Source: a virus
DNA length: 64,000 nucleotides
Direction: 5' to 3' (one strand)
IMG/VR virus record: IMGVR_UViG_3300028840_003924
Location: 72,133 to 136,132 of that record
The number at the start of each line of letters is the position of its first letter. Positions within the stretch are counted from its first letter, which is position 1. Below are positions 1-64,000 of the stretch, piece by piece. The notes below the pieces were generated by a model. The model was not told the origin of the DNA. It did not search any database and saw only the letters and a list, made by a program, of their open reading frames with translations. A program made the position numbers and the translations under genes.

Positions 1-4
1 CATT

Positions 5-1255
5 TTGAAGATCGCTCAAAAGCGGGCCAAAGTTAGAGTCGTATCACCACAGCCAATGGATTTAGCAGACATTTCGTCGGCGGACCTCAAATCCTTGGAC
101 GCTACAAGCAAAGTCTTGGAGTTCTTGGGAGGCGAACCCGTTGAGAGCAAAACGGTACAAGTTCCTGTCGACAAATTGGTCGTCAAAACGGATAACCCAC
201 GAACCATTTGTCTGTGTGCCGACGACAAGCCCGCAACGGAAGCGGAAATCAAAAATCTTCTGCTCAATCACGATGTTGCAAACCTTATACTACAACTGGC
301 CCACAATGGTGGACTTCCCGAACCGATTGTCGGTGTTGCCGAGAAGAAAGGCAAAGTCTCTGTTCTGGACGGTAACCGGCGAGCAGTTGCCTCCAAAGTC
401 CTTCTTGGTCAAATTCCCATCCCAAATGAGTGGCCAAAAGGGATTCGAGAAGAAATTGAGGAAGCAAAAAAGAATGGCTTTCCTCCGAAGGTTCCGGTGA
501 AGGTTTTCACAAAAATTACCCGATTTCAACAACAAGCCTTCTTGGCAATCAAGCATTGTTCGGGTGACCGCAAGTGGCCATCTATCGCAAAGGGGGGATT
601 TGCTTACAACATCCTTTGCGAGAGGAGCAAGATGAAGCTCACTTGTAACAAGATCGCCGATCTACGCACAATCTGGTCGGAACTTAAGAAAACAAGCCAA
701 GAACAGCTAAAAGCCATTGCTTTGATCTGCGGTACACAAGTCAGTTGCTTGCGGAACTATATCATGGCCTATGTCGCCAATAGCCTGTACTGTGGAATGT
801 TCAAGGTGGACGACCAACGGGAGCGATTCACCTATTTCGCCAAATTCTACGGCTGGAAATGGGCCCGAGATATGGCCGAGGGTAAGCAACCCACTATGCG
901 AGACAACGGAGAAACCGTGGACATCCTCGCACCCGACCCAGAAATCGAAGCGAAATTCATGGATTGGATCGCTCGAAAGATTATCACGGATTGCTGCCAA
1001 GTCGACATTCTGGATACAATTCTCGGCGACGAGCGACTGGTGAAGGAGATGGAAGAAAACGGCATGGCCAAAGCTTGGGACCTCTACAAACGTGTTCGGG
1101 AACCAGCCGTCATCTATGATGATGCCATTGCGTGTATTGAAAATCTCACACCAACAGCTATCAAGGCAAAGGACGCAAAGGATATGCGTACCAGCCTGAA
1201 ATTGCTCAAAGAAACGATCAGAGCTTTTGAGAAAAAGCTTGGGAAGCCACTTTAA
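5..1255 (+). CDS. ParB/Srx-like N-terminal domain protein (start uncertain at window edge)
   Basis: 416-aa ORF with NPR and VLDGNRR motifs typical of the ParB/sulfiredoxin fold. Confidence 0.65.
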   Translation: MKIAQKRAKVRVVSPQPMDLADISSADLKSLDATSKVLEFLGGEPVESKTVQVPVDKLVVKTDNPRTICLCADDKPATEAEIKNLLLNHDVANLILQLAHNGGLPEPIVGVAEKKGKVSVLDGNRRAVASKVLLGQIPIPNEWPKGIREEIEEAKKNGFPPKVPVKVFTKITRFQQQAFLAIKHCSGDRKWPSIAKGGFAYNILCERSKMKLTCNKIADLRTIWSELKKTSQEQLKAIALICGTQVSCLRNYIMAYVANSLYCGMFKVDDQRERFTYFAKFYGWKWARDMAEGKQPTMRDNGETVDILAPDPEIEAKFMDWIARKIITDCCQVDILDTILGDERLVKEMEENGMAKAWDLYKRVREPAVIYDDAIACIENLTPTAIKAKDAKDMRTSLKLLKETIRAFEKKLGKPL

Positions 1256-1314
1256 CCTACGAGAGGGGCTACTCAATACCCCCTCAGAACCCCTGAGAGC
1301 CACTGTAGCGCAAA

Positions 1315-1354
1315 ACAACCGCCCACAGGACTCTTGAGTCCTGTGGGCGGTTGT
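1315..1354. terminator. Long inverted repeat between convergent genes, probable bidirectional terminator
   Basis: ACAACCGCCCACAGGACT-CTTG-AGTCCTGTGGGCGGTTGT, 18-bp perfect stem. Confidence 0.65.
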
Positions 1355-1379
1355 GGCTCTATACGGGCCTCTCAGGGTC

Positions 1380-1910
1380 TCACATGACCTTTACTCCATG
1401 AATGGCTTTGAACTTATAACCTCTCTCCACAGCTTCATAAGCCCACTTGAGTTTGACCTTCTCTAGGTCTTCGCTCACCTCGTCCATCTTACCGATTTCC
1501 TTGATCGCTTTCTTGTGCAGCAGGATGCCGTTCATCGAGCCTTCATAAAACGTCACCCTACCGTCTACGATGGGGAAGAGGATGTCCTTTTCGTTATCCA
1601 CAAAGACCACATATCGGCGGTAGAACAGCGGGCGTATGAAGGAACCGGCGAAGATGACAAAATTCCAATCACATCCGGTCTTTTCCAATCCTTTATTGAT
1701 GAGGGAGGTGTAGGTGCTGCCACCCCGGATGGTCTTGCAGACCTCTTTCATCTCATCGAGTTCTGCCTTCTTCGTCTCTTTGGGAACGACGCATAAGCAA
1801 GGAACGTCGTGGTACTTGCCAATAGACCTAATGGTGCCACGAAGACCATTGATATTTCGCTCCGGACAGAGGATTACGAACCCAAAGTCCAGCTTCTTGA
1901 CTTCATACAT
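1380..1910 (-). CDS. Glycosyltransferase-A-fold-like protein
   Basis: Start moved to ATG 1910 (MYEVKK); GFVILCPE, TIRSI, SLINKGLEK and CDWNFVI resemble GT2 motifs, DxD not evident. Confidence 0.45.
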   Translation of the reverse strand: MYEVKKLDFGFVILCPERNINGLRGTIRSIGKYHDVPCLCVVPKETKKAELDEMKEVCKTIRGGSTYTSLINKGLEKTGCDWNFVIFAGSFIRPLFYRRYVVFVDNEKDILFPIVDGRVTFYEGSMNGILLHKKAIKEIGKMDEVSEDLEKVKLKWAYEAVERGYKFKAIHGVKVM

Positions 1911-1935
1911 ATCTTTACTCGTTCTAAGCGGGTGC

Positions 1936-2682
1936 TTAGGTTGTTGGTCGGTCGAAATCGATTCTGAGAGTGTCACTGGACGCTTTCGCCTTATTGAGTG
2001 TGAAAACACCAGTGTCCGGATCGGTTTCTGTGTAGTAAAACCCAGCAATCATAGTTGGGCCTTTGGTTAGTCTTAGGCCACCCATGTACACCCTTAGGCT
2101 ACCTGCTGTGTACGGTGTATTAGAGGATGATGTCTTGAAAATCATATCCCCCGACACATGCACGGGCGTAACATCGTAGCTTTTTACGGTTATCAGGGAT
2201 TTCGAGAAGGTCGTATCAGCTTGAACCTCCCCAGTTCCTAGTTCTACCCGCCATGCCACCGTGTCTGAATCAACAAGACTGACGGTATTTGCAAAATCGG
2301 GCCATGTCAGGGTGGCCGAAACGGTTGCGATTTCCACTGACAGGTTCGTAGCGGCGCTGTCTACAAGGCTGAGCTTAGATCGCTCGGCATCTGTCATTCT
2401 AATGTAGCCACCCTCGTCCAAATGCTCCGCAATACTGTGGAGCGCCTCATCGACGGCGATGGTCTTTAATGATCCATTTGCCTCCAAAGACTGGTTCAGT
2501 CTATTCGACAGGCTCCCCGCCGTCCCAACGGATTCCTCAATATCGTTCTGGTTGATGTCTACTTGGGCATTAACCAGGAACATCTGCGTATTGATCCCCT
2601 CAATAGGCAGATTGTCATAGTAGTAATGATAGGGTTGCAACGCCTCGTAGCGTGGAATTGGCACAGAGTCCAGATTTGGCAT
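1936..2682 (-). CDS. Putative virion/tail structural protein
   Basis: 248 aa; GSLRVYMGGLRL...YYTETDP..GVFTL beta-rich C-terminus; AAGGAG RBS; downstream of baseplate operon. Confidence 0.55.
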   Translation of the reverse strand: MPNLDSVPIPRYEALQPYHYYYDNLPIEGINTQMFLVNAQVDINQNDIEESVGTAGSLSNRLNQSLEANGSLKTIAVDEALHSIAEHLDEGGYIRMTDAERSKLSLVDSAATNLSVEIATVSATLTWPDFANTVSLVDSDTVAWRVELGTGEVQADTTFSKSLITVKSYDVTPVHVSGDMIFKTSSSNTPYTAGSLRVYMGGLRLTKGPTMIAGFYYTETDPDTGVFTLNKAKASSDTLRIDFDRPTT

Positions 2683-2704
2683 TGTCTACTCCTTGTATCG
2701 GCTT

Positions 2705-3076
2705 CTAGCCCTTCAATCTTGAGTTTTTCTTCTTAAAGAAGTCGTCTTCTTCACCGAAAGCGATGTTTGGAGCAAACTGACGGCGTGTAGACGGGATCGT
2801 CATTCGCTTGAAAAGGGCCACGTCGGCTGTGGTTGTCCCCACTTCATTGACCATATCTGGGTCTCGCTCTTTGAGCCATTCTTCAAAATGTGTATGTTCC
2901 TTTTTCACTGGTAACCCCTTCTCTTTTGTCTTGGCGAATTTCCTGAGGTCTTTCTTCCCCATGCTTTGGTACATCTCTTTGGCCGAACCCCTCAGTTCAG
3001 AGGGATCAAACTCGCCTTTCTTGGCAGCATATGCCATACCTGCTGCTTTTCGTTGTTTCTTTGATACTGCTGGCAT
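2705..3076 (-). CDS. DUF3008-family protein with C-terminal extension
   Basis: MPAVSKKQRKAAGMAYAAKKGE...LRGSAKEMYQSM...FAKTKEKGLP matches the recalled DUF3008 pattern. Confidence 0.7.
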   Translation of the reverse strand: MPAVSKKQRKAAGMAYAAKKGEFDPSELRGSAKEMYQSMGKKDLRKFAKTKEKGLPVKKEHTHFEEWLKERDPDMVNEVGTTTADVALFKRMTIPSTRRQFAPNIAFGEEDDFFKKKNSRLKG

Positions 3077-3077
3077 G

Positions 3078-3179
3078 TTAGATAATCTTCTTTGGGTTAA
3101 TAATCTTCTGCTTACTCTCTTTAAGTTTCTTTTGAGCGACTTGTTTCAGCTTATTCAGTTCTGCGTTGATATTCGCCAT
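3078..3179 (-). CDS. Small basic protein (33 aa; not in ORF track)
   Basis: MANINAELNKLKQVAQKKLKESKQKIINPKKII*, fills the gap between two genes; ATATATA motif upstream. Confidence 0.5.
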   Translation of the reverse strand: MANINAELNKLKQVAQKKLKESKQKIINPKKII

Positions 3180-3197
3180 ATCGTATATATCCTATGA

Positions 3198-3812
3198 TTA
3201 GAGAAACGTCACTCGCCAGTTGATGGTCAGTTGCATGGATGCCGTCTTGTTCAAGTCTGGGAAGGTTACCATGCTGTAGAGGTCACCACTCTTCATCACC
3301 AATGCCATTTCGTTGATTGGATGGCCAACCGCTTCATCAAAACCTACAACCGAAGTGAGGATAGCTGTCGTCGGCCCGGAAGGATCAATGGAAGAGATAA
3401 CGTTCTTCGTGAGGAGCGTCGTCCCAAACAAACCATTTCTCGTTTCCTCAACGAACTTAGCCGTACCGCCCGTAGCACCACCAGAACCAAAGATCATCGA
3501 TTCTATGTAGAAGTCGTAAGGATCAGCTACCTCATTGGCCAGACTACTTGCTAACGCTATCTTTCCGTTGCGCAGGATCGTGTTCGGCGTCTTGTGGACC
3601 TCTGTCGAGCCATCCGTGTACTCCACGATGACCTCTACGTCGCCACGACCCTTTACCTTGGTGCTCGGACTCGTTATATTGCTCACCTTCTCTTGGACCA
3701 TGTTGCGTAGCGTCTGCTTTGCGTCATCTCGTTCCAAAACTAGGCTCAATTCTTCGTCCGAAATGTCCTCAGGAGTGAGCATCTCTCTCCATGTCTCAAA
3801 ATTGCTATGCAT
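3198..3812 (-). CDS. Baseplate/tail-collar-like structural protein
   Basis: NTILRNGKIALA...FGSGG...INEMAL..LYSMVTFPDLNKT..LTINWRVTF pattern of baseplate-associated proteins. Confidence 0.6.
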   Translation of the reverse strand: MHSNFETWREMLTPEDISDEELSLVLERDDAKQTLRNMVQEKVSNITSPSTKVKGRGDVEVIVEYTDGSTEVHKTPNTILRNGKIALASSLANEVADPYDFYIESMIFGSGGATGGTAKFVEETRNGLFGTTLLTKNVISSIDPSGPTTAILTSVVGFDEAVGHPINEMALVMKSGDLYSMVTFPDLNKTASMQLTINWRVTFL

Positions 3813-3813
3813 G

Positions 3814-6741
3814 CTAATCTTTCCAATCTATCTCTATAGTTACACCTTCGCCTTGCGATTGTATGTCCATATTTCCCTCATCTGAATTGAGTAAGTTCGC
3901 AAGCATTGACATCGGTGTCATCGTTTCAATTTCAATATCCACTACGTCATTGTTCCGCCTGTCGACAAATGAAAGCGTATCACCGTGGATAGTTACAGGC
4001 ACTTTCGTGAACTGGTGAATCTCAAAACTTACAGCAGTTCCACTGAGACCCCACATTTTCTTCGGAGTTGAAAGCGTAATCGTAGTACCGTCGATCTCCA
4101 GAATCTCGTGATACTTGCCACCAATCAAAACTAGGAAATTCTCCTTGAACTGACTGTTCTCAAGAAGTGGCCCCAACCAGTTAGCACCATTGGATATGGA
4201 TAGGCCAGTTTCGTAGTTGGTCGGACTGGTATCTAACGTCAGTCCACGCACGTCTAGGTAACCTACAGCCTCGTCGATCAGCCGCCTGAAGACCTCTGCG
4301 CTCGTCACGCCCATTGATCCGAAAGTCCAACCGGTAATCAGGAAGTTCTCGTCGTCAATGAACTCACGAATCTCGTATTGGACGCCACCAATGCGAATAT
4401 AGTCTCCAACGTTCACTTGGTATTTCGTTCTGAAGTCCGTACCACCATCAATCCGGCCTCGTCGACCTACCGCTATGCGACCAGTTGTGCTGGGGTCGCC
4501 AACAGATACATCCAAATCTGTCTTCAACTGGTAAGTGATGTTCGACCTATCCTTCAAGTCGCCCCAACTAGCCAGAATCAAAGAATCGTTAGGCAACGTC
4601 TCGTCAATAAGATAAGTGCCCGCCACCACCGAAGGTGCCGTAACCTCAATCTTCCAGCCAGGAGCCACGTTGTTGTGACGGAAATCTACGTCCTCGTCAG
4701 TGAAGGTGAAAAGATTGTCCTCAGTGATGCTCGTCACCGTCCCATCAAAAAGCTCATTCGATAACCTGAAAGGGAACGCAGCAGTATTGAGAGGCCAACC
4801 AATCGTGTCGGGAACACCCTGCACAATGTCCACAATCATATTTTGAGGATTCGTCACCTTGTACTCGCCCCCATCTGGACCCGATAGGATTTCCAAAAGA
4901 TTGTCCGTTGTATCCAAACCAGAAACGGTGACATCAAACGTCACGCCAGGGGAGTAAAGTACAATAGCGTCATTCAAGCCACTACCGCTGCCTGTGGCAG
5001 CGGTAGTGGCGGTGGCGGTGGCGTTGCGGCGTACTGCGACTGAATCTTCGAGTCCATGCTTGATAACCCTTGTAAAGATGTCCTGACCGTTGGTCAGAAC
5101 ATCTTCTGGTGTTAGTTGCATGAGTATTTCCACTTCTTCTTGTTGCGGGGTTACATTCTCATTAACTCCTGCTTGATAGGTGAGCGAGTTCACGAACATG
5201 TGGAAGGGTTTGTATTCTTCGATTACATTCTCAATTTCCTCAACACGGGCATCTGTGATATTTTCGATTTCTACATCGATATTCACCATGCTACTGATAC
5301 AACAAGAACATTCATCTAAGAAAGCCTTATCCATATCACAAGGATCGGTCGAATCCCTTAATGAACCGTTATATTCCTCCATATTATAGATGTTTTCGCT
5401 GAATGGAAACTCGGTACGGACACGTCCCCAAACGACGAGAGGTTGTGTTGGGTGACGTGTGGGGCAAATCACATCGAACATCGTATCCGTCTCTTCGATC
5501 AATCTTACATTCCAGTTCTTTGGAGGGTAAGTTACATCGGCTTCATCTCGCTGATCCGCCAGTGGAAGCGAGCGGATATATGCTTCTATAGTGGGATCGA
5601 TGATGGGCCCAATCTTATAGACGATTCGCACGATATCACCATCCACCAATGCAATAGGTGTAGGTGCCGTCTCACCTGTCCAGGTTAAGACGTAAACGGC
5701 ATCGTCTGCATCGTAGGTGATTTCGCCATAGTCACTGGCCGTTAATGTCGTGTAAGTAGATGAGCCATTAGGTCGGAGGTAAAGCTCAAAATCAGAGGTA
5801 TCGTAAACACTCTTTGCTAGTTCAAATTCGGTTTGATCATCAGTGACGGTGAAGGCTTCCTGCCATGTAGCCGACGAGGTAACTTGCCAGAATTGGGTAA
5901 GATTATTCAATGTGGCCGCTGATTGGGCTAACGCTTCCCTCAACCCCGCCAAGGTACCTTTTCTTTTGAAGAGCGGAATTGCTCGTTTGATTTGCCGCCG
6001 CCATAGTGTGACATCATCGGATCGCAAGCTCAGATTGAATAGGTTCGACAGATACAATATCATTCGCTCGTGAATGGCGTTTGCGTCCTGTAAGTCGACC
6101 ATTTGATTTGCAAGGTCTTCGAGAACAACAAAACCATTAGCCAGTGCTGTGTTGAATCTATCCAGAATATCCGGCGTGAGGTCACCAGGAGCTATCTTTA
6201 GTTTCAAGTATTCCGGAAGATACCGTTCAAGCAGAGTGGGATACTTATCGGGATCGGTGATATGAGTGGGAACTGCCGTATTCGAGGCTGTGTCTGACGC
6301 CAACTCAAACGTGACGGACTGTCGCATCAAGTCCCCGGCGATAATTGGCGTCCACGACCAACAGAGGATATAGTCACCCTCTCTTGCAAACTCCGGTACC
6401 CAGGTAATCTCGAAAGTACCTGTTGAAACCTTCGTAGCTATCGCCATATCCGTATCGGTGGATAGCCAAGCGGGGTCAATATCCGTTCCAAATGTCTTTG
6501 CGACAGTCGCTTGGTTGAAGTAACTTGACAGAACCAAGTCGTCGCCCTCATCAACCTCAATGGTCTTGTCGAGTCGAAGTGTCTTATCTGTAGTGAACTC
6601 TCTTGCGAGGAAATAGACGGTAACCTGATCTAACTTGTATGGATCAATCAGATTTCCATCAGCATCTGTTGTCGTAACTTCCAACAGAATTGTGTCACTG
6701 GTTTTCGGCGATTCGTCTATTCTTACTGGTTCTGTTGGCAT
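3814..6741 (-). CDS. Baseplate wedge protein with P2 gpI/T4 gp7-like domain
   Basis: LYLSNLFNL...WRRQIKRAIPLFKRKGTLAGL and IEEYKPFH motifs; follows gp6-like gene. Confidence 0.75.
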   Translation of the reverse strand: MPTEPVRIDESPKTSDTILLEVTTTDADGNLIDPYKLDQVTVYFLAREFTTDKTLRLDKTIEVDEGDDLVLSSYFNQATVAKTFGTDIDPAWLSTDTDMAIATKVSTGTFEITWVPEFAREGDYILCWSWTPIIAGDLMRQSVTFELASDTASNTAVPTHITDPDKYPTLLERYLPEYLKLKIAPGDLTPDILDRFNTALANGFVVLEDLANQMVDLQDANAIHERMILYLSNLFNLSLRSDDVTLWRRQIKRAIPLFKRKGTLAGLREALAQSAATLNNLTQFWQVTSSATWQEAFTVTDDQTEFELAKSVYDTSDFELYLRPNGSSTYTTLTASDYGEITYDADDAVYVLTWTGETAPTPIALVDGDIVRIVYKIGPIIDPTIEAYIRSLPLADQRDEADVTYPPKNWNVRLIEETDTMFDVICPTRHPTQPLVVWGRVRTEFPFSENIYNMEEYNGSLRDSTDPCDMDKAFLDECSCCISSMVNIDVEIENITDARVEEIENVIEEYKPFHMFVNSLTYQAGVNENVTPQQEEVEILMQLTPEDVLTNGQDIFTRVIKHGLEDSVAVRRNATATATTAATGSGSGLNDAIVLYSPGVTFDVTVSGLDTTDNLLEILSGPDGGEYKVTNPQNMIVDIVQGVPDTIGWPLNTAAFPFRLSNELFDGTVTSITEDNLFTFTDEDVDFRHNNVAPGWKIEVTAPSVVAGTYLIDETLPNDSLILASWGDLKDRSNITYQLKTDLDVSVGDPSTTGRIAVGRRGRIDGGTDFRTKYQVNVGDYIRIGGVQYEIREFIDDENFLITGWTFGSMGVTSAEVFRRLIDEAVGYLDVRGLTLDTSPTNYETGLSISNGANWLGPLLENSQFKENFLVLIGGKYHEILEIDGTTITLSTPKKMWGLSGTAVSFEIHQFTKVPVTIHGDTLSFVDRRNNDVVDIEIETMTPMSMLANLLNSDEGNMDIQSQGEGVTIEIDWKD

Positions 6742-6743
6742 GA

Positions 6744-8297
6744 CTATTCATACGAAAAGGTGATTGTTATGTTGTCGGGCCGAATAATTTCGTAGTACTG
6801 GGCCGTTACGATGGAACCAGAATTGTCCGGATCGGCAGTTACGAATGTGATATCACTTCGTTTGATTTCCGAGATGTCCGACAAAGCCTTCACAATATCA
6901 GCATCCTTAAGGTCATCACCGTAATCCCAACGATTCAAATCGAAGAACGCAGCAGTGCGTGTCTCTGCCCTTACCTGTACTTCCTCTTGGAACTTCTTGA
7001 AGAACTTGTCCATCGTCAATTCGGCAATTACGTCAACCTCAATCACTTCGCCGTCCTTAATACAAACGTGATCCGTGATCATCTTCTTCTCATCCAACTC
7101 TTCGGAAAGGGCAACCTTTAATCCATCGCTGGCCTGTTCTAAGCCACCTTCGTCATTTCTGGCGAGCACGAAGAGGTCGATAACGTTCCCCGAACATCCA
7201 TGGTTTCTCAAGACCGCTGTCGACTTTCCAATTTGACCTTGGTAAGATGTCACAAACTGGTCTGCCAGCGTCTTGTAATCGTCGCCCGTGACCGCCCGAT
7301 CCTGTGTCCTTAGGTATGGCGGAAGCTTCAGGCGGATGTCGGTAATCGTGTCACCGTTGTAACCGCCCGTAGCTCGTGTGTAGTTTGTTATTTCCACGGG
7401 TACGGAAATGGCGAAGCCTGTCACTTCAAACGGAAGACTCTGGAGAACCGCATTCGTCACAATGTTTCCAATGACACCACCACCTTGACGATACGTAACC
7501 TCAATAGATGAGCCGCTCGGCGGAATCGCCCCTGCCCGGTTATTGCCGAAGATGATGAATGCCTGCCATGTGGAATCAAACTCAACACGATACTCTCGCC
7601 TGGGCTCCGAGTCTGTGAAGTACTCCACCTGTTCCCATCGCACCCCGTCTACATCTACACGAACACTATCGTACAAGACAGGAATTTCAGTGAGTGTATA
7701 ACTCTGATTTTGCGACCCGTCGCTCGTAAAGGTGATAACCCTCGTGTTACCCTCCACGCCAACAATAGACGTGTTAGAGAAGTTACCCGCAGGAATGATG
7801 ATATCCTCATCGAAGATCGGTTCGTTGTCCTCGTCGGCGGGGAACAACTCAAATGTCATTGGTGTATCATTCGCTACAACATTGATGGACACCGGCGTCG
7901 GCATAATCAGGTCCGTGTCAAGTAGACTTCCAAGGGTCGCAGAGAAGTTCGCCTTTGCCGCTATCGGTGGTGTGGGGGTGAAGCCAACCAACTTTGATAA
8001 ACGAAAGGCATTCTCGATCTCCCCAACAGTGTCGATGAAAATCTCATTGGCAATCTGGTCCATCTTGTAGGACAGCATGTCAGCGATAAACGCCCAGTTC
8101 TCGATCAACAAAATCGCTAAAGATGACTCGACGAAATCATTGAAATCATCCGGAAAACTCTCTTCGATGAATTGAATCAAACGAGTTTTCATAGACCAGA
8201 AGTCTTGATTCGTGTAGTTCAAATTGAATTGCGCAGGCGTCCGAATGTCTTGTGACTCCGAAATAGGCACCGACTCTAAGTTGCAGTTTATTGTCAT
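6744..8297 (-). CDS. Baseplate wedge subunit (T4 gp6/baseplate J-like)
   Basis: NYTNQDFWSMK, DFNDFVESS, FGNNRAGAIP, YRQGGGVIGN, QDRAVTGDDY motifs. Confidence 0.9.
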   Translation of the reverse strand: MTINCNLESVPISESQDIRTPAQFNLNYTNQDFWSMKTRLIQFIEESFPDDFNDFVESSLAILLIENWAFIADMLSYKMDQIANEIFIDTVGEIENAFRLSKLVGFTPTPPIAAKANFSATLGSLLDTDLIMPTPVSINVVANDTPMTFELFPADEDNEPIFDEDIIIPAGNFSNTSIVGVEGNTRVITFTSDGSQNQSYTLTEIPVLYDSVRVDVDGVRWEQVEYFTDSEPRREYRVEFDSTWQAFIIFGNNRAGAIPPSGSSIEVTYRQGGGVIGNIVTNAVLQSLPFEVTGFAISVPVEITNYTRATGGYNGDTITDIRLKLPPYLRTQDRAVTGDDYKTLADQFVTSYQGQIGKSTAVLRNHGCSGNVIDLFVLARNDEGGLEQASDGLKVALSEELDEKKMITDHVCIKDGEVIEVDVIAELTMDKFFKKFQEEVQVRAETRTAAFFDLNRWDYGDDLKDADIVKALSDISEIKRSDITFVTADPDNSGSIVTAQYYEIIRPDNITITFSYE

Positions 8298-8298
8298 T

Positions 8299-8613
8299 CT
8301 AATCTCCGAACTTCTTCACGAACTCTTCATACGTCATGCTTTCGAGAAATTGGTAAACCAGCACGTCGTCATCGTGATCGTAACTTGATGCTTCACCTTC
8401 GAGGACATAAACACCTATGCGACTATGCCTCGCCGGTCGTTGCTTAAAGATATGACTTCCCAAAGGTCTCTTCCGAGGTAGTTTTCCGACCTCCAAATAA
8501 GACATTCTAGGAGGAATATCCGTATTCAGCGTTACGACACAACTCTCTAAACCATCTGCCGGGCCACCGATGTATTTGGCTTCAAACTCGTAACCAAACC
8601 CTTCAAACTCCAT
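8299..8613 (-). CDS. Hypothetical protein
   Basis: 104-aa ORF tightly packed in operon; YIGGPADG motif. Confidence 0.6.
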   Translation of the reverse strand: MEFEGFGYEFEAKYIGGPADGLESCVVTLNTDIPPRMSYLEVGKLPRKRPLGSHIFKQRPARHSRIGVYVLEGEASSYDHDDDVLVYQFLESMTYEEFVKKFGD

Positions 8614-8617
8614 GTAA

Positions 8618-9037
8618 TTATCCCCCTGCTAATGGAACTTCTAAGAGAAGCTCCTTAATTTCCTTTATGTTCTCCGGGTCGAGGAAGGAAATGCGTATCA
8701 ACAATATCGATTCCCGCTGCGTGAGGTCGTCGGCGACATCGAGGTCATCTTCATTAGGGGTTAGCTGAATTTGAATGTCCTGAATCACCACCCTCGGCTC
8801 CCAAGCAGTCAGTTGCTGTGCTATTCTGGTTCTCACCGACTCAACGGTGAAACTATCGGCAGGCTCAAAAAGGAAATCATTGAGACCCGTGCCGAATCCC
8901 GGCAACATCACCCTCTCACCCGGATGTGTTAGTAATAGAGCAAGCATATCGGACTTTATCTGGGCCGTTCCTTGCTGAACATGGAAATAACCTCGTGCGT
9001 GAGGTTGAATCGGATAAGGCATACCAGCAAATCTCAT
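8618..9037 (-). CDS. Baseplate protein gp25/GPW family
   Basis: LLLTHPGERVMLPGFGTGL..FLFEP...WEPRV signature. Confidence 0.92.
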   Translation of the reverse strand: MRFAGMPYPIQPHARGYFHVQQGTAQIKSDMLALLLTHPGERVMLPGFGTGLNDFLFEPADSFTVESVRTRIAQQLTAWEPRVVIQDIQIQLTPNEDDLDVADDLTQRESILLIRISFLDPENIKEIKELLLEVPLAGG

Positions 9038-9051
9038 TTTGTCTCATTCTC

Positions 9052-11142
9052 CTATAGGGTTGCCACTGTTCCCGCACCCGCACTAGCGGCACCCACACCT
9101 GCGGCACCCGCACCTGCGGCACCCAACCCAGTACAAGTTGGGAACCAACCCATTATGGGCACAACCGACGTAGCTTCATCTGATGCTGAAACGAAAACTC
9201 TATCACTTATAGTTAGTCCACAAGGACCCCAACAGGCTACCGGCATAAAGCATGGCACCGTGTTTGGCCCCAACTCCACCGAGTCACAATCGAGACCAGC
9301 GCCCAGAGCAATAATGTCGTCTGCGAAGTGAACCTCTACCCCACTCTTATAGAAATACACCTCATTAGCCATGTGGAAATCACTCTCGGTTACAAAGGTT
9401 ATTTTCGACGCCGGGTAACCAGGAAAGTCCTTAATTCCCACCTGTTCTACCCAAATATCAGTACTAACACCTATGTAGTAACCACCAGATTTGAGAAGAA
9501 TGAAACCGGGATCACTTGGTGGTGATTCTTGCATTCTGAATAGGTGTGGGCCATGCTCATTCTTCTTCTGCGGAGACATCAACTCAATGAACTGACCTTC
9601 CGCATCGCCATCTTGGTTATTGTCATCTCGCATCAAAAGCTGCAAGCCATAACCCGTTTTCAAAGCGACATAGGCTTTATCAGCGTTAGCTGTTGGCTCA
9701 CCCCCCTCTTTACGGTCGGGCGGCTTGTTATCGACACCCTCGTCAACCATCATCAAGCTGTGCTTCGATGTACTCTCAATCTTGATGTGACGAAATTCGC
9801 CACCCTTTTTGCTCGATAAGGTGTGATCATTCAACTCGACTCGATGCCCAGCAGCGGTAACAATCTGAATGCCATTCGGTTCAAATTCCGGGTCTGACTG
9901 GTGGATGAAATCGCCTGATCGAATGTTCGGCTCATCCTCGGCATCACCCAATTTGATCATGTGACCCGTTGCACTCTTCATGTACATCTTGCCGTAGAAC
10001 TTATTTTCACAGCCGAATGGGAAAGGTGCTGTTCCCCGCTCCCAGTTCGGTATTCCCTCTGGCTCACTCACTTCATCGTCCATGACAAAAACGTGACCAC
10101 TGATTGAGGAAAGAAAAACCCCCGTTTGCTTCAAGATGCATTTATTGTTTTGAGGTGTACACGGACCCCTAAAGGCTCTTACTTCACTCTCGTGCTTGAA
10201 TAGTTGATTCTCACATTCAATTTCCGCATAATCACCACACATTGGTGGCTGCCTTACCTTACGGCAGTCTTCATCGTCACCAATAAACGGGTCAGAACAC
10301 GCTATCCCACTCCCAGGCCCACCACTAGCATTAGGACCGCACTCGCAAGCCTTTGGATTGACATGCTGTGCCGCTGCATGCATGTGGTCGTCCCACATGA
10401 GAAACGTGTGGCCACCACTAGAACCCAATTCCAAGTGTGTGAAACGCTGATTACAATAGTAATTGCCATCATCGAACTTCAGACGATGTTTCCCCGGCGT
10501 CTTGATCTCATAGATATGAGAAGGCGTCACCTTGAGAAGAGCTTCCGTGTCCTGCTCAAAAGACTTGAGGTCATCGAAATCCTTAATGTTGTAGTTCTCC
10601 GTATTAGACGGAGGTAGTACTTGCGACTCATCATTCTTTCCAACGAAGTAACCGTTACGATGACCTTGGTGGATGCATTCATACTCGGGAACGCCGACAT
10701 TCCAACTATGTGGTGGTTCCCCACGGTTTCTCGTCCAAGTGGTCCCCACGTAGTAAGGCAAATGGCGGTCACCATTCTCGAAAATAATGCAAACCGTGGA
10801 ACCTGCGGGAGGGACCCATAAGGCCCCAGAGTCATCAAAGCCACTCAGTGTGGAGATTGGCCATGCCCACGGAAGAGAATCAACTGGTGTTTCTTTTGGC
10901 GAAATGGCTGGGTGATAGAAACGAATACGACCCTGAGCCCATGGGTCCTTCGTATCAATACAAAGAGCTAAATGTAAACCATAAAGAGCTTCACTCTGAG
11001 TGTCCAAAACCCAGTTCTTTTTCAAAGCAGATTGAACTGCTTGAAGGGTGTTGTACGCAAACTCACTAAACGTATCCTCTACGCTTGTAAGTCGTTCATC
11101 AATTTCAAAGACCCTTTTGAGAGTGTCATTAACCCATTTCAT
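9052..11142 (-). CDS. Baseplate central spike (gp5/VgrG OB-fold), Cys-rich
   Basis: DTKDPWAQGRIR...LPWAWP...VPPAGSTVCIIFENGD..PYYVG OB-fold; repeated SGH..MDD beta-helix units; GGAGGAG RBS at ATG 11142. Confidence 0.85.
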   Translation of the reverse strand: MKWVNDTLKRVFEIDERLTSVEDTFSEFAYNTLQAVQSALKKNWVLDTQSEALYGLHLALCIDTKDPWAQGRIRFYHPAISPKETPVDSLPWAWPISTLSGFDDSGALWVPPAGSTVCIIFENGDRHLPYYVGTTWTRNRGEPPHSWNVGVPEYECIHQGHRNGYFVGKNDESQVLPPSNTENYNIKDFDDLKSFEQDTEALLKVTPSHIYEIKTPGKHRLKFDDGNYYCNQRFTHLELGSSGGHTFLMWDDHMHAAAQHVNPKACECGPNASGGPGSGIACSDPFIGDDEDCRKVRQPPMCGDYAEIECENQLFKHESEVRAFRGPCTPQNNKCILKQTGVFLSSISGHVFVMDDEVSEPEGIPNWERGTAPFPFGCENKFYGKMYMKSATGHMIKLGDAEDEPNIRSGDFIHQSDPEFEPNGIQIVTAAGHRVELNDHTLSSKKGGEFRHIKIESTSKHSLMMVDEGVDNKPPDRKEGGEPTANADKAYVALKTGYGLQLLMRDDNNQDGDAEGQFIELMSPQKKNEHGPHLFRMQESPPSDPGFILLKSGGYYIGVSTDIWVEQVGIKDFPGYPASKITFVTESDFHMANEVYFYKSGVEVHFADDIIALGAGLDCDSVELGPNTVPCFMPVACWGPCGLTISDRVFVSASDEATSVVPIMGWFPTCTGLGAAGAGAAGVGAASAGAGTVATL

Positions 11143-11149
11143 GCTCCTC

Positions 11150-12892
11150 CTATTGCATTCGTGCGCCGCTCGCATTACCTCCCAGCAACTTATCCCAGTC
11201 AATCGTTGAGCCGGGTGCCGGTAGGGTCAGTTTTAGAGTAGTAGTATACGACCCAGGTTTGATATCATGATGTATACCGAAGACATACCACTTGAAGTTA
11301 CTGAAACTCTCGTTGCAAGTCGAGTTAGCTAAAGACCCGGTGGTACCAGAAGGCACCCACTCCGGGCAACCACCAGGAGCCGCAGGGCCAATTTCGGTGC
11401 TAATTAAACCACTTGATGTCCGACGAGTTTGAACAGTACCTGCCTGTAAGAAGAATGGGTTGATCACGATAAGCGATACATGAGCCTGCTTCATCACAAA
11501 AGGATGATCTAAAGTGGGGTCTCCTTGTATTCTCAATTCAGCAGTGATTGGTTCATAATTTCGGTTCGCTCGGGTATGCTTACTATCCGCCTCCATAACA
11601 GCATTTCCAGCATTATCGGTCCCGTGTATTCTCACGGAGCCGTCATCCGCAGCTACAATACTAAGAAGGCCACCTCGGCTTTCTTCTTGACAAGCATCGT
11701 TTAGCTTTGCATCGTTATGATCCTTTTGTTTCAAACCCCTAGCGGTAGTTCTATCATGGTGACCACCCGTGTTCGCCGCCCACATGAAACTCCACTTAAC
11801 CTGCGGGTTAAACTCAATTACCGGACTGCAATAACCACCATTGACAATGTACGTACCAAGATGATTATTACCAACCTTACCCGTAGCACGACTTACTGTT
11901 TCGCTGGGTTTTGGTGACCCGTCTTCCCAAATTGCAATCGTTGGGTCTGGGTCTGTATCATGCCACTCAAATCGTACACCCTTGTCATTCTTGGTCACGG
12001 CCCCAGCCATAGAAATCCAATGCTTCGCAGCTTTGTATGCCGCCAAACCTTTGGAATCATAGGGTCTCTTGTAATCCTGCTTCCAAAACTCCTTGGCAGT
12101 TTTTTGTTCGTGCTTGCCGGTACTTGCATTTCGCCAGTGATATTGAACCTTAGCTGGTGGACAACCCGCAGCGAACAACTGATCTAAAGCATCTCCTAAG
12201 GCAACCGGTTCCTTATCAGTACCAACGATCACGTTAGTGGTACCTTCGAGCCCGATCTTCATCTGGTCAACAGCTTGCAAAACAAATGTGTAACCCTTGT
12301 CGAACTTCACGTCCACCTTAATGAGAAGAAAATGATGAAGGCTGCTCCTACTTTGCTTTTTGGGCGACCCCCCATTACAGGTGCTAAACTGCCAGCCAAA
12401 CTGCACGATCACCTGATACTTCTGGCCAGCCTCCGACATATTACTCATCATCTTGGTGAAAAATTTGTGGAAAGCACCACCCTCTTCGTCCATAATTGAG
12501 ATGACGACACCCGAACCGTTATCTTGACCGTATTGAAACGATTTGATTACAGCCTTGTTCTGAAACCGTCTCGATGATTGATTTGAAACGGATATGGTAT
12601 CATTCGTTCCCGCTACCCGTACTTCAACCCATGGAGCGAGTACCTCTGCATCAAGGGGCTTCTTTACCGAACCCTCCTTTCCGTTGGCACTAAATCTCTG
12701 GCCGCATGAATAGGATAGGCATGAAAAACTCCCCGATTCCGAACCAAAGGTAAGCGCACCGGCACCACCACCAGCCCAATTTGGTGGTCGGTCACCATGA
12801 TTTACTCCCCATTTATCCGGACCTACGCCACCAGCACCTACCTTACCCCCATTGCCTCTTGCTGCTGCGCCTCGATTCACGCCATCAACCAT
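11150..12892 (-). CDS. Putative baseplate hub (gp27-like)
   Basis: Position between gp53-like and gp5; VQFGW, AELRIQGDP, WYVFGIHHDIKPGSYTTTLKL. Confidence 0.65.
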   Translation of the reverse strand: MVDGVNRGAAARGNGGKVGAGGVGPDKWGVNHGDRPPNWAGGGAGALTFGSESGSFSCLSYSCGQRFSANGKEGSVKKPLDAEVLAPWVEVRVAGTNDTISVSNQSSRRFQNKAVIKSFQYGQDNGSGVVISIMDEEGGAFHKFFTKMMSNMSEAGQKYQVIVQFGWQFSTCNGGSPKKQSRSSLHHFLLIKVDVKFDKGYTFVLQAVDQMKIGLEGTTNVIVGTDKEPVALGDALDQLFAAGCPPAKVQYHWRNASTGKHEQKTAKEFWKQDYKRPYDSKGLAAYKAAKHWISMAGAVTKNDKGVRFEWHDTDPDPTIAIWEDGSPKPSETVSRATGKVGNNHLGTYIVNGGYCSPVIEFNPQVKWSFMWAANTGGHHDRTTARGLKQKDHNDAKLNDACQEESRGGLLSIVAADDGSVRIHGTDNAGNAVMEADSKHTRANRNYEPITAELRIQGDPTLDHPFVMKQAHVSLIVINPFFLQAGTVQTRRTSSGLISTEIGPAAPGGCPEWVPSGTTGSLANSTCNESFSNFKWYVFGIHHDIKPGSYTTTLKLTLPAPGSTIDWDKLLGGNASGARMQ

Positions 12893-12900
12893 AATCCTCC

Positions 12901-13230
12901 TTAAAACCCTGTTAATGCCGGAATGCGTATCGTAAGACCAGCTTTGTAATGAAAGACATCACTGAAACTATTTGCTTCCATTATCTGCCACCAATAATCC
13001 GGTGTGTTGTAAGCGTACAACGAAGTGATGTCGGGCCGGTATTCTTCACCGGGTGTAATGATTGAAACCAAATCATCAATAGTAGTCTCTTTTAGCTGCC
13101 TCTTGTAAATCTCAAACGTGATAATGCGATCATCGCCCCGCAATAGTACATCGGAACTCATATACCGACTTGTCGTTGGTACAAAGTCACTTTGTTGTGC
13201 ATTTGGTATAACTTCTACAGGAACTGCCAT
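12901..13230 (-). CDS. Baseplate wedge gp53/LysM-like protein
   Basis: YRPDITSLYAYNTPDYWWQIMEAN...GLTIRIP. Confidence 0.85.
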   Translation of the reverse strand: MAVPVEVIPNAQQSDFVPTTSRYMSSDVLLRGDDRIITFEIYKRQLKETTIDDLVSIITPGEEYRPDITSLYAYNTPDYWWQIMEANSFSDVFHYKAGLTIRIPALTGF

Positions 13231-13851
13231 TTACTGTCCTTGTTTTAAGATTCTATCTTGGTTTGGAAGCGAATTAGTTTGTGACCCAGGCGTAGAAGTG
13301 TACACAACGTGCCACGAAGTATTCACTTGGAAGTAGACTGGGTACATGTTTCGGGTATCGATGGGAACCCACGCCACATTTGTGGGGTAGCTGACACTGT
13401 AATTCTCAAGAACGGCACACACAGTTCCATCTGTACCTGTCGGTGTTCCACCACCAACAGGCCCTCCTAGCAATGACCCAAATCGCAACTTACAAACAGG
13501 AGGGGGTTTATACGGAGTGCCTTCTCTGGGATAAACCGCACTTTGTATCGCCCATAAGTTTGATCGATTTTCCTCTAAATCGGTCCACTTAATAGATAAG
13601 AAATGTAACCGCACGGTGACAATCCGATTATCGCTATGCGAATACGTTTTAATCGGATTTGAACGACCAATGATCGAAGTATCCGCATAACTCGCCTTTT
13701 TCGTGTCTGTTACTTCGGGGAGAATCTTCAATTCAATAACAACTGGCCCGCCACCGTTACTAGGAACACTGATTGTAAAATCCTTGCCTAGTGGTCTTAG
13801 ATCACCACCAAGTCGCTCCGTGGCTAACGGCAACTGGGTCGACATAACCAT
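13231..13851 (-). CDS. Tail tube initiator-like protein (gp48/gp54-like)
   Basis: ASYADTSIIGRSNPIKTYSHS, PPPVCKLRFG; start moved to ATG 13851 with GAGG. Confidence 0.75.
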   Translation of the reverse strand: MVMSTQLPLATERLGGDLRPLGKDFTISVPSNGGGPVVIELKILPEVTDTKKASYADTSIIGRSNPIKTYSHSDNRIVTVRLHFLSIKWTDLEENRSNLWAIQSAVYPREGTPYKPPPVCKLRFGSLLGGPVGGGTPTGTDGTVCAVLENYSVSYPTNVAWVPIDTRNMYPVYFQVNTSWHVVYTSTPGSQTNSLPNQDRILKQGQ

Positions 13852-13916
13852 AAGTGCCTCATATTTCAAAAGGAAGGTTTCAGTATATAGGAGCGCCACC
13901 GTTCTATTTACCGGGA

Positions 13917-16900
13917 CTAGCCGGGTCGTGGTGGCACGGGTCCGTGGGAGGGCAATGCCGTCCACGCACCGTCAGGTTGGCCAAAGCCGTACAGGCTTCC
14001 TCTAGGTACTTTTCTAGGCCGGGGGTCCCCCGGCTCGATTTGTGAGTCGTACATATTTGGCGGCGTCTTGTCGATGAACTCAATGAACCGTCGCAGATCG
14101 TCAGCCAACTGCTTCAACCACTTCACCGACTCATCGGTGTTCTTTCGCATACCTTTCAATTCTCGCTTGGTCGCTTCTGTCTCAGGTTTGGAATCTGCAA
14201 CTCGCCTCTCTCGCAGCTTGCCGCCCATGGTCTTTGTTGCACCATCTTCACCAGGAACTCTGGGGGAAATCATAGTTCCCACTGGTAAACCCGCAGCGCT
14301 ACCTGTCAATGGAATCACCGACTTGGCACGTTTATCTTCACGGCGTCCCATCTCAGCCCCAACAGCCGCACCGATAACGGCCCCCACGGGCCCACCAAGA
14401 AGCATACCAGCTACAGCCCCTGCCGCACCATACTTAAGCGAGCGAATACCTTTGCTGCTACCTTTCACTTCCATTGCTTGGTAACGGAATTGCTGTAATT
14501 GTGTTAAATGAATCCTAGTCAATAAGGACACCACCCGTTCGCCAGCGCTTTTCGCTTGACCCGTCTTTGCTGGGAAGCCGAATATTTCGTTCTTGTCGAC
14601 CTTGGCTAGTCCGCCCTTTGTAACGACGCCTCCGGTGTCAAGACTCTGAACCTTAGCGATGTTCTTCGTCGCCTTTTCAAACTCTTGGAGAGACGTACCA
14701 AACATTCGTTGGACGTATAGACTCTTTTCCGTTCTATCCTCCATCGCTCGTATTTGTGACACCTCTCGTGCAGTAGGTGCGGTGAACCCTCTTTGAGCAA
14801 AAATGTCTTTCTTGCGACGAGTCGATTTGTCTTTCGCCTTATCTCCGGTGACGAATAAATTGGCTATCCATTTAGTCCAACTTCCCTGTGGTCCGAGATG
14901 CTTCTTGAAAACGCCAAATGTTAAAGCATTAAGCCCTCCCGTAGCTAACCCCGCAGCCCCAGCAGTAAGCCTCATCCCGGTAGTTACCTTCTCTTGTTCT
15001 ACGCCGAAAATATCAGCAGCGTTAGCAGCGGCACCGAAAGCATTAGTAATCTGGCCTATGGGACCGGGTATCCTTTGCAAAACATTCGTGATCGAGTCGG
15101 CATTATCCACAAACCATTTCCGTAACGGAGACCCCTCTTTAGTTGCAATCTTATAGATTTGTCCACCGGCACCCAATGCTGCGCCAATAGCAGTACCAAT
15201 TCCGGGCGCAATCATAGTTCCGATCAATGCTCCTGAGGCGGCTGCGCCACCAACACCAATAGCTTCATTCAACGCCGTTCCTTGTTTTGCCCCAACCATC
15301 GAACCAAGCATACTTTCGGTGCGAGTACCTCCGGTAAGTACACCAAGTACTGCCGATTCGATCTTTCCCCCTACGCCCTCACCCTTTGCCAAACCAACTC
15401 TCTGGGCCTCAGCTTTTTCAATCTCAGCTTGTGTGGCACCTTGTTCACGGAGTAATTTAACCCGTTCATTAGCTGCGTTGGCTTCCATCACGCCCATCGC
15501 ACCGCCCATAACCGCCATCATTGCCGGACCCAGGTATTTCAGCGTAGCCCCAGCAACGCCCTTCACAGCAGCCCCAGCCCCTAGTTTTTGTGCTGTAGCC
15601 AAACCTTTAGTAGAACCGCCGACTAGTTGTAAACCCCCGGCACCGGCACCGGCTCCACCTAACCTTTGTGCTGTCATCAAACCTTTGGTAGAACCACCAA
15701 CTAATTGTAATCCACCACCGCCACCTCGAATCATAGTTCCTGTTTTCAAACCCGCAGCGCTACCTGCCAACGGAATCACCGACTTAGCAGCACCGCCGCC
15801 TCTAATCATAGTTCCTACTGGTAAACCCGCAGCGGTACCTGCCAATGGGATTACAGACCTAGCGCCACCCATAGCACGGGCTCCACCAGCAACACCAGCA
15901 ACACGACCAACCCGACCCATACCACGACCACCTAAGGCACTCGACAAAGATATTTGCCTTAACAGCCCGATCATAGTCATTCGTTGAATCCTACCTTGCA
16001 TATCATTCGTGTAGATGCTACCGGGTGTAGACGCCTTCAGGAACAAGCCCCTTACGCTCATACCCATCTCTCTCACGACTGGCATCAAACCCCAGAGGAA
16101 TCGGGCGAGGGCAATACCTTGCAACACTAAAGTCGAAAGGGAACCAACCATAATCCCTAATGGCGCTAGCCATATTGCCATTTTTGACATCCACCAACCA
16201 AATGAATCTTGCAACATACCCTGGATTCTATTAAGGTACCTAGCTGAACGTTCTGTGGGGTTTTGTAATGACTGAGCAGCCATTTCCGATTTCGATATAG
16301 AATTATCGATAGCCTCCCTCAAGTCACCTAACTGCTTCTCTCGCTTTTGCGGATTCTGTATCGCCATGATTCTGCTAAGGTTCTCAGGTGTGAATTGGTC
16401 AACTTCACCAACCTCACCCGCCCACGCACCTGCGGCCATAGCAGCGTCACGAGCTTGTTGTGCTGCTGCCATTTGGGCTTCCATACCCATCCGCTGAACA
16501 GCCTCTTGGCGATCCGCAGCGGAAATCCTCGAAAGATGTGCCCTCGCCTCAGTCTCACTACCGAACTTATTTTGCTCTACCAACAGTGTCGCCAACGAAT
16601 CAACCGAGTTGGTGAAGCCTTTATCCATGGCTTTAGATGCTTCGGCGAACATGAGAGATGCTCTTTCTAAATCGAGATTCGCCTTTTCAACATCAGTCAT
16701 ATACTTGGTACGCTTCTCTTCAAGCTCCTTCAAACGATCAGCAAAACTCATATTTGCTCTATTGGCAGCTTCCTGTATCGTACCCAGCTTTCCGACACTC
16801 ATCTTAAAGGTTGCTTGGGCTTGTAAATCTAATTGCGAAATGAGTGCAGAAGCTTCTTTGTATTCGGTAGTATGTCTCCCAAACTTTTCAGTGACCTTGA

Positions 16901-18791
16901 ATAGATCGTTGATGTTAGCAACTTCGAGACGCCTGTCTCCTAATGATTGGGAGAATCGTCGACCAAAATCGGTAATCTGACTACCGAAATACTCATCAAT
17001 GACCTCTCCTCTTTTTTCAAATAGTTGTTCCATGAGGTCTTCACTTCGACCTACTACTCCACTTGCAATTTCCTCAAAAGTGAAACCAGCCTTCTCACCA
17101 GCCTTTAGAAGCAAAAGGGCTGTCCCAGGACCCTGTTGTAACGCCTTGATGAAATTGTCACTTCCTTTAGTTAGGAGGTCCAACGACTCACCCATTTCAC
17201 CTTCGACACCAAGTTTCTGCGCCTCTCCTACCAATCTACTCAAATGACCCGCTGCTTCAGCGGACTCTCCCCCTATATCACGCAAGTTGATAAGCAACTT
17301 TTCGGTAGCCTTGGCAGCTTCAAGTAAGTTCTCACCCACGAGGCCGGTAGTCTTCGCAGTATGTTGGATTTCCCGGTTTACCATGCCCATCTCTGTGGTG
17401 CTGAGCTTCAAGTGCATTTTCCACTTCCGCATCATCTCGGCGGTTTGCTCAGCATCGGAATTTATCATGGTTGAAAGTTTAAGAGCCCCTAGTGCCATCT
17501 TGTTGGCCACCTTAGCATCTTTGATACCGGCACGAACTATCTTGGTACGGGTCTTCAGTACCGTGTTATAGTCTTTGCCAGTTCGATAGATTGCTTCCCT
17601 CGAAAGCACGGAGCGTTCAATATCCGAACTCAATTCACCTTGCACAAATCTTGTTAGTCTAATCTCACGCAGATATTCAGCTTGACTCTTTATGGCCTTC
17701 TCAACACTGAAAGCTCCCTCTATATCAACAGCAATAAGAGCCGCTGTCCATTTTCGGACACCCTCGTCCAGTCCTTTGAGAATTTCTTCCCATCTCGATG
17801 CGACTATTGTTTGTGTCCTCGAATGGACTAAGGCTAATTCATTGGCTTTTTCGAGGTGATCAAGATATGCCTTCATGGCCTGATCACGATTTTCACCCTC
17901 ATCGGACATAGCAAGCTGATTTTCAAGATGCTTCAGTTGAGCCTTATGTCGCTTACTGTAGAATTGTTCTAATTGGCTGGAGAGAACGATAGCTTTCTTC
18001 TGACTCTCATTAGTGTCTTTGTGATCACCCAGCCAATCCGCAAGAATTTTCTTGGTTATGCTTTTTGATTGGTTTAATCTTGCGATATGAAGTTGAAGTG
18101 CCTTATTCCATTTCTCCATACCATCCGCAGCCAGCATTTCCTGCTCTAGGACTTCTTCATGAGTACCCTTAAACTCCTCCATCAAATCATTAGCTTCCTC
18201 CATACTGGCTGTGCTAACGGCACCGGTTAAGACATCCGCAGGTGTCGGAGTTGGCCCAGCGGGTGCCCCTCCAGGTTTCGGCCTACCTGGGGCCGATGCT
18301 GCCATGCTGGCACTGAGTTCGCCGAACTTGCTTTGAAGTTGACCTAGGAGCTTAACCATCTCCTCGGCGAGCTTTTCAAGTCCTTTGTTCTTCGTAGCAA
18401 CAGTATGCTCAGATGCAAGATTAGCAAGCCCCCTTGCAGCGTCTTTCCCTAATGCTTTCTCCACACCCTTTTCAACACTCGCTTCCACATCACTTATAGA
18501 GAGGTCTTTGATCGCTGTACTTTTCTTACTAGGGGCTCGAAGCTCCAAACTTTTGGCCATTTCCATGGTCTTCTTCTGGGCCTTTTCCAAGTCTTCGAGC
18601 TTCTTGTTCATACCCTCGACGGCCTTCACAGCCTCGCCCATAGTCTTAGTCAGTTCTTCATTTTGCTTCTGCCCCTTCTCCATACTATCGGTGAGTTTTT
18701 TGACAATCTCAGACTCCTTAGACCTTCCTGTCGGGCCTAATAAATCCTGACGACTCAATGTCACTTCTTCTCCACGATAGTCAGTTGGCAT
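13917..18791 (-). CDS. Tape measure protein
   Basis: 1624 aa, helical N-half, Gly/Ala-rich hydrophobic segments (GTMIAPGIGTAIGAALG), immediately upstream of baseplate genes. Confidence 0.85.
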   Translation of the reverse strand: MPTDYRGEEVTLSRQDLLGPTGRSKESEIVKKLTDSMEKGQKQNEELTKTMGEAVKAVEGMNKKLEDLEKAQKKTMEMAKSLELRAPSKKSTAIKDLSISDVEASVEKGVEKALGKDAARGLANLASEHTVATKNKGLEKLAEEMVKLLGQLQSKFGELSASMAASAPGRPKPGGAPAGPTPTPADVLTGAVSTASMEEANDLMEEFKGTHEEVLEQEMLAADGMEKWNKALQLHIARLNQSKSITKKILADWLGDHKDTNESQKKAIVLSSQLEQFYSKRHKAQLKHLENQLAMSDEGENRDQAMKAYLDHLEKANELALVHSRTQTIVASRWEEILKGLDEGVRKWTAALIAVDIEGAFSVEKAIKSQAEYLREIRLTRFVQGELSSDIERSVLSREAIYRTGKDYNTVLKTRTKIVRAGIKDAKVANKMALGALKLSTMINSDAEQTAEMMRKWKMHLKLSTTEMGMVNREIQHTAKTTGLVGENLLEAAKATEKLLINLRDIGGESAEAAGHLSRLVGEAQKLGVEGEMGESLDLLTKGSDNFIKALQQGPGTALLLLKAGEKAGFTFEEIASGVVGRSEDLMEQLFEKRGEVIDEYFGSQITDFGRRFSQSLGDRRLEVANINDLFKVTEKFGRHTTEYKEASALISQLDLQAQATFKMSVGKLGTIQEAANRANMSFADRLKELEEKRTKYMTDVEKANLDLERASLMFAEASKAMDKGFTNSVDSLATLLVEQNKFGSETEARAHLSRISAADRQEAVQRMGMEAQMAAAQQARDAAMAAGAWAGEVGEVDQFTPENLSRIMAIQNPQKREKQLGDLREAIDNSISKSEMAAQSLQNPTERSARYLNRIQGMLQDSFGWWMSKMAIWLAPLGIMVGSLSTLVLQGIALARFLWGLMPVVREMGMSVRGLFLKASTPGSIYTNDMQGRIQRMTMIGLLRQISLSSALGGRGMGRVGRVAGVAGGARAMGGARSVIPLAGTAAGLPVGTMIRGGGAAKSVIPLAGSAAGLKTGTMIRGGGGGLQLVGGSTKGLMTAQRLGGAGAGAGGLQLVGGSTKGLATAQKLGAGAAVKGVAGATLKYLGPAMMAVMGGAMGVMEANAANERVKLLREQGATQAEIEKAEAQRVGLAKGEGVGGKIESAVLGVLTGGTRTESMLGSMVGAKQGTALNEAIGVGGAAASGALIGTMIAPGIGTAIGAALGAGGQIYKIATKEGSPLRKWFVDNADSITNVLQRIPGPIGQITNAFGAAANAADIFGVEQEKVTTGMRLTAGAAGLATGGLNALTFGVFKKHLGPQGSWTKWIANLFVTGDKAKDKSTRRKKDIFAQRGFTAPTAREVSQIRAMEDRTEKSLYVQRMFGTSLQEFEKATKNIAKVQSLDTGGVVTKGGLAKVDKNEIFGFPAKTGQAKSAGERVVSLLTRIHLTQLQQFRYQAMEVKGSSKGIRSLKYGAAGAVAGMLLGGPVGAVIGAAVGAEMGRREDKRAKSVIPLTGSAAGLPVGTMISPRVPGEDGATKTMGGKLRERRVADSKPETEATKRELKGMRKNTDESVKWLKQLADDLRRFIEFIDKTPPNMYDSQIEPGDPRPRKVPRGSLYGFGQPDGAWTALPSHGPVPPRPG

Positions 18792-18799
18792 AAGTTATT

Positions 18800-19447
18800 C
18801 TACGCTCCCATAGGTGGCCGTGTGGCGGGCGTTCCTGGTATTGTTGCTGGGCGTGGAGCGGTAGGAGGTATTCCTGGTTTAGCTCCTGGCACTGGCGTTG
18901 CAGCACCCCGTGCCATTTCTTCGGCAGTTGGGTTTACTTGTCGCTGGAGTTGTTGTCGGATCATATCTCGTATCAGCTTCATTTCCTGCGGGTTCGTGCG
19001 GGTTCGACCTTCAAGACTCGGTAATAACTGGGTACGTATCTGATTGCAGTCGAGAAAGTGAATCTTCCGAAGGCCGATTTTCTTATACGTCCGAAAAGCG
19101 TTAACTATATAGGGATCGGGTTTGATGAATTTGTAGTCAAACTGACTGTTCCCGCAGTAGGTCAAAATCAAATTGCGGACGTAGTTGTACGTCAGGTAGT
19201 GGAGATTGACACCTTTAATCCGATCTGGTAAAACCCTCGTCACAAGAATCAGTGGACTGGCATCATGTTTCCAGAACAGGTACTGACAACTAACGAGTGT
19301 CCCCCGCTGTAACCGGTTGATTGGCATGAACGGTAGCCAGTTCAATAGCCTTGAAAAGAAGCCGGGTTGTTGTTGCGGTTGCGGCTTTTGTGCCTGCCGA
19401 CCAAAAAGTGCTGGTTGTTTTCCTTCAGGTCTACCAAAAAGTGGCAT
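18800..19447 (-). CDS. DNA end protector-like protein (T4 gp2-like)
   Basis: PLILVTRV...IKGVNLHYL and FRTY motifs. Confidence 0.6.
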   Translation of the reverse strand: MPLFGRPEGKQPALFGRQAQKPQPQQQPGFFSRLLNWLPFMPINRLQRGTLVSCQYLFWKHDASPLILVTRVLPDRIKGVNLHYLTYNYVRNLILTYCGNSQFDYKFIKPDPYIVNAFRTYKKIGLRKIHFLDCNQIRTQLLPSLEGRTRTNPQEMKLIRDMIRQQLQRQVNPTAEEMARGAATPVPGAKPGIPPTAPRPATIPGTPATRPPMGA

Positions 19448-19477
19448 GTTCTCTCCGGATGAGCGTACATACTACAT

Positions 19478-19738
19478 ATGAGAGACTACGACCAATTCTT
19501 TGAAGCGAAAACCACTGACACTCGATATATGAATGCGATTGTTTCGCTTGCCGCAGCAATAGCCGGGGTCTTCAAACGCTACTCCAGAGGCACCCGCAAG
19601 ACGGCTTGGCGGGCAATATCAACTGGTCAGGGCAAAAAGGAAGTTGAAAGGTTGCTCCTCAACCCAGACCTTCCCGTCACGAGGTTCCGAAGGATCACGA
19701 GGCGAAACTTCAAGGAATGGATGGCCGAGGAGCGTTAA
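19478..19738 (+). CDS. Hypothetical protein, possible internal head protein
   Basis: N-terminal MRDYDQFFE and C-terminal FKEWMAEE motifs. Confidence 0.55.
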   Translation: MRDYDQFFEAKTTDTRYMNAIVSLAAAIAGVFKRYSRGTRKTAWRAISTGQGKKEVERLLLNPDLPVTRFRRITRRNFKEWMAEER

Positions 19739-19822
19739 TTCCCCCTCTTATGCGGTATGAACTACCACTAAAGTAGTAAGATAAACCGTATTTTCCGAAT
19801 TTTTGCCAAATTGGACATTGGG

Positions 19823-19834
19823 TTGTGCTATACT
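19823..19834 (+). promoter_or_regulatory. Extended -10 sigma70-type promoter
   Basis: TTGTGCTATACT, identical 12-mer at 26655-26666; upstream of ATG 19876. Confidence 0.6.
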
Positions 19835-19875
19835 CCTAGTGGAAGAGTAAACAAATCCTCTACTGGAGACAAACA

Positions 19876-20628
19876 ATGTTCACCGCACGCAACAATGACG
19901 CTCCCTTCCCTGGTGCCGAAGCGGGGAAAGTCGCCGACAACATCGTCCACTTCCTTCGTGGTATAATCATCCTGGGTGTCCTCGTGATCGGCATCCCACT
20001 GTCGATAGTGATCACGTTCTCTCGAAGTGCCATTCTCCGAGTGTGCAATGACACGACTGTGCGCATCGTGGAACTCAACCCGAACCTCTACAAGGTAAGC
20101 GAATACCCGCTTCTCGAATCCGAAGACACACCCTGTTACGCCATCGTTGGTTCCTATGAGGAAGCCGAAGACTGGTTGTTAGAACGAGGCTACCACTGTC
20201 GAACAATAACAACCCGCTACACAGGCGATTGGCACAAATACAACAACACGGCAGACAAGACATTCGCCGTCAAAGGTGAACCGGGCTCTCCGTATGAGTC
20301 CGTGATCATGCTAATCACAGATTACGGTGATGATTACCCCCACTTTGTTCCTTTCCGCTACGAGGAAAAGGAACAGCCAGTGGACTTCGCACGTTTTCAT
20401 CGGACACCGATTGACGTGAACACAGCGTTTGAGCTTGGTTACTACTCAACGCACTTCGATGATCCCGGCTGGTTTCTCCGGTGTACAGGCGCAGTGGAAT
20501 GGCCAAGAGGAATCTACTATGCCGAAACTTACGAAGAGGAAAACGAAGAGATCGCCAAGCAAGCTGCTTTCACAACGGCTAACCGAGAGGCATCTCTCGA
20601 AGATAAGCTAAACCTTATCGATTTTTGA
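19876..20628 (+). CDS. Hypothetical membrane-anchored protein
   Basis: GGAG RBS; TM segment GIIILGVLVIGIPLSIVITF. Confidence 0.65.
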   Translation: MFTARNNDAPFPGAEAGKVADNIVHFLRGIIILGVLVIGIPLSIVITFSRSAILRVCNDTTVRIVELNPNLYKVSEYPLLESEDTPCYAIVGSYEEAEDWLLERGYHCRTITTRYTGDWHKYNNTADKTFAVKGEPGSPYESVIMLITDYGDDYPHFVPFRYEEKEQPVDFARFHRTPIDVNTAFELGYYSTHFDDPGWFLRCTGAVEWPRGIYYAETYEEENEEIAKQAAFTTANREASLEDKLNLIDF

Positions 20629-21106
20629 TGTCATAGACTTGGTTTGCGTAGTCAGTGCCAGTAGACCTCATCTTCACCGACCCCATGGGATCAATTATGG
20701 GGTTTTCTTTTTCGGCTTTCGCTGATCGCTCGAAGAACTCTTTCAACTCTTGAACGATAGCCTGGACAATCTCCTCACCCTTCTTCTGGTCGTCCATATC
20801 ATCTTCACCCAAGAGGTCTTCAAACATCTTCTCAACCGGAACGGCATAAGCTCTTCCATAAGGTTCGGTGTCCTGACGATTTTGAATACGATAAGCTACC
20901 TCGCCACCAATCTCGTACATACGCACGCCCTCAAACGGGAGGTTGAAATCAGCAGGGTTCTTGATAAACAGGTGCGGGTCACCACCTGATTTCAACTGGT
21001 CTACCACCTCAAAACCGCCCTTTTCAAGGACTCGCTTAACGAGGTCCAGGTGCTTACGAGATTCACGTTCCTTTTTGTCTACAAACTCTTGAAATTGCAT
21101 TAACAC
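20615..21106 (-). CDS. Hypothetical late protein
   Basis: 163-aa ORF coupled to upstream gene; MQFQEFV start. Confidence 0.7.
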   Translation of the reverse strand: MLMQFQEFVDKKERESRKHLDLVKRVLEKGGFEVVDQLKSGGDPHLFIKNPADFNLPFEGVRMYEIGGEVAYRIQNRQDTEPYGRAYAVPVEKMFEDLLGEDDMDDQKKGEEIVQAIVQELKEFFERSAKAEKENPIIDPMGSVKMRSTGTDYANQVYDIKNR

Positions 21107-22371
21107 CTCCGTAAGAGCATTTCAACGGTACTCGGTACACAACGCATGATATCAACGAGGTCACTAGGATTACCCTGGTAAGGCACGGAATGATACCACA
21201 TACCCGGCATACCACCGGACAACTCCTGCAATGTGTCCGTTGTAGCTGTTAGGTATAGTACGCCGTCCCTCTGTTCCATGAACGGAACGTCTTTAGAACT
21301 AACGCTTCCCCCAGGTCCCATTTCACCACTTTCGCCCTTGTAGTTGATAGCGTAACCAAATAGCGGTATGATCGCCCCATCATCATCAATCATTGCGTCA
21401 CGGAACTCACCCTTTTTCTTCCGAACAACGAGCTTACCTTCCTTGTAACCAGCCCGTAAACCTTCAGCGATATCCCACGCAAATGCGTGAACCTCACCAC
21501 TATCGGGTTCAATGATATGGATCAGGTAGGCACGCATATTGTATTTCGTCGCAATCGACTCCAGACAAACACGTCGCCGTAGCACAATCTTTTCCTCGGG
21601 CGAACCATTCTGTAAACGATCCAACTCCGGGTCCGAAAGAAACTTCTCTGGATCATCCTCTTGAAGCATCCACTTACCAACGGTGATATCACCAAACCTC
21701 GTGAAACAACGTGTGGATATATCGATTGAATAGTCACGAGCGGGGTAAATCAGATCAGGCTTCACGCTTCCGACACCACGTTGAATGGAGCCGGTCAGGG
21801 CAGCGATGTAACGACGATGAAGCTCTCCCTTGAAGCCACCCTGACCAGCAAGCTTGATGAAGATCGTTTGTAACATCGGATACGCCTCCAATGTGTTCAT
21901 GATATGCTGCATGACAGAAACGCCTGGGTTGTTCCGGTCAAGCTCTTCGCTGATCTTCTTCCTTATCTCCTTGGATGCCTTGTCAATGTTCGCATCCTGT
22001 CGCAACAGCAGAATCTGAAAGTTGTCCTCCACAAACCTACGCTCGGCGGCATCCAACTTACGATCCCTCACCTGACTGATCGCATTCAACATCTCGTTTG
22101 CATCACCCTTGATGGCAAGGTCGTAGAACTGCCGACGCCATGTGTGAAAATCATCAGTATCATCACTGATATCGGCCATGTCCGGAGCTTCCGGTTCTGG
22201 GCCCACAGGGGGCCCGCCCGCAGGCTCTTCTGGCGCAGGGCCCGCAGCACTAGGATCAGTCGCAAGGCCCATAGGGCTCATCGTAGGGTCCTGAGCGGGT
22301 GGTCCTAGATCGGGAGCATCCGTCAAACCACCTTGTTCGAGCCATGTCTTGATATTGTTCAAATTACTCAT
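21100..22371 (-). CDS. Hypothetical late/virion protein
   Basis: 423 aa, IKTWLEQ start, Pro-rich N-terminal linker. Confidence 0.7.
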   Translation of the reverse strand: MSNLNNIKTWLEQGGLTDAPDLGPPAQDPTMSPMGLATDPSAAGPAPEEPAGGPPVGPEPEAPDMADISDDTDDFHTWRRQFYDLAIKGDANEMLNAISQVRDRKLDAAERRFVEDNFQILLLRQDANIDKASKEIRKKISEELDRNNPGVSVMQHIMNTLEAYPMLQTIFIKLAGQGGFKGELHRRYIAALTGSIQRGVGSVKPDLIYPARDYSIDISTRCFTRFGDITVGKWMLQEDDPEKFLSDPELDRLQNGSPEEKIVLRRRVCLESIATKYNMRAYLIHIIEPDSGEVHAFAWDIAEGLRAGYKEGKLVVRKKKGEFRDAMIDDDGAIIPLFGYAINYKGESGEMGPGGSVSSKDVPFMEQRDGVLYLTATTDTLQELSGGMPGMWYHSVPYQGNPSDLVDIMRCVPSTVEMLLRRC

Positions 22372-22834
22372 TCTCTGGTGACTCCATTTCTTGTGCCATC
22401 TTGATCAGTTTGCGTACGTTGGGATTAGGTTTGGAAACCTCGTACTTATTGTTCTGTTGGTAAGCGTATACCTCTGACTTTGTTGCACGCTCTTTCATCT
22501 TCAGCCGAGTCCAGAGGTCCAAAACTTTGATCATTTGGTTTACCCCATCATTTTTCAGCTTCAGAAGATTCACCAACCCTTCTTTCGTGGCAGAACTAGG
22601 ATCGCCCTCGTTCAATACCATCTCGCAAAAATCCAGGTATCGTTCATGCGCCTCTTCCCTATCTTCCTTAATGCAGGAAATGGCGTCTTCGTAGTAACTC
22701 ACGACCTGTTCGTCAGGGATCAAATCAGTAGATTCCTTTGGCTGCTCGACCATTGACGTTTGTTCGTTTTTCGCAACCAGCTTTGTCGACTCTTCGTTAC
22801 CCTGTGGTTTTGTTTCTTTATCTGTTTTTGCCAT
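22364..22834 (-). CDS. Hypothetical helical protein (weakly small-terminase-like)
   Basis: Start at ATG 22834 (MAKTDK); helical hairpin DPSSATKEGLVNLLK; function is a guess. Confidence 0.55.
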   Translation of the reverse strand: MAKTDKETKPQGNEESTKLVAKNEQTSMVEQPKESTDLIPDEQVVSYYEDAISCIKEDREEAHERYLDFCEMVLNEGDPSSATKEGLVNLLKLKNDGVNQMIKVLDLWTRLKMKERATKSEVYAYQQNNKYEVSKPNPNVRKLIKMAQEMESPENE

Positions 22835-22881
22835 AATACCAAGTATATAGAGATACGAGAGGCTCTTTCTTGGGGAATTGA

Positions 22882-23292
22882 ATGGACGAAACACTATTTC
22901 GGGAAGTCACCCAATCCATCAAAGCGGTTTTCGATCTGACCGCACGGGTGGACGAGCGTGTCAAAATGCTCGTTGAAAAGCAAACGCAAATCGACAGCAA
23001 AATAGAAGCTCTGGCCCTCCAACACACCGACCTCGTGACTAAGGTTGGTATATTAGAGTCCCGAAACGAAAAAGAGTTCAAAGACCAACTCACCAGATTC
23101 GAGGATGATATCAAAGAGGCATCGGATGACCTCAAAGAATTTGACCAGAGACTCTATCATGTTGAGAGGTCAACTTCCACGAGCGAGAACAGGTGGAAAA
23201 GCGTCTATCAGTTCATCCGTGACACTATATGGGTCGTAATCGTGTGTTACCTGCTCTACAAACTGAACCTAACACCACCACCGTTGCCATAA
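22882..23292 (+). CDS. Coiled-coil protein with C-terminal TM helix (holin/XhlA-like architecture)
   Basis: Heptad pattern followed by TIWVVIVCYLLY. Confidence 0.6.
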   Translation: MDETLFREVTQSIKAVFDLTARVDERVKMLVEKQTQIDSKIEALALQHTDLVTKVGILESRNEKEFKDQLTRFEDDIKEASDDLKEFDQRLYHVERSTSTSENRWKSVYQFIRDTIWVVIVCYLLYKLNLTPPPLP

Positions 23293-23293
23293 C

Positions 23294-24088
23294 ATGTTCA
23301 AAGATTGGTTAGTTCAAGAAGAAACGCATAAAAACAACATCATCAAAGTCGATGTCTTCGATTTTGATGACACGCTGGTATTCACGCCCAGCGCCAAGAA
23401 AGCCAAAGACATCCTACACAAGCATAACGTCAAAGCCGCCATCGAGGGGACGGATATGATCCGTCCCCTCGATGGCCATTGCTTCTACTACGCCTACCAA
23501 TCATTGGAGCCGCCTTTGGTTCCAGAACCGTGCCCCTGTTCCATGTTGAACCAAGGTGTCGCACAACAATTCTACGCTTCTGCTGGCGATCCTAGGCGAA
23601 TGACGGTCATTCTTACAGGCCGACCACCACATCTGGAAAAACACATCCGGCGTATCCTGGGAGACTTCAAGATGGAACCGAATCGTCTGGTCACCGTGCC
23701 CGTGACAAGTAGTACATTGCCAAAGAAGATCGAAGTGATTGCCCGGCTGCTCGACGAGTTCCCCAGTACCGAAGAGGTGGAGATGTGGGATGATCGGGGT
23801 CCGCTGAAAGCCAAGCTCTATAACAAACCTGAAGAGAACCATATTAGTGAGTTCCGCAAGTTCCTCACCACCTTCAACAGCTACCGTGGCGAGAAACCTA
23901 TCAAGTTCAAGATCAATGAGGTACCACCTCGTGATGTCACTGCATCACAACTGTTCCAGCAGTATGCAACCCAAGTAGGAAAAGAGCAGAAAGAGCGGAA
24001 GGAAAAGGCTAAGGAGAAGAAGAAAAAAGCCAAAGCGAAGAAGGCTGAGACTAAGAAGACCAAACCTAAGGCTAAGAGCAAGAAGTAA
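23294..24088 (+). CDS. HAD-family phosphatase, Swiss-Army-Knife RNA-repair-like
   Basis: VFDFDDTLVFTP, VILTGR, K, MWDDR HAD motifs I-IV; Lys-rich tail. Confidence 0.75.
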   Translation: MFKDWLVQEETHKNNIIKVDVFDFDDTLVFTPSAKKAKDILHKHNVKAAIEGTDMIRPLDGHCFYYAYQSLEPPLVPEPCPCSMLNQGVAQQFYASAGDPRRMTVILTGRPPHLEKHIRRILGDFKMEPNRLVTVPVTSSTLPKKIEVIARLLDEFPSTEEVEMWDDRGPLKAKLYNKPEENHISEFRKFLTTFNSYRGEKPIKFKINEVPPRDVTASQLFQQYATQVGKEQKERKEKAKEKKKKAKAKKAETKKTKPKAKSKK

Positions 24089-24121
24089 ACCACCTCCTGC
24101 GGCTTAGCCGCAGGAGGTGGT
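24089..24121. repeat. CCACC hairpin element, intergenic between convergent genes
   Basis: ACCACCTCCTGCGGC-TTA-GCCGCAGGAGGTGGT, perfect 15-bp stem. Confidence 0.9.
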
Positions 24122-24199
24122 GGTAGCTACAACCTAATATAGGAGGGTTGTGTGTGTGCTCTGACTCTTCTCTGGCGAGAAACAGCCAGCATCATTGTA

Positions 24200-24562
24200 T
24201 CATTCATCGTCTTCTTCGACGCACAGACCTTTTACTGCCGAATAATCTACACAACCTCGTTTCCGGCCATCAGCCGAGAACCTATATGATTGATAGTCGG
24301 GTCCAAAGACAATAGGTCCACTGATGAACACTCGCTGACCGACCTCTAGGCCATGTTCTTTTGGAACACGAGGGCCAATGCCGAGTACATATGCCTCGTT
24401 AACACGAACTTCGGTTGTTCCTGGCAGGTCCAAGTTGGTGCCCATCGTCTCTTGCGCAGACAGCACCTCGACGTAGACATTCGTTCCCAGCGGGCTAACA
24501 TCGGCGATTTTGGGTACAGAACTAAGTCCACCACCGTTACCACCATAGATCAATTCTGACAT
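24200..24562 (-). CDS. groES: GroES-like co-chaperonin
   Basis: SPLGTNVYVEV...LDLPG...AYVLGIGP...LEVGQRVFI; AAGGAG RBS. Confidence 0.75.
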   Translation of the reverse strand: MSELIYGGNGGGLSSVPKIADVSPLGTNVYVEVLSAQETMGTNLDLPGTTEVRVNEAYVLGIGPRVPKEHGLEVGQRVFISGPIVFGPDYQSYRFSADGRKRGCVDYSAVKGLCVEEDDE

Positions 24563-24593
24563 AGTATTCTCCTTCTTTATCTAAGGAGAGTAA

Positions 24594-24761
24594 CTATTTG
24601 TCAAATTGCAACAGAAGAAACCCGATGGCAACTTTCATGTAACCGCTTAGGTTTCGTAACACACCATCTTTGATACTGCTTGGTGGTCTGAGGAAAAGCA
24701 AGTCCACGAAATCAAGGAATGCCCAGACGAAGAAAGCCAATGCTATTAGTGGGTAGATCAT
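24594..24761 (-). CDS. Small membrane protein (55 aa; not in ORF track)
   Basis: MIYPLIALAFFVWAFLDFVDLLFLRPP...KVAIGFLLLQFDK*, two hydrophobic stretches. Confidence 0.5.
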   Translation of the reverse strand: MIYPLIALAFFVWAFLDFVDLLFLRPPSSIKDGVLRNLSGYMKVAIGFLLLQFDK

Positions 24762-24823
24762 TCTACCGTTATAATACCGTTGAGTTCCTAATTCCAGATC
24801 AGTTTCTGGCGCATAGATAATGT

Positions 24824-25066
24824 ATGTTGATGAGCTACCAACAATGGCATGAGTTCAATTATGGTTCGACGAGCTACGACCAAGCTTTGCGACGGGCACA
24901 GTACATCCAACCTATCTTCAGGGTGCTAGGCTCCGGTATCACGCAGGCGGGTCTTCAGCAGGTGGACCCAATGAAATCCACCTTGCACGGAAAGGAAAAG
25001 AAGCCAGCAGATAACAGCCCGGCTTCCCGACTTTTCGGTTTTTCTCGTAAAAAGCCTAAAGAGTAG
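24824..25066 (+). CDS. Hypothetical small protein, possible internal head protein
   Basis: MSYQQWHE start; ATAGATA motif just upstream. Confidence 0.55.
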   Translation: MLMSYQQWHEFNYGSTSYDQALRRAQYIQPIFRVLGSGITQAGLQQVDPMKSTLHGKEKKPADNSPASRLFGFSRKKPKE

Positions 25067-25116
25067 ACCACCTCTTTGCCGATCTTCTCTTTAGGGAAGA
25101 TACTAAGAGGTGATTT

Positions 25117-25455
25117 ATGCCAACTCCAGATGAAAATGCCGTTCCGATTGCGATTGAAGACATGGACGACGCCACGGTGCGAGAGGTCAGGCAAATTGTC
25201 AACAAGGAAGTCGAGCGACGATGCAAGGCGTGGTTCGACCAGATTTGCGTTCCCAACAATGTAACAGAGCTTGAGAGGGCCGTCATTGCCATGATGGTTG
25301 CCAGAATAAAGCAGCGGAAGATTGAACGTAAGTTGCTCGATCTTAATAAACGTGTAAATGAACTGCGTGATCCGGAGGCCGCTGGTGAGCGACACGGCAC
25401 ATGCCATGTGATAGCTGACCATCTCGTAGAGTTCTGTGCTAAATTCGGAGGTTGA
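25117..25455 (+). CDS. Hypothetical protein
   Basis: GAGGTG RBS; 112 aa. Confidence 0.65.
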   Translation: MPTPDENAVPIAIEDMDDATVREVRQIVNKEVERRCKAWFDQICVPNNVTELERAVIAMMVARIKQRKIERKLLDLNKRVNELRDPEAAGERHGTCHVIADHLVEFCAKFGG

Positions 25456-25916
25456 TGATGGATATTGATCGTAGCGAACTGGAGATGGTGATCGAATTGA
25501 TCGAAGAGGACGGTCCATTGGATAGCCTCACCGATCTTTACTACGCCATCAATGATGCTATGAGCCTTGATGTCAGCCATGCTACCCTCAAGAACCGCAT
25601 CGATAAGTGGGGGATATCGCTTAAAACGAAGGCAAGCAGAGGCCGCAAGCCGGATGCCGAGGAGGATTTAAGCCTCTACGCCGTCCCAAGAGAGTTGCCC
25701 ATACACACGCCAGCCGGGGCCTGCCCTTACAAACTAAAGGGGATAGACTCCGAGACGGTAGCGGAGTGGGTGAAGAAGGTTCAGGCTTTCGGGGCTGAAA
25801 AGGGGCTGCGATATTTGGCTCCCGCCTTCATTTACTTCTCACGAGAGTTCTACGAAATCTTCAGCGACGAGTATGAAACTGTGAAAAGCCATGTCCGGGC
25901 ATTGCTGAAGGCTTAG
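25452..25916 (+). CDS. Hypothetical protein, possible DNA-binding
   Basis: GGAGG RBS; HTH-like VSHATLKNRIDKWGI and RGRKP. Confidence 0.6.
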   Translation: MMMDIDRSELEMVIELIEEDGPLDSLTDLYYAINDAMSLDVSHATLKNRIDKWGISLKTKASRGRKPDAEEDLSLYAVPRELPIHTPAGACPYKLKGIDSETVAEWVKKVQAFGAEKGLRYLAPAFIYFSREFYEIFSDEYETVKSHVRALLKA

Positions 25917-26194
25917 TCGAGCAATTTGCGTAGCATATCAAATGCCTCGCAGGCAAGTGTCATCTGGTCATCTGCCAGTGCGTCGGTCTTCTCAAGAGCC
26001 TTGTTCAGCAGTTCCATCTCTTCCTTCCGCTCCTCAGCGATCTTACCCATCTCGTTCTTATCAGCAATCCTATGACGGTTGCGATACAATGTTGACTGGG
26101 CGAGGAAATCCTCGTACTGTTGCATAGCCTTATTCAGCTTTGTCAGGTTGTGATAGAACTGAGCTACCTTTTCTTTCTTTGTTAAACGGGGCAT
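25913..26194 (-). CDS. Hypothetical helical protein
   Basis: AGGAG RBS; 93 aa. Confidence 0.6.
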   Translation of the reverse strand: MPRLTKKEKVAQFYHNLTKLNKAMQQYEDFLAQSTLYRNRHRIADKNEMGKIAEERKEEMELLNKALEKTDALADDQMTLACEAFDMLRKLLD

Positions 26195-26223
26195 AATATC
26201 TCCTGTTAGATACCATCATATAG

Positions 26224-26604
26224 TCAGTGCCAGCAAATTCTCACCTTGTCATCTTGCTCAGCTTCGGTAAATTCTACAGAAACGCCATCAACAACCAGAA
26301 CATCATAACCACGCTTCAGATATTCGGCTTTGATATCTTCACGAAAGGCATCCTCCGCTAGGATGTTACCTACCAAAGCGACATTTATATCTCGTTGATT
26401 GGCCAAGTGCTGACGAAGACCCGGAATGGGGTTGGTGAACAGCGCAGCCACCCGACCCAAACCCTCCGGGCACCAGATGGCCAGATTTTCCGAAAAAGCA
26501 TCAAGGTCGGTATGCTTCCATGCCGATAACTCTGAAGGGAGGTCCTCCAAGGGGCCTCTGAACAGAACGGCAGTATGGCGGTTCTGGAATACGTTGTAGT
26601 TCAT
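26224..26604 (-). CDS. Hypothetical protein
   Basis: 126-aa ORF. Confidence 0.6.
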   Translation of the reverse strand: MNYNVFQNRHTAVLFRGPLEDLPSELSAWKHTDLDAFSENLAIWCPEGLGRVAALFTNPIPGLRQHLANQRDINVALVGNILAEDAFREDIKAEYLKRGYDVLVVDGVSVEFTEAEQDDKVRICWH

Positions 26605-26654
26605 GATTTATACTAGTTTTTGCGGCTAAAATTGGTGTAGGTCGTATGGTCGGT

Positions 26655-26666
26655 TTGTGCTATACT
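26655..26666 (+). promoter_or_regulatory. Extended -10 promoter heading the plus-strand early block
   Basis: TTGTGCTATACT (TGnTATACT), repeated at 19823. Confidence 0.6.
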
Positions 26667-26706
26667 ATGGGTAGACAATTCTCGAATCTCCCACAACAAG
26701 GAGTTT

Positions 26707-26991
26707 GTGATGGAAACTGCGACCCTCTATAAACTAATTATCTTGGGAATCGCTCTGGCGGCCTTCTTCTTCCACGACAGCAATCGCTTTCGCCACCGAA
26801 TCCGGTGGTCGTTGTACACGGCGACGGCGCTGATGACCGTCCTGTTTTTCAACCAGTACGGATTTTTCAGCATGTTTCACCCTGCCATCTGTCTCGGCGG
26901 CGGTATCGGGCTGGCCTGGGTCGTTCACACCGGCGTCCCATCGCTTTTGAAACGTTACGCACCAAAGTGGTACTGGGGTAAACTGCGATGA
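26707..26991 (+). CDS. Membrane protein (about 3 TM)
   Basis: AAGGAG RBS; three hydrophobic stretches. Confidence 0.7.
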   Translation: MMETATLYKLIILGIALAAFFFHDSNRFRHRIRWSLYTATALMTVLFFNQYGFFSMFHPAICLGGGIGLAWVVHTGVPSLLKRYAPKWYWGKLR

Positions 26992-27458
26992 CAATCCTTC
27001 CAGGTTGGGACATTATATGGCAGTGGGTTCGTGACCGTTTCGACGAGACGGAGTTCGCCTGCTTTAGTGGAATCGCCGTGATGCTAACCATCGGAGCCGT
27101 AGCACTCTGGTGGGTCATTGCAGAAGACCAACAGAATCGACGGGCCCGACAAGCAATCGAAGACTCAGCGGTCAATCGGTACGTCGTCATTGACGCACTA
27201 GAGGTAGACCTGATAGGTCCAAAGAATGGCGGCGAGCTTACCACAAAGAGAATTGCTTTTTGTACCGACCTGGAGACCGGCGAGACTTTTCATTACATTG
27301 CCACATGGCGTATCGAGGGAGAGGATGTCGGTCGCAAACACGTTATTACAACCAAACAGTTCCCAGACACAGGCCCACCAACAATCGTCGATATCGAGCA
27401 TGTCGATAAAGACAGGGTTTGGTATCGGGATGGCGAGTTGGTTCACTTAGGGGAATGA
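26988..27458 (+). CDS. Membrane-anchored hypothetical protein
   Basis: ATGA overlap; one TM. Confidence 0.65.
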   Translation: MTILPGWDIIWQWVRDRFDETEFACFSGIAVMLTIGAVALWWVIAEDQQNRRARQAIEDSAVNRYVVIDALEVDLIGPKNGGELTTKRIAFCTDLETGETFHYIATWRIEGEDVGRKHVITTKQFPDTGPPTIVDIEHVDKDRVWYRDGELVHLGE

Positions 27459-27913
27459 AAATGATGAACGTTGACAAAATGAAAGAGGCGAACCGTATCG
27501 TGCGGACGGTGTTGTTTTTTGTCTCCCTGGCCCTCGCTATGTTGTTTTTCACATGGGGTTTCACGAGCTACCTTTACCACTGTCGGCAAGCGAAGGTAAC
27601 GCCGCCCACCGTAGGCAGGCAGATTGTAACTGAGCGGTTTCAGGCGTGGCGGGATACCTGCCAAACGAACTCAAGAAACTTCACCCACTTATGGGCTCGG
27701 GGCTGGACGAAGGACCGGGAGCAGTTAGTCGAACTCCGTCGCCTTGAAATTGCAGCGGAACACCTTCAGCTAATCCAGTTGCTGAAGATGGCCCGCTCCG
27801 AAAACCCCGACGAGTTCATCATCGACGTAGAAGCCGACATGGAGGCCGAGGCGAACAAACTCAAAGCCGAAGCGGATAAGTTGGCGAAGGAATTTGACAA
27901 TGTTCGAGAATGA
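27455..27913 (+). CDS. Membrane-anchored hypothetical protein
   Basis: ATGA overlap at 27455; TM VLFFVSLALAMLFFTWGF. Confidence 0.65.
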   Translation: MKMMNVDKMKEANRIVRTVLFFVSLALAMLFFTWGFTSYLYHCRQAKVTPPTVGRQIVTERFQAWRDTCQTNSRNFTHLWARGWTKDREQLVELRRLEIAAEHLQLIQLLKMARSENPDEFIIDVEADMEAEANKLKAEADKLAKEFDNVRE

Positions 27914-28265
27914 TCCCGAAGTCATTTCGTTAGGCCGTATGGCCATCTTCTTCTTGCCAATCAAGAAGCTGCGCCAAGTTTGTGGAGAGCAAACACACGA
28001 GTCGGCCATCGATAAGGAATTGATTGCCCGCTACGAAGGGCTCAGCAAGATCACCGGTCACGTCGAAGGCTGTTACCGAATGAAATCCGAGATCGTCGAC
28101 GACGATCATGTGAGATATGAAGTCAGCTTCCTAGGCAAGAACAAAGTTATCGAGTTCGTAGAGTTCCTGAAAGAAGTATGCCGCCGACTTGGTGAGGAGA
28201 GCATTTACCTCACGATGGGCGAAAAATCATACTTGGTACAACCAAAAGAGAGAGGTGAGTCATGA
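27900..28265 (+). CDS. Hypothetical protein
   Basis: Operonic ORF, RLGEESIYLT. Confidence 0.65.
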   Translation: MFENDPEVISLGRMAIFFLPIKKLRQVCGEQTHESAIDKELIARYEGLSKITGHVEGCYRMKSEIVDDDHVRYEVSFLGKNKVIEFVEFLKEVCRRLGEESIYLTMGEKSYLVQPKERGES

Positions 28266-28612
28266 ACGAAAACGATTGGCTTATTGTGGGCATGATTGTG
28301 ATCGTTGGAGCTATAGTAGTTGCCATCCCCTTCATCATCTGTTTCACAGGGGGCAAAACGATGGAGATCACCGTTGACCGATACGAGATATTGGATGAAC
28401 ACGTCGTTTTCTATCTGGAGGACGGCGGTGCCCTCAGGGTTAGGGCGGGTTGCGGTGAGACCTTCACCTTTCCACTCCACAAAAAGGTAAGGTTGACAAC
28501 AAACGGGTTCGGGCGCATTACGGGGATTACCCACCTGAGCGACCCCTTCGAGCCAAAGATCGATTTGGGAAATGTCGATACCCCACTTATTGCTGGGGAA
28601 AACTCACCTTGA
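28262..28612 (+). CDS. Membrane-anchored hypothetical protein
   Basis: GAGGTG RBS; N-terminal TM. Confidence 0.65.
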   Translation: MNENDWLIVGMIVIVGAIVVAIPFIICFTGGKTMEITVDRYEILDEHVVFYLEDGGALRVRAGCGETFTFPLHKKVRLTTNGFGRITGITHLSDPFEPKIDLGNVDTPLIAGENSP

Positions 28613-28693
28613 CCTGATTCTGCATTTCGGCGATACTGTTCGTATTCTCCGGAAAGGAAGCCAATATCTTTTCTCCCCAAGGGTGGATAGGGT

Positions 28694-29203
28694 ATGGATA
28701 AGCAGAGTGCGAAAGAGGTCCTCGCTATAGCCGAGGAATTGTATAGGCAGTCACCTGATTTGGGTACGTTCTTCCGTGAAATCTTCGGTGTCGGGGGCGC
28801 TGTGTGCAGCAAATTCCCTACCCTAGATGAGCGGGAGGAGTTCCACAAAACGGAAGAGTATGGGCATATTCGGGCGATGATGGCCAAGTTGAACCCAAAC
28901 ACGGCCAGTGAACCCAACCATACCCTTACCATCCGGTGTTCCAAGCGACAGCATACTAAGTTCCGGGCGGAAGCCATGGGATTCTATATCAGTATGAACA
29001 AGTTGGCGATTTTCAAGCTCCAACAACCCGTTGACGCCGACCTCCTCGGTGCCATATCCGAAGAGAAAGCAATCAGCATCCGACTACCCAAAAGCCTCCA
29101 CGAAACGCTCAAGAGAGAGGCCGTTGATTGGAATACGAGTATGAACAAGTTGGCTGTTGCCAAGTTGATCAAACCTATTGATCGAAATTTGATCCTCAAA
29201 TAA
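28694..29203 (+). CDS. HicB-like regulator with two ribbon-helix-helix repeats
   Basis: LTIRCSKRQHTKFRAEA...SMNKLA and ISIRLPKSLHETLKREA...SMNKLA. Confidence 0.75.
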   Translation: MDKQSAKEVLAIAEELYRQSPDLGTFFREIFGVGGAVCSKFPTLDEREEFHKTEEYGHIRAMMAKLNPNTASEPNHTLTIRCSKRQHTKFRAEAMGFYISMNKLAIFKLQQPVDADLLGAISEEKAISIRLPKSLHETLKREAVDWNTSMNKLAVAKLIKPIDRNLILK

Positions 29204-29213
29204 GGAGTGAGTT

Positions 29214-29720
29214 ATGGAACCCGCTTATCAACATGCTTTGGAGACGGGGGCGATTGTCGTCGTCGTTGCATTCGTCGTCGTTATCCTTTTGTGTAAAGTT
29301 CGCAGCGCCCTTTGTGCAGAGCAGGAAGAAAGGACTTTCACCCGGTACGCCATGATGGCTGGAGGTTTGGCTACCATCGTCACCGTGTGCGTCTTAGGCG
29401 CACACCTACCGCCAGTCGACGGTGTCGTGAAGCACGACCAAATACGAAAAGACCTGTGCTCCTTGCGAGGGTGGTACGTCGCTTCCACCACTGACGCCAT
29501 GTGGGAGTCTGACGAAGAACGTATGAAGTTGGCCGAAGACCTGGGAGAGAGACTTCTCGAAGTCGAACAGAGCTACGCCAACTTCATCCAAGAGACGGAT
29601 GACGACTACCTTCAACAACAACTGTACGTCCGCATGTGGGTGTACAGCGTGCTCACCTTCCTTGGTGTCGGTGGCCTCGGTACGCTGTTATATGGTTTGA
29701 TCCTCTGCGAAAGACTCTGA
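29214..29720 (+). CDS. Membrane protein (about 3 TM)
   Basis: AAGGAG RBS; three hydrophobic segments. Confidence 0.65.
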   Translation: MEPAYQHALETGAIVVVVAFVVVILLCKVRSALCAEQEERTFTRYAMMAGGLATIVTVCVLGAHLPPVDGVVKHDQIRKDLCSLRGWYVASTTDAMWESDEERMKLAEDLGERLLEVEQSYANFIQETDDDYLQQQLYVRMWVYSVLTFLGVGGLGTLLYGLILCERL

Positions 29721-29737
29721 GAATAAGGCGGCAATCC

Positions 29738-30469
29738 ATGAGATGCCCCTTTTGCTGGACCCCATACAATGAACAGGAGCGTCTGAAGTATTTCCCATTT
29801 TGTTCTCATTGGTGTCGCTTGAATGGCCTTAAGTGTGCCATGACACCTGACGATGACGACCTTGAACTGCGAAACAAAGCGAGAAAGGCTACGTTGAGCA
29901 GAAGTGATACGCTAGATGAACTCTATCTGAGTGAAGTTAATTTGGAGAATCCCATGTACGACGGTGTTGAAAATCATGGCAAAGCCTGTAGCTTGGATGT
30001 GGATATGAGTAAAGCCATCCGAGATGCTGCGGTACATTGCCGGGATGTTTGCGCACGGGAGCACATCAAAGCAACCGACCGGCATGAACGAGTCGGACTC
30101 TTCGTCACATCATTGCGACACCGTTGCAGTCTCTACACGGATCGTAACCTCAATCGGTATCTTTCCAAAAATATATGCAACAAGGCAATCTGGTACGACG
30201 CTGGTATCTTAGATAAACCTCTGGCCCAAAAGCTCGTCCCTACTTGCGACGTGGGTTGTTACGGTAATATGAACTTAGATCGACTTAAGAGGTGGATTAT
30301 GGTCGCAAAAATTGTCCCACTCGAAACAGAAGAGGCGGAAATCGACGCACTCATCACCGAAGCGAAAACTGACCTTGCTGAATTGAGGCAACTTGATACA
30401 ATACTTGATGACAACGCCACGCAATCAGAACGGTTAGCAGAAGAATTAACTGTCCTGCTGGCTGACTGA
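29738..30469 (+). CDS. Protein with N-terminal YacG-like zinc finger
   Basis: MRCPFC...YFPFCSHWCRLNGL resembles YacG CPxC...PFCSxRC..DL. Confidence 0.6.
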   Translation: MRCPFCWTPYNEQERLKYFPFCSHWCRLNGLKCAMTPDDDDLELRNKARKATLSRSDTLDELYLSEVNLENPMYDGVENHGKACSLDVDMSKAIRDAAVHCRDVCAREHIKATDRHERVGLFVTSLRHRCSLYTDRNLNRYLSKNICNKAIWYDAGILDKPLAQKLVPTCDVGCYGNMNLDRLKRWIMVAKIVPLETEEAEIDALITEAKTDLAELRQLDTILDDNATQSERLAEELTVLLAD

Positions 30470-30502
30470 CCAACCCAAACCCGGAGAGAACAGGAGTATC
30501 GT

Positions 30503-30868
30503 ATGGCACAATCAAATCCACGGGAAATACTGGAGGCCCTTTTGGGTAAGGATGCCCTATCGAAAAACCCTAATGCCGAAATCTTCAAGGAGGCGCTGGC
30601 CGAGATTACCGAAGGCCAGAAGGAGGCGAAGAAGAAGATCGTGAAGACAAAGGTGGAGGAAGCACTAAAGCTCCTTGCCGAAAGGGACAAACTGGAGAAG
30701 GAGACCAAGGGGAAGATCGCCAAGATCGACAAAACCTTGGGGAAACTCATCAAGGCCATCGATAGCATGTCCAAAGGGGAATGCCATTGCCAAGGGAAAT
30801 GTGAGGAGGGAGCAGCGCCCGCCGAAGAGGGTCAAGCTGAGGCCGAGAACCCCGGTGCCGAAGGTTAG
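30503..30868 (+). CDS. Coiled-coil hypothetical protein
   Basis: AGGAG RBS; charged heptads. Confidence 0.7.
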   Translation: MAQSNPREILEALLGKDALSKNPNAEIFKEALAEITEGQKEAKKKIVKTKVEEALKLLAERDKLEKETKGKIAKIDKTLGKLIKAIDSMSKGECHCQGKCEEGAAPAEEGQAEAENPGAEG

Positions 30869-30895
30869 GCGCTTAAGGCTATCGACGCAAGCTAC

Positions 30896-30939
30896 GAAAC
30901 CCACCACCCCGCACAGCGGGGTGGTGGGTTTCTTTTTTT
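30896..30939 (+). terminator. Rho-independent terminator, related to CCACC hairpin family
   Basis: GAAACCCACCACCCCGC-ACA-GCGGGGTGGTGGGTTTC followed by a T run. Confidence 0.85.
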
Positions 30940-31024
30940 GGGGGAATCCATCTTGACAGATGTCGACAAGGGGTGTAAAGGATAGGGAGTCAACCAAGAT
31001 TCTGCTCACACGGAGGCCACTCTC

Positions 31025-31429
31025 ATGTCCGACAAGGTAATCGCTACCCTTATGGTTGTGGGCGCTCTTACCGTCTTCACCTTGCTGCTCACTCCGACCA
31101 TCTACTACAGCTTTACGTGGAAAGAGATCGGCTATGTCGAGAGCGTTGAGGCGACCGTCACCAGAGATCGCAGTATAAAGCAAGTCAAGATGGTGACGAT
31201 CCACATGGAGAACAGCGAGAAGAGGCGAATCAAAATGCCGATGGGCGTTCACATTCAAGCTGGCTACTGGTACATCTTTGATTTCGCTCGCAATCCGGGC
31301 GGTGGCCTCCGTATCGAGAAGTACCAGAAGATCGAAGATAAGAGTTTCAAACCACCACTCATCGATACTATCACGGAACCTATTTCATTAGAGGAGGAAT
31401 CTCATGTCGGGGGAGAGGCTGGAAGATAG
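31025..31429 (+). CDS. Membrane-anchored OB-like hypothetical protein
   Basis: GGAGG RBS; N-terminal TM. Confidence 0.65.
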   Translation: MSDKVIATLMVVGALTVFTLLLTPTIYYSFTWKEIGYVESVEATVTRDRSIKQVKMVTIHMENSEKRRIKMPMGVHIQAGYWYIFDFARNPGGGLRIEKYQKIEDKSFKPPLIDTITEPISLEEESHVGGEAGR

Positions 31430-31880
31430 GTCGTTGCTTCAAGTCCAATTACGAATCGCACGGGGGGAACTTAAGGCGCAATCGGTGGATATTGAATGTC
31501 CAAAGTGCCATAAGAGTATGCCCAATCAATGTAAGAAATGCGGACATATCCTGGTCCCATCACTCAGGACGTTTCCGCAACATGCGACGGGCATTATCAC
31601 GCCCGACGATGGCTGGGTGGCTGTCCACGAGACCTTCGGCGGGATGCTTCCACTGAAAGGAGGCAAGTTGGACGAGTTAGTCGATCCTGGTCTTCGAGCT
31701 AAGATTGCTTACGAGCAATATCATTATGCGGAGATGATGGAGCATCTTCACAACGGTCTCCAACCTCAAATCCGGTTGGTGACCTATGAGATGGTCCCAA
31801 GACCTCTCATGGAAAACGATAAGGATCACGGCGTCATCATGATCGAGGGAAAGAAAACAAGAACCCAGAGGAACCTTTAG
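31404..31880 (+). CDS. Zinc-ribbon protein
   Basis: CPKC...CKKC; GAGGAGG RBS. Confidence 0.65.
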   Translation: MSGERLEDRSLLQVQLRIARGELKAQSVDIECPKCHKSMPNQCKKCGHILVPSLRTFPQHATGIITPDDGWVAVHETFGGMLPLKGGKLDELVDPGLRAKIAYEQYHYAEMMEHLHNGLQPQIRLVTYEMVPRPLMENDKDHGVIMIEGKKTRTQRNL

Positions 31881-31891
31881 GAGGTTACGCC

Positions 31892-32449
31892 ATGCGATAC
31901 ATGTTGATTGTGCTTACAGCCTGTCTGCTGGCGGGTTGTAAGGAGGATGTTATTGGCACCGTACTCAAAGTCGATCAAGTGATCATCAAAAGTGATCAAA
32001 ACAATTTGACTGAATACGATGTCATTACGGTTCAAACTGATAGCGGCGAGGAAGAGCAGTACTATCGGGTCGCAACCGGATTTGAGTGGAAGATCGGTAG
32101 CCGGTACATCTTTAAGTTCGCCGACAGTAAAGTCAATGGTTGCCCAAGGATTAACCACCTTCACGAAACAACGGCCCAAATCCTCGATGAGGACGAGAAG
32201 GTCGCCGAGGTGGAGTTCACCGAGATTCCTCTTGAGGAAACGGAAGCCGAAAAGGAAGAGGAGGAAGAGGAAGCGATCTCTCATATCGATAAGCTTGATC
32301 TGAAGTGCGAGGAGCTTAATGACCGGTTTCAGTGTCTCAGACTTGCTTTGCAACAATTATACAATCATCAAGCCATTGAAATCGAGAAACTCAAACTCCA
32401 AGTAAAAGCTCTACAAGAACAAAATGAACAAGCACACTATAGACATTAG
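31892..32449 (+). CDS. Lipoprotein with C-terminal coiled coil
   Basis: MRYMLIVLTACLLAGC lipobox; AGGAGG RBS. Confidence 0.7.
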   Translation: MRYMLIVLTACLLAGCKEDVIGTVLKVDQVIIKSDQNNLTEYDVITVQTDSGEEEQYYRVATGFEWKIGSRYIFKFADSKVNGCPRINHLHETTAQILDEDEKVAEVEFTEIPLEETEAEKEEEEEEAISHIDKLDLKCEELNDRFQCLRLALQQLYNHQAIEIEKLKLQVKALQEQNEQAHYRH

Positions 32450-33543
32450 TACGGCGTAATCAAGTCACCACTCTGAAGAACGTAGGGCTCAATCGTAATC
32501 TGATCTGGTTCGGTGTTCGCACCCGTGTACGTGAACAACGTCAACTTCGCTGCATCGCCCACTTCTGCGCCCGCAGGATACTCGATCTTCCGAGTCACTC
32601 GGTTACTTCCGTCTACCACGTTGCTGGTGAAGAGATAGGTGGGCGAAGCACCTTGAAGCAACTCGTAGTCATCTCTCACGTCCGCTGCTGTATACCCTAA
32701 GCTATTACCACGGAAGTCTACGGCATTGTTGATTACGTCCTGCTCAACACCCGTCATCCAGACACCACGGGTACCACCTTGGGTTGTTGTATCAACAGCG
32801 ACACTGAAAGTATCCGCCGTCAGCACGGTTGCCGTGCGGGTACCATCCAAAGTCGCATCCGTATCACTGTTGGCAATCAAGATTGAATCCCCAGTGGTCA
32901 ATCCGTGGTTCGTTGATGTAATCACACCGGGGTTCGCCGACGTACAACTCTCAATCAGATGACCCAACGGTATCAGTTTGGTCACCGACGCCGGGTAGGT
33001 GTGAATGGAACCAACAATATGCCTCAGGTAGTACCAGGGTAGTTCGCACACGCCCGCATGCTGGTTGAACCGGAGGAGCGTCTCTGCACCACCGTTGGCA
33101 ATGAAGAAGATCATCTCAGTGTTGCTGTGCAACGTACTACGAATGATTACACGGCTCTCAGGACCACTTGTAGCTTGTGTTCCATCAAAACTCGTTATCG
33201 AAGCCTCAAAGCGGCTTGCGAAGAGATCATCGGCGTTCAAAGCTGCGATAATTTCTGCCGGGGTGACGGCGGTTACCACAGCGGCTGAGGCTGCTACATT
33301 GATCGTTAGGTTTGCAAACAGGTTGAGGTTTGGTCCGTGAGCAAAGGTGATCGTCAGGTTACTCGTCGGATTTCCATCCGCATCATTTCCCGACATATCA
33401 AACGGGCCCTTCACCCAGGTCATCACAATATCGGCACCACGACCTTTATTGGCTGGGCAATCATAGTTCTGGATATACTTCCGGTCGTCTACCAGTGACG
33501 GACCTTTGAAATCTTCGGCAAATGGGTTCTGAAAAAACGGCAT
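32446..33543 (-). CDS. Putative virion structural protein
   Basis: TSANPGVITSTNHGLTTGDSILI beta-barrel motif common in virion proteins; ATAGATA late-type motif upstream. Confidence 0.6.
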   Translation of the reverse strand: MPFFQNPFAEDFKGPSLVDDRKYIQNYDCPANKGRGADIVMTWVKGPFDMSGNDADGNPTSNLTITFAHGPNLNLFANLTINVAASAAVVTAVTPAEIIAALNADDLFASRFEASITSFDGTQATSGPESRVIIRSTLHSNTEMIFFIANGGAETLLRFNQHAGVCELPWYYLRHIVGSIHTYPASVTKLIPLGHLIESCTSANPGVITSTNHGLTTGDSILIANSDTDATLDGTRTATVLTADTFSVAVDTTTQGGTRGVWMTGVEQDVINNAVDFRGNSLGYTAADVRDDYELLQGASPTYLFTSNVVDGSNRVTRKIEYPAGAEVGDAAKLTLFTYTGANTEPDQITIEPYVLQSGDLITPY

Positions 33544-33633
33544 ACCTGTTTCCTTCTGGCTATCTATTCACACCTAGTTGCAGATACGAAGCCTCCACAC
33601 GGGCGTTGCATATGATATATAAGCCTGTGCAAA

Positions 33634-33669
33634 GAAAAACCACCCGGCGAAAACGCCGGGTGGTTTTTC
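33634..33669. terminator. Bidirectional-type intrinsic terminator
   Basis: GAAAAACCACCCGGCG-AAAA-CGCCGGGTGGTTTTTC downstream of the 33697-34095 gene. Confidence 0.8.
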
Positions 33670-33696
33670 AAATAGCCGAAAGGCATAGACATTTCG

Positions 33697-34095
33697 TCAC
33701 TTATTAACCACCGAAAGTATCTTTTTGGCCATAGCAAATGGTTCGACCGCTGGCTCCTCTGCCAGGATGCTCATCACATCGATAACTTCGGGGCAGTATT
33801 CGTCCATATCATGCTCATCCATGAAGCGAATTTTCTTGTTCAGGTCCACAAGCGACTCGCTGATTTCATCCCGTGCCTCTTCAAGCTGCTTTCTGGTCAC
33901 ACTGACCACTTGACAATCCTTTGCAAAGAGATTATTACCTTCCCAATCCTTATCTAGGGCTTTCGCTTTTAACGTATTGCCGTCATCTGAGGCATACGTA
34001 ACTTCGTACACCTTGCCCACAATGTAGCTGCTGCTATTGGAGTTCCTGATCGGGCGTACTAGGTTTCCGGGCTGAATTTTAACCTTCTGAAACAT
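33697..34095 (-). CDS. Hypothetical protein (SH3-like N-terminus plus coiled coil)
   Basis: AAGGAGG RBS before ATG 34095; IQPGNLVR...YIVGKVYEV. Confidence 0.65.
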   Translation of the reverse strand: MFQKVKIQPGNLVRPIRNSNSSSYIVGKVYEVTYASDDGNTLKAKALDKDWEGNNLFAKDCQVVSVTRKQLEEARDEISESLVDLNKKIRFMDEHDMDEYCPEVIDVMSILAEEPAVEPFAMAKKILSVVNK

Positions 34096-34149
34096 CGTCT
34101 TCCTCCTTATTCCTAGTATCGGTTTGCAGGGCCTCAAACTTTAGTGATA

Positions 34150-34178
34150 TTGCACCAGCGATCTTTTTTTCCTAAAAT
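34150..34178 (+). promoter_or_regulatory. Sigma70-type promoter
   Basis: TTGCAC-17 nt-TAAAAT upstream of ATG 34213. Confidence 0.55.
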
Positions 34179-34212
34179 GGGGCGTCAACCAAGCCCGCAG
34201 AAGGAGATTACC

Positions 34213-35439
34213 ATGAAGATGTTCGAGTCCAAGGGATTTCGTGTTCTCCATATTCCCACTAACGGCCCCAGTGATATCGTCAATGCCCGCATTGTGGTCA
34301 ACGTCGGAGCGGCCTATGAGCCGCCCGACTCATACGGAGCGGCCCACTTTCTGGAGCACATGTTCTACAAGGGTACTCCCAAGTGGAATTGGAGGGATTT
34401 GAATCTCTTGACATCGAAACTCGGCAATGCCAATGCATACACGAGCCACATGCGCACGGCCTTCTACTTAAGCTTTCGCCGCAAGGATTTGGCCCTGGCC
34501 ATCGAGGTCCTGACCGACATTCTCTTCAACGCCACGCTGTGTGAAGAAGAATTTACGAAAGAAAGGGACGTGATCATCGAGGAGTTCCACGCCGGTCAGG
34601 CCGACCCACTCATCTTCTTCTTCGGTCAACTTTACACCGATACCTTCGGCGAAAACTACGGCCACCCGGTCATCGGTAACGAGGACAGCCTCAAGGCAAT
34701 GACCACCGACAAGCTCCGCAACATTTGGCAATACTATAACCCCAGCAACCTGATCATTTCGGTGGCTGGGAACGTCGAAGAGGACGAAGTTAAGGATGTC
34801 CTCGAAAGGTACCTCCCTGAAAAAGAGCCAGTGGTCGCAACAGGGAATGCCCCTGAGTTCAACTGGGAGAACTACGACTTCAACCACATCTCCAAACAAG
34901 CCGTCATTGCCTTTACGGTAAGGGGCATCACCGGCAGAGAAGAGATCGAAAGGAACTTTGTTGCGGACATCTTCTGCAACGGCCTCGCCGGGCGACAACA
35001 TTCGCTACTCTACAACCGGATGCGAGAAGAGTTGGGTCTGTGTTACCAAATCGACTCTTACCACACAGCCAACGAACTGTACGGCGTAACAATCCTCTTC
35101 TGCTTGCTCGATGAAAAAAACGTCGAACAAGCTACCGAAGAGATCAACGCTATGATCGACAAGATAGTTGAAGAGGGCTTCAGCGACGAGTTGCTCGAAA
35201 CGTGCAAAGCCAACTACCTCTTCCAATTCGGTTGTCGATTGGAGACGAGTCGAGGTACCAACCAAATCGCCGACAGTTTCTTCTCGATTGGCGACTACCC
35301 GTTTGCCAAGTTGATCGATCCCGAGGAACGAAGTAGGGCGATTGACAGCCTCACCAACGACCACATCACAGAGTATGCCAACGAGTTCTTCGGCAAGCAC
35401 ATCCCCAGAAAAATCCTCCGTATGACCGAACAGAAGTAA
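34213..35439 (+). CDS. M16 family (pitrilysin-like) zinc peptidase
   Basis: GAAHFLEHMFYKGT inverted zincin, NAYTS, KERDVIIEE, LYNRMREELGLCY. Confidence 0.92.
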   Translation: MKMFESKGFRVLHIPTNGPSDIVNARIVVNVGAAYEPPDSYGAAHFLEHMFYKGTPKWNWRDLNLLTSKLGNANAYTSHMRTAFYLSFRRKDLALAIEVLTDILFNATLCEEEFTKERDVIIEEFHAGQADPLIFFFGQLYTDTFGENYGHPVIGNEDSLKAMTTDKLRNIWQYYNPSNLIISVAGNVEEDEVKDVLERYLPEKEPVVATGNAPEFNWENYDFNHISKQAVIAFTVRGITGREEIERNFVADIFCNGLAGRQHSLLYNRMREELGLCYQIDSYHTANELYGVTILFCLLDEKNVEQATEEINAMIDKIVEEGFSDELLETCKANYLFQFGCRLETSRGTNQIADSFFSIGDYPFAKLIDPEERSRAIDSLTNDHITEYANEFFGKHIPRKILRMTEQK

Positions 35440-35927
35440 TGCTTCAACCAATCACCTACTTTCGTGGGAAGAACTTCTTCCTTTCCAACTCCTTCCCCAT
35501 CAAGGTGAAGTATCAAGGCCGGATGTATCCCAGCGCCGAACATGCCTTTCAAGCGGTTAAGACATTCAACGACAAGGAGCGAGCTTGGATTGCCGCAGCC
35601 ACTGGGCCCGGCTTCGCAAAACAGCGAGGAAGGCAAGTAGAACTGCGCCAAGATTGGGACCATGTGAAAATCCCTTTGATGGATGCAATCGTGCGGGAGA
35701 AGTTTGCATCGTATTCGCTTCTGACGGCGATGCTCGTGGCCACGTTGGACCGAGAACTGATTCATGGGAATGTTTGCGGCGACACCTACTGGGGGGTATG
35801 TGCTGGCGAAGGAAAGAACCTGCTGGGGCGAATCCTGATGACGGTTCGCCGGGATTTGAACATGTCGGTAGGGCTCCTGATCAGAATGCAGGAAAAAGGC
35901 TTCAAAACCCGTGAAAAGTCGCAATAA
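35439..35927 (+). CDS. NADAR (YbiA-like) family protein
   Basis: FLSN, YPSAEHAFQAVK, AKQRGR, LRQDWD, DTYWG, GKNLLGRILM. Confidence 0.92.
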   Translation: MLQPITYFRGKNFFLSNSFPIKVKYQGRMYPSAEHAFQAVKTFNDKERAWIAAATGPGFAKQRGRQVELRQDWDHVKIPLMDAIVREKFASYSLLTAMLVATLDRELIHGNVCGDTYWGVCAGEGKNLLGRILMTVRRDLNMSVGLLIRMQEKGFKTREKSQ

Positions 35928-36088
35928 ACTGCTATTGGTGATTTCGGCGTTTTGGGGTATCCTTACCCTAATTGAAAAGGACCCGATATGCCCCGCTACC
36001 CACCTTAACCTTGACCATCACCTGTTTACCCCGCTCCATGAGGAGTTGGGGCTTACCCGTTTTTCCCTGTTTCAGAAAAGGTTTTCAC

Positions 36089-36568
36089 ATGAGTCAGACC
36101 CAAGAACCCCAACAGCCCGATAGGATGATCAACTCGGGCAGCGGTAAAACGATTGTGACATGCATCGTCGCTTTTGCCGCCATCCTCATCGTCGTCGCTC
36201 TGTTCCGACACTTCGGCGAGAAAGAACCGGAGGTCTCTCCGACGACGGAGACGCAGACCACGACGACCGAGGGTGAAACCACAGAAGGTACGACGGAAAC
36301 TCCCACTACCGGCACGGAGACCACCACCGAGACTCCGACGACCGGCGAGACTCCAACGGAGACGACTCCAACGGAGACGACTCCAACGACTCCAACGGAG
36401 ACGGAGACGACCCCGACGACTCCAACGGAGACGGAGACCACTCCGACGACGCCCACCGGGACTACGGATACCTCGGTGCCCGCTCCTGTGATTTCACCCG
36501 CCGCAGGGACACCAGAAACTACAACTGGAGGCACGACAACTGAGCCGACCTCCCCAAGTACGCCGTAA
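36089..36568 (+). CDS. Membrane-anchored Thr/Pro/Glu-rich protein
   Basis: TM IVTCIVAFAAILIVVALF then (TPTET) repeats. Confidence 0.7.
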   Translation: MSQTQEPQQPDRMINSGSGKTIVTCIVAFAAILIVVALFRHFGEKEPEVSPTTETQTTTTEGETTEGTTETPTTGTETTTETPTTGETPTETTPTETTPTTPTETETTPTTPTETETTPTTPTGTTDTSVPAPVISPAAGTPETTTGGTTTEPTSPSTP

Positions 36569-36594
36569 GTTGTCCAGTTTCACCGTCCCCAAAC

Positions 36595-36625
36595 CGCCCA
36601 CCTGCCGCTTTGCGGCAGGTGGGCG
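36595..36625. repeat. CCACC hairpin element, intergenic
   Basis: CGCCCACCTGCCGC-TTT-GCGGCAGGTGGGCG, 14-bp perfect stem 8 nt before ATG 36634. Confidence 0.8.
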
Positions 36626-36633
36626 TTACTACT

Positions 36634-36882
36634 ATGAACCTAGAACAAGTTGAACGATGGTTTGATGGCGCAGGGTTCAAACTCGATAACACCCTGCTTT
36701 GGTCCTTATACAAATCACTCCTCGCTGCCTCCATCGGTCACAGGGTTGTTCACAAATTTGAGCGATGTAAAAGCGACCCAAACGTACCAGGAGGGCTTGT
36801 CCGATTGCCGCCACTCGCCGACGACGAACTACCGCCATTCGATTGGGAGTACGAACTGATCAAGATAGCGAAGAACTTGTAA
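36634..36882 (+). CDS. Hypothetical protein
   Basis: ORF coupled (TAATG) to methyltransferase. Confidence 0.6.
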   Translation: MNLEQVERWFDGAGFKLDNTLLWSLYKSLLAASIGHRVVHKFERCKSDPNVPGGLVRLPPLADDELPPFDWEYELIKIAKNL

Positions 36883-37523
36883 TGTACACAAACTTGAAGA
36901 ACTCCGTACTCGTGACGGCTCTCGAAGAACTCGTGGGGACGATAGAGAGTGACGCCTGCTCGATCTTGGCGAGCGGCAAGGTAGTTGGCGAAGGTATCGA
37001 CTATCACAAATCTTATGGATTTGTTCCCTTCAACGTCACGAGCTTCATAGAGACGATGGTGGCCGTAGTTAGGCACATCCGAAAGCAGGGTTGCAATCCA
37101 TGGGACTTTACATTTCTGGATGCAGGTTGTGGTATCGGAACGAAGCTCATCCTTGCCGAGTCCATGGGATTCCCCGCTATTGGTTTGGAAATCGACCAGA
37201 AGATGATCCGACGAGCGAAGAGGCAATACGGCATCCGGAGCCTCAAAGTCTCCAAGGGGAGAATATTTCGATCCGCCCGCACACCAGTCATCGTCAATCA
37301 GGACGTTTTGAAGCACCACTACGACCACTATGGCGTCATCTTCTTCTACTGCCCGTTTCGGAATGACGAGTTGGAGAGCGAGTTCGAGCAACGGGTCTAC
37401 GAACAAATGTTGCCCGGTTCTTACGTCATCCCCAGAATGCACCAAAGCGAACTTCCGCAGAGCATAAAACCCATCGACAATCGTAGTCGAGTTTACTGGA
37501 AACCAAAGAGGAGGAGATCATGA
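36882..37523 (+). CDS. Class I SAM-dependent methyltransferase
   Basis: FLDAGCGIG motif I, GLEID motif II, VIFFYCPF. Confidence 0.88.
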   Translation: MYTNLKNSVLVTALEELVGTIESDACSILASGKVVGEGIDYHKSYGFVPFNVTSFIETMVAVVRHIRKQGCNPWDFTFLDAGCGIGTKLILAESMGFPAIGLEIDQKMIRRAKRQYGIRSLKVSKGRIFRSARTPVIVNQDVLKHHYDHYGVIFFYCPFRNDELESEFEQRVYEQMLPGSYVIPRMHQSELPQSIKPIDNRSRVYWKPKRRRS

Positions 37524-37819
37524 ACTGGCAAGCCATCTTTACCGATCCGATGACGTATATCCTCTGGTACGTCGTGTCCCTGTTGGTGGGCGCTCCTGTT
37601 TTCCGACACGCTTTCAAAAAAGCCAAAGTGCCGAAACACTACAGCGGCGAAAACAACTATGCCGAGATGTACGCCAGAGTCATCACGCTCTTAGTCTTCT
37701 CGCCCGTCACCGTTCCGGCCTACCTCATTATTTATTGGTTTCTCTGGCGGTGTTTGTTCAAGCCCGGAGCAGAATACATTCTGCCTGACTACGCACGATT
37801 ACCAGAGGGGGAAGAGTGA
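37520..37819 (+). CDS. Small membrane protein (2 TM)
   Basis: GAGGAG RBS; two hydrophobic segments. Confidence 0.65.
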   Translation: MNWQAIFTDPMTYILWYVVSLLVGAPVFRHAFKKAKVPKHYSGENNYAEMYARVITLLVFSPVTVPAYLIIYWFLWRCLFKPGAEYILPDYARLPEGEE

Positions 37820-38220
37820 CCATGGAGTTTTGCATTATAACCGCTATCGTCATTGGGCTGATCCTCTGGGCGATCTTCTCGCCAACAAAGAAGCCAGAGA
37901 AGCCAAACCCCGATGTCGGGAAGTCACCGCAGCAGTTGATCTTCGAGAGTTACCTCGACAACATCTTCGCATATCTCGACAACAAGAAGATGGTGAAGAA
38001 CCCATACACCGGCGAGTACGAAGACCCCAGCGAAACCTTCATGCGGGAGATCGAAGAGGGTATCGGTGTTCCCGAACAAGGCGCTGACGACTTCAGACGA
38101 TCCATGGCTGCCTTCGTTGCCATGACTGTTCAACATAAAGGGTCTGAGGCCCTCACATGGCATTCTAACTCCGACATGGAGAAAGCCATTAACGCCTACA
38201 TCGTGTTGTGTCGGCCATAA
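37816..38220 (+). CDS. TM-anchored PrkA/YeaG C-terminal domain fragment
   Basis: YLDNIFAY...KNPYTGEYEDPSETFMREIEEGIGVPEQGADDFRR matches the recalled PrkA C-terminal pattern. Confidence 0.7.
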   Translation: MTMEFCIITAIVIGLILWAIFSPTKKPEKPNPDVGKSPQQLIFESYLDNIFAYLDNKKMVKNPYTGEYEDPSETFMREIEEGIGVPEQGADDFRRSMAAFVAMTVQHKGSEALTWHSNSDMEKAINAYIVLCRP

Positions 38221-38230
38221 GGAACTTGTC

Positions 38231-39040
38231 ATGATCATTCTCAAAATCATCGTCTTCATCGTCGCCATCGCCCTCATCGCCTGGGCCTGCGGTTTGCTCA
38301 AAAGGAAGAAGGTTTCAGCCTCCACCAGAGGAATGACCTTCCAAGAATACTTAGACAACTGTAAAACGCCACCAGAAGCGAAGGTGGAGGACGAGAAGTT
38401 TATGAAGGCCGTGAAGGGAGCGTTGGACAAGCCCCAGAAACCACTTGGTGCCAAAGAAATACAACAGCGAATCAGCGAATTGCAGAAGAAGCTTATAACC
38501 GACTACGGCTATATCCCTTGCGGTGTAGGCTCCCTCGCTCAAGATGATAAGAAGGAGGAACCCAAGGACCCACAAGAGATCACCGAAGCCGACATCAATA
38601 CTTGGGTCGAAGTGTCCTCCCCACGTATATATGAAGGAACATGGCAGCGAAGACAACTCGTAAAAATCAACGCCGGTCCAGGCGACTACCAATACAAAAC
38701 GAAGCATCCATCCTATTCAAACAAGCCGGAGTATTGGGCTAATGCTCGGAAAACAAAAGAGCAAAAACCAACCCCCAAGTGTCCTTCGTGCCGAGGGAAC
38801 TCAATGCACTTTGGTTGTGACCTCTGTCACGGCTCAGGTTACCTGCCGGTCGGCCAACAGGCCATCGACGAAAAGTTCATCGGTCACACAATCGAAGTCA
38901 AGCAGCAACACAACACCAAATGGGTGCGACGTGAGTTGGTAGAAATCCAACTAGACTCGCTCCTACCATTCGTTTGCAAACCCAAAGAAGGACAAGGCGC
39001 ACACCAGACAATCCGCTGGGGGGAAGCTCGTCCCTTATAG
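38231..39040 (+). CDS. Mosaic membrane protein: TM, 2 IEVR/W-ARP modules, Zn finger
   Basis: N-terminal TM; WVEVS...WANARK; CPSC...CDLC; TIEVK...WGEARP. Confidence 0.75.
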   Translation: MIILKIIVFIVAIALIAWACGLLKRKKVSASTRGMTFQEYLDNCKTPPEAKVEDEKFMKAVKGALDKPQKPLGAKEIQQRISELQKKLITDYGYIPCGVGSLAQDDKKEEPKDPQEITEADINTWVEVSSPRIYEGTWQRRQLVKINAGPGDYQYKTKHPSYSNKPEYWANARKTKEQKPTPKCPSCRGNSMHFGCDLCHGSGYLPVGQQAIDEKFIGHTIEVKQQHNTKWVRRELVEIQLDSLLPFVCKPKEGQGAHQTIRWGEARPL

Positions 39041-39054
39041 AAGAGGTATGAACT

Positions 39055-42000
39055 ATGGACGCCACACAATTCATCGCCATCGCCATCATTGCGCTCCTCG
39101 TATGGCTCCTCTACAAGAAGAGGAAGGCGAAACGGCTCGTTGCGAAAACGGACATCCCCTACCCAACCTCACCACCAGACCCCGAACTCGACCACTTGGT
39201 GGAGGAGTTCGATAAGTCATTCGAGAAGGGCATGGAATCCTGCTGTCAAATCGAAGGAATGCTCAAGGCAGCGAAAAAGAGTGGCACACCATTCGTCAAA
39301 ACAGAACCGACCGTCGACGAGTCGCACATCGGAAAGATGATCGAAGTGCGTGGGACCATGAACCCACACGACAACCAAGCAAAATGGAGATTGCGAAAGC
39401 TGTTCGAGATTGTCCCCGAGAAGGATGCCCCTTACGGGTGCGAAAACATATGTGCTTCGGGTGAAACCATTTACTGGTGCGAAGCTCGACCCATCCAAGA
39501 AAAGAAACCCGAACCACCCCCAACGGTCGGCATAGCCAAGGATGACGAGTTCCCCATCGGCAGCCGAGTCATTGTCGATGAGCCTATCGCCGACTATCGC
39601 CGCCGTGGTAAGGTCACCGGAACAAGGGAGGGTGAACGTGCTGTTCGACTTGATGATAACGACTCCGACCATTCCAAATTCTACCCGGTCAGTCGGCTAG
39701 AACTCGAAATGCTCCCCGAGGGAACGCCCGTCAAGATCGACAAAGGGAACAAAGAAGACGGCCCCAAAGAATCATTTTGGGCCAGCTTCGATGGGCTCAC
39801 CGGGAAGGTTCGTCAAAGCAGAGAACTCGGATGTCACATCGATATGGATGGGCCTAACCCGCCACATCCCGGTGCCTATCTTAGTAGAAAACATCTTAGG
39901 GTTATCAGCAAGCCGCTGAAGTTTCCGGAAGTGTCCGTTGAAGAGTGCCTCATGGGTCATACGAGTGATCCAGCATATCGGAAAATCAAAGTTGCGACCG
40001 AAGTCGACAGGTCCTTCATCGGCAAGATGATCGAAGTGCGAGGTATCGGAGAGAACGAAGTACGAGAATGGCTCCAACGTAAACTGAAGCGGATTGAGGA
40101 CCGAGAGCAGAACCGCTATGTTTGCGAGAACGCAGTCAATCCGAAGATCGATTCCCTATGGCACGAAGCCCGACCTCTTACGTGCGACAATGAGCCGATA
40201 CTCTTAACCCACAAGGGAGACCGGGGTGAAGTGCGAGAGTGGCGTCTCCCAGGTGGTGCTTACCATCGGACAGATGGACCGGCGTTGATCCGCACCTACG
40301 ACAAAGAGCAGACGTTCCAACTGGCAAGTAGAACTCCACGCAAAGATATCCGCTACGTCCGAGAAGAAGTGTGGTTCGACAATGGAAAGATGCACCGCAA
40401 AAACGCTCCTGCTCAAATTTTCTATGATGGCGATAAACGCATCGTTTACGCAGCATGGTGGGAAGGTGGAGAACAAACCCACGACAGCCTGTGTCGTAGC
40501 GACCGTGTGCGGGTTCAACAGGCCCACCGTGCCCAAAGAGAGGGAACGGTGAAGGGCATCTATGAGGACAATTCGATCTTGGTCGAATGTACTGATGGTT
40601 CCACCGCAGGCGAATATCGACCAATCTATTCTCTCATCAACGGAAAGATCGACAATCCGTCCTACGGCTCCGTGGACGAATCGTTCATCGGTAAATGGAT
40701 TGATGTCCGTGATACAAGGTCTTACGAAGGCACATGGCAACGGAGGAAACTTTTAGCTATCGACTCCGATAGGTCCGAACACTATTATTGCCTGCATCCA
40801 AAGGGAGGCACCCTTACCACCAACTGGCCTGAAGCCCGACCGGCAAGTGAAAACAAGCCGACCGAAAAGTGTCCGCACTGTGAAACTCTCAAACGCCAAG
40901 CCGATTGTAAGCTTTGCTTCGGCGCAGCTTACTTGCCAGCAGGGCCAGGGCCTGTGCGGGAAGAGGTCAAAGAGGTTGAAGAAGTTGACGAATCCTACGT
41001 CGGCAAGATGATCGAGGTGCGGGCACTTGCAAGTAAAAACTGGGTCACGGTGGCCGACATCGGCAGGATGATTGAAGTTCGGGATTACCCAGATCGCCCA
41101 TGGCAGACAAGACAACTCGTCGACATTCGACCAGCATCCGCCTACCGTTACCAATGTAAAGATGACAAGATCGACGACGGTAAGAGGAGTTGGAGGTATG
41201 CCCGTCGAATCAAAGAGAAGGCACCACCAGGATGCTTAGGACCCAATACGTACCAGTACTACATCAACAAGGAAGTAGAGGCTTCCGACGACGGGCAAGA
41301 ATGGAAAGTGGTAGTGCTGACGCATTACCGAGAAGATTCCGACTACCCTTTCATAGCATGTAGAGATCACACCAAATGGAGGTTCGCCCGACCAGAATGC
41401 CAGACCAAATGCCCCCAATGTGGAATTGCTATGTGCCACAGACCGGGCCATGAATGCGCCACTTGCCCCCAAATGGATCACTGTGCCAATCACGCCGAGG
41501 GTTGCACGTCGTGGGAAGTGGTCACCGAAGAACAAATCGGTAAGATGATCGAAGTGCGAGATCATCACACCCACGACTGGAATGAAAGGGAGTTGGTCGA
41601 AATCAACAAGGGCCAGTTCAGAGCTTACCTTTGTAAGAAGTTTGGCAACCCTCTCAGCACAGCCGAGTGGAAGTTCGCACGACTAATCAAAAAAGAGCCA
41701 CCGAAGGGCCTGATTGGCAAACAACATATCGGCAAGATGATCGAGGTGCGTCAAGGTGATGGCGACGTATGGGAACGCCGGAAGTTGCTCCGGTTCACTG
41801 ATAAGGATGAATACGGACAAGGCGGCGTGCGACCCTACGTTTGCCAAGTTCCCGCCCAGAAGGTAGTGTCCCGATCAGAGCACTGTTGGATACAAGCCCG
41901 ACCAATCGCAACCGGAACACCCTGTAGCCAAGCAGAGCCACCGGCCAAAAAGAAGCCCGAACACGTCTGTGGTTTACAAGGCTTCGGCCACAGCCTGAAC

Positions 42001-43119
42001 GATGTGTGCCCAGCATGTGAAGCTCAGGCAAAGGAGTGGGAAGAGAAGAAAGAGAAGAGTACACCACCACCGAAGCAGGAGGAGGCGGGCCAACCCATGG
42101 TTGGTGACAGTCCGCTGTTCTTGCTTGCCAGAGACCCAACCAACTTGAAGAAGACGAAGTGCGAATTTGGCGATTTGAATTGCTACGTCGAAGACGACTG
42201 CTTCCACAGGATGACCAGCTACCACCTTCCCGATGGCCGTTGCCATCGGGAAGATGGTGCGCCTGCATACAAGGCGTTTTACAGGGTCGGCTACGAGAAG
42301 GTTTCGACCCCACAAGGCGAACAACAATTCACTCTGGTTGTCCGATGGTACAAAGACGGCGTACCTCATCGGGAAGACGGGCCAGCCGCCATCTGGTATC
42401 TCCACGGCAAAGAGGTACACAGAGAATACTATCTGGAAAACTGTTGTCTGGAAAGGTTCACTTGGGAGGTGCGTCGATCACTAGGCCACAGAAGTGTGGC
42501 ATGCCATACAAATGATCGCTCGGAATGGCGGTTAGGAACTGCCGATGGACTGCTTCATCGCATTGAAGGGCCTGCTGTTGAATGGACTAACGGGCTGCAC
42601 GAGTGGTGGCTCTTTGGAGTCCATGTGGCCGTAAAAGATCACAAAGAGTGGGTGAAGCTCCTCGAATGCGAAGGGTCGCAGAAGATTAAAGAGAATCTCC
42701 CCGTTTACGTTAAACAAAACCCGGAGATCGACCAAAGGATACCAAGGGAACGGAAGGAAGTGGTGGACGAGTCAGTTGCCCACGGTTTCACGCCCGAAGA
42801 GATGAGACCTTACGTCGGCAAAGAAGTCGAAGTAAGAGAAGTCAGGAACAATAGGTGGTATCCTCGCACACTAGTCAAGATCGAGGGTGACAAGCCTCCA
42901 TTCGTCACCCCCGGAAACGCTCGTTGGTCATTCGCCCGACCGATCAAAGTGGTGGACGAATCCTTCATCGGAAGGAGAATCGAAGTGAGAAACGATCCCG
43001 ATGGTACGTGGTGGCTACGGGAACTTGTTTCAATCAACGCCAATGGGGAGTTTCTTTGCAAGGTGGATCAGGGTACTTACCCATGGAAGTTCGCTCGGCC
43101 CATCCAAGAGACATCCTAA
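39055..43119 (+). CDS. Large mosaic membrane protein: TM, about 10 IEVR/W-ARP modules, KOW-like and HRxDGPA repeats, Zn fingers
   Basis: 1354 aa; repeated IGKMIEVR...W..R.L...Y.C...W..ARP; GAGG RBS. Confidence 0.85.
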   Translation: MDATQFIAIAIIALLVWLLYKKRKAKRLVAKTDIPYPTSPPDPELDHLVEEFDKSFEKGMESCCQIEGMLKAAKKSGTPFVKTEPTVDESHIGKMIEVRGTMNPHDNQAKWRLRKLFEIVPEKDAPYGCENICASGETIYWCEARPIQEKKPEPPPTVGIAKDDEFPIGSRVIVDEPIADYRRRGKVTGTREGERAVRLDDNDSDHSKFYPVSRLELEMLPEGTPVKIDKGNKEDGPKESFWASFDGLTGKVRQSRELGCHIDMDGPNPPHPGAYLSRKHLRVISKPLKFPEVSVEECLMGHTSDPAYRKIKVATEVDRSFIGKMIEVRGIGENEVREWLQRKLKRIEDREQNRYVCENAVNPKIDSLWHEARPLTCDNEPILLTHKGDRGEVREWRLPGGAYHRTDGPALIRTYDKEQTFQLASRTPRKDIRYVREEVWFDNGKMHRKNAPAQIFYDGDKRIVYAAWWEGGEQTHDSLCRSDRVRVQQAHRAQREGTVKGIYEDNSILVECTDGSTAGEYRPIYSLINGKIDNPSYGSVDESFIGKWIDVRDTRSYEGTWQRRKLLAIDSDRSEHYYCLHPKGGTLTTNWPEARPASENKPTEKCPHCETLKRQADCKLCFGAAYLPAGPGPVREEVKEVEEVDESYVGKMIEVRALASKNWVTVADIGRMIEVRDYPDRPWQTRQLVDIRPASAYRYQCKDDKIDDGKRSWRYARRIKEKAPPGCLGPNTYQYYINKEVEASDDGQEWKVVVLTHYREDSDYPFIACRDHTKWRFARPECQTKCPQCGIAMCHRPGHECATCPQMDHCANHAEGCTSWEVVTEEQIGKMIEVRDHHTHDWNERELVEINKGQFRAYLCKKFGNPLSTAEWKFARLIKKEPPKGLIGKQHIGKMIEVRQGDGDVWERRKLLRFTDKDEYGQGGVRPYVCQVPAQKVVSRSEHCWIQARPIATGTPCSQAEPPAKKKPEHVCGLQGFGHSLNDVCPACEAQAKEWEEKKEKSTPPPKQEEAGQPMVGDSPLFLLARDPTNLKKTKCEFGDLNCYVEDDCFHRMTSYHLPDGRCHREDGAPAYKAFYRVGYEKVSTPQGEQQFTLVVRWYKDGVPHREDGPAAIWYLHGKEVHREYYLENCCLERFTWEVRRSLGHRSVACHTNDRSEWRLGTADGLLHRIEGPAVEWTNGLHEWWLFGVHVAVKDHKEWVKLLECEGSQKIKENLPVYVKQNPEIDQRIPRERKEVVDESVAHGFTPEEMRPYVGKEVEVREVRNNRWYPRTLVKIEGDKPPFVTPGNARWSFARPIKVVDESFIGRRIEVRNDPDGTWWLRELVSINANGEFLCKVDQGTYPWKFARPIQETS

Positions 43120-43121
43120 CC

Positions 43122-43346
43122 ATGAAGAAACCAAAGAAGATTGGCATCTACCTCTGCACTTATCCTGATGGCAAGCAGACATTGGAGGTCATCAATTACG
43201 ATCCGGGGTTCCCCAGGCGTGACAAGGAATTGCGAGTTGTGACCCCAGAGGAAGAAGGCGACGGCGAACCGCTCCACCACCCGTGTTTTAACGGGTGTAA
43301 ATGGGAGGGCCCTTTGACGCCAAAAGACGTGAAAAAGTCATCTTGA
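43122..43346 (+). CDS. Hypothetical protein
   Basis: MKKPKKIGIYLC...KWEGPL; ATG 2 nt after upstream stop. Confidence 0.6.
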   Translation: MKKPKKIGIYLCTYPDGKQTLEVINYDPGFPRRDKELRVVTPEEEGDGEPLHHPCFNGCKWEGPLTPKDVKKSS

Positions 43347-43370
43347 CCCGAAATCGAGAAAGGAAGTACA

Positions 43371-43718
43371 ATGCCCAAGTATAAGGTGATCCTAGAGGGG
43401 TGCGATAGCCGTATTTTCGAGGTAGCCGACGACTACGAGCCCAAAGGGGAGACCATCGTCGACACCTGGGAGGAAGCGAAGGAAAAGGTTTGTAACTACC
43501 TCCTTGAGGAAGCTGGTAGGAACATTCAGGCCCTTCGCCACTTCAACGACTGCAAGACCTTCGAGGATCACAACGGTGCCCCAGCCGCCACTGTTTGGCC
43601 TCCACCACAAATGCATTTCGACACGATTGGCCAAGTCATGGAATGGCTTTACCCCAAAGACCCAGCCGAACCCGAAAATGAAAAGGAAGTCGACGGTGAC
43701 GAGGAAAACAAAGGCTAG
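43371..43718 (+). CDS. Hypothetical protein
   Basis: AAGGA RBS; paralogous fragment at 51904-52056. Confidence 0.65.
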   Translation: MPKYKVILEGCDSRIFEVADDYEPKGETIVDTWEEAKEKVCNYLLEEAGRNIQALRHFNDCKTFEDHNGAPAATVWPPPQMHFDTIGQVMEWLYPKDPAEPENEKEVDGDEENKG

Positions 43719-43941
43719 TACTCGGCGATATCTTTGCGCCGGTCTGATCTGTTCTGCGATCTTGATGGTGACAGGTCTGGTCATCGGCCTGCTGGATGCC
43801 TGTATCTTTGAATGGGACGAGAGGTTGATGGGCGTCATCACCCTTTTCTATGTCGTCTCTTTCGTCTTTGTCACGTTCTTCTTTTGGCGCATTTGCCATT
43901 ACGATTTCCAACGGTGGTTAGAAGAAAGGAAGATACAGTGA
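43678..43941 (+). CDS. Small membrane protein (2 TM), start uncertain
   Basis: Two hydrophobic stretches; stop overlaps next GTG. Confidence 0.55.
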   Translation: MKRKSTVTRKTKASTRRYLCAGLICSAILMVTGLVIGLLDACIFEWDERLMGVITLFYVVSFVFVTFFFWRICHYDFQRWLEERKIQ

Positions 43942-44786
43942 GTAAGAAGGTCACCAGAAAACACATCGGCAAAGTCGTTATGGTTCGGAACCATTCCGAC
44001 AAGTGGAAGGAACGTAAGTTAATCGATCTTGATGGTGGTTCTGGATATCGTTATCGCTGTCAGGGTGGTGACGGCTGCGGGATATACTACTGGAAGTACG
44101 CCAAGCCGTTGAAGAAGAAAAAGAAGAAGTGCCCCATCACCGAAGAACACGTCGGTCAGTATATCCTTGTGCGGGACTACAAATGGGAGAGTTGGAAAGG
44201 CCGACAGTTGGTGCGCATTGCGAAAGGTGCCAAATCGCCCTTTGTTTGCAAGCGCCCAGGTAGTGAGAGCACAGAAACTTGGAAGCACGCCAAACTCGAA
44301 AAGAATCGTTCCGAGGTCACTCCGAGTCACATTGGTTCAACAGTTTACGTCTCTGACACTGGTGGTAGTGCTTGGTGTCGCCGGACACTGAGCGGGGTCA
44401 GGCCCGAGTCATCATACCCATACAGAACAGGCCGTAGCGGTTGCTGGCAACACGCCCGATTGGATCGGCCTGATGGTCCGCCCCCGACAAGAAAAGAGGC
44501 GAAAAAGGCTGTGGTGGAGAAAACTGAGGTAGAGCAAAACCAACCAACATCAGGAGGTGGGGTAGTTGCTCTTATTGTCCTTGCCGTCATCATAGTTGGC
44601 CTTGTCGCCGCTCTCTTTGGGTTTCTTGGTGGGACTGCGCTGTCCGTTCAAGAAGTCAAAGACTGGAAAAATTCATCCGCATATTGGGAGAACCAAGCCG
44701 ACCTGCTCAACCAGCAGTTGGACTACCACACAAAGAAGAACAAACAAATCCCGTTACCAGAAATTCCTCAAGGAGAATCGCCATGA
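43938..44786 (+). CDS. Mosaic protein: 3 IEVR/W-ARP modules and a TM helix near the C-terminus
   Basis: GTG start with AAGGA; HIGKVVMVR, HVGQYILVR, HIGSTVYVS units; TM VVALIVLAVIIVGLVAALFGF. Confidence 0.75.
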   Translation: MSKKVTRKHIGKVVMVRNHSDKWKERKLIDLDGGSGYRYRCQGGDGCGIYYWKYAKPLKKKKKKCPITEEHVGQYILVRDYKWESWKGRQLVRIAKGAKSPFVCKRPGSESTETWKHAKLEKNRSEVTPSHIGSTVYVSDTGGSAWCRRTLSGVRPESSYPYRTGRSGCWQHARLDRPDGPPPTRKEAKKAVVEKTEVEQNQPTSGGGVVALIVLAVIIVGLVAALFGFLGGTALSVQEVKDWKNSSAYWENQADLLNQQLDYHTKKNKQIPLPEIPQGESP

Positions 44787-45343
44787 AGAAGTTACTCGTC
44801 GCCGGTGGCGCTGTTGTTGTCCTACTCATCTTTATCTTTTGCGTCTGCATCGGTACGGTGAACAGGGAGGTCACCCTTCGCACGGGCTTTGAAGCCTCCG
44901 AAAAGAACGTGACCATCTCCTTCGACAAGATGTGGAAGACGTTGGCCAACCAAGCCGAGATCAACGAGAAGTACAAGGACGACTTCAAGGACGTTGCGCC
45001 GGAACTTGTGGAAGCCCGCTACAAAGGCGGGACCGGCAAGCTCATGGCGTGGATTCAGGAACACAATCCCGAGTTCACCCCGGCCATGTACACGAAGCTG
45101 ATGGACTCGGTCGCCCAAGAGCGAACCGTCTTCAACCGTGAGCAACAGAAGATGATCGACTACCACCGGGAGCACACTCAGTTCGTGCGCAAACCGGTCC
45201 AGAAGATGATCCTGGGAATGTTCGGTGATTCCTCCGAACTGACCATCTCGCTTATCACTTCCTCGAAAACAGAGGACGTTGTCGCTACCGGCAAGGACGA
45301 CGACGTGAATCTCTTTGACAAGAAGAAGCCGGAAAAGGAATGA
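44783..45343 (+). CDS. Membrane-anchored LemA-like helical protein
   Basis: AAGGAG RBS; TM then helical bundle with R..FN..Q...I..H pattern. Confidence 0.55.
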   Translation: MKKLLVAGGAVVVLLIFIFCVCIGTVNREVTLRTGFEASEKNVTISFDKMWKTLANQAEINEKYKDDFKDVAPELVEARYKGGTGKLMAWIQEHNPEFTPAMYTKLMDSVAQERTVFNREQQKMIDYHREHTQFVRKPVQKMILGMFGDSSELTISLITSSKTEDVVATGKDDDVNLFDKKKPEKE

Positions 45344-45347
45344 GACG

Positions 45348-45689
45348 ATGCAAGCAATTCAACACGGACGGTCTTGGGAAGCGCCGAGACGGGAAAACCT
45401 CATAAGGGTGGCAGACAAACTTTGTGCTGCCTCCTATGGGCTTCTTCACGGGACCGAGAAGGCTCGTTATAGGTGCCTGAGTAACACCATCAACGAGTTT
45501 GAAGCGGTAGCGGGTGAGCAACCCCAAGTTCAAATGCGATCCTGGGAGACGCCGAACACCTTACAGAGGTTGGCTTACGGACTTCTCCATGCCGCTTGGA
45601 CAATCATTCGTGGCCGACCAAACAACCGGTTCGCCGAACTGGAAGTCGCTATCCAGAAATACAGGAAGTTCCGAGAAGAAAACGAATGA
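45348..45689 (+). CDS. Hypothetical protein with internal duplication
   Basis: RSWEAP...YGLLH and RSWETP...YGLLH halves. Confidence 0.6.
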   Translation: MQAIQHGRSWEAPRRENLIRVADKLCAASYGLLHGTEKARYRCLSNTINEFEAVAGEQPQVQMRSWETPNTLQRLAYGLLHAAWTIIRGRPNNRFAELEVAIQKYRKFREENE

Positions 45690-46855
45690 TCGTTTGGTTT
45701 TTACTCCTGATCCCCATTGTCACCGCCGCCGTCCTTTGGATCGGCTGGGCGCAAAAGGTGACATGGTGGGAACTGGCGGCACAATTAGGAGTTAGCTTCT
45801 TCATCGTTCTGATCGCCAAACTCTGTGTAGGGACCTTCCGCACGTCCGATCTCGAATACTGGACAGAGGTCGTCAATCAAGCCGAGTACCACGAGGCATG
45901 GACTGAACGATACACCACCACCGAAACCTATACGGATGGTAACGGCGACCTACAAACAAGAGTCGTCACCCGCACCCGTCGACACCCGCCGTTCTGGCGA
46001 CTGATCCTCTGTGACGGACGCAAGGTTAGCGTCAGTGAAAAGAAGTACAAACTGGTCGTTAGGCGGTTCGGCAACGAAAAGGAGGTAGACCTCAGCCATT
46101 GGGGACAATGCTCCTGGGGCGATGGTGACATGTACGTCACGAAATACAATGGCCCAAGAGAAAAGATGCTGACCGCCACCACAACACATCGATATACTAA
46201 CAAGGTCCAGGTGTCAAAGAGTATCTTCAACTTCCCCGAATTAACCAAAGAGGATGTGGAGTTCTACCAACTCTTTGAATATCCCGGCGTTGGCGATCCC
46301 ACAACGACACCCTGCATCCTGGGTACCTACTCAAAGAAGGCGGCGGCAGAGGAAGAGTTGCGACGATGTAACGCTGAACTTGGCAGGGCTAAACAGGTCC
46401 GCATGTGGATACTCATCTTCAAAAACCAACCGCTTGACGCTGGGGTCATGCAGGAAAGCTACTGGTGTGGTGGCAATAAGAATGAACTCGTTCTCTGCGT
46501 CGGCCTCGACGACGCAGAGAGCGTCCAGTGGGCTTACTGCTTTTCGTGGACCGAAGTCGAAAGTCTCAAGACCAGCGTGCGCAACTTCGTGCAAAGTCAA
46601 ACCAAATTTGATGCCTACAAAACAAGCAAGCATATGGCAAAGGAAGCCAGCAGCCAATGGGTTCGGAAAGAGTTCGCCGACTTCAACTACCTGACCATCG
46701 AACCATCTGTGTGGGGTATGTGGATTGCTGGCGTCTTGATCTTCCTACTGAATGTCGGCATGGGCATCTGGATCGTACTTAATGAACACGAAGTATTGGA
46801 AGAGGGGGCCACCCCTTCTCGCCATCGCTATCGATCCTTCCGTCACTACCGATGA
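45686..46855 (+). CDS. Membrane protein (2 N-terminal TM, 1 C-terminal TM)
   Basis: ATGA overlap; YWCGGNKNELVLCVG; VRKEFADFNYL. Confidence 0.75.
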   Translation: MIVWFLLLIPIVTAAVLWIGWAQKVTWWELAAQLGVSFFIVLIAKLCVGTFRTSDLEYWTEVVNQAEYHEAWTERYTTTETYTDGNGDLQTRVVTRTRRHPPFWRLILCDGRKVSVSEKKYKLVVRRFGNEKEVDLSHWGQCSWGDGDMYVTKYNGPREKMLTATTTHRYTNKVQVSKSIFNFPELTKEDVEFYQLFEYPGVGDPTTTPCILGTYSKKAAAEEELRRCNAELGRAKQVRMWILIFKNQPLDAGVMQESYWCGGNKNELVLCVGLDDAESVQWAYCFSWTEVESLKTSVRNFVQSQTKFDAYKTSKHMAKEASSQWVRKEFADFNYLTIEPSVWGMWIAGVLIFLLNVGMGIWIVLNEHEVLEEGATPSRHRYRSFRHYR

Positions 46856-46864
46856 GGATTTACC

Positions 46865-47122
46865 ATGTACAAGGTGATCGAGTTCATGTTCGGGGGCGGC
46901 TCGTCAGCCCACTACGAATACTACATCCTTAACACTGAGGCTGATGGTGGCGAAACGATGTCTGATCTCAACGATAAATGGAAGCGGAGAAAAAGATCGT
47001 TTGATGGACGTTGGGTCATAATGCCCAACGGTAAACCCTACACATTCGCCCACAAACCAGATGCCGATGCATTCGCCGCAGCACTTAACTTCGGGGCAAC
47101 ACAACTGGAGAATAAACCATGA
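46865..47122 (+). CDS. Hypothetical protein
   Basis: GAGGA RBS. Confidence 0.6.
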   Translation: MYKVIEFMFGGGSSAHYEYYILNTEADGGETMSDLNDKWKRRKRSFDGRWVIMPNGKPYTFAHKPDADAFAAALNFGATQLENKP

Positions 47123-47337
47123 AGCAATCACTGATCGACAGTCTAGTTGGCCTTTCCTTTGATGACGCCACCGAGAAAATCAAGGAGAGCGGTTTCGACC
47201 TGATGGTTGTTGACGTGGGGGCGGTAATTACCGAAATTGCCCGTCCTAACATCATCATTGTGGGCGTAGAAAACCAAATGGTCAAAGAGGCTCGTGCCGG
47301 TGACCCTACACAACTGGAAACCGAACCGGAGCAATGA
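47119..47337 (+). CDS. Small protein, I78/potato-inhibitor-like pattern
   Basis: LVGLSFDDA...VITEIARPNIIIVGVENQMVKEARAG. Confidence 0.5.
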   Translation: MKQSLIDSLVGLSFDDATEKIKESGFDLMVVDVGAVITEIARPNIIIVGVENQMVKEARAGDPTQLETEPEQ

Positions 47338-47576
47338 AGATCGAACTCGTAGCCCTACTCTTCATAGCCCTGATACTGAAAGGAGCCTTCCAAACCGGAG
47401 TCGGATGTAGTAGAGGCTACAAACCTCCAGACCAAGAAACGCTTCGTATCCACCAGGAAATGATACGAGCCCGAATGAACCGACAAAATCAACCTGTGAT
47501 TATTCACAGATCGAATATGAGGAGAGCGAAAACGTTTCACTACCCACCACCACGTTTACGGACAAGCGTACCATGA
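47334..47576 (+). CDS. Small membrane-anchored protein
   Basis: N-terminal hydrophobic helix; ATGA overlap. Confidence 0.55.
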   Translation: MKIELVALLFIALILKGAFQTGVGCSRGYKPPDQETLRIHQEMIRARMNRQNQPVIIHRSNMRRAKTFHYPPPRLRTSVP

Positions 47577-47770
47577 CAGCAGAAGGTCAAGCGGCAGCAA
47601 TTCAATGGTATGAAGAAACCATTGACGAACTGCAAGCAACGTTGCTTCGGGCAACCCGAGAAGATGTCAGACAGTATATCACCCAACGGATCACGAAACT
47701 TAGAGCACATGTAAAGAAGCTGAAGGCCGTAGAGCCCTCCGAGCCTCGTGTGCTCGTTTTACAGACGTAG
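47573..47770 (+). CDS. Hypothetical helical protein
   Basis: ATGA overlap. Confidence 0.55.
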   Translation: MTAEGQAAAIQWYEETIDELQATLLRATREDVRQYITQRITKLRAHVKKLKAVEPSEPRVLVLQT

Positions 47771-47778
47771 GAAATCAA

Positions 47779-48135
47779 ATGCCATTCCAACTCGTAACAC
47801 TCGACGTTCCCGGTGGCGAAGTCAAACGGGACAACGAGGTGTACGTCGTAGTAGACAACACCTTCCTCCAGAACCTCACCGTGAGCCAAACAACATTGCA
47901 TCCCGGCCAATCCACCCAAGGCCACTCGCACGACGGCCTTGATGAAGTATACATCTTCATCAGCGGTCAAGGGCGAATGGAACTTGATGATGCACTGCTA
48001 GAGGTGAAGGCGGGAGATATGGTCCTAATCCCTGGTGGAACCTTCCATCGTGTTCACCAAGGCATGGACATCCCCAGCAAAGACCTGATCTTCACCTGTA
48101 TCTTCCAACAGTACGAAAGAGAAGAAGATAAATGA
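47779..48135 (+). CDS. Cupin domain protein
   Basis: HSH...EVYIFISGQG...VKAGDMVLIPGGTFHRV. Confidence 0.9.
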   Translation: MPFQLVTLDVPGGEVKRDNEVYVVVDNTFLQNLTVSQTTLHPGQSTQGHSHDGLDEVYIFISGQGRMELDDALLEVKAGDMVLIPGGTFHRVHQGMDIPSKDLIFTCIFQQYEREEDK

Positions 48136-48530
48136 GCCAAACCACCACCACCGATTACCCGGATGACATCCGGGTAATCGGTGATAAGATCGCTGGCCTT
48201 ACATGCGCCGAGGCGCAAGAACTCAACGAGTACTTGAAGTACACCTACGGGATCGAACCACCGGCAAAGCCGACGCAATACCTCCCTGAAAAAGAAGAGG
48301 AGGTGGAACCCGACAAGCCCGACAGCTTCAAGGTTGTTCTCCAAAGCTACGGAGACAACAAGGTCAGCGTCATCAAGGTGATCCGTCAGATCACCGGCTT
48401 GGCGCTGAAAGCTGCCAGGGACTTCGTGAATGAGGTTCCCCAAGTAGTCAAGGAAGACTTGTCGAAACCAGACGCCGAAGCCCTCAAAGAACAACTGGAG
48501 GTAGCTGGGGGTGTCGTTACATTAGAATAA
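48132..48530 (+). CDS. rplL: 50S ribosomal protein bL12 (L7/L12), phage-encoded
   Basis: FKVVL...KVSVIKVIRQITGLALKAARDFV...VKEDLSKPDAEALKEQLEVAGGVVTL. Confidence 0.93.
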   Translation: MSQTTTTDYPDDIRVIGDKIAGLTCAEAQELNEYLKYTYGIEPPAKPTQYLPEKEEEVEPDKPDSFKVVLQSYGDNKVSVIKVIRQITGLALKAARDFVNEVPQVVKEDLSKPDAEALKEQLEVAGGVVTLE

Positions 48531-48542
48531 AGGAAACAAACC

Positions 48543-49304
48543 ATGCAAATGGGATTAGAACAAGAGTTCTTCCTGGTCAACGGTGACGATCAGATAATCA
48601 CGATACCAACCGGCAGCGGTTTGCCCCATGACGAGTGCGGTTGGCTACTTGAAGCCCGTGGCAAACCCTTCGGCAACATCACCGAAGCCGTCTTCAGCCT
48701 GAAAGCCGATGTGCATCGACTCGACCGGTCAATCATGAAAACCAACGCATCTACAAACCAACTACACCGAATGGTCGCCGAACCCTTCCGTACCATTCCA
48801 CGTACTGTTCGGACAGCAGCCAGTCGCAACTATGCCAAAGGGTTGACCCATTACCAAAACCTTTACGGATACCCACACCACAACTTGCCCGAAGGTGTCT
48901 TCGCCGCAGGTATCCATATCACCTTCAGCCAAATACGAACCGTCGCCACCAAGCACGGTGATGTGGAGTATTGCGAGAACTTCGATTGGCCCCGTCTCTT
49001 CCGAATGCTTGATGCCGAATTTACAACCGAGATCGCCAATGCCCGGCGTCTCCCCGGCTTCTACGAAATAAAGAGTACCGGAATGGTCGAGTACAGATCA
49101 TTACCGAACAACCTCGACCTGGAGGCGATCCCTGATCGAGTGACCGAGGTCTTCCGCCGCTGGGGGCGAAAAGAACCGGAAAACTACCTGCCGCCCGTAA
49201 TCCCCAAAGAAGTTTTCGAGAGAGCGGTGGCGACCGAAGGTGGTAGCGGTTGCCCAAACTGCGGCTTCGATGCCGAGAGCGGACAATTCGCAGGGACACA
49301 GTAA
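48543..49304 (+). CDS. COOH-NH2 ligase-type (glutamate-cysteine ligase superfamily) protein
   Basis: GLEQEFFL, LEAR..P, AGIHITF, K..G.VEYRSLPN motifs. Confidence 0.65.
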   Translation: MQMGLEQEFFLVNGDDQIITIPTGSGLPHDECGWLLEARGKPFGNITEAVFSLKADVHRLDRSIMKTNASTNQLHRMVAEPFRTIPRTVRTAASRNYAKGLTHYQNLYGYPHHNLPEGVFAAGIHITFSQIRTVATKHGDVEYCENFDWPRLFRMLDAEFTTEIANARRLPGFYEIKSTGMVEYRSLPNNLDLEAIPDRVTEVFRRWGRKEPENYLPPVIPKEVFERAVATEGGSGCPNCGFDAESGQFAGTQ

Positions 49305-49307
49305 GAC

Positions 49308-49499
49308 ATGGAACGACAAACCCTTTTGTTGTTGCAAGAACGCACCAAAGAAGAACATGCGCTAGTGCTTCAAATGCTTCGCACATTACTACCAGATGGA
49401 AAGTTTAGCTTCTCGGCCAATGCGGGAGAACATGGCGGCTTTGTAACCGACGATCCGGAAACGTATCAGTACTGGAAATCACACTTAGGACTTTGGTAA
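49308..49499 (+). CDS. Hypothetical protein
   Basis: Operonic 63-aa ORF, TAATG coupling. Confidence 0.5.
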   Translation: MERQTLLLLQERTKEEHALVLQMLRTLLPDGKFSFSANAGEHGGFVTDDPETYQYWKSHLGLW

Positions 49500-50113
49500 T
49501 GCCCATCTACGCAAAAGATCAACCGAAAGCAGAATACACCCCAGTACAATGCGTCGGCATGTACTGCGGACACCCCTCTTTCTTCCCAGAAGGGGAGGTC
49601 AAAGACCTGAAGACGTTGTTCGCCGATCTCGTGACAAGGGAATGGAGCAGCAGAGCAAATAGAGGCGTCCACGCATCCGCCCTCGGTTCGACATGGGTTA
49701 TCGTCGTCTGGTGGAATGCAGGATGGGTCGAGTTCGGCTATGAAGCAGCAAAGGAAGTCATAGCCAAGTCCGACGTGAAGTTCGATGCAATTAAACCTAT
49801 GCCGAATGAGAATGTAAAGCAAGGAACACCAAACCAATTCAGAGATACTACCCAAGAACCCTTAAATCCGGAATGGCTAATCCCCTCTTGTCTCGTTCTC
49901 GACAACCAGCAGCAAGAGCGACTGGCTAAATTTGTGGAAAAGTACCTGACACGAGAGATGATCGAGGCTGCGAGAGAAGAATCTTGTTCCCCAATTTCGC
50001 CCTTGGAGTTTCGCCTGCGAGATGGTAGCATTGTTGATATTGTCACCGCTCATATCGGCGACCACAAATGCGACCTCACCCTGGATGATGAAGACAAGCT
50101 GGTCCCCGAATAA
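49499..50113 (+). CDS. Hypothetical protein
   Basis: Operonic ORF from ATG 49499. Confidence 0.6.
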   Translation: MPIYAKDQPKAEYTPVQCVGMYCGHPSFFPEGEVKDLKTLFADLVTREWSSRANRGVHASALGSTWVIVVWWNAGWVEFGYEAAKEVIAKSDVKFDAIKPMPNENVKQGTPNQFRDTTQEPLNPEWLIPSCLVLDNQQQERLAKFVEKYLTREMIEAAREESCSPISPLEFRLRDGSIVDIVTAHIGDHKCDLTLDDEDKLVPE

Positions 50114-50130
50114 CTAAGGAAAATAAAACC

Positions 50131-50724
50131 ATGAAACGTAGACACTTCATACTCTCCAGCGTCGTGACAGCCATCGCCACCACCTTCGGCTGGAAGCCGA
50201 AGGTGGTGGCTGAAGAACCCGAACAACCTCGCCCTAGAAAGGGCGATATATGGAAATATCCAGAGACTGGCGATCTGATTGTGGTGGATAAAGTACGTCT
50301 CAAACTGGTTTTCTACCACTTCAAAAAACAACCAGACATCAAACGGGCCATGGCACCCTGGCAGTTTCGTGATACGTATGTATTCGTTAAACGGAAAGGC
50401 TCTGAAGATAACCCAAAGGGTCTGCCCGTTGTCCTGTTCGACGAGAAGGGGAAGATCATCAACGGAGAGGAACTGTTCAAAGACATCAACTGGACTGTCA
50501 AGCCGCCATTTTTTCATTCCGCCACTCGTCGGCGGCGTGCTTGGGTTCCCCAATTAACCCCTATGGCTCAAACTCGCTGCGCCGGGGCTTGTGTTTTCTG
50601 GGGTGAGGTCATGATGGAAAACTATTCGTGGGGACAAATCGATGTTGACCCCACGGAACATTCCGTGGTAGCCTACCGTTACGCAAGCCAAGAAGGTGTG
50701 ACTAACCACGTCACTATCAACTAA
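50131..50724 (+). CDS. Tat-signal protein, paralog 1
   Basis: MKRRHFILSS; NPKGLPVVLF. Confidence 0.7.
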   Translation: MKRRHFILSSVVTAIATTFGWKPKVVAEEPEQPRPRKGDIWKYPETGDLIVVDKVRLKLVFYHFKKQPDIKRAMAPWQFRDTYVFVKRKGSEDNPKGLPVVLFDEKGKIINGEELFKDINWTVKPPFFHSATRRRRAWVPQLTPMAQTRCAGACVFWGEVMMENYSWGQIDVDPTEHSVVAYRYASQEGVTNHVTIN

Positions 50725-50766
50725 CCATATAACCAGTTAATCGCCACTAACGTAAGGAGGGGTAAA

Positions 50767-51270
50767 ATGTCAGGGAACGTCATTTTCTTCATCGTCGCCA
50801 GCGTAACCATTGTTCTGTGGATCATCATCAGTGAAGTGAAGGCAAGACGCAAAAAAAGTGGAAAGATCACCAACGACGACATCGGCAGACTCATCGAAGT
50901 GCGACAGAAAACATCGCAACAATGGAAGAAGCGGAAGCTCACCAACGTCAACAAAAGTGAACACCCCTATACCTGTGAAGAGCCGGGGGATTTGCCCATC
51001 CACTGGCGACTCGCTCGACGGTGCAAGGAAACGGACGAGGTCGGCGATTACAACCCAGAGTCTGAAAAGAAAAACCCCAAAGGAACCGGAACCGTCGTGG
51101 GTGGCAAGCTGCTTAAGGGTGGCGAAATGATCGAGGTCCGGACCAGCACGGCACAGCGGTGGAAGAAACGCAAGTTCCTAAGCTACCACGCCGAGTTGAC
51201 TTCACCCTTCTACTGCGAAGAAGCTCCGGGTGAAGGGAAGTACTGGAAACTTGCCCGAAGGACTAAGTAA
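50767..51270 (+). CDS. Mosaic membrane protein: TM and 2 IEVR/W-AR modules
   Basis: AAGGAGG RBS; IGRLIEVR...WRLARR; EMIEVR...WKLARR. Confidence 0.75.
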   Translation: MSGNVIFFIVASVTIVLWIIISEVKARRKKSGKITNDDIGRLIEVRQKTSQQWKKRKLTNVNKSEHPYTCEEPGDLPIHWRLARRCKETDEVGDYNPESEKKNPKGTGTVVGGKLLKGGEMIEVRTSTAQRWKKRKFLSYHAELTSPFYCEEAPGEGKYWKLARRTK

Positions 51271-51272
51271 CC

Positions 51273-51665
51273 ATGAAACGCAGACACTTCACCTTATCCA
51301 ACGCCATCGCAGCCATCGGTGCCGCCATTGGCGTGAAAGCAGAAAGGGCGAAAGGGAAAGGTCCTGGTAACAACCCAAAGAATCTGCCGGTTGTTAAGTT
51401 CAAGGAGAGCCTTCTCGCCATTGCAAACGAGAAGGAGCTATTCGAGTACGCAAGCAACCTCCCCGAAAATAAGCCGATGGCATACGAAGGGGTCTTAAAA
51501 TGCCGTGTGTGGGTCGATGTACCTACAAAAAATGATGAGGATGGGCCCTGGTGGGGCGAGACCGGCCTCGAAATGGAATACACGGCTTTCGACGAGTGGG
51601 GTACTGATGGCTTCTTCCTATACCGGGTCGATGAATCGATAGACTTTCCAGTTGCCCACATTTGA
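51273..51665 (+). CDS. Tat-signal protein, paralog 2
   Basis: MKRRHFTLS; NPKNLPVVKF. Confidence 0.7.
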   Translation: MKRRHFTLSNAIAAIGAAIGVKAERAKGKGPGNNPKNLPVVKFKESLLAIANEKELFEYASNLPENKPMAYEGVLKCRVWVDVPTKNDEDGPWWGETGLEMEYTAFDEWGTDGFFLYRVDESIDFPVAHI

Positions 51666-51706
51666 GGGCACTTTTTTTCTGTTTCTCTGTTTAAGGAGTG
51701 GGTGTG

Positions 51707-51904
51707 ATGCCACAAGGCAAGATTAAGAAGTTGATTACGGAAAAGGGATTTGGGTTCATCGAGGCGCAAGGTGGAGACATCTTCTTCCACCACTCGTCGC
51801 TCCAAGGTGTGACCATCGAAGAACTTTGTGAAGGCCAAGAAGTCGAATACGACAAAGGGAGTGGACCGAAAGGACCACGAGCCGAAAACATCAAGGTGCT
51901 GTAG
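51707..51904 (+). CDS. csp: Cold-shock domain protein
   Basis: KGFGFI (RNP1), DIFFHHS (RNP2), GPKGPRAENI; AAGGAG RBS. Confidence 0.93.
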   Translation: MPQGKIKKLITEKGFGFIEAQGGDIFFHHSSLQGVTIEELCEGQEVEYDKGSGPKGPRAENIKVL

Positions 51905-52056
51905 TGTCAAAGTTCAAAGTAACCTTTGAAGGCCACGGTCAGATCGAGGAAGTTCCCGACGACTACGAGCCTAAAGAAGACGAAGAACTCGTCGATACGC
52001 ACGAAGAGGGAGAAAGGGTGCTGATCCTTTCCATGTTGAGTGGCCTCCTACCCTAG
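51904..52056 (+). CDS. 50-aa truncated paralog of the 43371-43718 protein (not in ORF track)
   Basis: KFKVTFEG..IEEVPDDYEPK...LVDTHEE versus KYKVILEG..IFEVADDYEPK..IVDTWEE. Confidence 0.6.
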   Translation: MSKFKVTFEGHGQIEEVPDDYEPKEDEELVDTHEEGERVLILSMLSGLLP

Positions 52057-52063
52057 GTGAACC

Positions 52064-52528
52064 ATGAAACGTAGAGTTTTTCTCGCAGGGGCAGCAGGGG
52101 CAGCCGTCACCACCACCTTGGGCGTCCCGCCCAAGGTGGTGGCTCGTGAAGCTCCCCAAAAGGAACCTGAAAACCCAGAAGGCTTAGCCGTCATCAAGTT
52201 CTCCAAAGACGGCAAGAAAGTCATCAACCTCAAAGAGATCATCGAACATGGAGGAACCCGAGATAACTTCTTCATGAGTCGAGATGATAAGATCGCTGGG
52301 CCAAACGGAATCTTTCTTGAGTGTGCCGTGTGGCTTCGCAAAAAAGATGCCATGGCGGACTGCTGCCGCCCCTACAATACACCCGGCCTGTATTGGGGTA
52401 AGGTAAAGATGCATTACGCTATCGCTGACGATTACGATGTTAGCTTCTATCTCCAAACAACCGAGGAGTCGCACGCAATCGACTTGCCAAATTTTGACAC
52501 GGACTTCGAGGTCGACGAGGTTCGGTAG
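52064..52528 (+). CDS. Tat-signal protein, paralog 3
   Basis: MKRRVFLAGAAGAA; NPEGLAVIKF. Confidence 0.7.
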   Translation: MKRRVFLAGAAGAAVTTTLGVPPKVVAREAPQKEPENPEGLAVIKFSKDGKKVINLKEIIEHGGTRDNFFMSRDDKIAGPNGIFLECAVWLRKKDAMADCCRPYNTPGLYWGKVKMHYAIADDYDVSFYLQTTEESHAIDLPNFDTDFEVDEVR

Positions 52529-52540
52529 TGTTAGGTCGAA

Positions 52541-52575
52541 CACCACCTCCCGCCGCATAGCGGCGGGAGGTGGTG
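52541..52575. repeat. CCACC hairpin element, intergenic
   Basis: CACCACCTCCCGCCGC-ATA-GCGGCGGGAGGTGGTG, perfect 16-bp stem 10 nt before ATG 52586. Confidence 0.9.
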
Positions 52576-52585
52576 GGAGGGAACT

Positions 52586-52912
52586 ATGAAATTCAGTATT
52601 AGCGTGATGGGCACTGACGAGTTAGCGCCACAACAACTCGGTGCCGAAGACTTGTTCACAGCAGATGCGGGCGTGTACGCCTCTGAGCAGTACGAGGACT
52701 ACTATGTGGTAGTCTTTCCCAACTGGAATACAGAAGAGGCTCCGGAGGCCGTGCTCGCTTTGAATATGGTGGGGCAGGAAGTTAAGGCTTTCGATCCCGG
52801 CGAGTTTGGTAACAACGACACCTTTGTAAGGGTCAACGCCGAGGTGAAGGTTGCCATCCAACTCAGCAAGATTGAACTGCCAGAGATCGAGTTTGAAGGA
52901 ATCATGGAATGA
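52586..52912 (+). CDS. Acidic hypothetical protein
   Basis: GGAGG RBS; coupled to methyltransferase. Confidence 0.65.
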   Translation: MKFSISVMGTDELAPQQLGAEDLFTADAGVYASEQYEDYYVVVFPNWNTEEAPEAVLALNMVGQEVKAFDPGEFGNNDTFVRVNAEVKVAIQLSKIELPEIEFEGIME

Positions 52913-53565
52913 GCAATTCACGGATCAGAGAATTAGACCGAAAGAACACGGACCTCCTGAGCGCCCTAACCTTCCTCGTTGATGCTATCGAAAGAGAGCC
53001 GAAGGATAAGTGCGACTTTCGTCCAACCAAAGACTCTTACAGGTTCATCCCACTCAACATTCATTCCTTCATGGGAGCGATGGAGACGGTAGTTACCCAT
53101 ATGAAGAAACGTCGTGTCTTCGACAGAGACATCCCGAATCGCCCGCCACGGGGATATCCAACTTTCATGGACGCCGGTTGCGGGTGTGGGACGAAGCTCG
53201 TTTTAGCAACTTCATTCGGCTTTGAATCTTACGGCTTAGAAATTGATCGCAAGCTGGTGCGCCGGGCGAAGAGGTTGTTCTCTGCGAATATCTCAGGCGA
53301 TGACCATCACTTCCTTTCCAACCGTCACGGGCACATGCGATTGCCCCAGGTTATCACCAAGAATGTTCTCAACTGGGATTATAGTTCCTACGATGTGGTC
53401 TTCTTCTACCGCCCGTTTGAGGACCGTGAAAAGGAAGAGACCTTTGAGACGTTGGTCTACAGGCAGTTGGCGAAGGGAAGCTATGTGATCCCTGTCTATA
53501 GAGCACTGAACCCACCCGGTCGTTTCAAGCATCTGATGGGCGATGTCTTCTACAACCCGAAGTAA
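52909..53565 (+). CDS. Class I SAM-dependent methyltransferase (paralog of 36882-37523)
   Basis: FMDAGCGCG, GLEID, VVFFYRPF. Confidence 0.88.
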   Translation: MSNSRIRELDRKNTDLLSALTFLVDAIEREPKDKCDFRPTKDSYRFIPLNIHSFMGAMETVVTHMKKRRVFDRDIPNRPPRGYPTFMDAGCGCGTKLVLATSFGFESYGLEIDRKLVRRAKRLFSANISGDDHHFLSNRHGHMRLPQVITKNVLNWDYSSYDVVFFYRPFEDREKEETFETLVYRQLAKGSYVIPVYRALNPPGRFKHLMGDVFYNPK

Positions 53566-53623
53566 TCTTGACTGAAGGCGAGCTAATGATTCTAATAGGG
53601 GAAAACTATGGATAGGTCTTCCG

Positions 53624-54352
53624 ATGCCGCCACCATACATCCTCTATCTCGACAACAAAGAGCAACAGGATCGCATTCCGACCCTGTACGGGACGATAGA
53701 GGCGTTGTGGAGTCATTTGGAGACGGTGAATGAGGGTTACCGCCGCAACTTCGGGAATGCCAACAACGGCAAAGCATGGATCGTAACGGACGCTTGTGCA
53801 AAAGGCACCCAAAAAGTTGACAAGACCGCCGCATATCGGATACTCCAAAAGCAAGGAACGATCAACCTATACTGCGAATGTACGAGTTGTGGACTTTTTT
53901 ATACGGGAAGTGCCCGGAGGGAGGACGTTGGCCGTTTAGTTCCTAAATCCCACAAGATCGACAAGCTCGTGATGCGGACGAAGAATGTGGAGCAACAATT
54001 CCAACGGATGCTCGACCATGAGTCTACCTCAACTTGGGAACCCCATGAAGTCAACCCTGTTCAAGCCCTTGCTGCTGCCGAGGAACGCATCTTTGGGTTC
54101 AACCTTTACCATGCACTTCAAGCAAGTTCGTTGGGGTTAGAGGAGATTGAAGAAAAGGCAGGCTTTGCTCCTGATACGTTGCTGGCGATGATGAGTGCCA
54201 TCAAACCACTCAGACCGACAGGTGCCCAGATCGACAAACTAGCCAGGATACTGAAAGTCAAACCCGAAGAGCTTTGGTACGATGCGGTGGCGGTTTACCT
54301 CGATGCGACCAACAGTTGGGACAAGTATATTAAAATGGAGGACACGCCATGA
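53624..54352 (+). CDS. Protein with C-terminal XRE-like HTH
   Basis: LGLEEIEEKAGF...PTGAQIDKLARILKVKPEELW. Confidence 0.65.
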   Translation: MPPPYILYLDNKEQQDRIPTLYGTIEALWSHLETVNEGYRRNFGNANNGKAWIVTDACAKGTQKVDKTAAYRILQKQGTINLYCECTSCGLFYTGSARREDVGRLVPKSHKIDKLVMRTKNVEQQFQRMLDHESTSTWEPHEVNPVQALAAAEERIFGFNLYHALQASSLGLEEIEEKAGFAPDTLLAMMSAIKPLRPTGAQIDKLARILKVKPEELWYDAVAVYLDATNSWDKYIKMEDTP

Positions 54353-55284
54353 GAGTCTTAAGCTTCTCTGTCGTGATCGGTGGAACCAAGTGTAATGCTG
54401 CTTGTCCCTTCTGCGTCTCTCGCATGACGGCACCACCACGCCGGGCGCTGAACCCCAACTGGTTCGCTTTCAAGAAAGCTGTCCAAGCCGCTCTCGATGC
54501 CGGGGCCTGGGGAGTCATGTTTACCGGTAAGGGCGAACCGACCGAGTACCCCGACTTAATAACACAATATCTTCGGATGCTGGGAACGATAGGAATCCAT
54601 CTGGGGAAGGTTCGCCGCACGATACCGAACACGATCTATTCGTTATTCGGAAAGCCGCAGTTCGATTTTCTTCCCTTCGCCTTCGCCGATCTGCAAACCA
54701 ATGGAATCAACATCCCGCAACAGAGAGGTTTATTAAAGAAATGGCATCGACTTGGCCTGAGTACGGTTTGCATTTCTCTTGCTCACTGGAACGATGCCGA
54801 GAATTGGTCCATGATGCGACACCACACCGTTAAGCCGATGAACATCTGGCAGAACGTTGGAATCTTGAAGGACCTCGGCTATCTGACTCGTTTGAACTTT
54901 ACTGCGATGCGTCGGGGTGTCGAAACCATTGAAGATGTAGAGATCGTGATAGCCCTGTGCCGCAAGTACGGCGTAGACCAACTCACCATTCGAGATGTTG
55001 CCACACCGGATGATAAGGATAGTCGCAATCCACAAGTAACGCAGTACGTGAAGGATCATCGAATCAACTTGGAACCGGAACTGCGTGAGTACATGAAGGA
55101 AGCTGGTTCACCAGCAGTCATGCTTCTTTCGCATGGAGCAACGGTACACTATCACCATGGCATCAGCTTCTCTGTTAATAACTGCCTTACCACCTCCCAA
55201 AACCCTGATGAACTTCGGCAACTCATTTCGTGGCCCGATGGGGCCTTAACGCCCGACTGGAAATACGACCTTCGACTTTTATGA
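54349..55284 (+). CDS. Radical SAM protein
   Basis: CNAACPFC (CxxxCxxC), FTGKGEPT, LQTNG; GGAGG RBS. Confidence 0.9.
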   Translation: MRVLSFSVVIGGTKCNAACPFCVSRMTAPPRRALNPNWFAFKKAVQAALDAGAWGVMFTGKGEPTEYPDLITQYLRMLGTIGIHLGKVRRTIPNTIYSLFGKPQFDFLPFAFADLQTNGINIPQQRGLLKKWHRLGLSTVCISLAHWNDAENWSMMRHHTVKPMNIWQNVGILKDLGYLTRLNFTAMRRGVETIEDVEIVIALCRKYGVDQLTIRDVATPDDKDSRNPQVTQYVKDHRINLEPELREYMKEAGSPAVMLLSHGATVHYHHGISFSVNNCLTTSQNPDELRQLISWPDGALTPDWKYDLRLL

Positions 55285-55322
55285 AGATTTGATCACGTTT
55301 AGTAACCCTTCCTCCCGTACCC

Positions 55323-55496
55323 TCATTTGCGAAGCAAATTCGGGGGTCGCATTCGCTCCTCCATAATAAAGCCTATATCCGTAATAAGCCGCATATTCCC
55401 CGTAAAAACTGGGGTTGGTGGATTTCCGAGCCTCTGGTATACTCTGTCTTTGTCCTGAGTAAGGCCCGTGTTCCAAGAGTCCTTCAGGACACCCAT
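55323..55496 (-). CDS. Possible small protein (57 aa)
   Basis: MGVLKDSWNTGLTQDKDRVYQRLGNPPTP...; fills an otherwise empty gap, no homology recognised. Confidence 0.3.
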   Translation of the reverse strand: MGVLKDSWNTGLTQDKDRVYQRLGNPPTPVFTGNMRLITDIGFIMEERMRPPNLLRK

Positions 55497-55525
55497 ACAC
55501 TCGACCTGTACTAAACCAAAAAAAA

Positions 55526-55722
55526 CCGGTGAGGAGCCGGGAGCACCAGTGTCGTTTGTAGCGGCACGACGAGTGTATGCATGGACCCCAAAGTATTATT
55601 GCTTTGGGGTCCATCAGTTTGGGTATTTCCCGCCGTTTAATGCCCTGCGGTGGGATTACATGGCCGGTCCTTTAACGTTAGACGACGTGGAGGTACCGGC
55701 CTTTTCTATGCGCCGAAACTGA
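55526..55722 (+). ncRNA. Candidate structured non-coding RNA
   Basis: Six stems in about 200 nt; imperfect pairs are G-U on the plus strand. Confidence 0.45.
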
Positions 55723-55828
55723 CGTTGACCCAAATCGGTGAAAATGGGATCATATAGTATCGTCAACCCCAAGGGCATGAGTATTGTCGATATCCTTCTT
55801 TGCACCAAACCAACATAAGGATAGAGCC

Positions 55829-58540
55829 ATGGACTTTCTACTCATTGCCGCCGCCGCTGGTGGCTTCCTTTTCTTCGTCGAAGTATTGCTCAAGATCAAC
55901 AACCCGAAGCCAGAAGAGAAGAGGGAACAGAAGAAGGTCGAGACCAACGTAGAGGTCCAAAAACCCGCCGAACATATTGAAGTGGAGTTGACAGTCGAGC
56001 CCGACAAAGGACTGTCGCCGCATAAGATGACGACGTACCTGCACAAAGAAGTCGAGGTAAGTTCAGACGGAACAAACTGGGAGAAACGCCAACTGCTTGC
56101 CATCGTTACCAATGAAGGGTTCGACTATCCGTTCATCACCAATAATAAGCTTGTCAAAGGGGCCACGACTAGTTGGATATACGCTCGCCCGCTTACGGAA
56201 GAAGAACCACCCAAAGAAGAACCACCCAAAGAAGAACCACCCAAAGAAGAACCACCCAAAGAAGAACCACCCAAAGAAGAACCACCCAAAGAAGAACACC
56301 CCATCAAGAAAGGCATGTGGGTTCGTGTTGATCATGGCTGCCCACATTGCGAAGGCAAAATCAAGGAAGTGAAAGAGACCGTTGGCAAAAGCAAAAGCGT
56401 AGTCAAGATCGAATGTAACGGCAAAACAACCACCATTCAGACAAGCAGCCTGACACCCCTTCCCTTCCAACCGGGTGACCGTGTTGTCTTCGATGTAGGC
56501 GACAAGAAGCTAAGGGCCGATCTCGTAAACCAAAAAGGAACAGTACTCCTTCCTCCCGCCAGCGGAAATTTGGTGCGAGTCATACTCGACAAGCCCTACA
56601 AAACCGCCACTGAGTTCCCCTACTACAAAACCGCCACCGAGTTCATGACCGGAGCGTGCAACTTGCGGCGTATAGAAGACGACCAACCACCACCTTCTGC
56701 GGCACAGCCGCAGAAGGTGGTTAATGCCGCAGATGTCGACAATGCCACCAAAGACCGAGAAGTGCCCAACGAACTCCCAAAGGGAACGAGGGTGAAGATC
56801 ACCAACAGATCGTTCCCAGACTTCTTTGGTAAAGAGGGTACGATCAAAGGTCTTGCCGAAAACCGCTCGGGGTCAGAACCACAGCTAATGTATGCCCTCG
56901 ATATCGACGGAAAATATGCCCAGTTCTACCGGTCGTCATTTGAAGTTCTACCCGACGAAGACGACCCCTTTCAACCCGGTGTGTGGGTGAGGATCAACAA
57001 CGCCAACAATCCCGACAACATCGGTATGAACGCCAAGATTGTACAAACTTACAATCGTGACGTTGAAGTGGAACTTGGCTGCAAGCACCACACCTTCAGC
57101 AAAAACAAGCTTAGCGTCCTCCCGTTCCAACCGGGCGATTGTGTCACCATCACCGAAGGCCAGTATACAGGAAAAGAAGGAACGATACTAGAGCCGCTGA
57201 CGACCCAGGATTGGGTCACCGTGGAAGTGCAGTCCGCCAAAACGCACAAAATCCGGACCAAATTCGACAGACTGAAACACGCAGAAGACCCAACCACCAC
57301 AGATAACAAGAACGCCCCACCACCACCACCTCCTGCTCCACCGGAGCAGGAGGTGGTGTTCAAAGAAGGAGACCGAGTGGTCATCACTCACACAGCAAAG
57401 AGGACCGGTCTCGTAGGAATGACGGGAACGGTCGCCGTCCTCACCTGTGGTGGTGACGCCTCGGTAGTGACAGACCAACCCGTCGACGGTCATGCTCGCT
57501 GGACCGTCCCCGTAGACGTTCTCGAACACTACAAGGTCAAAGTGGGAGATCGGGTTGCTATCCAAAACCACTCGGCCCTCTACAATGACGCAGAGGGTGT
57601 AGTAGAGAACACCACAAGCGACACGGTGGGCATAAGATTGGATCATCCCGTCGCCACTGCCCGCTACGTCAGCGTTGTCCCAAAGAGCGTCCGACCTGCC
57701 CCGGAGTTCTGCGAAGGCATGTTGGTGGAGATCGTCAACGCCCACAATAAAGACAACATCGGTCTTATCAGAAAAGTTGTCGGTGAAACCCCCAAGGACG
57801 TGATACTCGACTGGAATGGTGGTAACCGCAACTTTGGGAAGGTGTTCGTCCGTCGCTGCCGGTTCCAAATCAACGACCGGGTCAGGATTGTAAGCAGCAT
57901 CAACGGAGACCTCGTCGGCAAACATGGAAAGGTCACCAAAACCACAGACAATAAAGGTCTCATCTGGGTAGCCTTGTATGAGCCAGTCAACTGCCAGACC
58001 AACTGGACGTTGAACATAAATAACCTGGAGCTAGCCAACTTCCGAGTAGGCGACAAAGTGCGGGTAGTCACTTGGCCGATATCCAAAAGAATCGGACAGA
58101 CTGGGAACATCGTTGAAATCGGCGAAAACTCTGCCACGGTTCGTCTCGACGACCAGACCGGTAACATCCAAGGATCGCTGAAGAACTTCCGACACGTTCA
58201 GGCACCCGACTTCCGCAAGGAGATGTGGGTGAAGGTGATGCAGGCCAAGAACAAGAGCATGATCGGGAAGGTCTACCAGATCGTAGTGGTCAGGGACTAC
58301 GACCTCGGTATACGATTGCCGAGTGGTAATATCGGCTTCTTCCTGTTCTCCGCAGTCAAACCACTACCCTTCCAGCCAAAAGACGAAGTCCTCGTCGATA
58401 ATGGCGGACCCCTTCAGGGTTACACGGTAATCATAGAGCATCCCGTCGATCTCACAGGTGAGTGCTTCCAAGTCCACGCACCCTGGCACAGCACCTTCAA
58501 AAAGTGGCACCTTAAAACGAAAGACCTCAGACACACATAA
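55829..58540 (+). CDS. Mosaic membrane protein: TM, 1 IEVR/W-ARP module, about 12 KOW/SH3-like repeats
   Basis: MDFLLIAAAAGGFLFFV; FQPGDRVV, FKEGDRVV, FRVGDKVR units. Confidence 0.85.
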   Translation: MDFLLIAAAAGGFLFFVEVLLKINNPKPEEKREQKKVETNVEVQKPAEHIEVELTVEPDKGLSPHKMTTYLHKEVEVSSDGTNWEKRQLLAIVTNEGFDYPFITNNKLVKGATTSWIYARPLTEEEPPKEEPPKEEPPKEEPPKEEPPKEEPPKEEHPIKKGMWVRVDHGCPHCEGKIKEVKETVGKSKSVVKIECNGKTTTIQTSSLTPLPFQPGDRVVFDVGDKKLRADLVNQKGTVLLPPASGNLVRVILDKPYKTATEFPYYKTATEFMTGACNLRRIEDDQPPPSAAQPQKVVNAADVDNATKDREVPNELPKGTRVKITNRSFPDFFGKEGTIKGLAENRSGSEPQLMYALDIDGKYAQFYRSSFEVLPDEDDPFQPGVWVRINNANNPDNIGMNAKIVQTYNRDVEVELGCKHHTFSKNKLSVLPFQPGDCVTITEGQYTGKEGTILEPLTTQDWVTVEVQSAKTHKIRTKFDRLKHAEDPTTTDNKNAPPPPPPAPPEQEVVFKEGDRVVITHTAKRTGLVGMTGTVAVLTCGGDASVVTDQPVDGHARWTVPVDVLEHYKVKVGDRVAIQNHSALYNDAEGVVENTTSDTVGIRLDHPVATARYVSVVPKSVRPAPEFCEGMLVEIVNAHNKDNIGLIRKVVGETPKDVILDWNGGNRNFGKVFVRRCRFQINDRVRIVSSINGDLVGKHGKVTKTTDNKGLIWVALYEPVNCQTNWTLNINNLELANFRVGDKVRVVTWPISKRIGQTGNIVEIGENSATVRLDDQTGNIQGSLKNFRHVQAPDFRKEMWVKVMQAKNKSMIGKVYQIVVVRDYDLGIRLPSGNIGFFLFSAVKPLPFQPKDEVLVDNGGPLQGYTVIIEHPVDLTGECFQVHAPWHSTFKKWHLKTKDLRHT
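56201..56297 (+). repeat. Coding tandem repeat (GAAGAACCACCCAAA) x6 plus partial, encoding EEPPK
   Basis: Six perfect 15-bp units from 56201 to 56290. Confidence 0.97.
56689..56721. repeat. CCACC hairpin element, in-frame inside CDS
   Basis: ACCACCTTCTGCGGC-ACA-GCCGCAGAAGGTGGT, read as PPPSAAQPQKVV. Confidence 0.9.
57324..57358. repeat. CCACC hairpin element, in-frame inside CDS
   Basis: CACCACCTCCTGCTCC-ACC-GGAGCAGGAGGTGGTG, read as PPPPAPPEQEVV. Confidence 0.9.
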
Positions 58541-58556
58541 CCCGGAGAAAAGAGCC

Positions 58557-61500
58557 ATGTCCGGAATAGACCTTTGCTGCCTGCTCATGCTGGCAATCTT
58601 CCTCGTTGTCCTGTATACCGCCAAGCGCCCCAAACCAGAACCAAAAAAGAAACTGGTAAGGGATGATTACATGGACACTCAGACGGGGATGCGGCAAATA
58701 TCCTACCTCTGCGACGGAAAGCTCCATCGCACGGACGGGCCCGCACGTACACGCTATTATGGCAAGGACCATGACATCATGGGAATGAAGGCAAGGAGTG
58801 CCGATTACTACTACGAGGGCGGTACGTGCTTCTGCATTCTTTATAAGGACTTCAAAAGCGAAATCCTCTACGCCGACTTCCCAATGGACAAGGAGAAAAT
58901 CCCTCCCCGACCCAAGAGCGATGCACTGGCCACCATCGTCGGCGAATACCGACGATGGTGGTATGTTGTCGAATGGACCAAGAAGGAACTGGAGGCGACG
59001 AAGGAGAAACTGGAGAAGAGCGAAGAGAATGTCGCATCGCTTAGTGCCCAACTGACGAACAAAGAGCCCGACCCGTTCCGCAAAGGGGATCGGGTAAAGA
59101 TCATGAAAGTGGGCCACGTTGGGGAGAATGCGTATCTGGGAAAGACCGGCACCGTGATCAACCAGAATTTAACTGGGCTGGTTAATATCAAACTAGATGA
59201 AGAGGTCCACGGAAGTGACAAAACCGGCTTCTATGCCCATCGATTGAAATTGATCGAGAACACACCACCTCCCGCTTCGAGGAAGCGGGAGGTGGTGGTG
59301 TTGGGTGATTACAAAATAGGTGACCGGGTGGAGATCGTGAGTTCCCTCGTCAGTAAGTTTAGAGGAAAGAAAGGGGAAGTGAAAAGGATTTCATCAGCAG
59401 GTGACTATCTCGTCATCTGGTTGGATGAGCCGGTCGGGCAGGAGCAGAGAGTATTCTACCAACCCGACAAGGTAAAGAAGGTTTTCAAGGTTGGCGACCG
59501 GGTGAAGATCATCCAACCCAAGGACACCTCGAAAGGGCCGACATCAGCAGTGTATCTTGGAAGGACGGGAACGGTCGACGCATTGTTGCTGGATGATATG
59601 ATTAGAATGCGTTTCGACGAGAAGATGAACGATAGCTCTACTGTCGATCTGTTTGCTATCCGGTTTGAACTGATAGATGAAAATCCCCGTGCTACGGCAG
59701 AGGACAGCCCACCACCTCCGTCTGCGACGGAGGTGGTGGGCGGGTTTAAGGTGGGGGACCGTGTTCGGCTGAAAGGTGGTTCGGTTCTGGGTACGATCAT
59801 CGATTTTGGTATCAGGGGAACGGGTTATGTTCTTGTGGAGTGGAATAATGATGGCCCTCCGACTTATTGTCCCGCCGAACACTTGATGGAGGAGAACGGC
59901 TATTCCGGCTGCCCTGTTGAAGGTGGGGATGGCTTCAAGGTGGGTGACCGTGCCCAGATCAAGAAGGATTGCCCAAGTAAAAATGCAGGTCAGTACGGCA
60001 AAATCACGAAGATGCGAAAGTTGCATGGTGTCACCCAGGTGATTGTGGAATTGGAGCAGGGGCTGGTTCGGTCGACGCCCTCTAAGGACGACAAAGACGA
60101 CTGGCTCTGGGTTGGGCATTTGGTCCACGCCGAGAAGAGCGAAAGTTTGGACGAGCCAAAGGGCGAGTTTAAGGTTGGTGAGGAGGTTACACAGTTTCAC
60201 AAGCGTCTCAACGAGCTTAACGAAAAAGTGGAGCGGGTTCAAAAGCAGCTAAAGGATGCCGCTTCGGGAGGTCCTGCGCCTACGGAGCAAATGCCCGAGG
60301 TTGACGAGAGCTATATCGGCTATCCGGTGTTGGTATCGTTGGATAAGAAGAAGTGGTTCGCCAGAACACTTACGGAACTCCGAAAAGGGAGGACCCACCC
60401 ATATAAGACTGAACGATCCGACAATCAGAAGCCCGATGATATCGGCAAGTGGAGATATGCCCAACCTTTGTATGCGGCACCTGAGGCCGTGTTGAAATGG
60501 CAGGACGAAGAAGCTCAGAAGATGTTCGAGCAGCAGTTCCATGAACTTCTAGCAAAGGCCGTGAAGAACAACGATGGTAAGGTAGACGAGCGTTACATTG
60601 GTCTGCCCATCGAAGTCTCCATGGACGAGAAGAAGTGGTTCATGCGGACGTTGGTCGAGTGCGATGGGGGTTACTACGGTGTTCGACATACTTGGAGCCA
60701 GCAAACAGAGCACTATCCTCATGCTCGGCCTCTTGGATACGCCCAGCCGGTCTGCGTGGTGAAAGAAGCAGAACAGAAGCCAGAAGACGAAAAGCTCAGT
60801 TGCGAATCTGAGCGATCTTCCGGGTGCGAACAAAAGACCCACCGGCGTGGACTTCTTATCCATCGCACAAGTGGACCGGCTATAACGATCACTATGGATA
60901 AAGGGAAGTCTAGGACCCACTTCAAGCCAAACTTCGAGTGGGACTACTACGAGGAGTGGGTTCTTCACGGGTCCAGGCATCGAGACGACGGCCCGGCTCG
61001 TGTTTGGATGCGAGACGGTAAAGTGGTTTACCAAGAGTACTTCGCCAACGGTGGAAAGTTCACGCCCGCCGAATGGGAGAACCGGGACTACGCCCCTGCC
61101 GAACCGCCAAAGTCCGAATCCACTTCGACAACGATCCCAACCAATCCGACCCTTCCTCCTCTGGCGATTGGCCAGCGTTTGGATGATAGATGTGTCGGTC
61201 TGTACGTCGAGGTTCGGAACAAGTCGAAGAATGATTACTGGCATCGTCGCAAGTATTCACATACGGATATGGACGGTGACAAACCTCGTCACTGGTGTAC
61301 CCATGAAGATCAAGGGAAGCTCTATTGGTGGGAGGAAGCTAGACTTTCCGCCGTTCAATCGCCCCCAACTCGGTGCAGCGAAGGGCGGAAGGGCGGCGGT
61401 AAGTGTACACACAACGCTTGTAGCGAAGGTTGTGTACCATCCAATGTACAACAGTTTGCGAACAGTTGCACGAATGGTTCCGTCGAGTTTTCAAGCGATT

Positions 61501-61619
61501 GTGTGAATTGGCACTGGGGGACACTCAAGGGATACACTCCAAATAATCCCTATCCGTTCCAAGATACGGAAGACCGTTATTATGCATTCATCCGGAGTGC
61601 GAAGAAGAAAAAGGACTGA
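58557..61619 (+). CDS. Mosaic membrane protein: TM, HRxDGPA repeats, about 5 KOW-like and 4 IEVR/W-ARP modules
   Basis: Start at ATG 58557 (GGAG upstream); FKVGDRV units; VDESYIG...WRYAQP. Confidence 0.85.
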   Translation: MSGIDLCCLLMLAIFLVVLYTAKRPKPEPKKKLVRDDYMDTQTGMRQISYLCDGKLHRTDGPARTRYYGKDHDIMGMKARSADYYYEGGTCFCILYKDFKSEILYADFPMDKEKIPPRPKSDALATIVGEYRRWWYVVEWTKKELEATKEKLEKSEENVASLSAQLTNKEPDPFRKGDRVKIMKVGHVGENAYLGKTGTVINQNLTGLVNIKLDEEVHGSDKTGFYAHRLKLIENTPPPASRKREVVVLGDYKIGDRVEIVSSLVSKFRGKKGEVKRISSAGDYLVIWLDEPVGQEQRVFYQPDKVKKVFKVGDRVKIIQPKDTSKGPTSAVYLGRTGTVDALLLDDMIRMRFDEKMNDSSTVDLFAIRFELIDENPRATAEDSPPPPSATEVVGGFKVGDRVRLKGGSVLGTIIDFGIRGTGYVLVEWNNDGPPTYCPAEHLMEENGYSGCPVEGGDGFKVGDRAQIKKDCPSKNAGQYGKITKMRKLHGVTQVIVELEQGLVRSTPSKDDKDDWLWVGHLVHAEKSESLDEPKGEFKVGEEVTQFHKRLNELNEKVERVQKQLKDAASGGPAPTEQMPEVDESYIGYPVLVSLDKKKWFARTLTELRKGRTHPYKTERSDNQKPDDIGKWRYAQPLYAAPEAVLKWQDEEAQKMFEQQFHELLAKAVKNNDGKVDERYIGLPIEVSMDEKKWFMRTLVECDGGYYGVRHTWSQQTEHYPHARPLGYAQPVCVVKEAEQKPEDEKLSCESERSSGCEQKTHRRGLLIHRTSGPAITITMDKGKSRTHFKPNFEWDYYEEWVLHGSRHRDDGPARVWMRDGKVVYQEYFANGGKFTPAEWENRDYAPAEPPKSESTSTTIPTNPTLPPLAIGQRLDDRCVGLYVEVRNKSKNDYWHRRKYSHTDMDGDKPRHWCTHEDQGKLYWWEEARLSAVQSPPTRCSEGRKGGGKCTHNACSEGCVPSNVQQFANSCTNGSVEFSSDCVNWHWGTLKGYTPNNPYPFQDTEDRYYAFIRSAKKKKD
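59263..59297. repeat. CCACC hairpin element, in-frame inside CDS
   Basis: CACCACCTCCCGCTTC-GAG-GAAGCGGGAGGTGGTG, read as PPPASRKREVV. Confidence 0.9.
59707..59741. repeat. CCACC hairpin element, in-frame inside CDS
   Basis: GCCCACCACCTCCGTC-TGC-GACGGAGGTGGTGGGC, read as PPPPSATEVV. Confidence 0.9.
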
Positions 61620-61651
61620 GGCCCGTCGTTATTAACAAAGGAGACGTAGTT

Positions 61652-63763
61652 GTGGAACTACTCATACCACTTTGTATCTTCGTGACTTCCATCGCAATCC
61701 TTACCATTTCTGGGATGGTGAGTTATTATCGGGCCTTCCACCCAAGAGACCCGAAGGGGATGGTGTGGTGCCACAGCGAGAAAGATAGAGTTGTGCATCG
61801 CAAGGGCACCCTGCTCCATCGCAAGAAAGGTCCCGCCATTATCTTCGATTCCGGTCGACAGGAATGGTGGTTCGAGGGGAAGCTCCATAACGAAACAGGC
61901 CCAGCCATCATTGGTGATGACGGCGAAGTCTCTTATTACATCAATGGAAAGCAGTTGACGGAAGCAGAGTTCTTTACGGATGATCGACTAACCAAGAAAG
62001 TAGAAAGCGGCACAACAACATACTTCTGGAAAGGAATGAGGCACCGTATTAACGGACCTGCCGTAATCTATTCTAATGGAGAGGTCTGTTGGTATCGATT
62101 TGGTTGGCGTGACCGGGAAGACGGTCCTGCTGTCATTAAACCTTCGGGCACCAAGAAATGGTACAAGCATAATAAGTATCATCGTGAAGATGGCCCCGCA
62201 ATCGAATGGGCGGACGGAAGCACCGAGTACTACCTGCACGGCGTGAATTACACAGAAGGTGCTTACGTGAAGATGATCGCCGAACTGAAAAAATCCAGAG
62301 AAAAGCTTACCACCACCTCCTCGGCTGACGCCGAGTCGGTGGGTTCTTGGGACTTCCGCATTGAGCATTACACCAACAGCGGTGGGTCTGATACGCAGTG
62401 CGATCTCGAAACCGCTATGAGGAATGTGGGCAAGACTTCTGTCGTTGCCAAAAGTAAGCAGACGGGTGAAGACACGCCAGTGATGGATATTCGATATTCC
62501 CTAAGGGATTATGCGAGCAGAGGCTTCCTTCAATCCTCCCCTGCCGATGCGGCTTTTCTAGGTAGCCTTTCTTCAGAGGGCGTGAATACGATGCAGAAGC
62601 TCTTCGATGACGAAGAGATTACGTACCCGTATGTCATGCTGTTCTTCGACAAGTTAGGGGTGGTGCCACCTATAGACTTTACTGCTGCTGTCATTGAAGA
62701 GCCCTGCGGTGCTAAAAAGAAAATATTCCGTAACTGTGACAAGACAGTCATCCAGTATCAGAACTCTATCGGCCAGTGGCATCGTGATGGGGGACCAGCG
62801 GAGACTATCCTTCACCATGAAAACCCAGTGCTTGCCAAGGTTGGAAGTGAGCACATCAGGTATGACCGCTACGAAGCCTTCTGGCAAAATGGGAGGAAGC
62901 ATCATGTTCGTGGCCCGGCTGTTCTTTGGTACAAAGGTGATACAGTCGTAGCTAGAGAGTACCACCTGAACGGCGAGCGGATGTCACATTATTTGTGGCG
63001 GCAGAAGCTGAGTGTGAGGTCGGATGATGTCGAAATCCCCGAGGACGAACCTTCCAAGGGTGACGAGGCCACCGAAGAGCACATCAACCAACCGATTGAC
63101 ACTGTACGGGTTTATGCTCGGCCAGTTTCCACTTGGATGTGCAAGTTATACCACGCTGACAAGCAGGGGGCTGTGCTTTCGTCGGTTGACAACGCTTACC
63201 GCACGACTGTCCAAATCAAGCTCGGATGCCTTCGTGTCAATCTTTTCGTCATCGTGTACCACGGGGATTATGCGAACATTGGAGAGGTGGCCGAGAAGGG
63301 GTTCTTCCAAGAACTAACGAAGGAGAACTATTCGACAATCCGCAAGGCTCTTTACGACGACTATATCGATATGCGCATACTCGATGAGGCATTTGAAAGA
63401 GCGGGCATTCCTCTGCCAACTGACGAAACTCCTGCCCGCCTTGAGTGGGTGCATCCTAAGCACGCAGTAACGGGGAAGCCGATCAAGCGGCAGAACAGGA
63501 TGTCGATGCTCGTGTTCATCCATCGCTCCGGAAAGAGGGAGGACCTCATCGAGATTGCATGGAAGAGCGAGCACGATGCGTATGTGATCGACACTCACGG
63601 TACGATGGCAACCTACGAGTCCCTCACTCCCGAAGACCTCGACTGTGCCTGTATGACGTTGGATGCCGAGACTGGTATGGATGCCGAACCTTTGATTCGG
63701 GTTGCGTTTGATCGCAAATACTGCCAGTTGCCAAAGGGTTGGCGGTCGGGTCCCGAGACGTAG
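61652..63763 (+). CDS. Mosaic membrane protein: TM and about 7 HRxDGPA repeats
   Basis: AAGGAG RBS, GTG start; HREDGPA-type repeats. Confidence 0.85.
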   Translation: MELLIPLCIFVTSIAILTISGMVSYYRAFHPRDPKGMVWCHSEKDRVVHRKGTLLHRKKGPAIIFDSGRQEWWFEGKLHNETGPAIIGDDGEVSYYINGKQLTEAEFFTDDRLTKKVESGTTTYFWKGMRHRINGPAVIYSNGEVCWYRFGWRDREDGPAVIKPSGTKKWYKHNKYHREDGPAIEWADGSTEYYLHGVNYTEGAYVKMIAELKKSREKLTTTSSADAESVGSWDFRIEHYTNSGGSDTQCDLETAMRNVGKTSVVAKSKQTGEDTPVMDIRYSLRDYASRGFLQSSPADAAFLGSLSSEGVNTMQKLFDDEEITYPYVMLFFDKLGVVPPIDFTAAVIEEPCGAKKKIFRNCDKTVIQYQNSIGQWHRDGGPAETILHHENPVLAKVGSEHIRYDRYEAFWQNGRKHHVRGPAVLWYKGDTVVAREYHLNGERMSHYLWRQKLSVRSDDVEIPEDEPSKGDEATEEHINQPIDTVRVYARPVSTWMCKLYHADKQGAVLSSVDNAYRTTVQIKLGCLRVNLFVIVYHGDYANIGEVAEKGFFQELTKENYSTIRKALYDDYIDMRILDEAFERAGIPLPTDETPARLEWVHPKHAVTGKPIKRQNRMSMLVFIHRSGKREDLIEIAWKSEHDAYVIDTHGTMATYESLTPEDLDCACMTLDAETGMDAEPLIRVAFDRKYCQLPKGWRSGPET
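62313..62342. repeat. Degenerate CCACC hairpin element inside CDS
   Basis: CCACCTCCTCGGC-TGAC-GCCGAGTCGGTGG, two mismatches, 4-nt loop, read in a different frame (TTSSADAESV). Confidence 0.55.
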
Positions 63764-63764
63764 C

Positions 63765-63793
63765 TTGAGTTAGACCACCAACTATGGTATGAT
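63765..63793 (+). promoter_or_regulatory. Sigma70-type promoter
   Basis: TTGAGT-17 nt-TATGAT with TG extension. Confidence 0.55.
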
Positions 63794-63886
63794 TTCCTCA
63801 AGTTTAGGAGTAAAATTGCCGATACCAGATTTAGGGGGCTTTCGGAGAGTCCCAATCCCGATATTACGCTGTTAGCGAGGTGAAGC

Positions 63887-64000
63887 ATGTCTTCCTTGGC
63901 ATTTTCGTTGCTACTCTTCGGGGTAGCTTTTTTTGTCTTCTTCGCCATCGTGCGGGGGATCACCTTAAGTCAGTTGGCATGGACAGCCTTCTGTACGTAT
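63887..64000 (+). CDS. Possible partial membrane protein running off the window end
   Basis: GAGGTG RBS; MSSLAFSLLLFGVAFFVFFAIV open to the end; overlaps a terminator-like hairpin. Confidence 0.35.
   Translation, partial: MSSLAFSLLLFGVAFFVFFAIVRGITLSQLAWTAFCTY
63910..63934 (+). terminator. Intrinsic terminator-like hairpin
   Basis: GCTACTC-TTCG-GGGTAGC followed by T7. Confidence 0.6.

Follow-up and report, generated by a model that had tools for sequence, protein, structure and literature searches.

Perfect GC-rich hairpins at gene ends and inside genes of a T4-like huge phage

What a set of perfect hairpins is doing in one stretch of phage DNA, where some lie between genes and others are read in frame inside them, and how they came to be there, are the questions considered here. 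The stretch (the window, 64 kb) is the last part of a 136-kb fragment of a T4-like huge phage (CheckV completeness 27%), and the DNA examined is this 136 kb, 27% of the genome. Genes are our own codon-usage calls, uncurated; codon usage is close to even, with GTG accounting for 25% of valine codons. A first-pass annotation had listed eight perfect hairpins with stems of 14–17 bp, all closed by C-G, and all eight are present (Table 1). Our preferred reading, held at a probability of roughly 0.45, is that a family of perfect GC-rich DNA palindromes serves as gene-end punctuation, and that its in-gene copies are written in place by foldback or template-switch copying.

Table 1. Hairpins and modular genes of the window, with covariance-model (CM) scores
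Feature	Coordinates	Stem and loop	Position; encoded peptide	CM
Non-family perfect palindrome	1315..1354	19 bp, loop TT	Convergent gene junction	
Family hairpin	4978..5010	15 bp, loop TGT	In frame, tail/baseplate-like gene 3814-6741(-), 975 aa; ATTAATGSGSG	42.7 bits, E 3e-8
Non-family perfect palindrome	23438..23476	18 bp, loop ATG	In frame, residues 49-61, HAD-like gene 23294-24088(+)	
Family hairpin	24089..24121	16-bp stem + 1-nt loop = 15 bp + triloop	0 nt past stop of gene 23294-24088(+), convergent gene junction	51.6 bits
Family hairpin	30896..30932	17 bp	27 nt past stop codon; sole copy with free T-run (TTTTTTT)	E 2e-5
Weak family hairpin	33634..33669	16 bp, loop AAAA, A/T runs in stem	27 nt past stop of gene 33697-34137(-)	E 0.02
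Family hairpin	36595..36625	14 bp, loop TTT	26 nt past stop of gene 35972-36568(+)	E 1e-7
Imperfect ACCACCTTC-type hairpin, family membership doubtful	42221..42258	16 pairs, 1 mismatch	Inside gene 39055-43119(+), 1354 aa	E 0.35-0.73 only
Perfect palindrome, borderline family member	48149..48183	17 bp	Residues 6-18, phage ribosomal-protein-L7/L12-like gene 48132-48530(+)	E 0.046
Family hairpin	50176..50210	16 bp	In frame, residues 16-27, gene 50131-50724(+); ATTFGWKPKVVA, closing MKRR... leader	E 6e-7
Family hairpin	52110..52142	15 bp	Residues 16-26, gene 52064-52528(+); TTTLGVPPKVV	E 3e-5
Family hairpin	52541..52575	16 bp, loop ATA	12 nt past stop of 52064-52528, 10 nt ahead of ATG at 52586	50.5 bits
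Modular protein gene	55829..58540(+)		~903 aa: hydrophobic N-terminus, EEPPK repeats, ~12 KOW/SH3-like modules	
Family hairpin	56689..56721	15 bp	In frame, linker, gene 55829-58540(+); PPPSAAQPQKVV	48.5 bits
Family hairpin	57324..57358	16 bp	In frame, gene 55829-58540(+), directly before FKEGDRV module; PPPPAPPEQEVV	49.8 bits
Modular protein gene	58557..61619(+)		1020 aa	
CCACCATCG-type hairpin	58930..58961	13 bp, 6-nt loop	In frame, gene 58557-61619(+); ATIVGEYRRWW	E 7e-4, though outside training set
Family hairpin	59263..59297	16 bp	In-frame linker ahead of YKIGDRV module; TPPPASRKREVV	46.1 bits
Family hairpin	59707..59741	16 bp	In-frame linker ahead of FKVGDRV module; SPPPPSATEVVG	43.4 bits
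Decayed family copy, only clear one	62313..62345	11/13 positions pair	In frame, gene 61652-63763(+)	E 0.013

The family is real, and larger than had been noted. The 136-kb contig contains 30 perfect hairpins with stems of at least 12 bp (28 at a threshold of at least 13 bp, 31 at one of at least 11 bp); the effective stem is 14–16 bp in 21 of the 30, and the loop is 3 nt in 17 and 4 nt in 11. Outside the window there are 14 more perfect hairpins (stem at least 10 bp). The first catalogue was sound in what it listed, down to the decayed copy, the 31-nt core CCACCT(C/T)C...G(G/A)AGGTGG of five copies, the 25-nt core of two and the inner arms, but it missed the copies at 4978, 33634, 48149, 50176, 52110 and 58930, as well as two palindromes outside the family (1315 and 23438). 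Block shuffles of the contig (n = 10, 11-bp threshold) give 0–1 perfect hairpins; for CCACCTYC, 5.1 occurrences are expected and 26 are present, a count reached in 0 of 100 shuffles; and the 17 perfect hairpins of at least 13 bp within called genes compare with 0 in 29 and 1 in one of 30 synonymous-codon shuffles. A chance origin is thus excluded. The hairpins are not assembly artefacts either, since Logan contigs of two runs, possibly the source of the same DNA, span 50301–56228 and 56268–64000 with 0 differences; the hairpin at 52541 falls within such a contig that is free of errors.

What unites the dispersed copies is structure and a short motif at the stem base; conservation of a peptide does not explain them. 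The earlier observation that the inner arms always pair was partly circular, because perfect hairpins had been selected, but circularity does not touch the finding that the 48 CCACC...GGTGG pairs spaced 21–45 nt apart are bimodal in their pairing. Nineteen (14 distinct loci) are perfect, one has 1 mismatch and one has 2, while the remainder have at least 3 unpaired positions; most of these are the perfect hairpins again in a shifted register, and the others are essentially unpaired. There are 0 G-T wobbles among the paired hairpins, and the class of decayed copies is nearly empty (14 perfect loci against 1 decayed; genome-wide, 30 hairpins are perfect and ~8 imperfect). Inner stem and loop vary from copy to copy almost without exception. 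Comparison of 120-nt flanks revealed no repeated flank or duplication, nothing being common across copies except short left-flank similarities between 50176 and 52110 and between 24089 and 48147. Covariance-model scores are nearly equal on both strands, which, with Watson-Crick pairing free of G-U, is no less compatible with a role in DNA than with one in RNA.

The intergenic copies follow a position rule. All nine family copies between genes start 0–27 nt past a stop codon, where 9.7% of possible intergenic placements qualify, and none of the nine lies between divergent genes. Perfect hairpins as a whole are found at 5 of 16 convergent, 7 of 103 tandem and 0 of 16 divergent junctions. Rho-independent (intrinsic) terminators are likewise GC-rich hairpins a few nucleotides past the stop, enriched at convergent junctions, but the U-tract is missing here from all but one to three copies: a free T-run is present, as already recognised, in only one of the 19 family copies, and A/T runs lie in the stem of two more. 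Most copies are therefore not canonical intrinsic terminators. Judged by position, the intergenic copies would behave as terminators or mRNA ends; most likely the transcribed copies, whichever strand is read, form stem-loops that may terminate or attenuate transcription or shield the 3′ end of the mRNA, with no U-tract required. The first-pass annotation does not mention the after-stop rule.

A covariance model was built on CCACC...GGTGG-type hairpins and scanned against the phage contig and relatives. In this phage it matches 19 copies, 16 of them at E<=0.001 and the other 3 at E<=0.05; 15 of the 19 fall in the window, most of them in its right half, where few genes have a match in the closest known relative. 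That relative (595,163 bp, MCP 75% identical) has no match at E<=0.1 and carries ordinary A-run/T-run terminators in place of the hairpins. A second T4-like phage contig (28 kb, MCP only 27% identical) contains 11 copies at E<=0.001, and copies there are located 5–13 nt past the stops of sigma-like, DUF7227, UvrD-like and other ORFs. Three of the 16 loci here and three of the 11 in the second contig lie outside the training set. The family is lineage-specific and of fixed geometry, with a 15–16 bp stem, a CCACC/GGTGG base and a 3–4 nt loop. A literature search found no description of it for phages, in agreement with the first-pass annotation.

Gene-end function leaves unexplained the 10 of 19 family copies inside genes, and their perfection there. 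These are sited in linkers, N-terminal leaders or domain ends. The four perfect coding copies first described do share one frame, PPP...(E/K)VV, and do lie in module linkers, followed 3–21 residues further on by (F)K(V/E)GDRV-type cores that match KOW/SH3 entries of Pfam weakly (E 0.002–0.008, below gathering cut-offs). Hairpins occupy 2 of ~12 module junctions in gene 55829–58540, and 2 of ~6 KOW-like junctions, plus one earlier site, in gene 58557–61619, whose protein has itself as its sole match in the protein collection. The MKRR... leader of gene 50131–50724 may be signal-peptide-like. The leader containing the 52110 hairpin is paralogous to it; the stem differs by two double (compensatory) changes, and nucleotide similarity is limited to the left flank. 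GTG GTG is used in all six PPP/TT...VV coding copies despite even codon usage, and the hairpins are lost on synonymous shuffling; the coding copies are thus constrained at the nucleotide level.

Siting at module, leader or domain ends would also suit a signal acting on translation, whereby a stable mRNA hairpin and PPP slow the ribosome at module boundaries and so assist folding or targeting to the membrane; alternatively, internal initiation would be driven by the SD-like 3′ arm and masked by the anti-SD-like 5′ arm. The arms contain CACCTCC and GGAGGTG, which we take to resemble anti-SD and SD sequences, and an SD-like motif lies upstream of 58 of 115 called gene starts. However, as we read the sequence, only one of the four PPP...VV copies has an in-frame start at a suitable distance downstream, which tells against the internal initiation suggested earlier. 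Further coding copies are read in different frames, giving different peptides (TT...KVV, ATTAA...GSGSG), and the intergenic copies and the lack of G-U pairs are left unexplained. A translation-level role is considered improbable.

Comparison with homologs indicates that in-gene palindromes arose in place. At four sites, one of them the CCACC-type copy at 4978, the palindrome replaces sequence of equal length, with no added ~35 nt. The primase palindrome (residues 81–92) falls where the CHC2 zinc finger ends, and its alignment with the ortholog contains a gap of at most one residue, its left arm being conserved (ALEIL versus AKEIL) and its right arm not, while the L7/L12-like palindrome lies in a gap-free alignment to the LR756511.1 ortholog. 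In one fibre paralog 19 of 19 positions are complementary, compared with 7–11 of 19 in three well-aligned paralogs of the same length (two longer paralogs, not comparable at this site, were left out). The 4978 copy aligns without indel to same-length, non-palindromic linkers of homologs P0002–P0004, whose residues are incapable of encoding the palindrome in its register.

Replacement at constant length argues against REP- or RPE-like insertion, and with it against the earlier proposal of an element resembling REPs, attC sites or Rickettsia palindromes. A miniature mobile palindrome, spread by a transposase of the host or of the 73% of the genome beyond this fragment, would account for a multi-copy, dispersed family common to two distantly related phage contigs, for similar but differently flanked hairpins in further contigs from those Logan runs, and for the 12–20 aa linkers at the hairpin junctions of gene 58557–61619, one hairpin-free junction having no linker. 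Against it stand the unchanged length at all four testable sites, the want of conserved flanks or duplications, and the variable inner stem and loop, which mean that no ‘element’ sequence is copied beyond the ~10-nt arms. No Y1/HUH transposase or tyrosine recombinase, which the first-pass annotation had suggested seeking, was found in the 136 kb, and among the matches listed from prokaryotes (one representative genome per species) and IMG/VR there are single copies per contig. REP/REPIN sequences with their RAYT transposases are similarly short, dispersed, GC-rich palindromes, often after genes, and can stabilise upstream mRNA, but they are extragenic, imperfect and dependent on a Y1 transposase, whereas here 10 of 19 copies are coding and the stems perfect. 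Rickettsia palindromic elements (reviewed in PMC10969869) are also in-frame palindromic repeats at tolerated positions in unrelated protein genes; they are, however, insertions of ~150 bp encoding a conserved peptide, as opposed to 33–35 nt of variable inner sequence adding no length where this is testable. A mobile element is very unlikely.

The same-length replacements fit template-switch conversion in place, and classical T4 rII quasi-palindrome work concerns this kind of mutation. On the preferred reading of gene-end punctuation, in-gene copies would arise when one arm is copied from the other by foldback or template switching, a process read from end states; this would take place in stretches tolerant of change (linkers, leaders, domain ends), where the product reads as short Pro/Thr...Val/Gly linkers, and would also maintain the perfect complementarity of the arms. 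In the work of Monttinen and Loytynoja (2022, PMC8794818), one such event can create a perfect stem and later events repair stems; like the palindromes here, the products have perfect reverse-complement stems of unchanged length, one arm that looks ancestral and multi-base ‘compensatory’ changes made in a single step. The cases in that literature are isolated events, either in RNA genes or at mutational hotspots, in contrast to a genome-wide family of ~30 that keeps one geometry, has a common stem base and follows a rule of position at gene ends.

Template switching could also leave neutral by-products, if the lineage’s replication machinery were prone to foldback and palindromes accumulated where tolerated, the CCACC look of coding copies then coming from Pro/Thr/Gly-rich linkers. 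The origin in place at unchanged length agrees with this, as do 11 perfect palindromes of unrelated sequence but the same geometry, some in primase, L12-like and fibre genes, and the most over-represented 8-mer of the genome, CCACCACC/GGTGGTGG (57 observed, 4.1 expected), the majority of whose copies fall outside hairpins. Decay would be expected, yet perfect copies far outnumber imperfect ones; the after-stop rule is strict, stem length is tightly peaked, and the same motif is present in non-coding DNA of a distant phage. We think this account unlikely.

Rather unlikely, though less so, is a role as DNA-level recombination joints, in which the shared 8–12 bp arms or extruded hairpins are preferred crossovers for swapping gene cassettes or protein modules; even under gene-end punctuation the hairpins might be reused in this way. 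The precedent is the promoter-early stem-loops (PeSLs) of T4-type phages (Arbiol et al. 2010, PMC2839356; Comeau et al. 2014, PMC4122927), of which joints here would be a counterpart extending into reading frames. PeSLs are also repeated stem-loops between genes of T4-like phages, concentrated in variable gene regions; their stem-loop is a terminator, cassette shuffling has been proposed for them, and PMC2839356 places recombination within a stem-loop. They differ in being intergenic composites conserved over ~100 bp with a sigma70-type promoter, whereas the present hairpins share ~10 nt per arm and essentially no flanks, have no promoter attached and form perfect stems of fixed length, half of them in frame inside genes. 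The evidence for joints amounts to weak hints: perfect pairing on both strands, the crowding of copies into the homolog-poor right half of the window, and the paralogous leaders of 50131 and 52064, similar only through the hairpin and not beyond. Over 50187–64000, a minor strain (depth 13x, compared with 38x) has just 10 differing sites, all of them in 50217–50300, immediately past hairpin 50176, but the patch has no determinable left bound because contigs break inside the palindrome. Module junctions are hairpin-free in ~10 of 12 and ~4 of 6 cases. Finally, the LR756511.1 ortholog of gene 3814–6741 ends 40 codons past residue 537, immediately short of the 4978 hairpin site, beyond which this phage has an extra 390-aa domain; however, in P0003 and P0004 the two domains are already fused, through an ordinary linker, and the junction therefore does not owe its origin to the 4978 hairpin.

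The 136-kb contig holds 32 perfect hairpins with a stem of at least 10 bp, 31 of at least 11 bp and 30 of at least 12 bp; of the 30, 21 have an effective stem of 14–16 bp, 17 have a 3-nt loop and 11 have a 4-nt loop. All hairpins listed in the first-pass annotation are present as described there, and the set is larger than first reported. Block-shuffled genomes (n = 10) yielded 0–1 perfect hairpins at the ≥11 bp threshold, compared with 31 in the contig. Nor were similar counts, which that annotation took to speak against the family, seen in codon-shuffled controls: 17 in-gene hairpins of at least 13 bp compare with none in 29 of 30 synonymous shuffles and one in the remaining shuffle. The pattern is unusual and far beyond chance, the statistics being overwhelming. 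LR756511.1, the closest known relative, has 34 perfect hairpins of at least 13 bp in 595 kb, seven of them in gene calls, and most are ordinary A-run/T-run terminators. To our knowledge, perfect palindromes of 30–40 nt within protein-coding genes are very rare. In-gene palindromes number about 14 per 100 kb in the contig against about 1.2 in LR756511.1, a roughly tenfold higher density, and the hairpins at gene ends are of one family with them.

A covariance model with 14 pairs was built on the RNAalifold structure of 21 aligned CCACC-type copies, 13 from the 136-kb contig and 8 from a second contig, Ga0180438_10000628. It detects 19 loci in the 136-kb contig, of which 16 reach E ≤ 0.001 and the other three E ≤ 0.05 (3 + 3 of these loci lie outside the training set); 15 of the 19 are in the window, and the scores on both strands are nearly equal. 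The elements are 31–39 nt in size with a stem GC of 0.62–0.87. Nothing better than E 0.75 was found by the model in all 595,163 bp of LR756511.1, and Rfam gave no match to the window at the gathering score. The earlier claim that the inner arms vary but always pair is circular if perfect hairpins are what gets selected; the bimodality of pairing provides an independent test. There are 48 CCACC...GGTGG pairs 21–45 nt apart, of which 19 rows (14 distinct loci) are perfectly paired with 4–10 variable inner positions. One further pair has a single mismatch, one (the copy at 62313) has two, and the rest have at least three unpaired positions, these being mostly shifted registers of the same hairpins and otherwise essentially unpaired. 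A decaying tail is nearly absent from the family, and there are no G-T pairs among the paired CCACC...GGTGG hairpins.

Nine of the 19 model loci are intergenic, and all nine start 0–27 nt after a stop codon, a range that accommodates only 9.7% of the possible intergenic placements of a 33-nt element. Perfect hairpins occur at 5 of 16 convergent, 7 of 103 tandem and 0 of 16 divergent gene junctions; this pattern, rich in convergent and free of divergent junctions, is the signature of a 3'-end element. A GC-rich stem-loop soon after the stop (9/9 intergenic copies) is common to the family and to intrinsic terminators. The latter, however, carry a U-tract 3' of the stem, and a free T-run is found in the 30896 copy only, which argues that most family copies are not canonical intrinsic terminators; A/T runs lie within the stem at 33634 and in a non-family hairpin at contig position 25663. 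Three observations speak for a function of the intergenic copies: they keep to gene ends, their stem length is fixed, and two phages have the same stem base. In the reading favoured here, they are stem-loops that would terminate or attenuate transcription or shield 3' ends, and that could be read from either strand, which fits their enrichment at convergent junctions. If they are indeed U-tract-free terminators or mRNA-end protectors, they would be the means by which an uncultured huge-phage lineage, and perhaps its host too, punctuates transcription. The weakest point of this gene-end reading is why the coding copies stay perfect.

The remaining ten of the 19 loci lie inside gene calls, and their settings are listed in the table. 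The placement at protein module junctions proposed in the first-pass annotation holds for the four copies that precede KOW/SH3-like cores; they occupy two of about 12 junctions in one gene and two of about 6 in another. All six PPP/TT...VV copies use GTG GTG, together with CCA/ACC strings, despite nearly flat codon usage. The two paralogous leaders differ by two double changes which keep the pairing while altering the peptide (F to L; WK/KP to VP/PP). Both observations indicate that DNA or RNA structure is kept rather than peptide, as had been proposed from the sequence. Internal initiation from the Shine–Dalgarno-like arm, proposed at the same time, was dropped because, as we read the sequence, it is inconsistent across copies.

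Family hairpins inside gene calls, by start position in the window
Start	Location	Setting
4978	coding	Ala/Thr/Gly/Ser linker of tail protein
48149	coding	upstream of dimerisation domain, L7/L12-like protein
50176	coding	end of one of two paralogous MKRR... leaders, read as signal peptides
52110	coding	end of the other paralogous MKRR... leader
56689	coding	linker just before KOW/SH3-like module core
57324	coding	linker just before KOW/SH3-like module core
58930	coding	inter-domain stretch
59263	coding	linker just before KOW/SH3-like module core
59707	coding	linker just before KOW/SH3-like module core
62313	coding	inter-domain stretch

The first-pass annotation suggested, as one reading, an element resembling REPs, attC sites or Rickettsia palindromic elements (RPEs) that acts as a module recombination or insertion site. 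Homologs were compared for the 4978 copy and three non-family palindromes, the PPP...VV copies lying in genes without homologs. In the primase, the palindrome (residues 81–92, where the CHC2 zinc finger ends) has a gap of at most one residue relative to the LR756511.1 ortholog, and the peptide of the left arm is conserved, that of the right arm not. The L12-like palindrome aligns with the LR756511.1 ortholog without gaps, with conserved residues under the right arm. In a fibre paralog, the sequence VITGGRDNTASGDY matches the family motif at equal length, and its DNA is complementary at 19/19 positions compared with 7–11/19 in three well-aligned paralogs, two longer paralogs being not comparable at the palindrome site. 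The 4978 copy encodes ATTAATGSGSG, and the linker is of the same length in the metagenomic homologs P0002–P0004 (33–51% identity), where the linker residues make a palindrome impossible in the 4978 register. None of these four in-gene palindromes is an insertion. When the 120-nt flanks of the 19 copies were compared pairwise, two left-flank pairs (the paralogous leaders and one weak pair) and no right-flank pairs rose above the null. In the 136 kb, which is about 27% of the genome, no match was found to PF01797 (Y1/HUH transposase; the control matched in 6 of 14 named control genomes) or PF00589 (tyrosine recombinase), nor to PF14622 (RNase III domain). With no insertion at the four sites, essentially no shared flanks and neither recombinase found in the 136 kb, a REP-, RPE- or attC-like origin is not supported.

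Intrastrand template switching leaves a perfect inverted repeat in place of sequence of equal length, with one arm ancestral in appearance, and repairs stems in blocks (PMC8794818). The four compared in-gene palindromes carry its hallmarks: perfect inverted repeats, equal-length replacement and one ancestral-looking arm (left in the primase, right in the L12-like gene). Judging from these end states, template switching may have written the in-gene palindromes (16–19 bp inverted repeats replacing equal lengths of sequence), and the same process may repair the stems blockwise. Without many single compensatory steps, such copying would account for the absence of G-T pairs, for the near-lack of decayed copies and for the 'covariation'. 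If so, the genome would show with unusual clarity how template switching in nature can mould regulatory hairpins as well as protein linkers, and it would warn that stem 'covariation' need not imply selection on RNA.

There are also hints, by analogy with promoter-early stem-loops (PeSLs; PMC2839356, PMC4122927), that the hairpins may act as recombination joints at the DNA level. The paralogous leaders are alike only as far as the hairpin. The LR756511.1 ortholog of the tail gene ends 40 codons past residue 537, just before the 4978 copy, and 390 more residues are present here. Finally, in contigs assembled from sequencing runs X1 and X2, a minor strain (about 13x compared with 38x k-mer depth) differs at 10 sites within the 84 nt of 50217–50300, right after hairpin 50176; nine of the ten differences are transitions, and no other strain difference is listed within 50187–64000 (run X3 contributed scattered pieces only). 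Each of the three hints, however, is a single case, and that at 4978 is weakened by other homologs which are already in the fused form: the gene (3814–6741, minus strand; Tail_P2_I match) ends in a domain of about 390 aa, which is missing from the LR756511.1 ortholog but present in P0002–P0005. The idea that the 4978 copy was once a gene-end hairpin at which two genes fused was rejected, since the fused homologs have an ordinary linker. Were the hairpins recombination joints, the PeSL idea would extend from gene cassettes to protein modules. A wider proposal, which we consider unlikely, is that a clade of huge T4-like phages actively writes and maintains palindromes of fixed geometry (stem of 15–16 bp, CCACC/GGTGG base, triloop) as punctuation at gene ends and in-gene domain boundaries, through a dedicated hairpin-recognising factor or a property of its polymerase, and that these would serve as joints for swapping signal leaders, KOW-like modules and C-terminal domains into mosaic proteins. 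Recombination would then be punctuated across reading frames.

The virus record (136,132 bp, linear class) encodes a major capsid protein (MCP) with 75% identity to that of LR756511.1, itself an uncultured phage, and about 29–31% to T4-like capsid proteins. The order of its structural gene block is syntenic with LR756511.1, and a 1020-aa protein is also recorded on a 339,821-bp contig. The record thus represents part of the genome of a huge T4-like phage. With gene calls of our own, based on codon usage, 51 of 153 match LR756511.1, and most genes between 24 and 64 kb of the window have no counterpart there. Two large genes used as DNA queries found no match among GenBank phages; a 1053-aa ORF had none by tblastn and no homolog in LR756511.1; three window proteins found no related loci among viral or metagenome contigs; and the 1020-aa protein matched only itself among proteins of near length in a 5.8-billion-protein collection.

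Searches for the motif in other genomes mostly returned single copies. CACCACCTCC-N11-19-GGAGGTGGTG occurs in 16 IMG/VR contigs and, among representative prokaryote genomes, in 107 stretches spread over many phyla, in each case one copy per contig, and the variant CCACCACCCC...GGGGTGGTGG occurs in 20 IMG/VR contigs, all singletons. No host-like genome rich in the CACCACCTCC/GGAGGTGGTG motif was found among the genomes searched, and the host may be unsampled. At least 119 metagenome stretches carry the motif and, among the matches listed, only Ga0180438_10000628 has several copies. In the 28 kb examined of this 66.5-kb contig (parts L160 and L223), there are 13 perfect hairpins of at least 11 bp and 11 covariance-model matches at E ≤ 0.001. 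Copies lie 5–13 nt past the stops of plus-strand ORFs, and five are packed into some 700 nt of non-coding sequence, together with GGTTGTCTTAAAG-type repeats. The contig encodes a distant T4-like capsid protein (27% identity, E 2e-10), a sigma-region-4 protein, a GP88/DUF7227 protein and a UvrD-like helicase, and no further similarity between these 28 kb and the 136-kb contig was detected. The hairpin family thus occurs in two or more T4-like phages that differ greatly from each other, and is absent from LR756511.1, the closest sequenced relative. Runs X1 and X2 also contain a contig of greater depth than this phage, on which a look-alike of hairpin 52541 is followed by sequence with a GGTTGTCTTAAAG-type repeat, suggesting that a phage of the second kind is present in the same samples.

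The closest known counterparts of the family are PeSLs, template-switch products, REP/REPIN elements, RPEs and intrinsic terminators. It misses at least one defining feature of every element class with which it was compared, and is partly terminator-like and partly PeSL-like. PeSLs combine a conserved early promoter with a stem-loop over about 100 conserved bp, whereas the flanks of the family are not so conserved. They are intergenic and lie in variable regions of T4-like phages; here the MCP is T4-like and 15 of 19 copies fall in the variable half, but 10 of 19 are coding. The same 10 of 19 set the family apart from REP/REPIN-RAYT elements, which are extragenic. RPEs and in-frame MITEs are insertions relative to homologs, of about 100–150 bp and with a conserved peptide, in contrast to family elements of 31–39 nt whose peptides vary with reading frame and to the four compared palindromes, which add no length. 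Integron attC sites are imperfect palindromes with extrahelical bases and an adjacent tyrosine-recombinase integrase, while the stems here are perfect and the 136 kb have no PF00589 match. The literature searched on template switching and hairpins, PeSLs, RPEs and perfect palindromes in phage coding regions yielded no account of a phage with an in-frame family of hairpins.

The most over-represented 8-mer of the whole contig is CCACCACC/GGTGGTGG, with 57 copies compared with 4.1 expected and a strand skew of 43:14. The 3' arms of the hairpins often read GGTGGTGG. A role of GGTGGTGG as a Chi site was set aside; most copies lie outside hairpins, probably in Gly/Thr/Pro-rich coding sequence.

Several other features were observed. 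Four large proteins of the window (55829–58540, 58557–61619, 61652–63763 and 39055–43119) have hydrophobic N-termini and are built from repeated modules; these comprise KOW/SH3-like modules, an EEPPK unit present seven times and 'GPA...W..G' repeats that we read as MORN-like. At 34144–35439 on the plus strand lies the gene of an M16 (insulinase-type) peptidase, with both Pfam domains (E 1e-27 and 4e-23), and a ribosomal protein L7/L12-like phage gene at 48132–48530, also on the plus strand (C-terminal domain Pfam E 5e-25), has an LR756511.1 ortholog at 41% identity. On the minus strand, contig positions 7073–18845 (L001) carry six tandem paralogous fibre-like genes of about 600–680 aa with long collagen-like Gly-X-Y runs and GG..N repeat blocks; the hairpin at contig 12131 in collagen-like fibre sequence is probably a by-product of GGNCCN repeats. 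In the second contig, the non-coding region L223 7560–8400, with its five family hairpins, has repeated GGTT(G/A)TCTTAAAG boxes and a run in which CTGTGCA-like repeats recur about every 11 nt, and looks like an origin or promoter cluster. At an unrelated metagenome locus, L248, a single CACCACCTCC hairpin sits among tandem AAAGGACCCCGGGGTCCTTT-type palindromes that span about 1 kb.

Follow-up and report, generated by a model that had tools for sequence, protein, structure and literature searches.

The 3′ end of a large virus contig raises the question of what a phage might gain from seven proteins that each combine a hydrophobic segment with a different string of small, repeated modules. The window analysed here is a 64-kb stretch that forms the 3′ end of a 136-kb contig (an IMG/VR virus record) with a completeness rating of 27%. 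The contig is of phage origin, being an IMG/VR virus record that carries the tail genes Tail_P2_I and Phage_base_V. A sequence-only reading had placed the seven ORFs at 38231, 39055, 43938, 50767, 55829, 58557 and 61652 and described them as membrane-tethered mosaics. All seven were found at these starts, public gene calls agree in length for g2, g3, g5, g6 and g7 (1354, 282, 903, 1020, and 703 aa), and matches to module hidden Markov models (HMMs) bear out the mosaic, modular build. As an observation, that reading is confirmed, and its interpretation is partly supported. The account that we favour, and consider moderately probable, is that the seven genes are paralogues in a huge tailed phage and that their products span the inner membrane once, with long soluble parts that would be strings of binding modules in the cytoplasm, old and stable in composition, and putatively acting as scaffolds.

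All genes, modules, and motifs described below lie on the forward (+) strand. Gene g1 (38231..39040; 269 aa) encodes an N-terminal transmembrane (TM) segment, a module A, a zinc ribbon, and a second module A. The product of g2 (39055..43119; 1354 aa) has an N-terminal TM segment, nine full copies and one fragment of module A and four to five copies of module C, together with a zinc ribbon, Cys/His clusters, and three B-like stretches recognised by eye. Gene g3 (43938..44786; 282 aa) encodes three A modules in a row, a TM segment at residues 206–237 and a tail of 45 aa, and its GTG start codon shares the sequence GTGA with the stop codon of a 58-aa ORF that has a TM segment (43765–43941). The short g4 (50767..51270; 167 aa) comprises an N-terminal TM segment and two A modules, while g5 (55829..58540; 903 aa) comprises an N-terminal TM segment, a single A, seven PKEEP units, and 12 predicted B or B′ barrels. 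In g6 (58557..61619; 1020 aa), the N-terminal TM segment is followed by a C module, a coiled stretch, five B, two A, two C, one A, and a Cys-rich tail. Gene g7 (61652..63763; 703 aa) carries an N-terminal TM segment, five C modules (plus two found by regular expression) and an orphan C-terminal part of 488 aa, with neither module A nor module B. Linkers between modules are proline- or lysine-rich. The neighbourhood also contains two paralogous SAM-methyltransferase-like genes (36843–37523 and 52909–53565) and a phage copy of the gene for ribosomal protein bL12 (48132–48530). The bL12 copy gave no hint of the host, as genome contigs returned just 34–45% matches, from two unrelated MAGs. An Rfam scan of the window returned no match, and promoter-like and terminator-like sites in the window were not more frequent than in shuffled sequence.

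Each of the seven proteins contains one 19-aa window with a mean Kyte-Doolittle hydropathy of at least 2.1, the next best window reaching at most 1.37, so the single TM anchor claimed for each holds throughout. Its N-terminal position holds for six proteins, in which the hydropathy window sits at residues 1–3, and fails for g3, in which it sits at residue 209 and the anchor is therefore near the C-terminus. The N-terminal anchors are located at 38234..38299 in g1 (then KRKK), 39070..39114 in g2 (then KKRKAKR), 50779..50832 in g4, 55835..55891 in g5, 58572..58622 in g6, and 61658..61729 in g7. The net charge of their N-flank is 0 to −1, with no basic residues ahead of the TM segment, and that of the 15 residues past it is +2 to +6. 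Under the positive-inside rule, the positively charged flank marks the cytoplasmic side, and the C-terminal parts of these six proteins are thus predicted to be inside. The flank charges support an N-out/C-in, single-pass arrangement with the arrays in the host cytoplasm, as the sequence-only reading had proposed. The flanks of the g3 segment (44553..44648) have charges of −2 and −1 and are ambiguous. Cysteines number 3–43 per protein, in addition to zinc ribbons, which would fit a reducing compartment.

The arrays could instead face the periplasm or envelope, for example as envelope-binding SH3-type domains in superinfection exclusion or lysis control, given that bacterial SH3-type domains often bind the cell wall. 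The charge pattern of the six N-anchored proteins runs against such a location, zinc ribbons and many free cysteines would be unusual outside the cytoplasm, and g3 has no N-terminal signal or signal peptide ahead of its A modules. In favour of it, a 91-aa relative of module A, P0031, opens with a signal that we take to be of the twin-arginine type, three small ORFs around g4 carry the same twin-arginine-like type of signal, and TM segments occur in at least seven further ORFs nearby. Some members of the module A family may act outside the cytoplasm because of the signal on P0031, yet for the arrays described here we consider a periplasmic location unlikely.

Module A was searched with an iterated HMM in 1730 six-frame ORFs of at least 40 aa across the whole 136-kb contig (E ≤ 1e-3). 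The 21 domain matches, 20 full copies and one 22-aa fragment in g2, are split 2/10/3/2/1/3 over g1 to g6 (the fragment counted within the ten of g2), and none was found elsewhere in the contig. Of the earlier tally of about 22 copies, split 2/10/3/2/1/4 with a collapsed remnant in g7, the fourth g6 copy (i-E 0.41) and the g7 remnant (i-E 2.7) have no statistical support. The g1 copies are found at 38579..38758 (E 2e-16) and 38864..39037 (E 5e-19). Those in g2 are located at residues 89–146 (39313..39498; the copy used for structure modelling), 319–374 (40003..40182), 542–596 (40672..40848; opening the block common to g1), 668–718 (41044..41214), 736–780 (41248..41400), 825–876 (41521..41688), 890–950 (41713..41910; 67% identity to residues 240–301 of P0006), 1252–1296 (42799..42948; 45% identity to P0006 319–364), and 1302–1349 (42952..43107). 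The truncated g2 copy (40984..41061) covers the first 20 of 53 profile positions (E 4.7e-4) and abuts the next full copy. HMM matches place the remaining copies at 43950..44114, 44136..44300, and 44316..44465 in g3, 50866..51027 and 51115..51267 in g4, 56027..56197 in g5, and 60300..60473, 60582..60737, and 61179..61349 in g6. Among the 20 full copies, W25 and A58 are invariant and V12, R28, L30, and W55 are at least 90% conserved.

The AlphaFold2 model of the g2 89–146 copy (pLDDT 89.4) is a four-strand barrel, which weakly suggests that module A may be a small Tudor/SH3-like beta-barrel of ~53–55 aa. The top Foldseek matches were Tudor domains at E 0.2–0.4, and no match reached E ≤ 1e-3; VIA placed Tudor neighbours at Z 5.1–5.4 (rmsd 2.4 over 51 residues at Z 5.4; none at Z ≥ 8). 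These fold scores are within the chance range. No match to BFVD structures was obtained at E ≤ 1e-3 and no usable match in the ESM Atlas; profiles of module A and of P0002 found nothing under E 0.5 among PDB sequences, and no Tudor, Agenet, or similar Pfam profile matched the seven proteins at E ≤ 1. We detected 199 relatives of module A among 1.84 billion representative proteins, the 93 that were scanned having no Pfam family in common. In the Pfam and PDB-sequence profile searches, module A corresponds to no named family of established function, and by sequence it is a rare, unnamed domain family without a Pfam model. A more specific proposal builds on the Tudor resemblance: module A would be a phage Tudor-type reader, and the arrays would dock a possibly methylated translation component at the membrane, forming a translation or assembly zone with the methyltransferase-like genes and bL12. 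We regard this as very improbable.

Module B has the pattern G-D-x-V-x-I ... G-x-x-G-x-V. Eight strong HMM copies were found, at residues 511–567 (57359..57529), 678–736 (57860..58036), and 738–790 (58040..58198) of g5, and 174–234 (59076..59258), 251–309 (59307..59483), 310–373 (59484..59675), 397–444 (59745..59888), and 460–525 (59934..60131) of g6. Four more copies in g5 score 10–13 bits, whereas none of the 420 shuffled controls exceeds 5.4 bits: residues 213–285 (56465..56683; 10.9 bits), 315–374 (56771..56950; 10.3 bits), 432–484 (57122..57280; 10.8 bits), and 568–622 (57530..57694; 13.0 bits). Nine further candidates are recognised by eye only; the earlier reading had put the total at about 20 copies. 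They include four of a ‘GMWVRV..NIG’ subtype (B′) in g5, at residues 157–212 (56297..56464; its score on the B HMM falls among those of the shuffles), 380–431 (56966..57121), 626–677 (57704..57859), and 794–845 (58208..58363), the last three of which belong to DNA repeat family D9. The assignment of module B to a KOW/SH3-like class is upheld by matches that are all weak and below their cut-offs, and module B may accordingly be described as a candidate KOW-like barrel. KOW (PF00467) scores 18.2 bits in g5 against a gathering cut-off of 22.3, and NusG_myco (NCBIfam) 31.5 bits against a cut-off of 150 (E 1.2e-7). Both match the copy at residues 432–484 (KOW E 0.0022), and a sub-cut-off match to RNase P component 1 (E 3.4e-5) is found at residues 626–677. 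All other matches in the NCBIfam scan were likewise below cut-off. Against PDB sequences, the module B profile matched uL24, eL21, and the KOW domain of NusG at E 1e-3 to 4e-3. Modules A and B appear unrelated by sequence, as their profile-profile comparison gave a probability of 0.2.

Module C, with the motif HRxDGPA and a repeat spacing of 23 aa, accounts for 12 HMM matches (four in g2, three in g6, five in g7) and three more found by regular expression only, in agreement with the earlier estimate of about 15. Upstream of the window, two ORFs contain ten further HMM matches. The g2 copies occur in pairs at 40237..40431 and 42343..42594, those of g6 at 58707..58745 (one) and 60837..61010 (two), and the five of g7 at 61793..62218, with a 31-aa insert between the second and third repeats. 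A model of the g7 stretch 61769–62296 (pLDDT 89.2) was compared with PDB structures, and every one of the ten Foldseek matches with E ≤ 1e-3 was to a MORN protein (MORN1, junctophilin-2, or MORN4). The TM-scores are low (0.24–0.33; best VIA Z 6.6) because the sheets curve differently from those of MORN proteins. Relatives of module C number 6501 proteins at E ≤ 1e-3; among the 120 listed, PF20530 (DUF6745) is present in 67 and PF07661 in one, and relatives that match at E 1e-30 to 1e-63 carry PF20530. On PF20530, which has a cut-off of 27 bits, the N-terminal part of g7 reaches only 17.1 bits. Judged by its model and its relatives, module C is a very common phage repeat, probably of the DUF6745 type, with a MORN-like stacked beta-hairpin fold. 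Apart from the anchor, g7 has only module C in common with the other proteins, and a module this widespread may not signify a function that they share.

Zinc-ribbon-like fingers of the form CxxC-x9-CxxC are found in g1 (38780..38827) and at the same place in g2 (40870..40917), within an A-plus-finger block that the two genes were said to share. The block is real: residues 117–250 of g1 and 540–702 of g2 are 30% identical over 164 aa (E 1e-20). Residues 400–606 of g2 likewise resemble 765–940 of g6 (E 1.5e-6). Gene g2 also has a Cys/His-rich cluster (41401..41514) and a short linear motif, MGHTSDPAY (39949..39978), that recurs identically, elsewhere in the architecture, in the relative P0010. 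The PKEEP linker of g5 (56199..56301) is a 15-nt tandem repeat of 6.9 copies.

The modules had also been proposed to be diversifying and reshuffled through hairpin elements, and neither part of this was borne out. Pairwise identity among the module A copies is 16–49% (median 30%). For 11 of the 20 full copies, the nearest neighbour is another copy in the same gene, where 4.6 would be expected by chance (P = 0.003). A second assembly, represented by a 339,821-bp contig, encodes the same g2, g3, and g6 protein sequences, and its g5 departs only in the number of PKEEP repeats; a variant protein has four units fewer. No joints were seen in contigs of two DNA runs, possibly the source samples, although contigs cannot show rare variants. 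Low copy identity, clustering by gene, and unchanged second-assembly products together argue for an old duplication family that is not actively shuffling. Slow modular evolution is nevertheless real, since distant relatives differ through the gain or loss of whole blocks. The family may have grown by tandem duplication inside genes and by the copying of multi-module blocks between neighbouring genes, long ago, with the arrays now stable.

These observations also bear on whether the proteins are decoys or sponges for host defence proteins, ribosomes, or RNA polymerase, diversifying quickly by module exchange at hairpins. Such a role would suit the many binding-type modules in each protein and the whole-block differences between relatives. 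Four perfect hairpins do sit in g5 and g6 linkers just ahead of B modules: a 15-bp one at 56689..56721 and 16-bp ones at 57324..57358 (ending one base ahead of a B module), 59263..59297, and 59707..59741, none with a strand assigned. They belong, however, to a set of 32 that is spread over the whole contig, including tail genes, the bL12 gene, and intergenic regions, and none of which flanks module A. Copies this divergent speak against recent exchange, the second assembly shows no rearranged products within the limits of contigs noted above, and the PADLOC library, which covers defence genes and not counter-defence, gave no match. We therefore consider a fast-diversifying sponge improbable.

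If the favoured account is right, the soluble parts would resemble beads on a string, made up of module A, KOW-like B, MORN-type C, and zinc ribbons. The arrays may then be multivalent scaffolds on the cytoplasmic face of the membrane, keeping a macromolecule of host or phage origin in place while infection proceeds, the likeliest ligands being protein or nucleic-acid partners typical of KOW, Tudor, and MORN folds.

A plainer possibility, to which we give a minor but appreciable share of belief, is repeat-domain expansion with little specific function, as in large viral genomes, in which case single arrays would be largely dispensable. The genes are orphans: a protein search with g2 returned two matches, one of them g2 itself, and the g7 tail matched only itself among proteins of 268–854 aa. 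An internal repeat suspected in that tail has no BLAST support. The two virus collections searched returned no relatives: tblastn with g2 found no match in 50,697 phage records, and a g2 pattern search of viral contigs gave 95 pattern matches with none confirmed. An alignment-based pattern search for relatives of g2 in metagenome contigs gave 218 pattern matches, again with none confirmed. In amoebal giant viruses, repeat-domain genes are reported to become more numerous with increasing genome size (PMC5753266). The ORFs are, however, intact up to 1354 codons, and the core residues of module A were kept at 90–100% while the rest drifted to ~30% identity, which argues for selection on its fold.

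Huge phages carry many genes that cannot be named, and module A defines one rare, unnamed domain family among them. In one phage it has expanded to 20 full copies, alongside KOW-like and MORN-like modules, on proteins predicted to be anchored in the membrane. Should the arrays tether machinery of the host or the phage to the membrane, phages would have a previously undescribed means of organising the cell that they infect, and module A would merit its own family entry and an experimental structure. Should the repeats only have expanded and drifted, the seven genes would be a thoroughly documented case of growth in large phage genomes. Literature searches turned up nothing about this architecture, about DUF6745, or about jumbo-phage membrane proteins with Tudor-like domains.

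The best structural neighbours of the ~55-aa, four-strand module A are Tudor or royal-family domains (PHF19, MTF2, LBR, Sgf29, and TDRD3), whose SH3-like barrel has five strands in about 60 aa, and its W25, a strand-3 Y/F, and W55 are placed where, we presume, Tudor domains have their cage residues. It differs from them in lacking any Pfam or PDB sequence-profile match, in fold scores that stay in the chance range, and in its phage origin and arrays of up to ten copies on a membrane anchor. Module B has a pattern like that of the KOW domains of NusG/Spt5, uL24, and eL21, with weak profile matches to them, and Spt5 also has several KOW barrels in a row. Unlike NusG/Spt5, module B has sub-cut-off matches, no NGN domain, and 5–12 copies behind a membrane anchor. 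As a 23-aa hairpin repeat with a like fold by Foldseek, module C is closest to DUF6745 and to MORN proteins such as MORN1, MORN4, and the junctophilins. The junctophilins, too, pair MORN repeats with one membrane anchor. The low TM-scores, sub-cut-off PF20530 score, and HRxDGPA motif of module C set it apart. The giant-virus expansions are similar in that a very large viral genome carries paralogous arrays built from short binding repeats. Those are ankyrin, MORN, and similar repeats of viruses that infect eukaryotes (PMC5753266), whereas the arrays described here belong to a tailed phage, are carried by predicted membrane-anchored proteins, and are built mainly from a module that has no name.

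The seven open reading frames proposed to encode mosaic membrane proteins are all present, with starts at 38231, 39055, 43938, 50767, 55829, 58557 and 61652 (g1 to g7, respectively), and the lengths of g2, g3, g5, g6 and g7 agree with public gene calls. A single transmembrane (TM) anchor had been claimed for each protein, and in each, just one 19-aa window is strongly hydrophobic (Kyte-Doolittle mean 2.1-3.3), the second-best window scoring at most 1.37 in every case. The hydrophobic segment begins at residues 1-3 in six of the seven. That of g3 lies at residue 209, downstream of three copies of module A (an unnamed domain of ~53 aa), and its anchor is therefore near the C-terminus; no signal peptide is present ahead of its modules, and its start forms a GTGA overlap with the stop of a 58-aa TM ORF. 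Net charge in the six N-anchored proteins is 0 to -1 in the 1-5 residues preceding the TM segment and +2 to +6 in the 15 residues following it. Under the positive-inside rule, the positive flank is located on the cytoplasmic side, so the arrays are predicted to face the cytoplasm, as the sequence-only reading had suggested. Zinc ribbons and many cysteines fit this compartment. Caution on the cytoplasmic placement comes from P0031, a database relative of module A that opens with a twin-arginine-like signal. What the evidence supports best is a structural reading, in which binding-type modules form multivalent arrays fixed at the cytoplasmic face of the membrane. With modest confidence, we favour a role for them there as a scaffold or tether.

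The window corresponds to bases 72133-136132 of an IMG/VR virus record that is 136,132 bp long and rated 27% complete by CheckV, and is therefore part of a phage genome of very large size. Another public assembly of this phage has 339,821 bp. Every ORF discussed in the region is on the + strand. Upstream genes encode a Tail_P2_I protein, a Phage_base_V spike, and an M16 peptidase. The studied region also encodes a radical-SAM gene, a cupin, a phage copy of ribosomal protein bL12 (48132-48530; Ribosomal_L12 C-terminal domain, E 4.7e-25), and two paralogous class-I methyltransferase-like genes, one directly upstream of g1 (36843-37523) and one between g4 and g5 (52909-53565), whose Pfam matches are below cut-off (E 7e-5 and 4e-3). 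At least seven more ORFs with TM segments are found nearby (36089-36568, 37520-37819, 37816-38220, 43765-43941, 44780-45343, 45683-46855, and 47334-47576), and the region around g1 to g7 as a whole forms a block of genes for membrane proteins. An envelope role is a rival explanation for the mosaic proteins.

One of the neighbouring TM ORFs carries a Thr/Pro/Glu-rich tandem-repeat tail (36349-36450). Three small paralogous ORFs flank g4 (50131-50724, 51273-51665, and 52064-52528); they begin with MKRR(H/V)F and a hydrophobic stretch, resembling a twin-arginine export signal, and two of the three have a hairpin within the part coding for the signal peptide. A Logan contig spanning g5 to g7 extends ~4.7 kb beyond position 63763 (63763-64000 being the window end), and more genes of the mosaic kind may lie past the window.

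A profile HMM of module A, seeded with eight copies and iterated over the 1730 six-frame ORFs (at least 40 aa) of the contig, converged on 21 matches at E ≤ 1e-3, confined to six of the seven genes (2/10/3/2/1/3). Twenty of the matches are full copies; the other is a 22-aa fragment in g2, adjoining the next copy. A fourth copy in g6 and a collapsed remnant in g7, both counted by eye, were unsupported (i-E 0.41 and 2.7, respectively). W25 and A58 are invariant in the alignment, while V12, R28, L30 and W55 occur in at least 90% of copies. An AlphaFold2 model with the 20 paralogues as alignment (pLDDT 89.4) consists of a short helix followed by a four-strand barrel. Tudor domains ranked first, weakly, in structure searches by both Foldseek (top E 0.2-0.4; none at E ≤ 1e-3) and VIA (PHF19, Z 5.4, rmsd 2.4 over 51 residues; none at Z ≥ 8), with PsaE, BirA C-terminal, integrase C-terminal and KOW domains as close runners-up in VIA. 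On this model, module A may be read as a small SH3/Tudor-like barrel, and nothing beyond. The boldest reading would connect a Tudor-like module A with the bL12 of the phage and with the two methyltransferase-like genes nearby.

Of 1.84 billion representative proteins, 199 matched the module A profile at E ≤ 1e-3, and 16 did so at E ≤ 1e-10. No Pfam family was common to the relatives among the 93 non-self matches scanned; eight relatives matched phrog_21026 and four matched phrog_22292, both PHROGs of unknown function. The listed relatives are nearly all small, with 1-3 copies of module A and without a TM segment; a membrane anchor is found in the proteins of this phage itself, in P0027, and probably in P0006 (two further database proteins). 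On these searches, module A is a rare, unnamed family, and having it in long anchored arrays sets this phage lineage apart.

For module B, a putative KOW-like barrel, a strict HMM recovered eight copies (three in g5, five in g6). Four further copies in g5 scored 10-13 bits, against a maximum of 5.4 bits in 420 shuffled controls, and nine more candidates, recognised by eye only, had HMM scores indistinguishable from shuffles. Four of these nine are of the GMWVRV subtype (B'), which also forms a DNA repeat family (D9). Module B matched Pfam KOW (18.2 bits; cut-off 22.3) and NusG_myco (E 1.2e-7, 31.5 bits; cut-off 150), with further sub-cut-off matches to uL24, S4e, and RNase P component 1; among PDB sequences, its profile matched uL24, eL21, and the NusG KOW domain at E 1e-3 to 4e-3. 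The KOW likeness is consistent, yet always under curated cut-offs. Profile-profile comparison detected no kinship between modules A and B. Arrays of such modules might instead serve as decoys or sponges, a rival to the scaffold or tether that we prefer.

Module C, a 23-aa HRxDGPA repeat, had 12 HMM matches in g2, g6 and g7. Ten others fall in a pair of ORFs on the - strand that precede the window and lack modules A and B (six repeats at 20159-21229 and four at 23388-23981, in numbering of the whole contig); three extra copies were matched by regex only. Of 7608 candidate relatives of the g7 run, 6501 reached E ≤ 1e-3, and a manual count of the 120 listed gave 67 with PF20530 (DUF6745) and one with PF07661. 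Its ESM Atlas neighbours are phage proteins. With a model built from 57 sequences (pLDDT 89.2), all ten Foldseek matches at E ≤ 1e-3 were MORN1, junctophilin-2 or MORN4, at low TM-scores (0.24-0.33), and the best VIA Z was 6.6. Module C is a common phage repeat with a predicted MORN-like fold, and it is not specific to g1 to g7.

The 20 copies of module A share 16-49% pairwise identity (median 30%), and for 11 of them the nearest neighbour is another copy from their own gene, where label shuffling gives 4.6 ± 2.0 (P = 0.003); both results argue against the ongoing reshuffling of modules proposed earlier. DNA-level likeness among the copies is limited to a conserved motif at the module start (63-83% over ~40 nt). 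Blocks are shared between genes: the A-plus-finger block described for two genes was recovered between g1 117-250 and g2 540-702 (A, finger, and the start of the next A; E 1e-20), a multi-module block is common to g2 400-606 and g6 765-940 (E 1.5e-6), and a further one to g2 823-949 and g3 5-119. Whole-block change is seen in distant relatives. Two adjacent A modules of P0006 are 67% and 45% identical to g2 890-950 and 1252-1296, which lie ~300 aa apart with a zinc-finger-plus-C block between them, and the nine-residue MGHTSDPAY differs in architectural position between g2 and P0010, another of these distant relatives.

In the second assembly, the g2, g3 and g6 proteins are identical, and g5 differs by four units of the PKEEP linker repeat (903 aa here and 883 aa there). 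This 15-nt tandem repeat (56199-56301; 6.9 copies), which varies between assemblies, breaks Logan contigs. Contigs from two runs showed 0 differences and no joints, bearing in mind that these may be runs of the source samples and that contigs hide rare variants; they break only at the PKEEP repeat and at a two-allele patch (50187-50330). The alleles of this patch, which directly follows the hairpin at 50176-50210, differ at 10 positions (depth ~38 vs 13), and it is the sole sequence variation observed across 20 kb. Near-neutral repeat expansion is a rival account of the arrays. Taken together, these observations indicate an old family built via duplication, with slow gain and loss of blocks.

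Hairpins had been put forward as possible drivers of module shuffling. They are a trait of the whole contig, which contains 32 perfect hairpins (stem 11-19 bp; loop 3-8 nt, mostly 3); ten first-order Markov shuffles gave 0-1. In many, the CCACCACC...GGTGGTGG arms are shared and the inner stems vary while staying complementary, the conserved outer arms being CCACCACC(T)CC and GG(A)GGTGGTGG. They are found between genes and inside unrelated ones (a tail gene, bL12, signal peptides), for example at 24089-24121, 30896-30932, 50176-50210, 52110-52142, and 52541-52575, and a perfect 16-bp hairpin (48149-48183) is located within the 5' end of the bL12 gene. The mosaic genes hold six, including those at 56689-56721, 57324-57358, 59263-59297, and 59707-59741 within g5 and g6; four of the six are in proline-rich linkers ahead of B modules and none adjoins module A. 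This contig-wide distribution lends hairpin-driven shuffling no specific support. Many hairpins lie in coding sequence and are translated as PPPP...(E/K)VV or TT...KVV. Such in-frame palindromes may be comparable to the Rickettsia palindromic elements, and the hairpins with 3-nt loops to phage N4 promoters.
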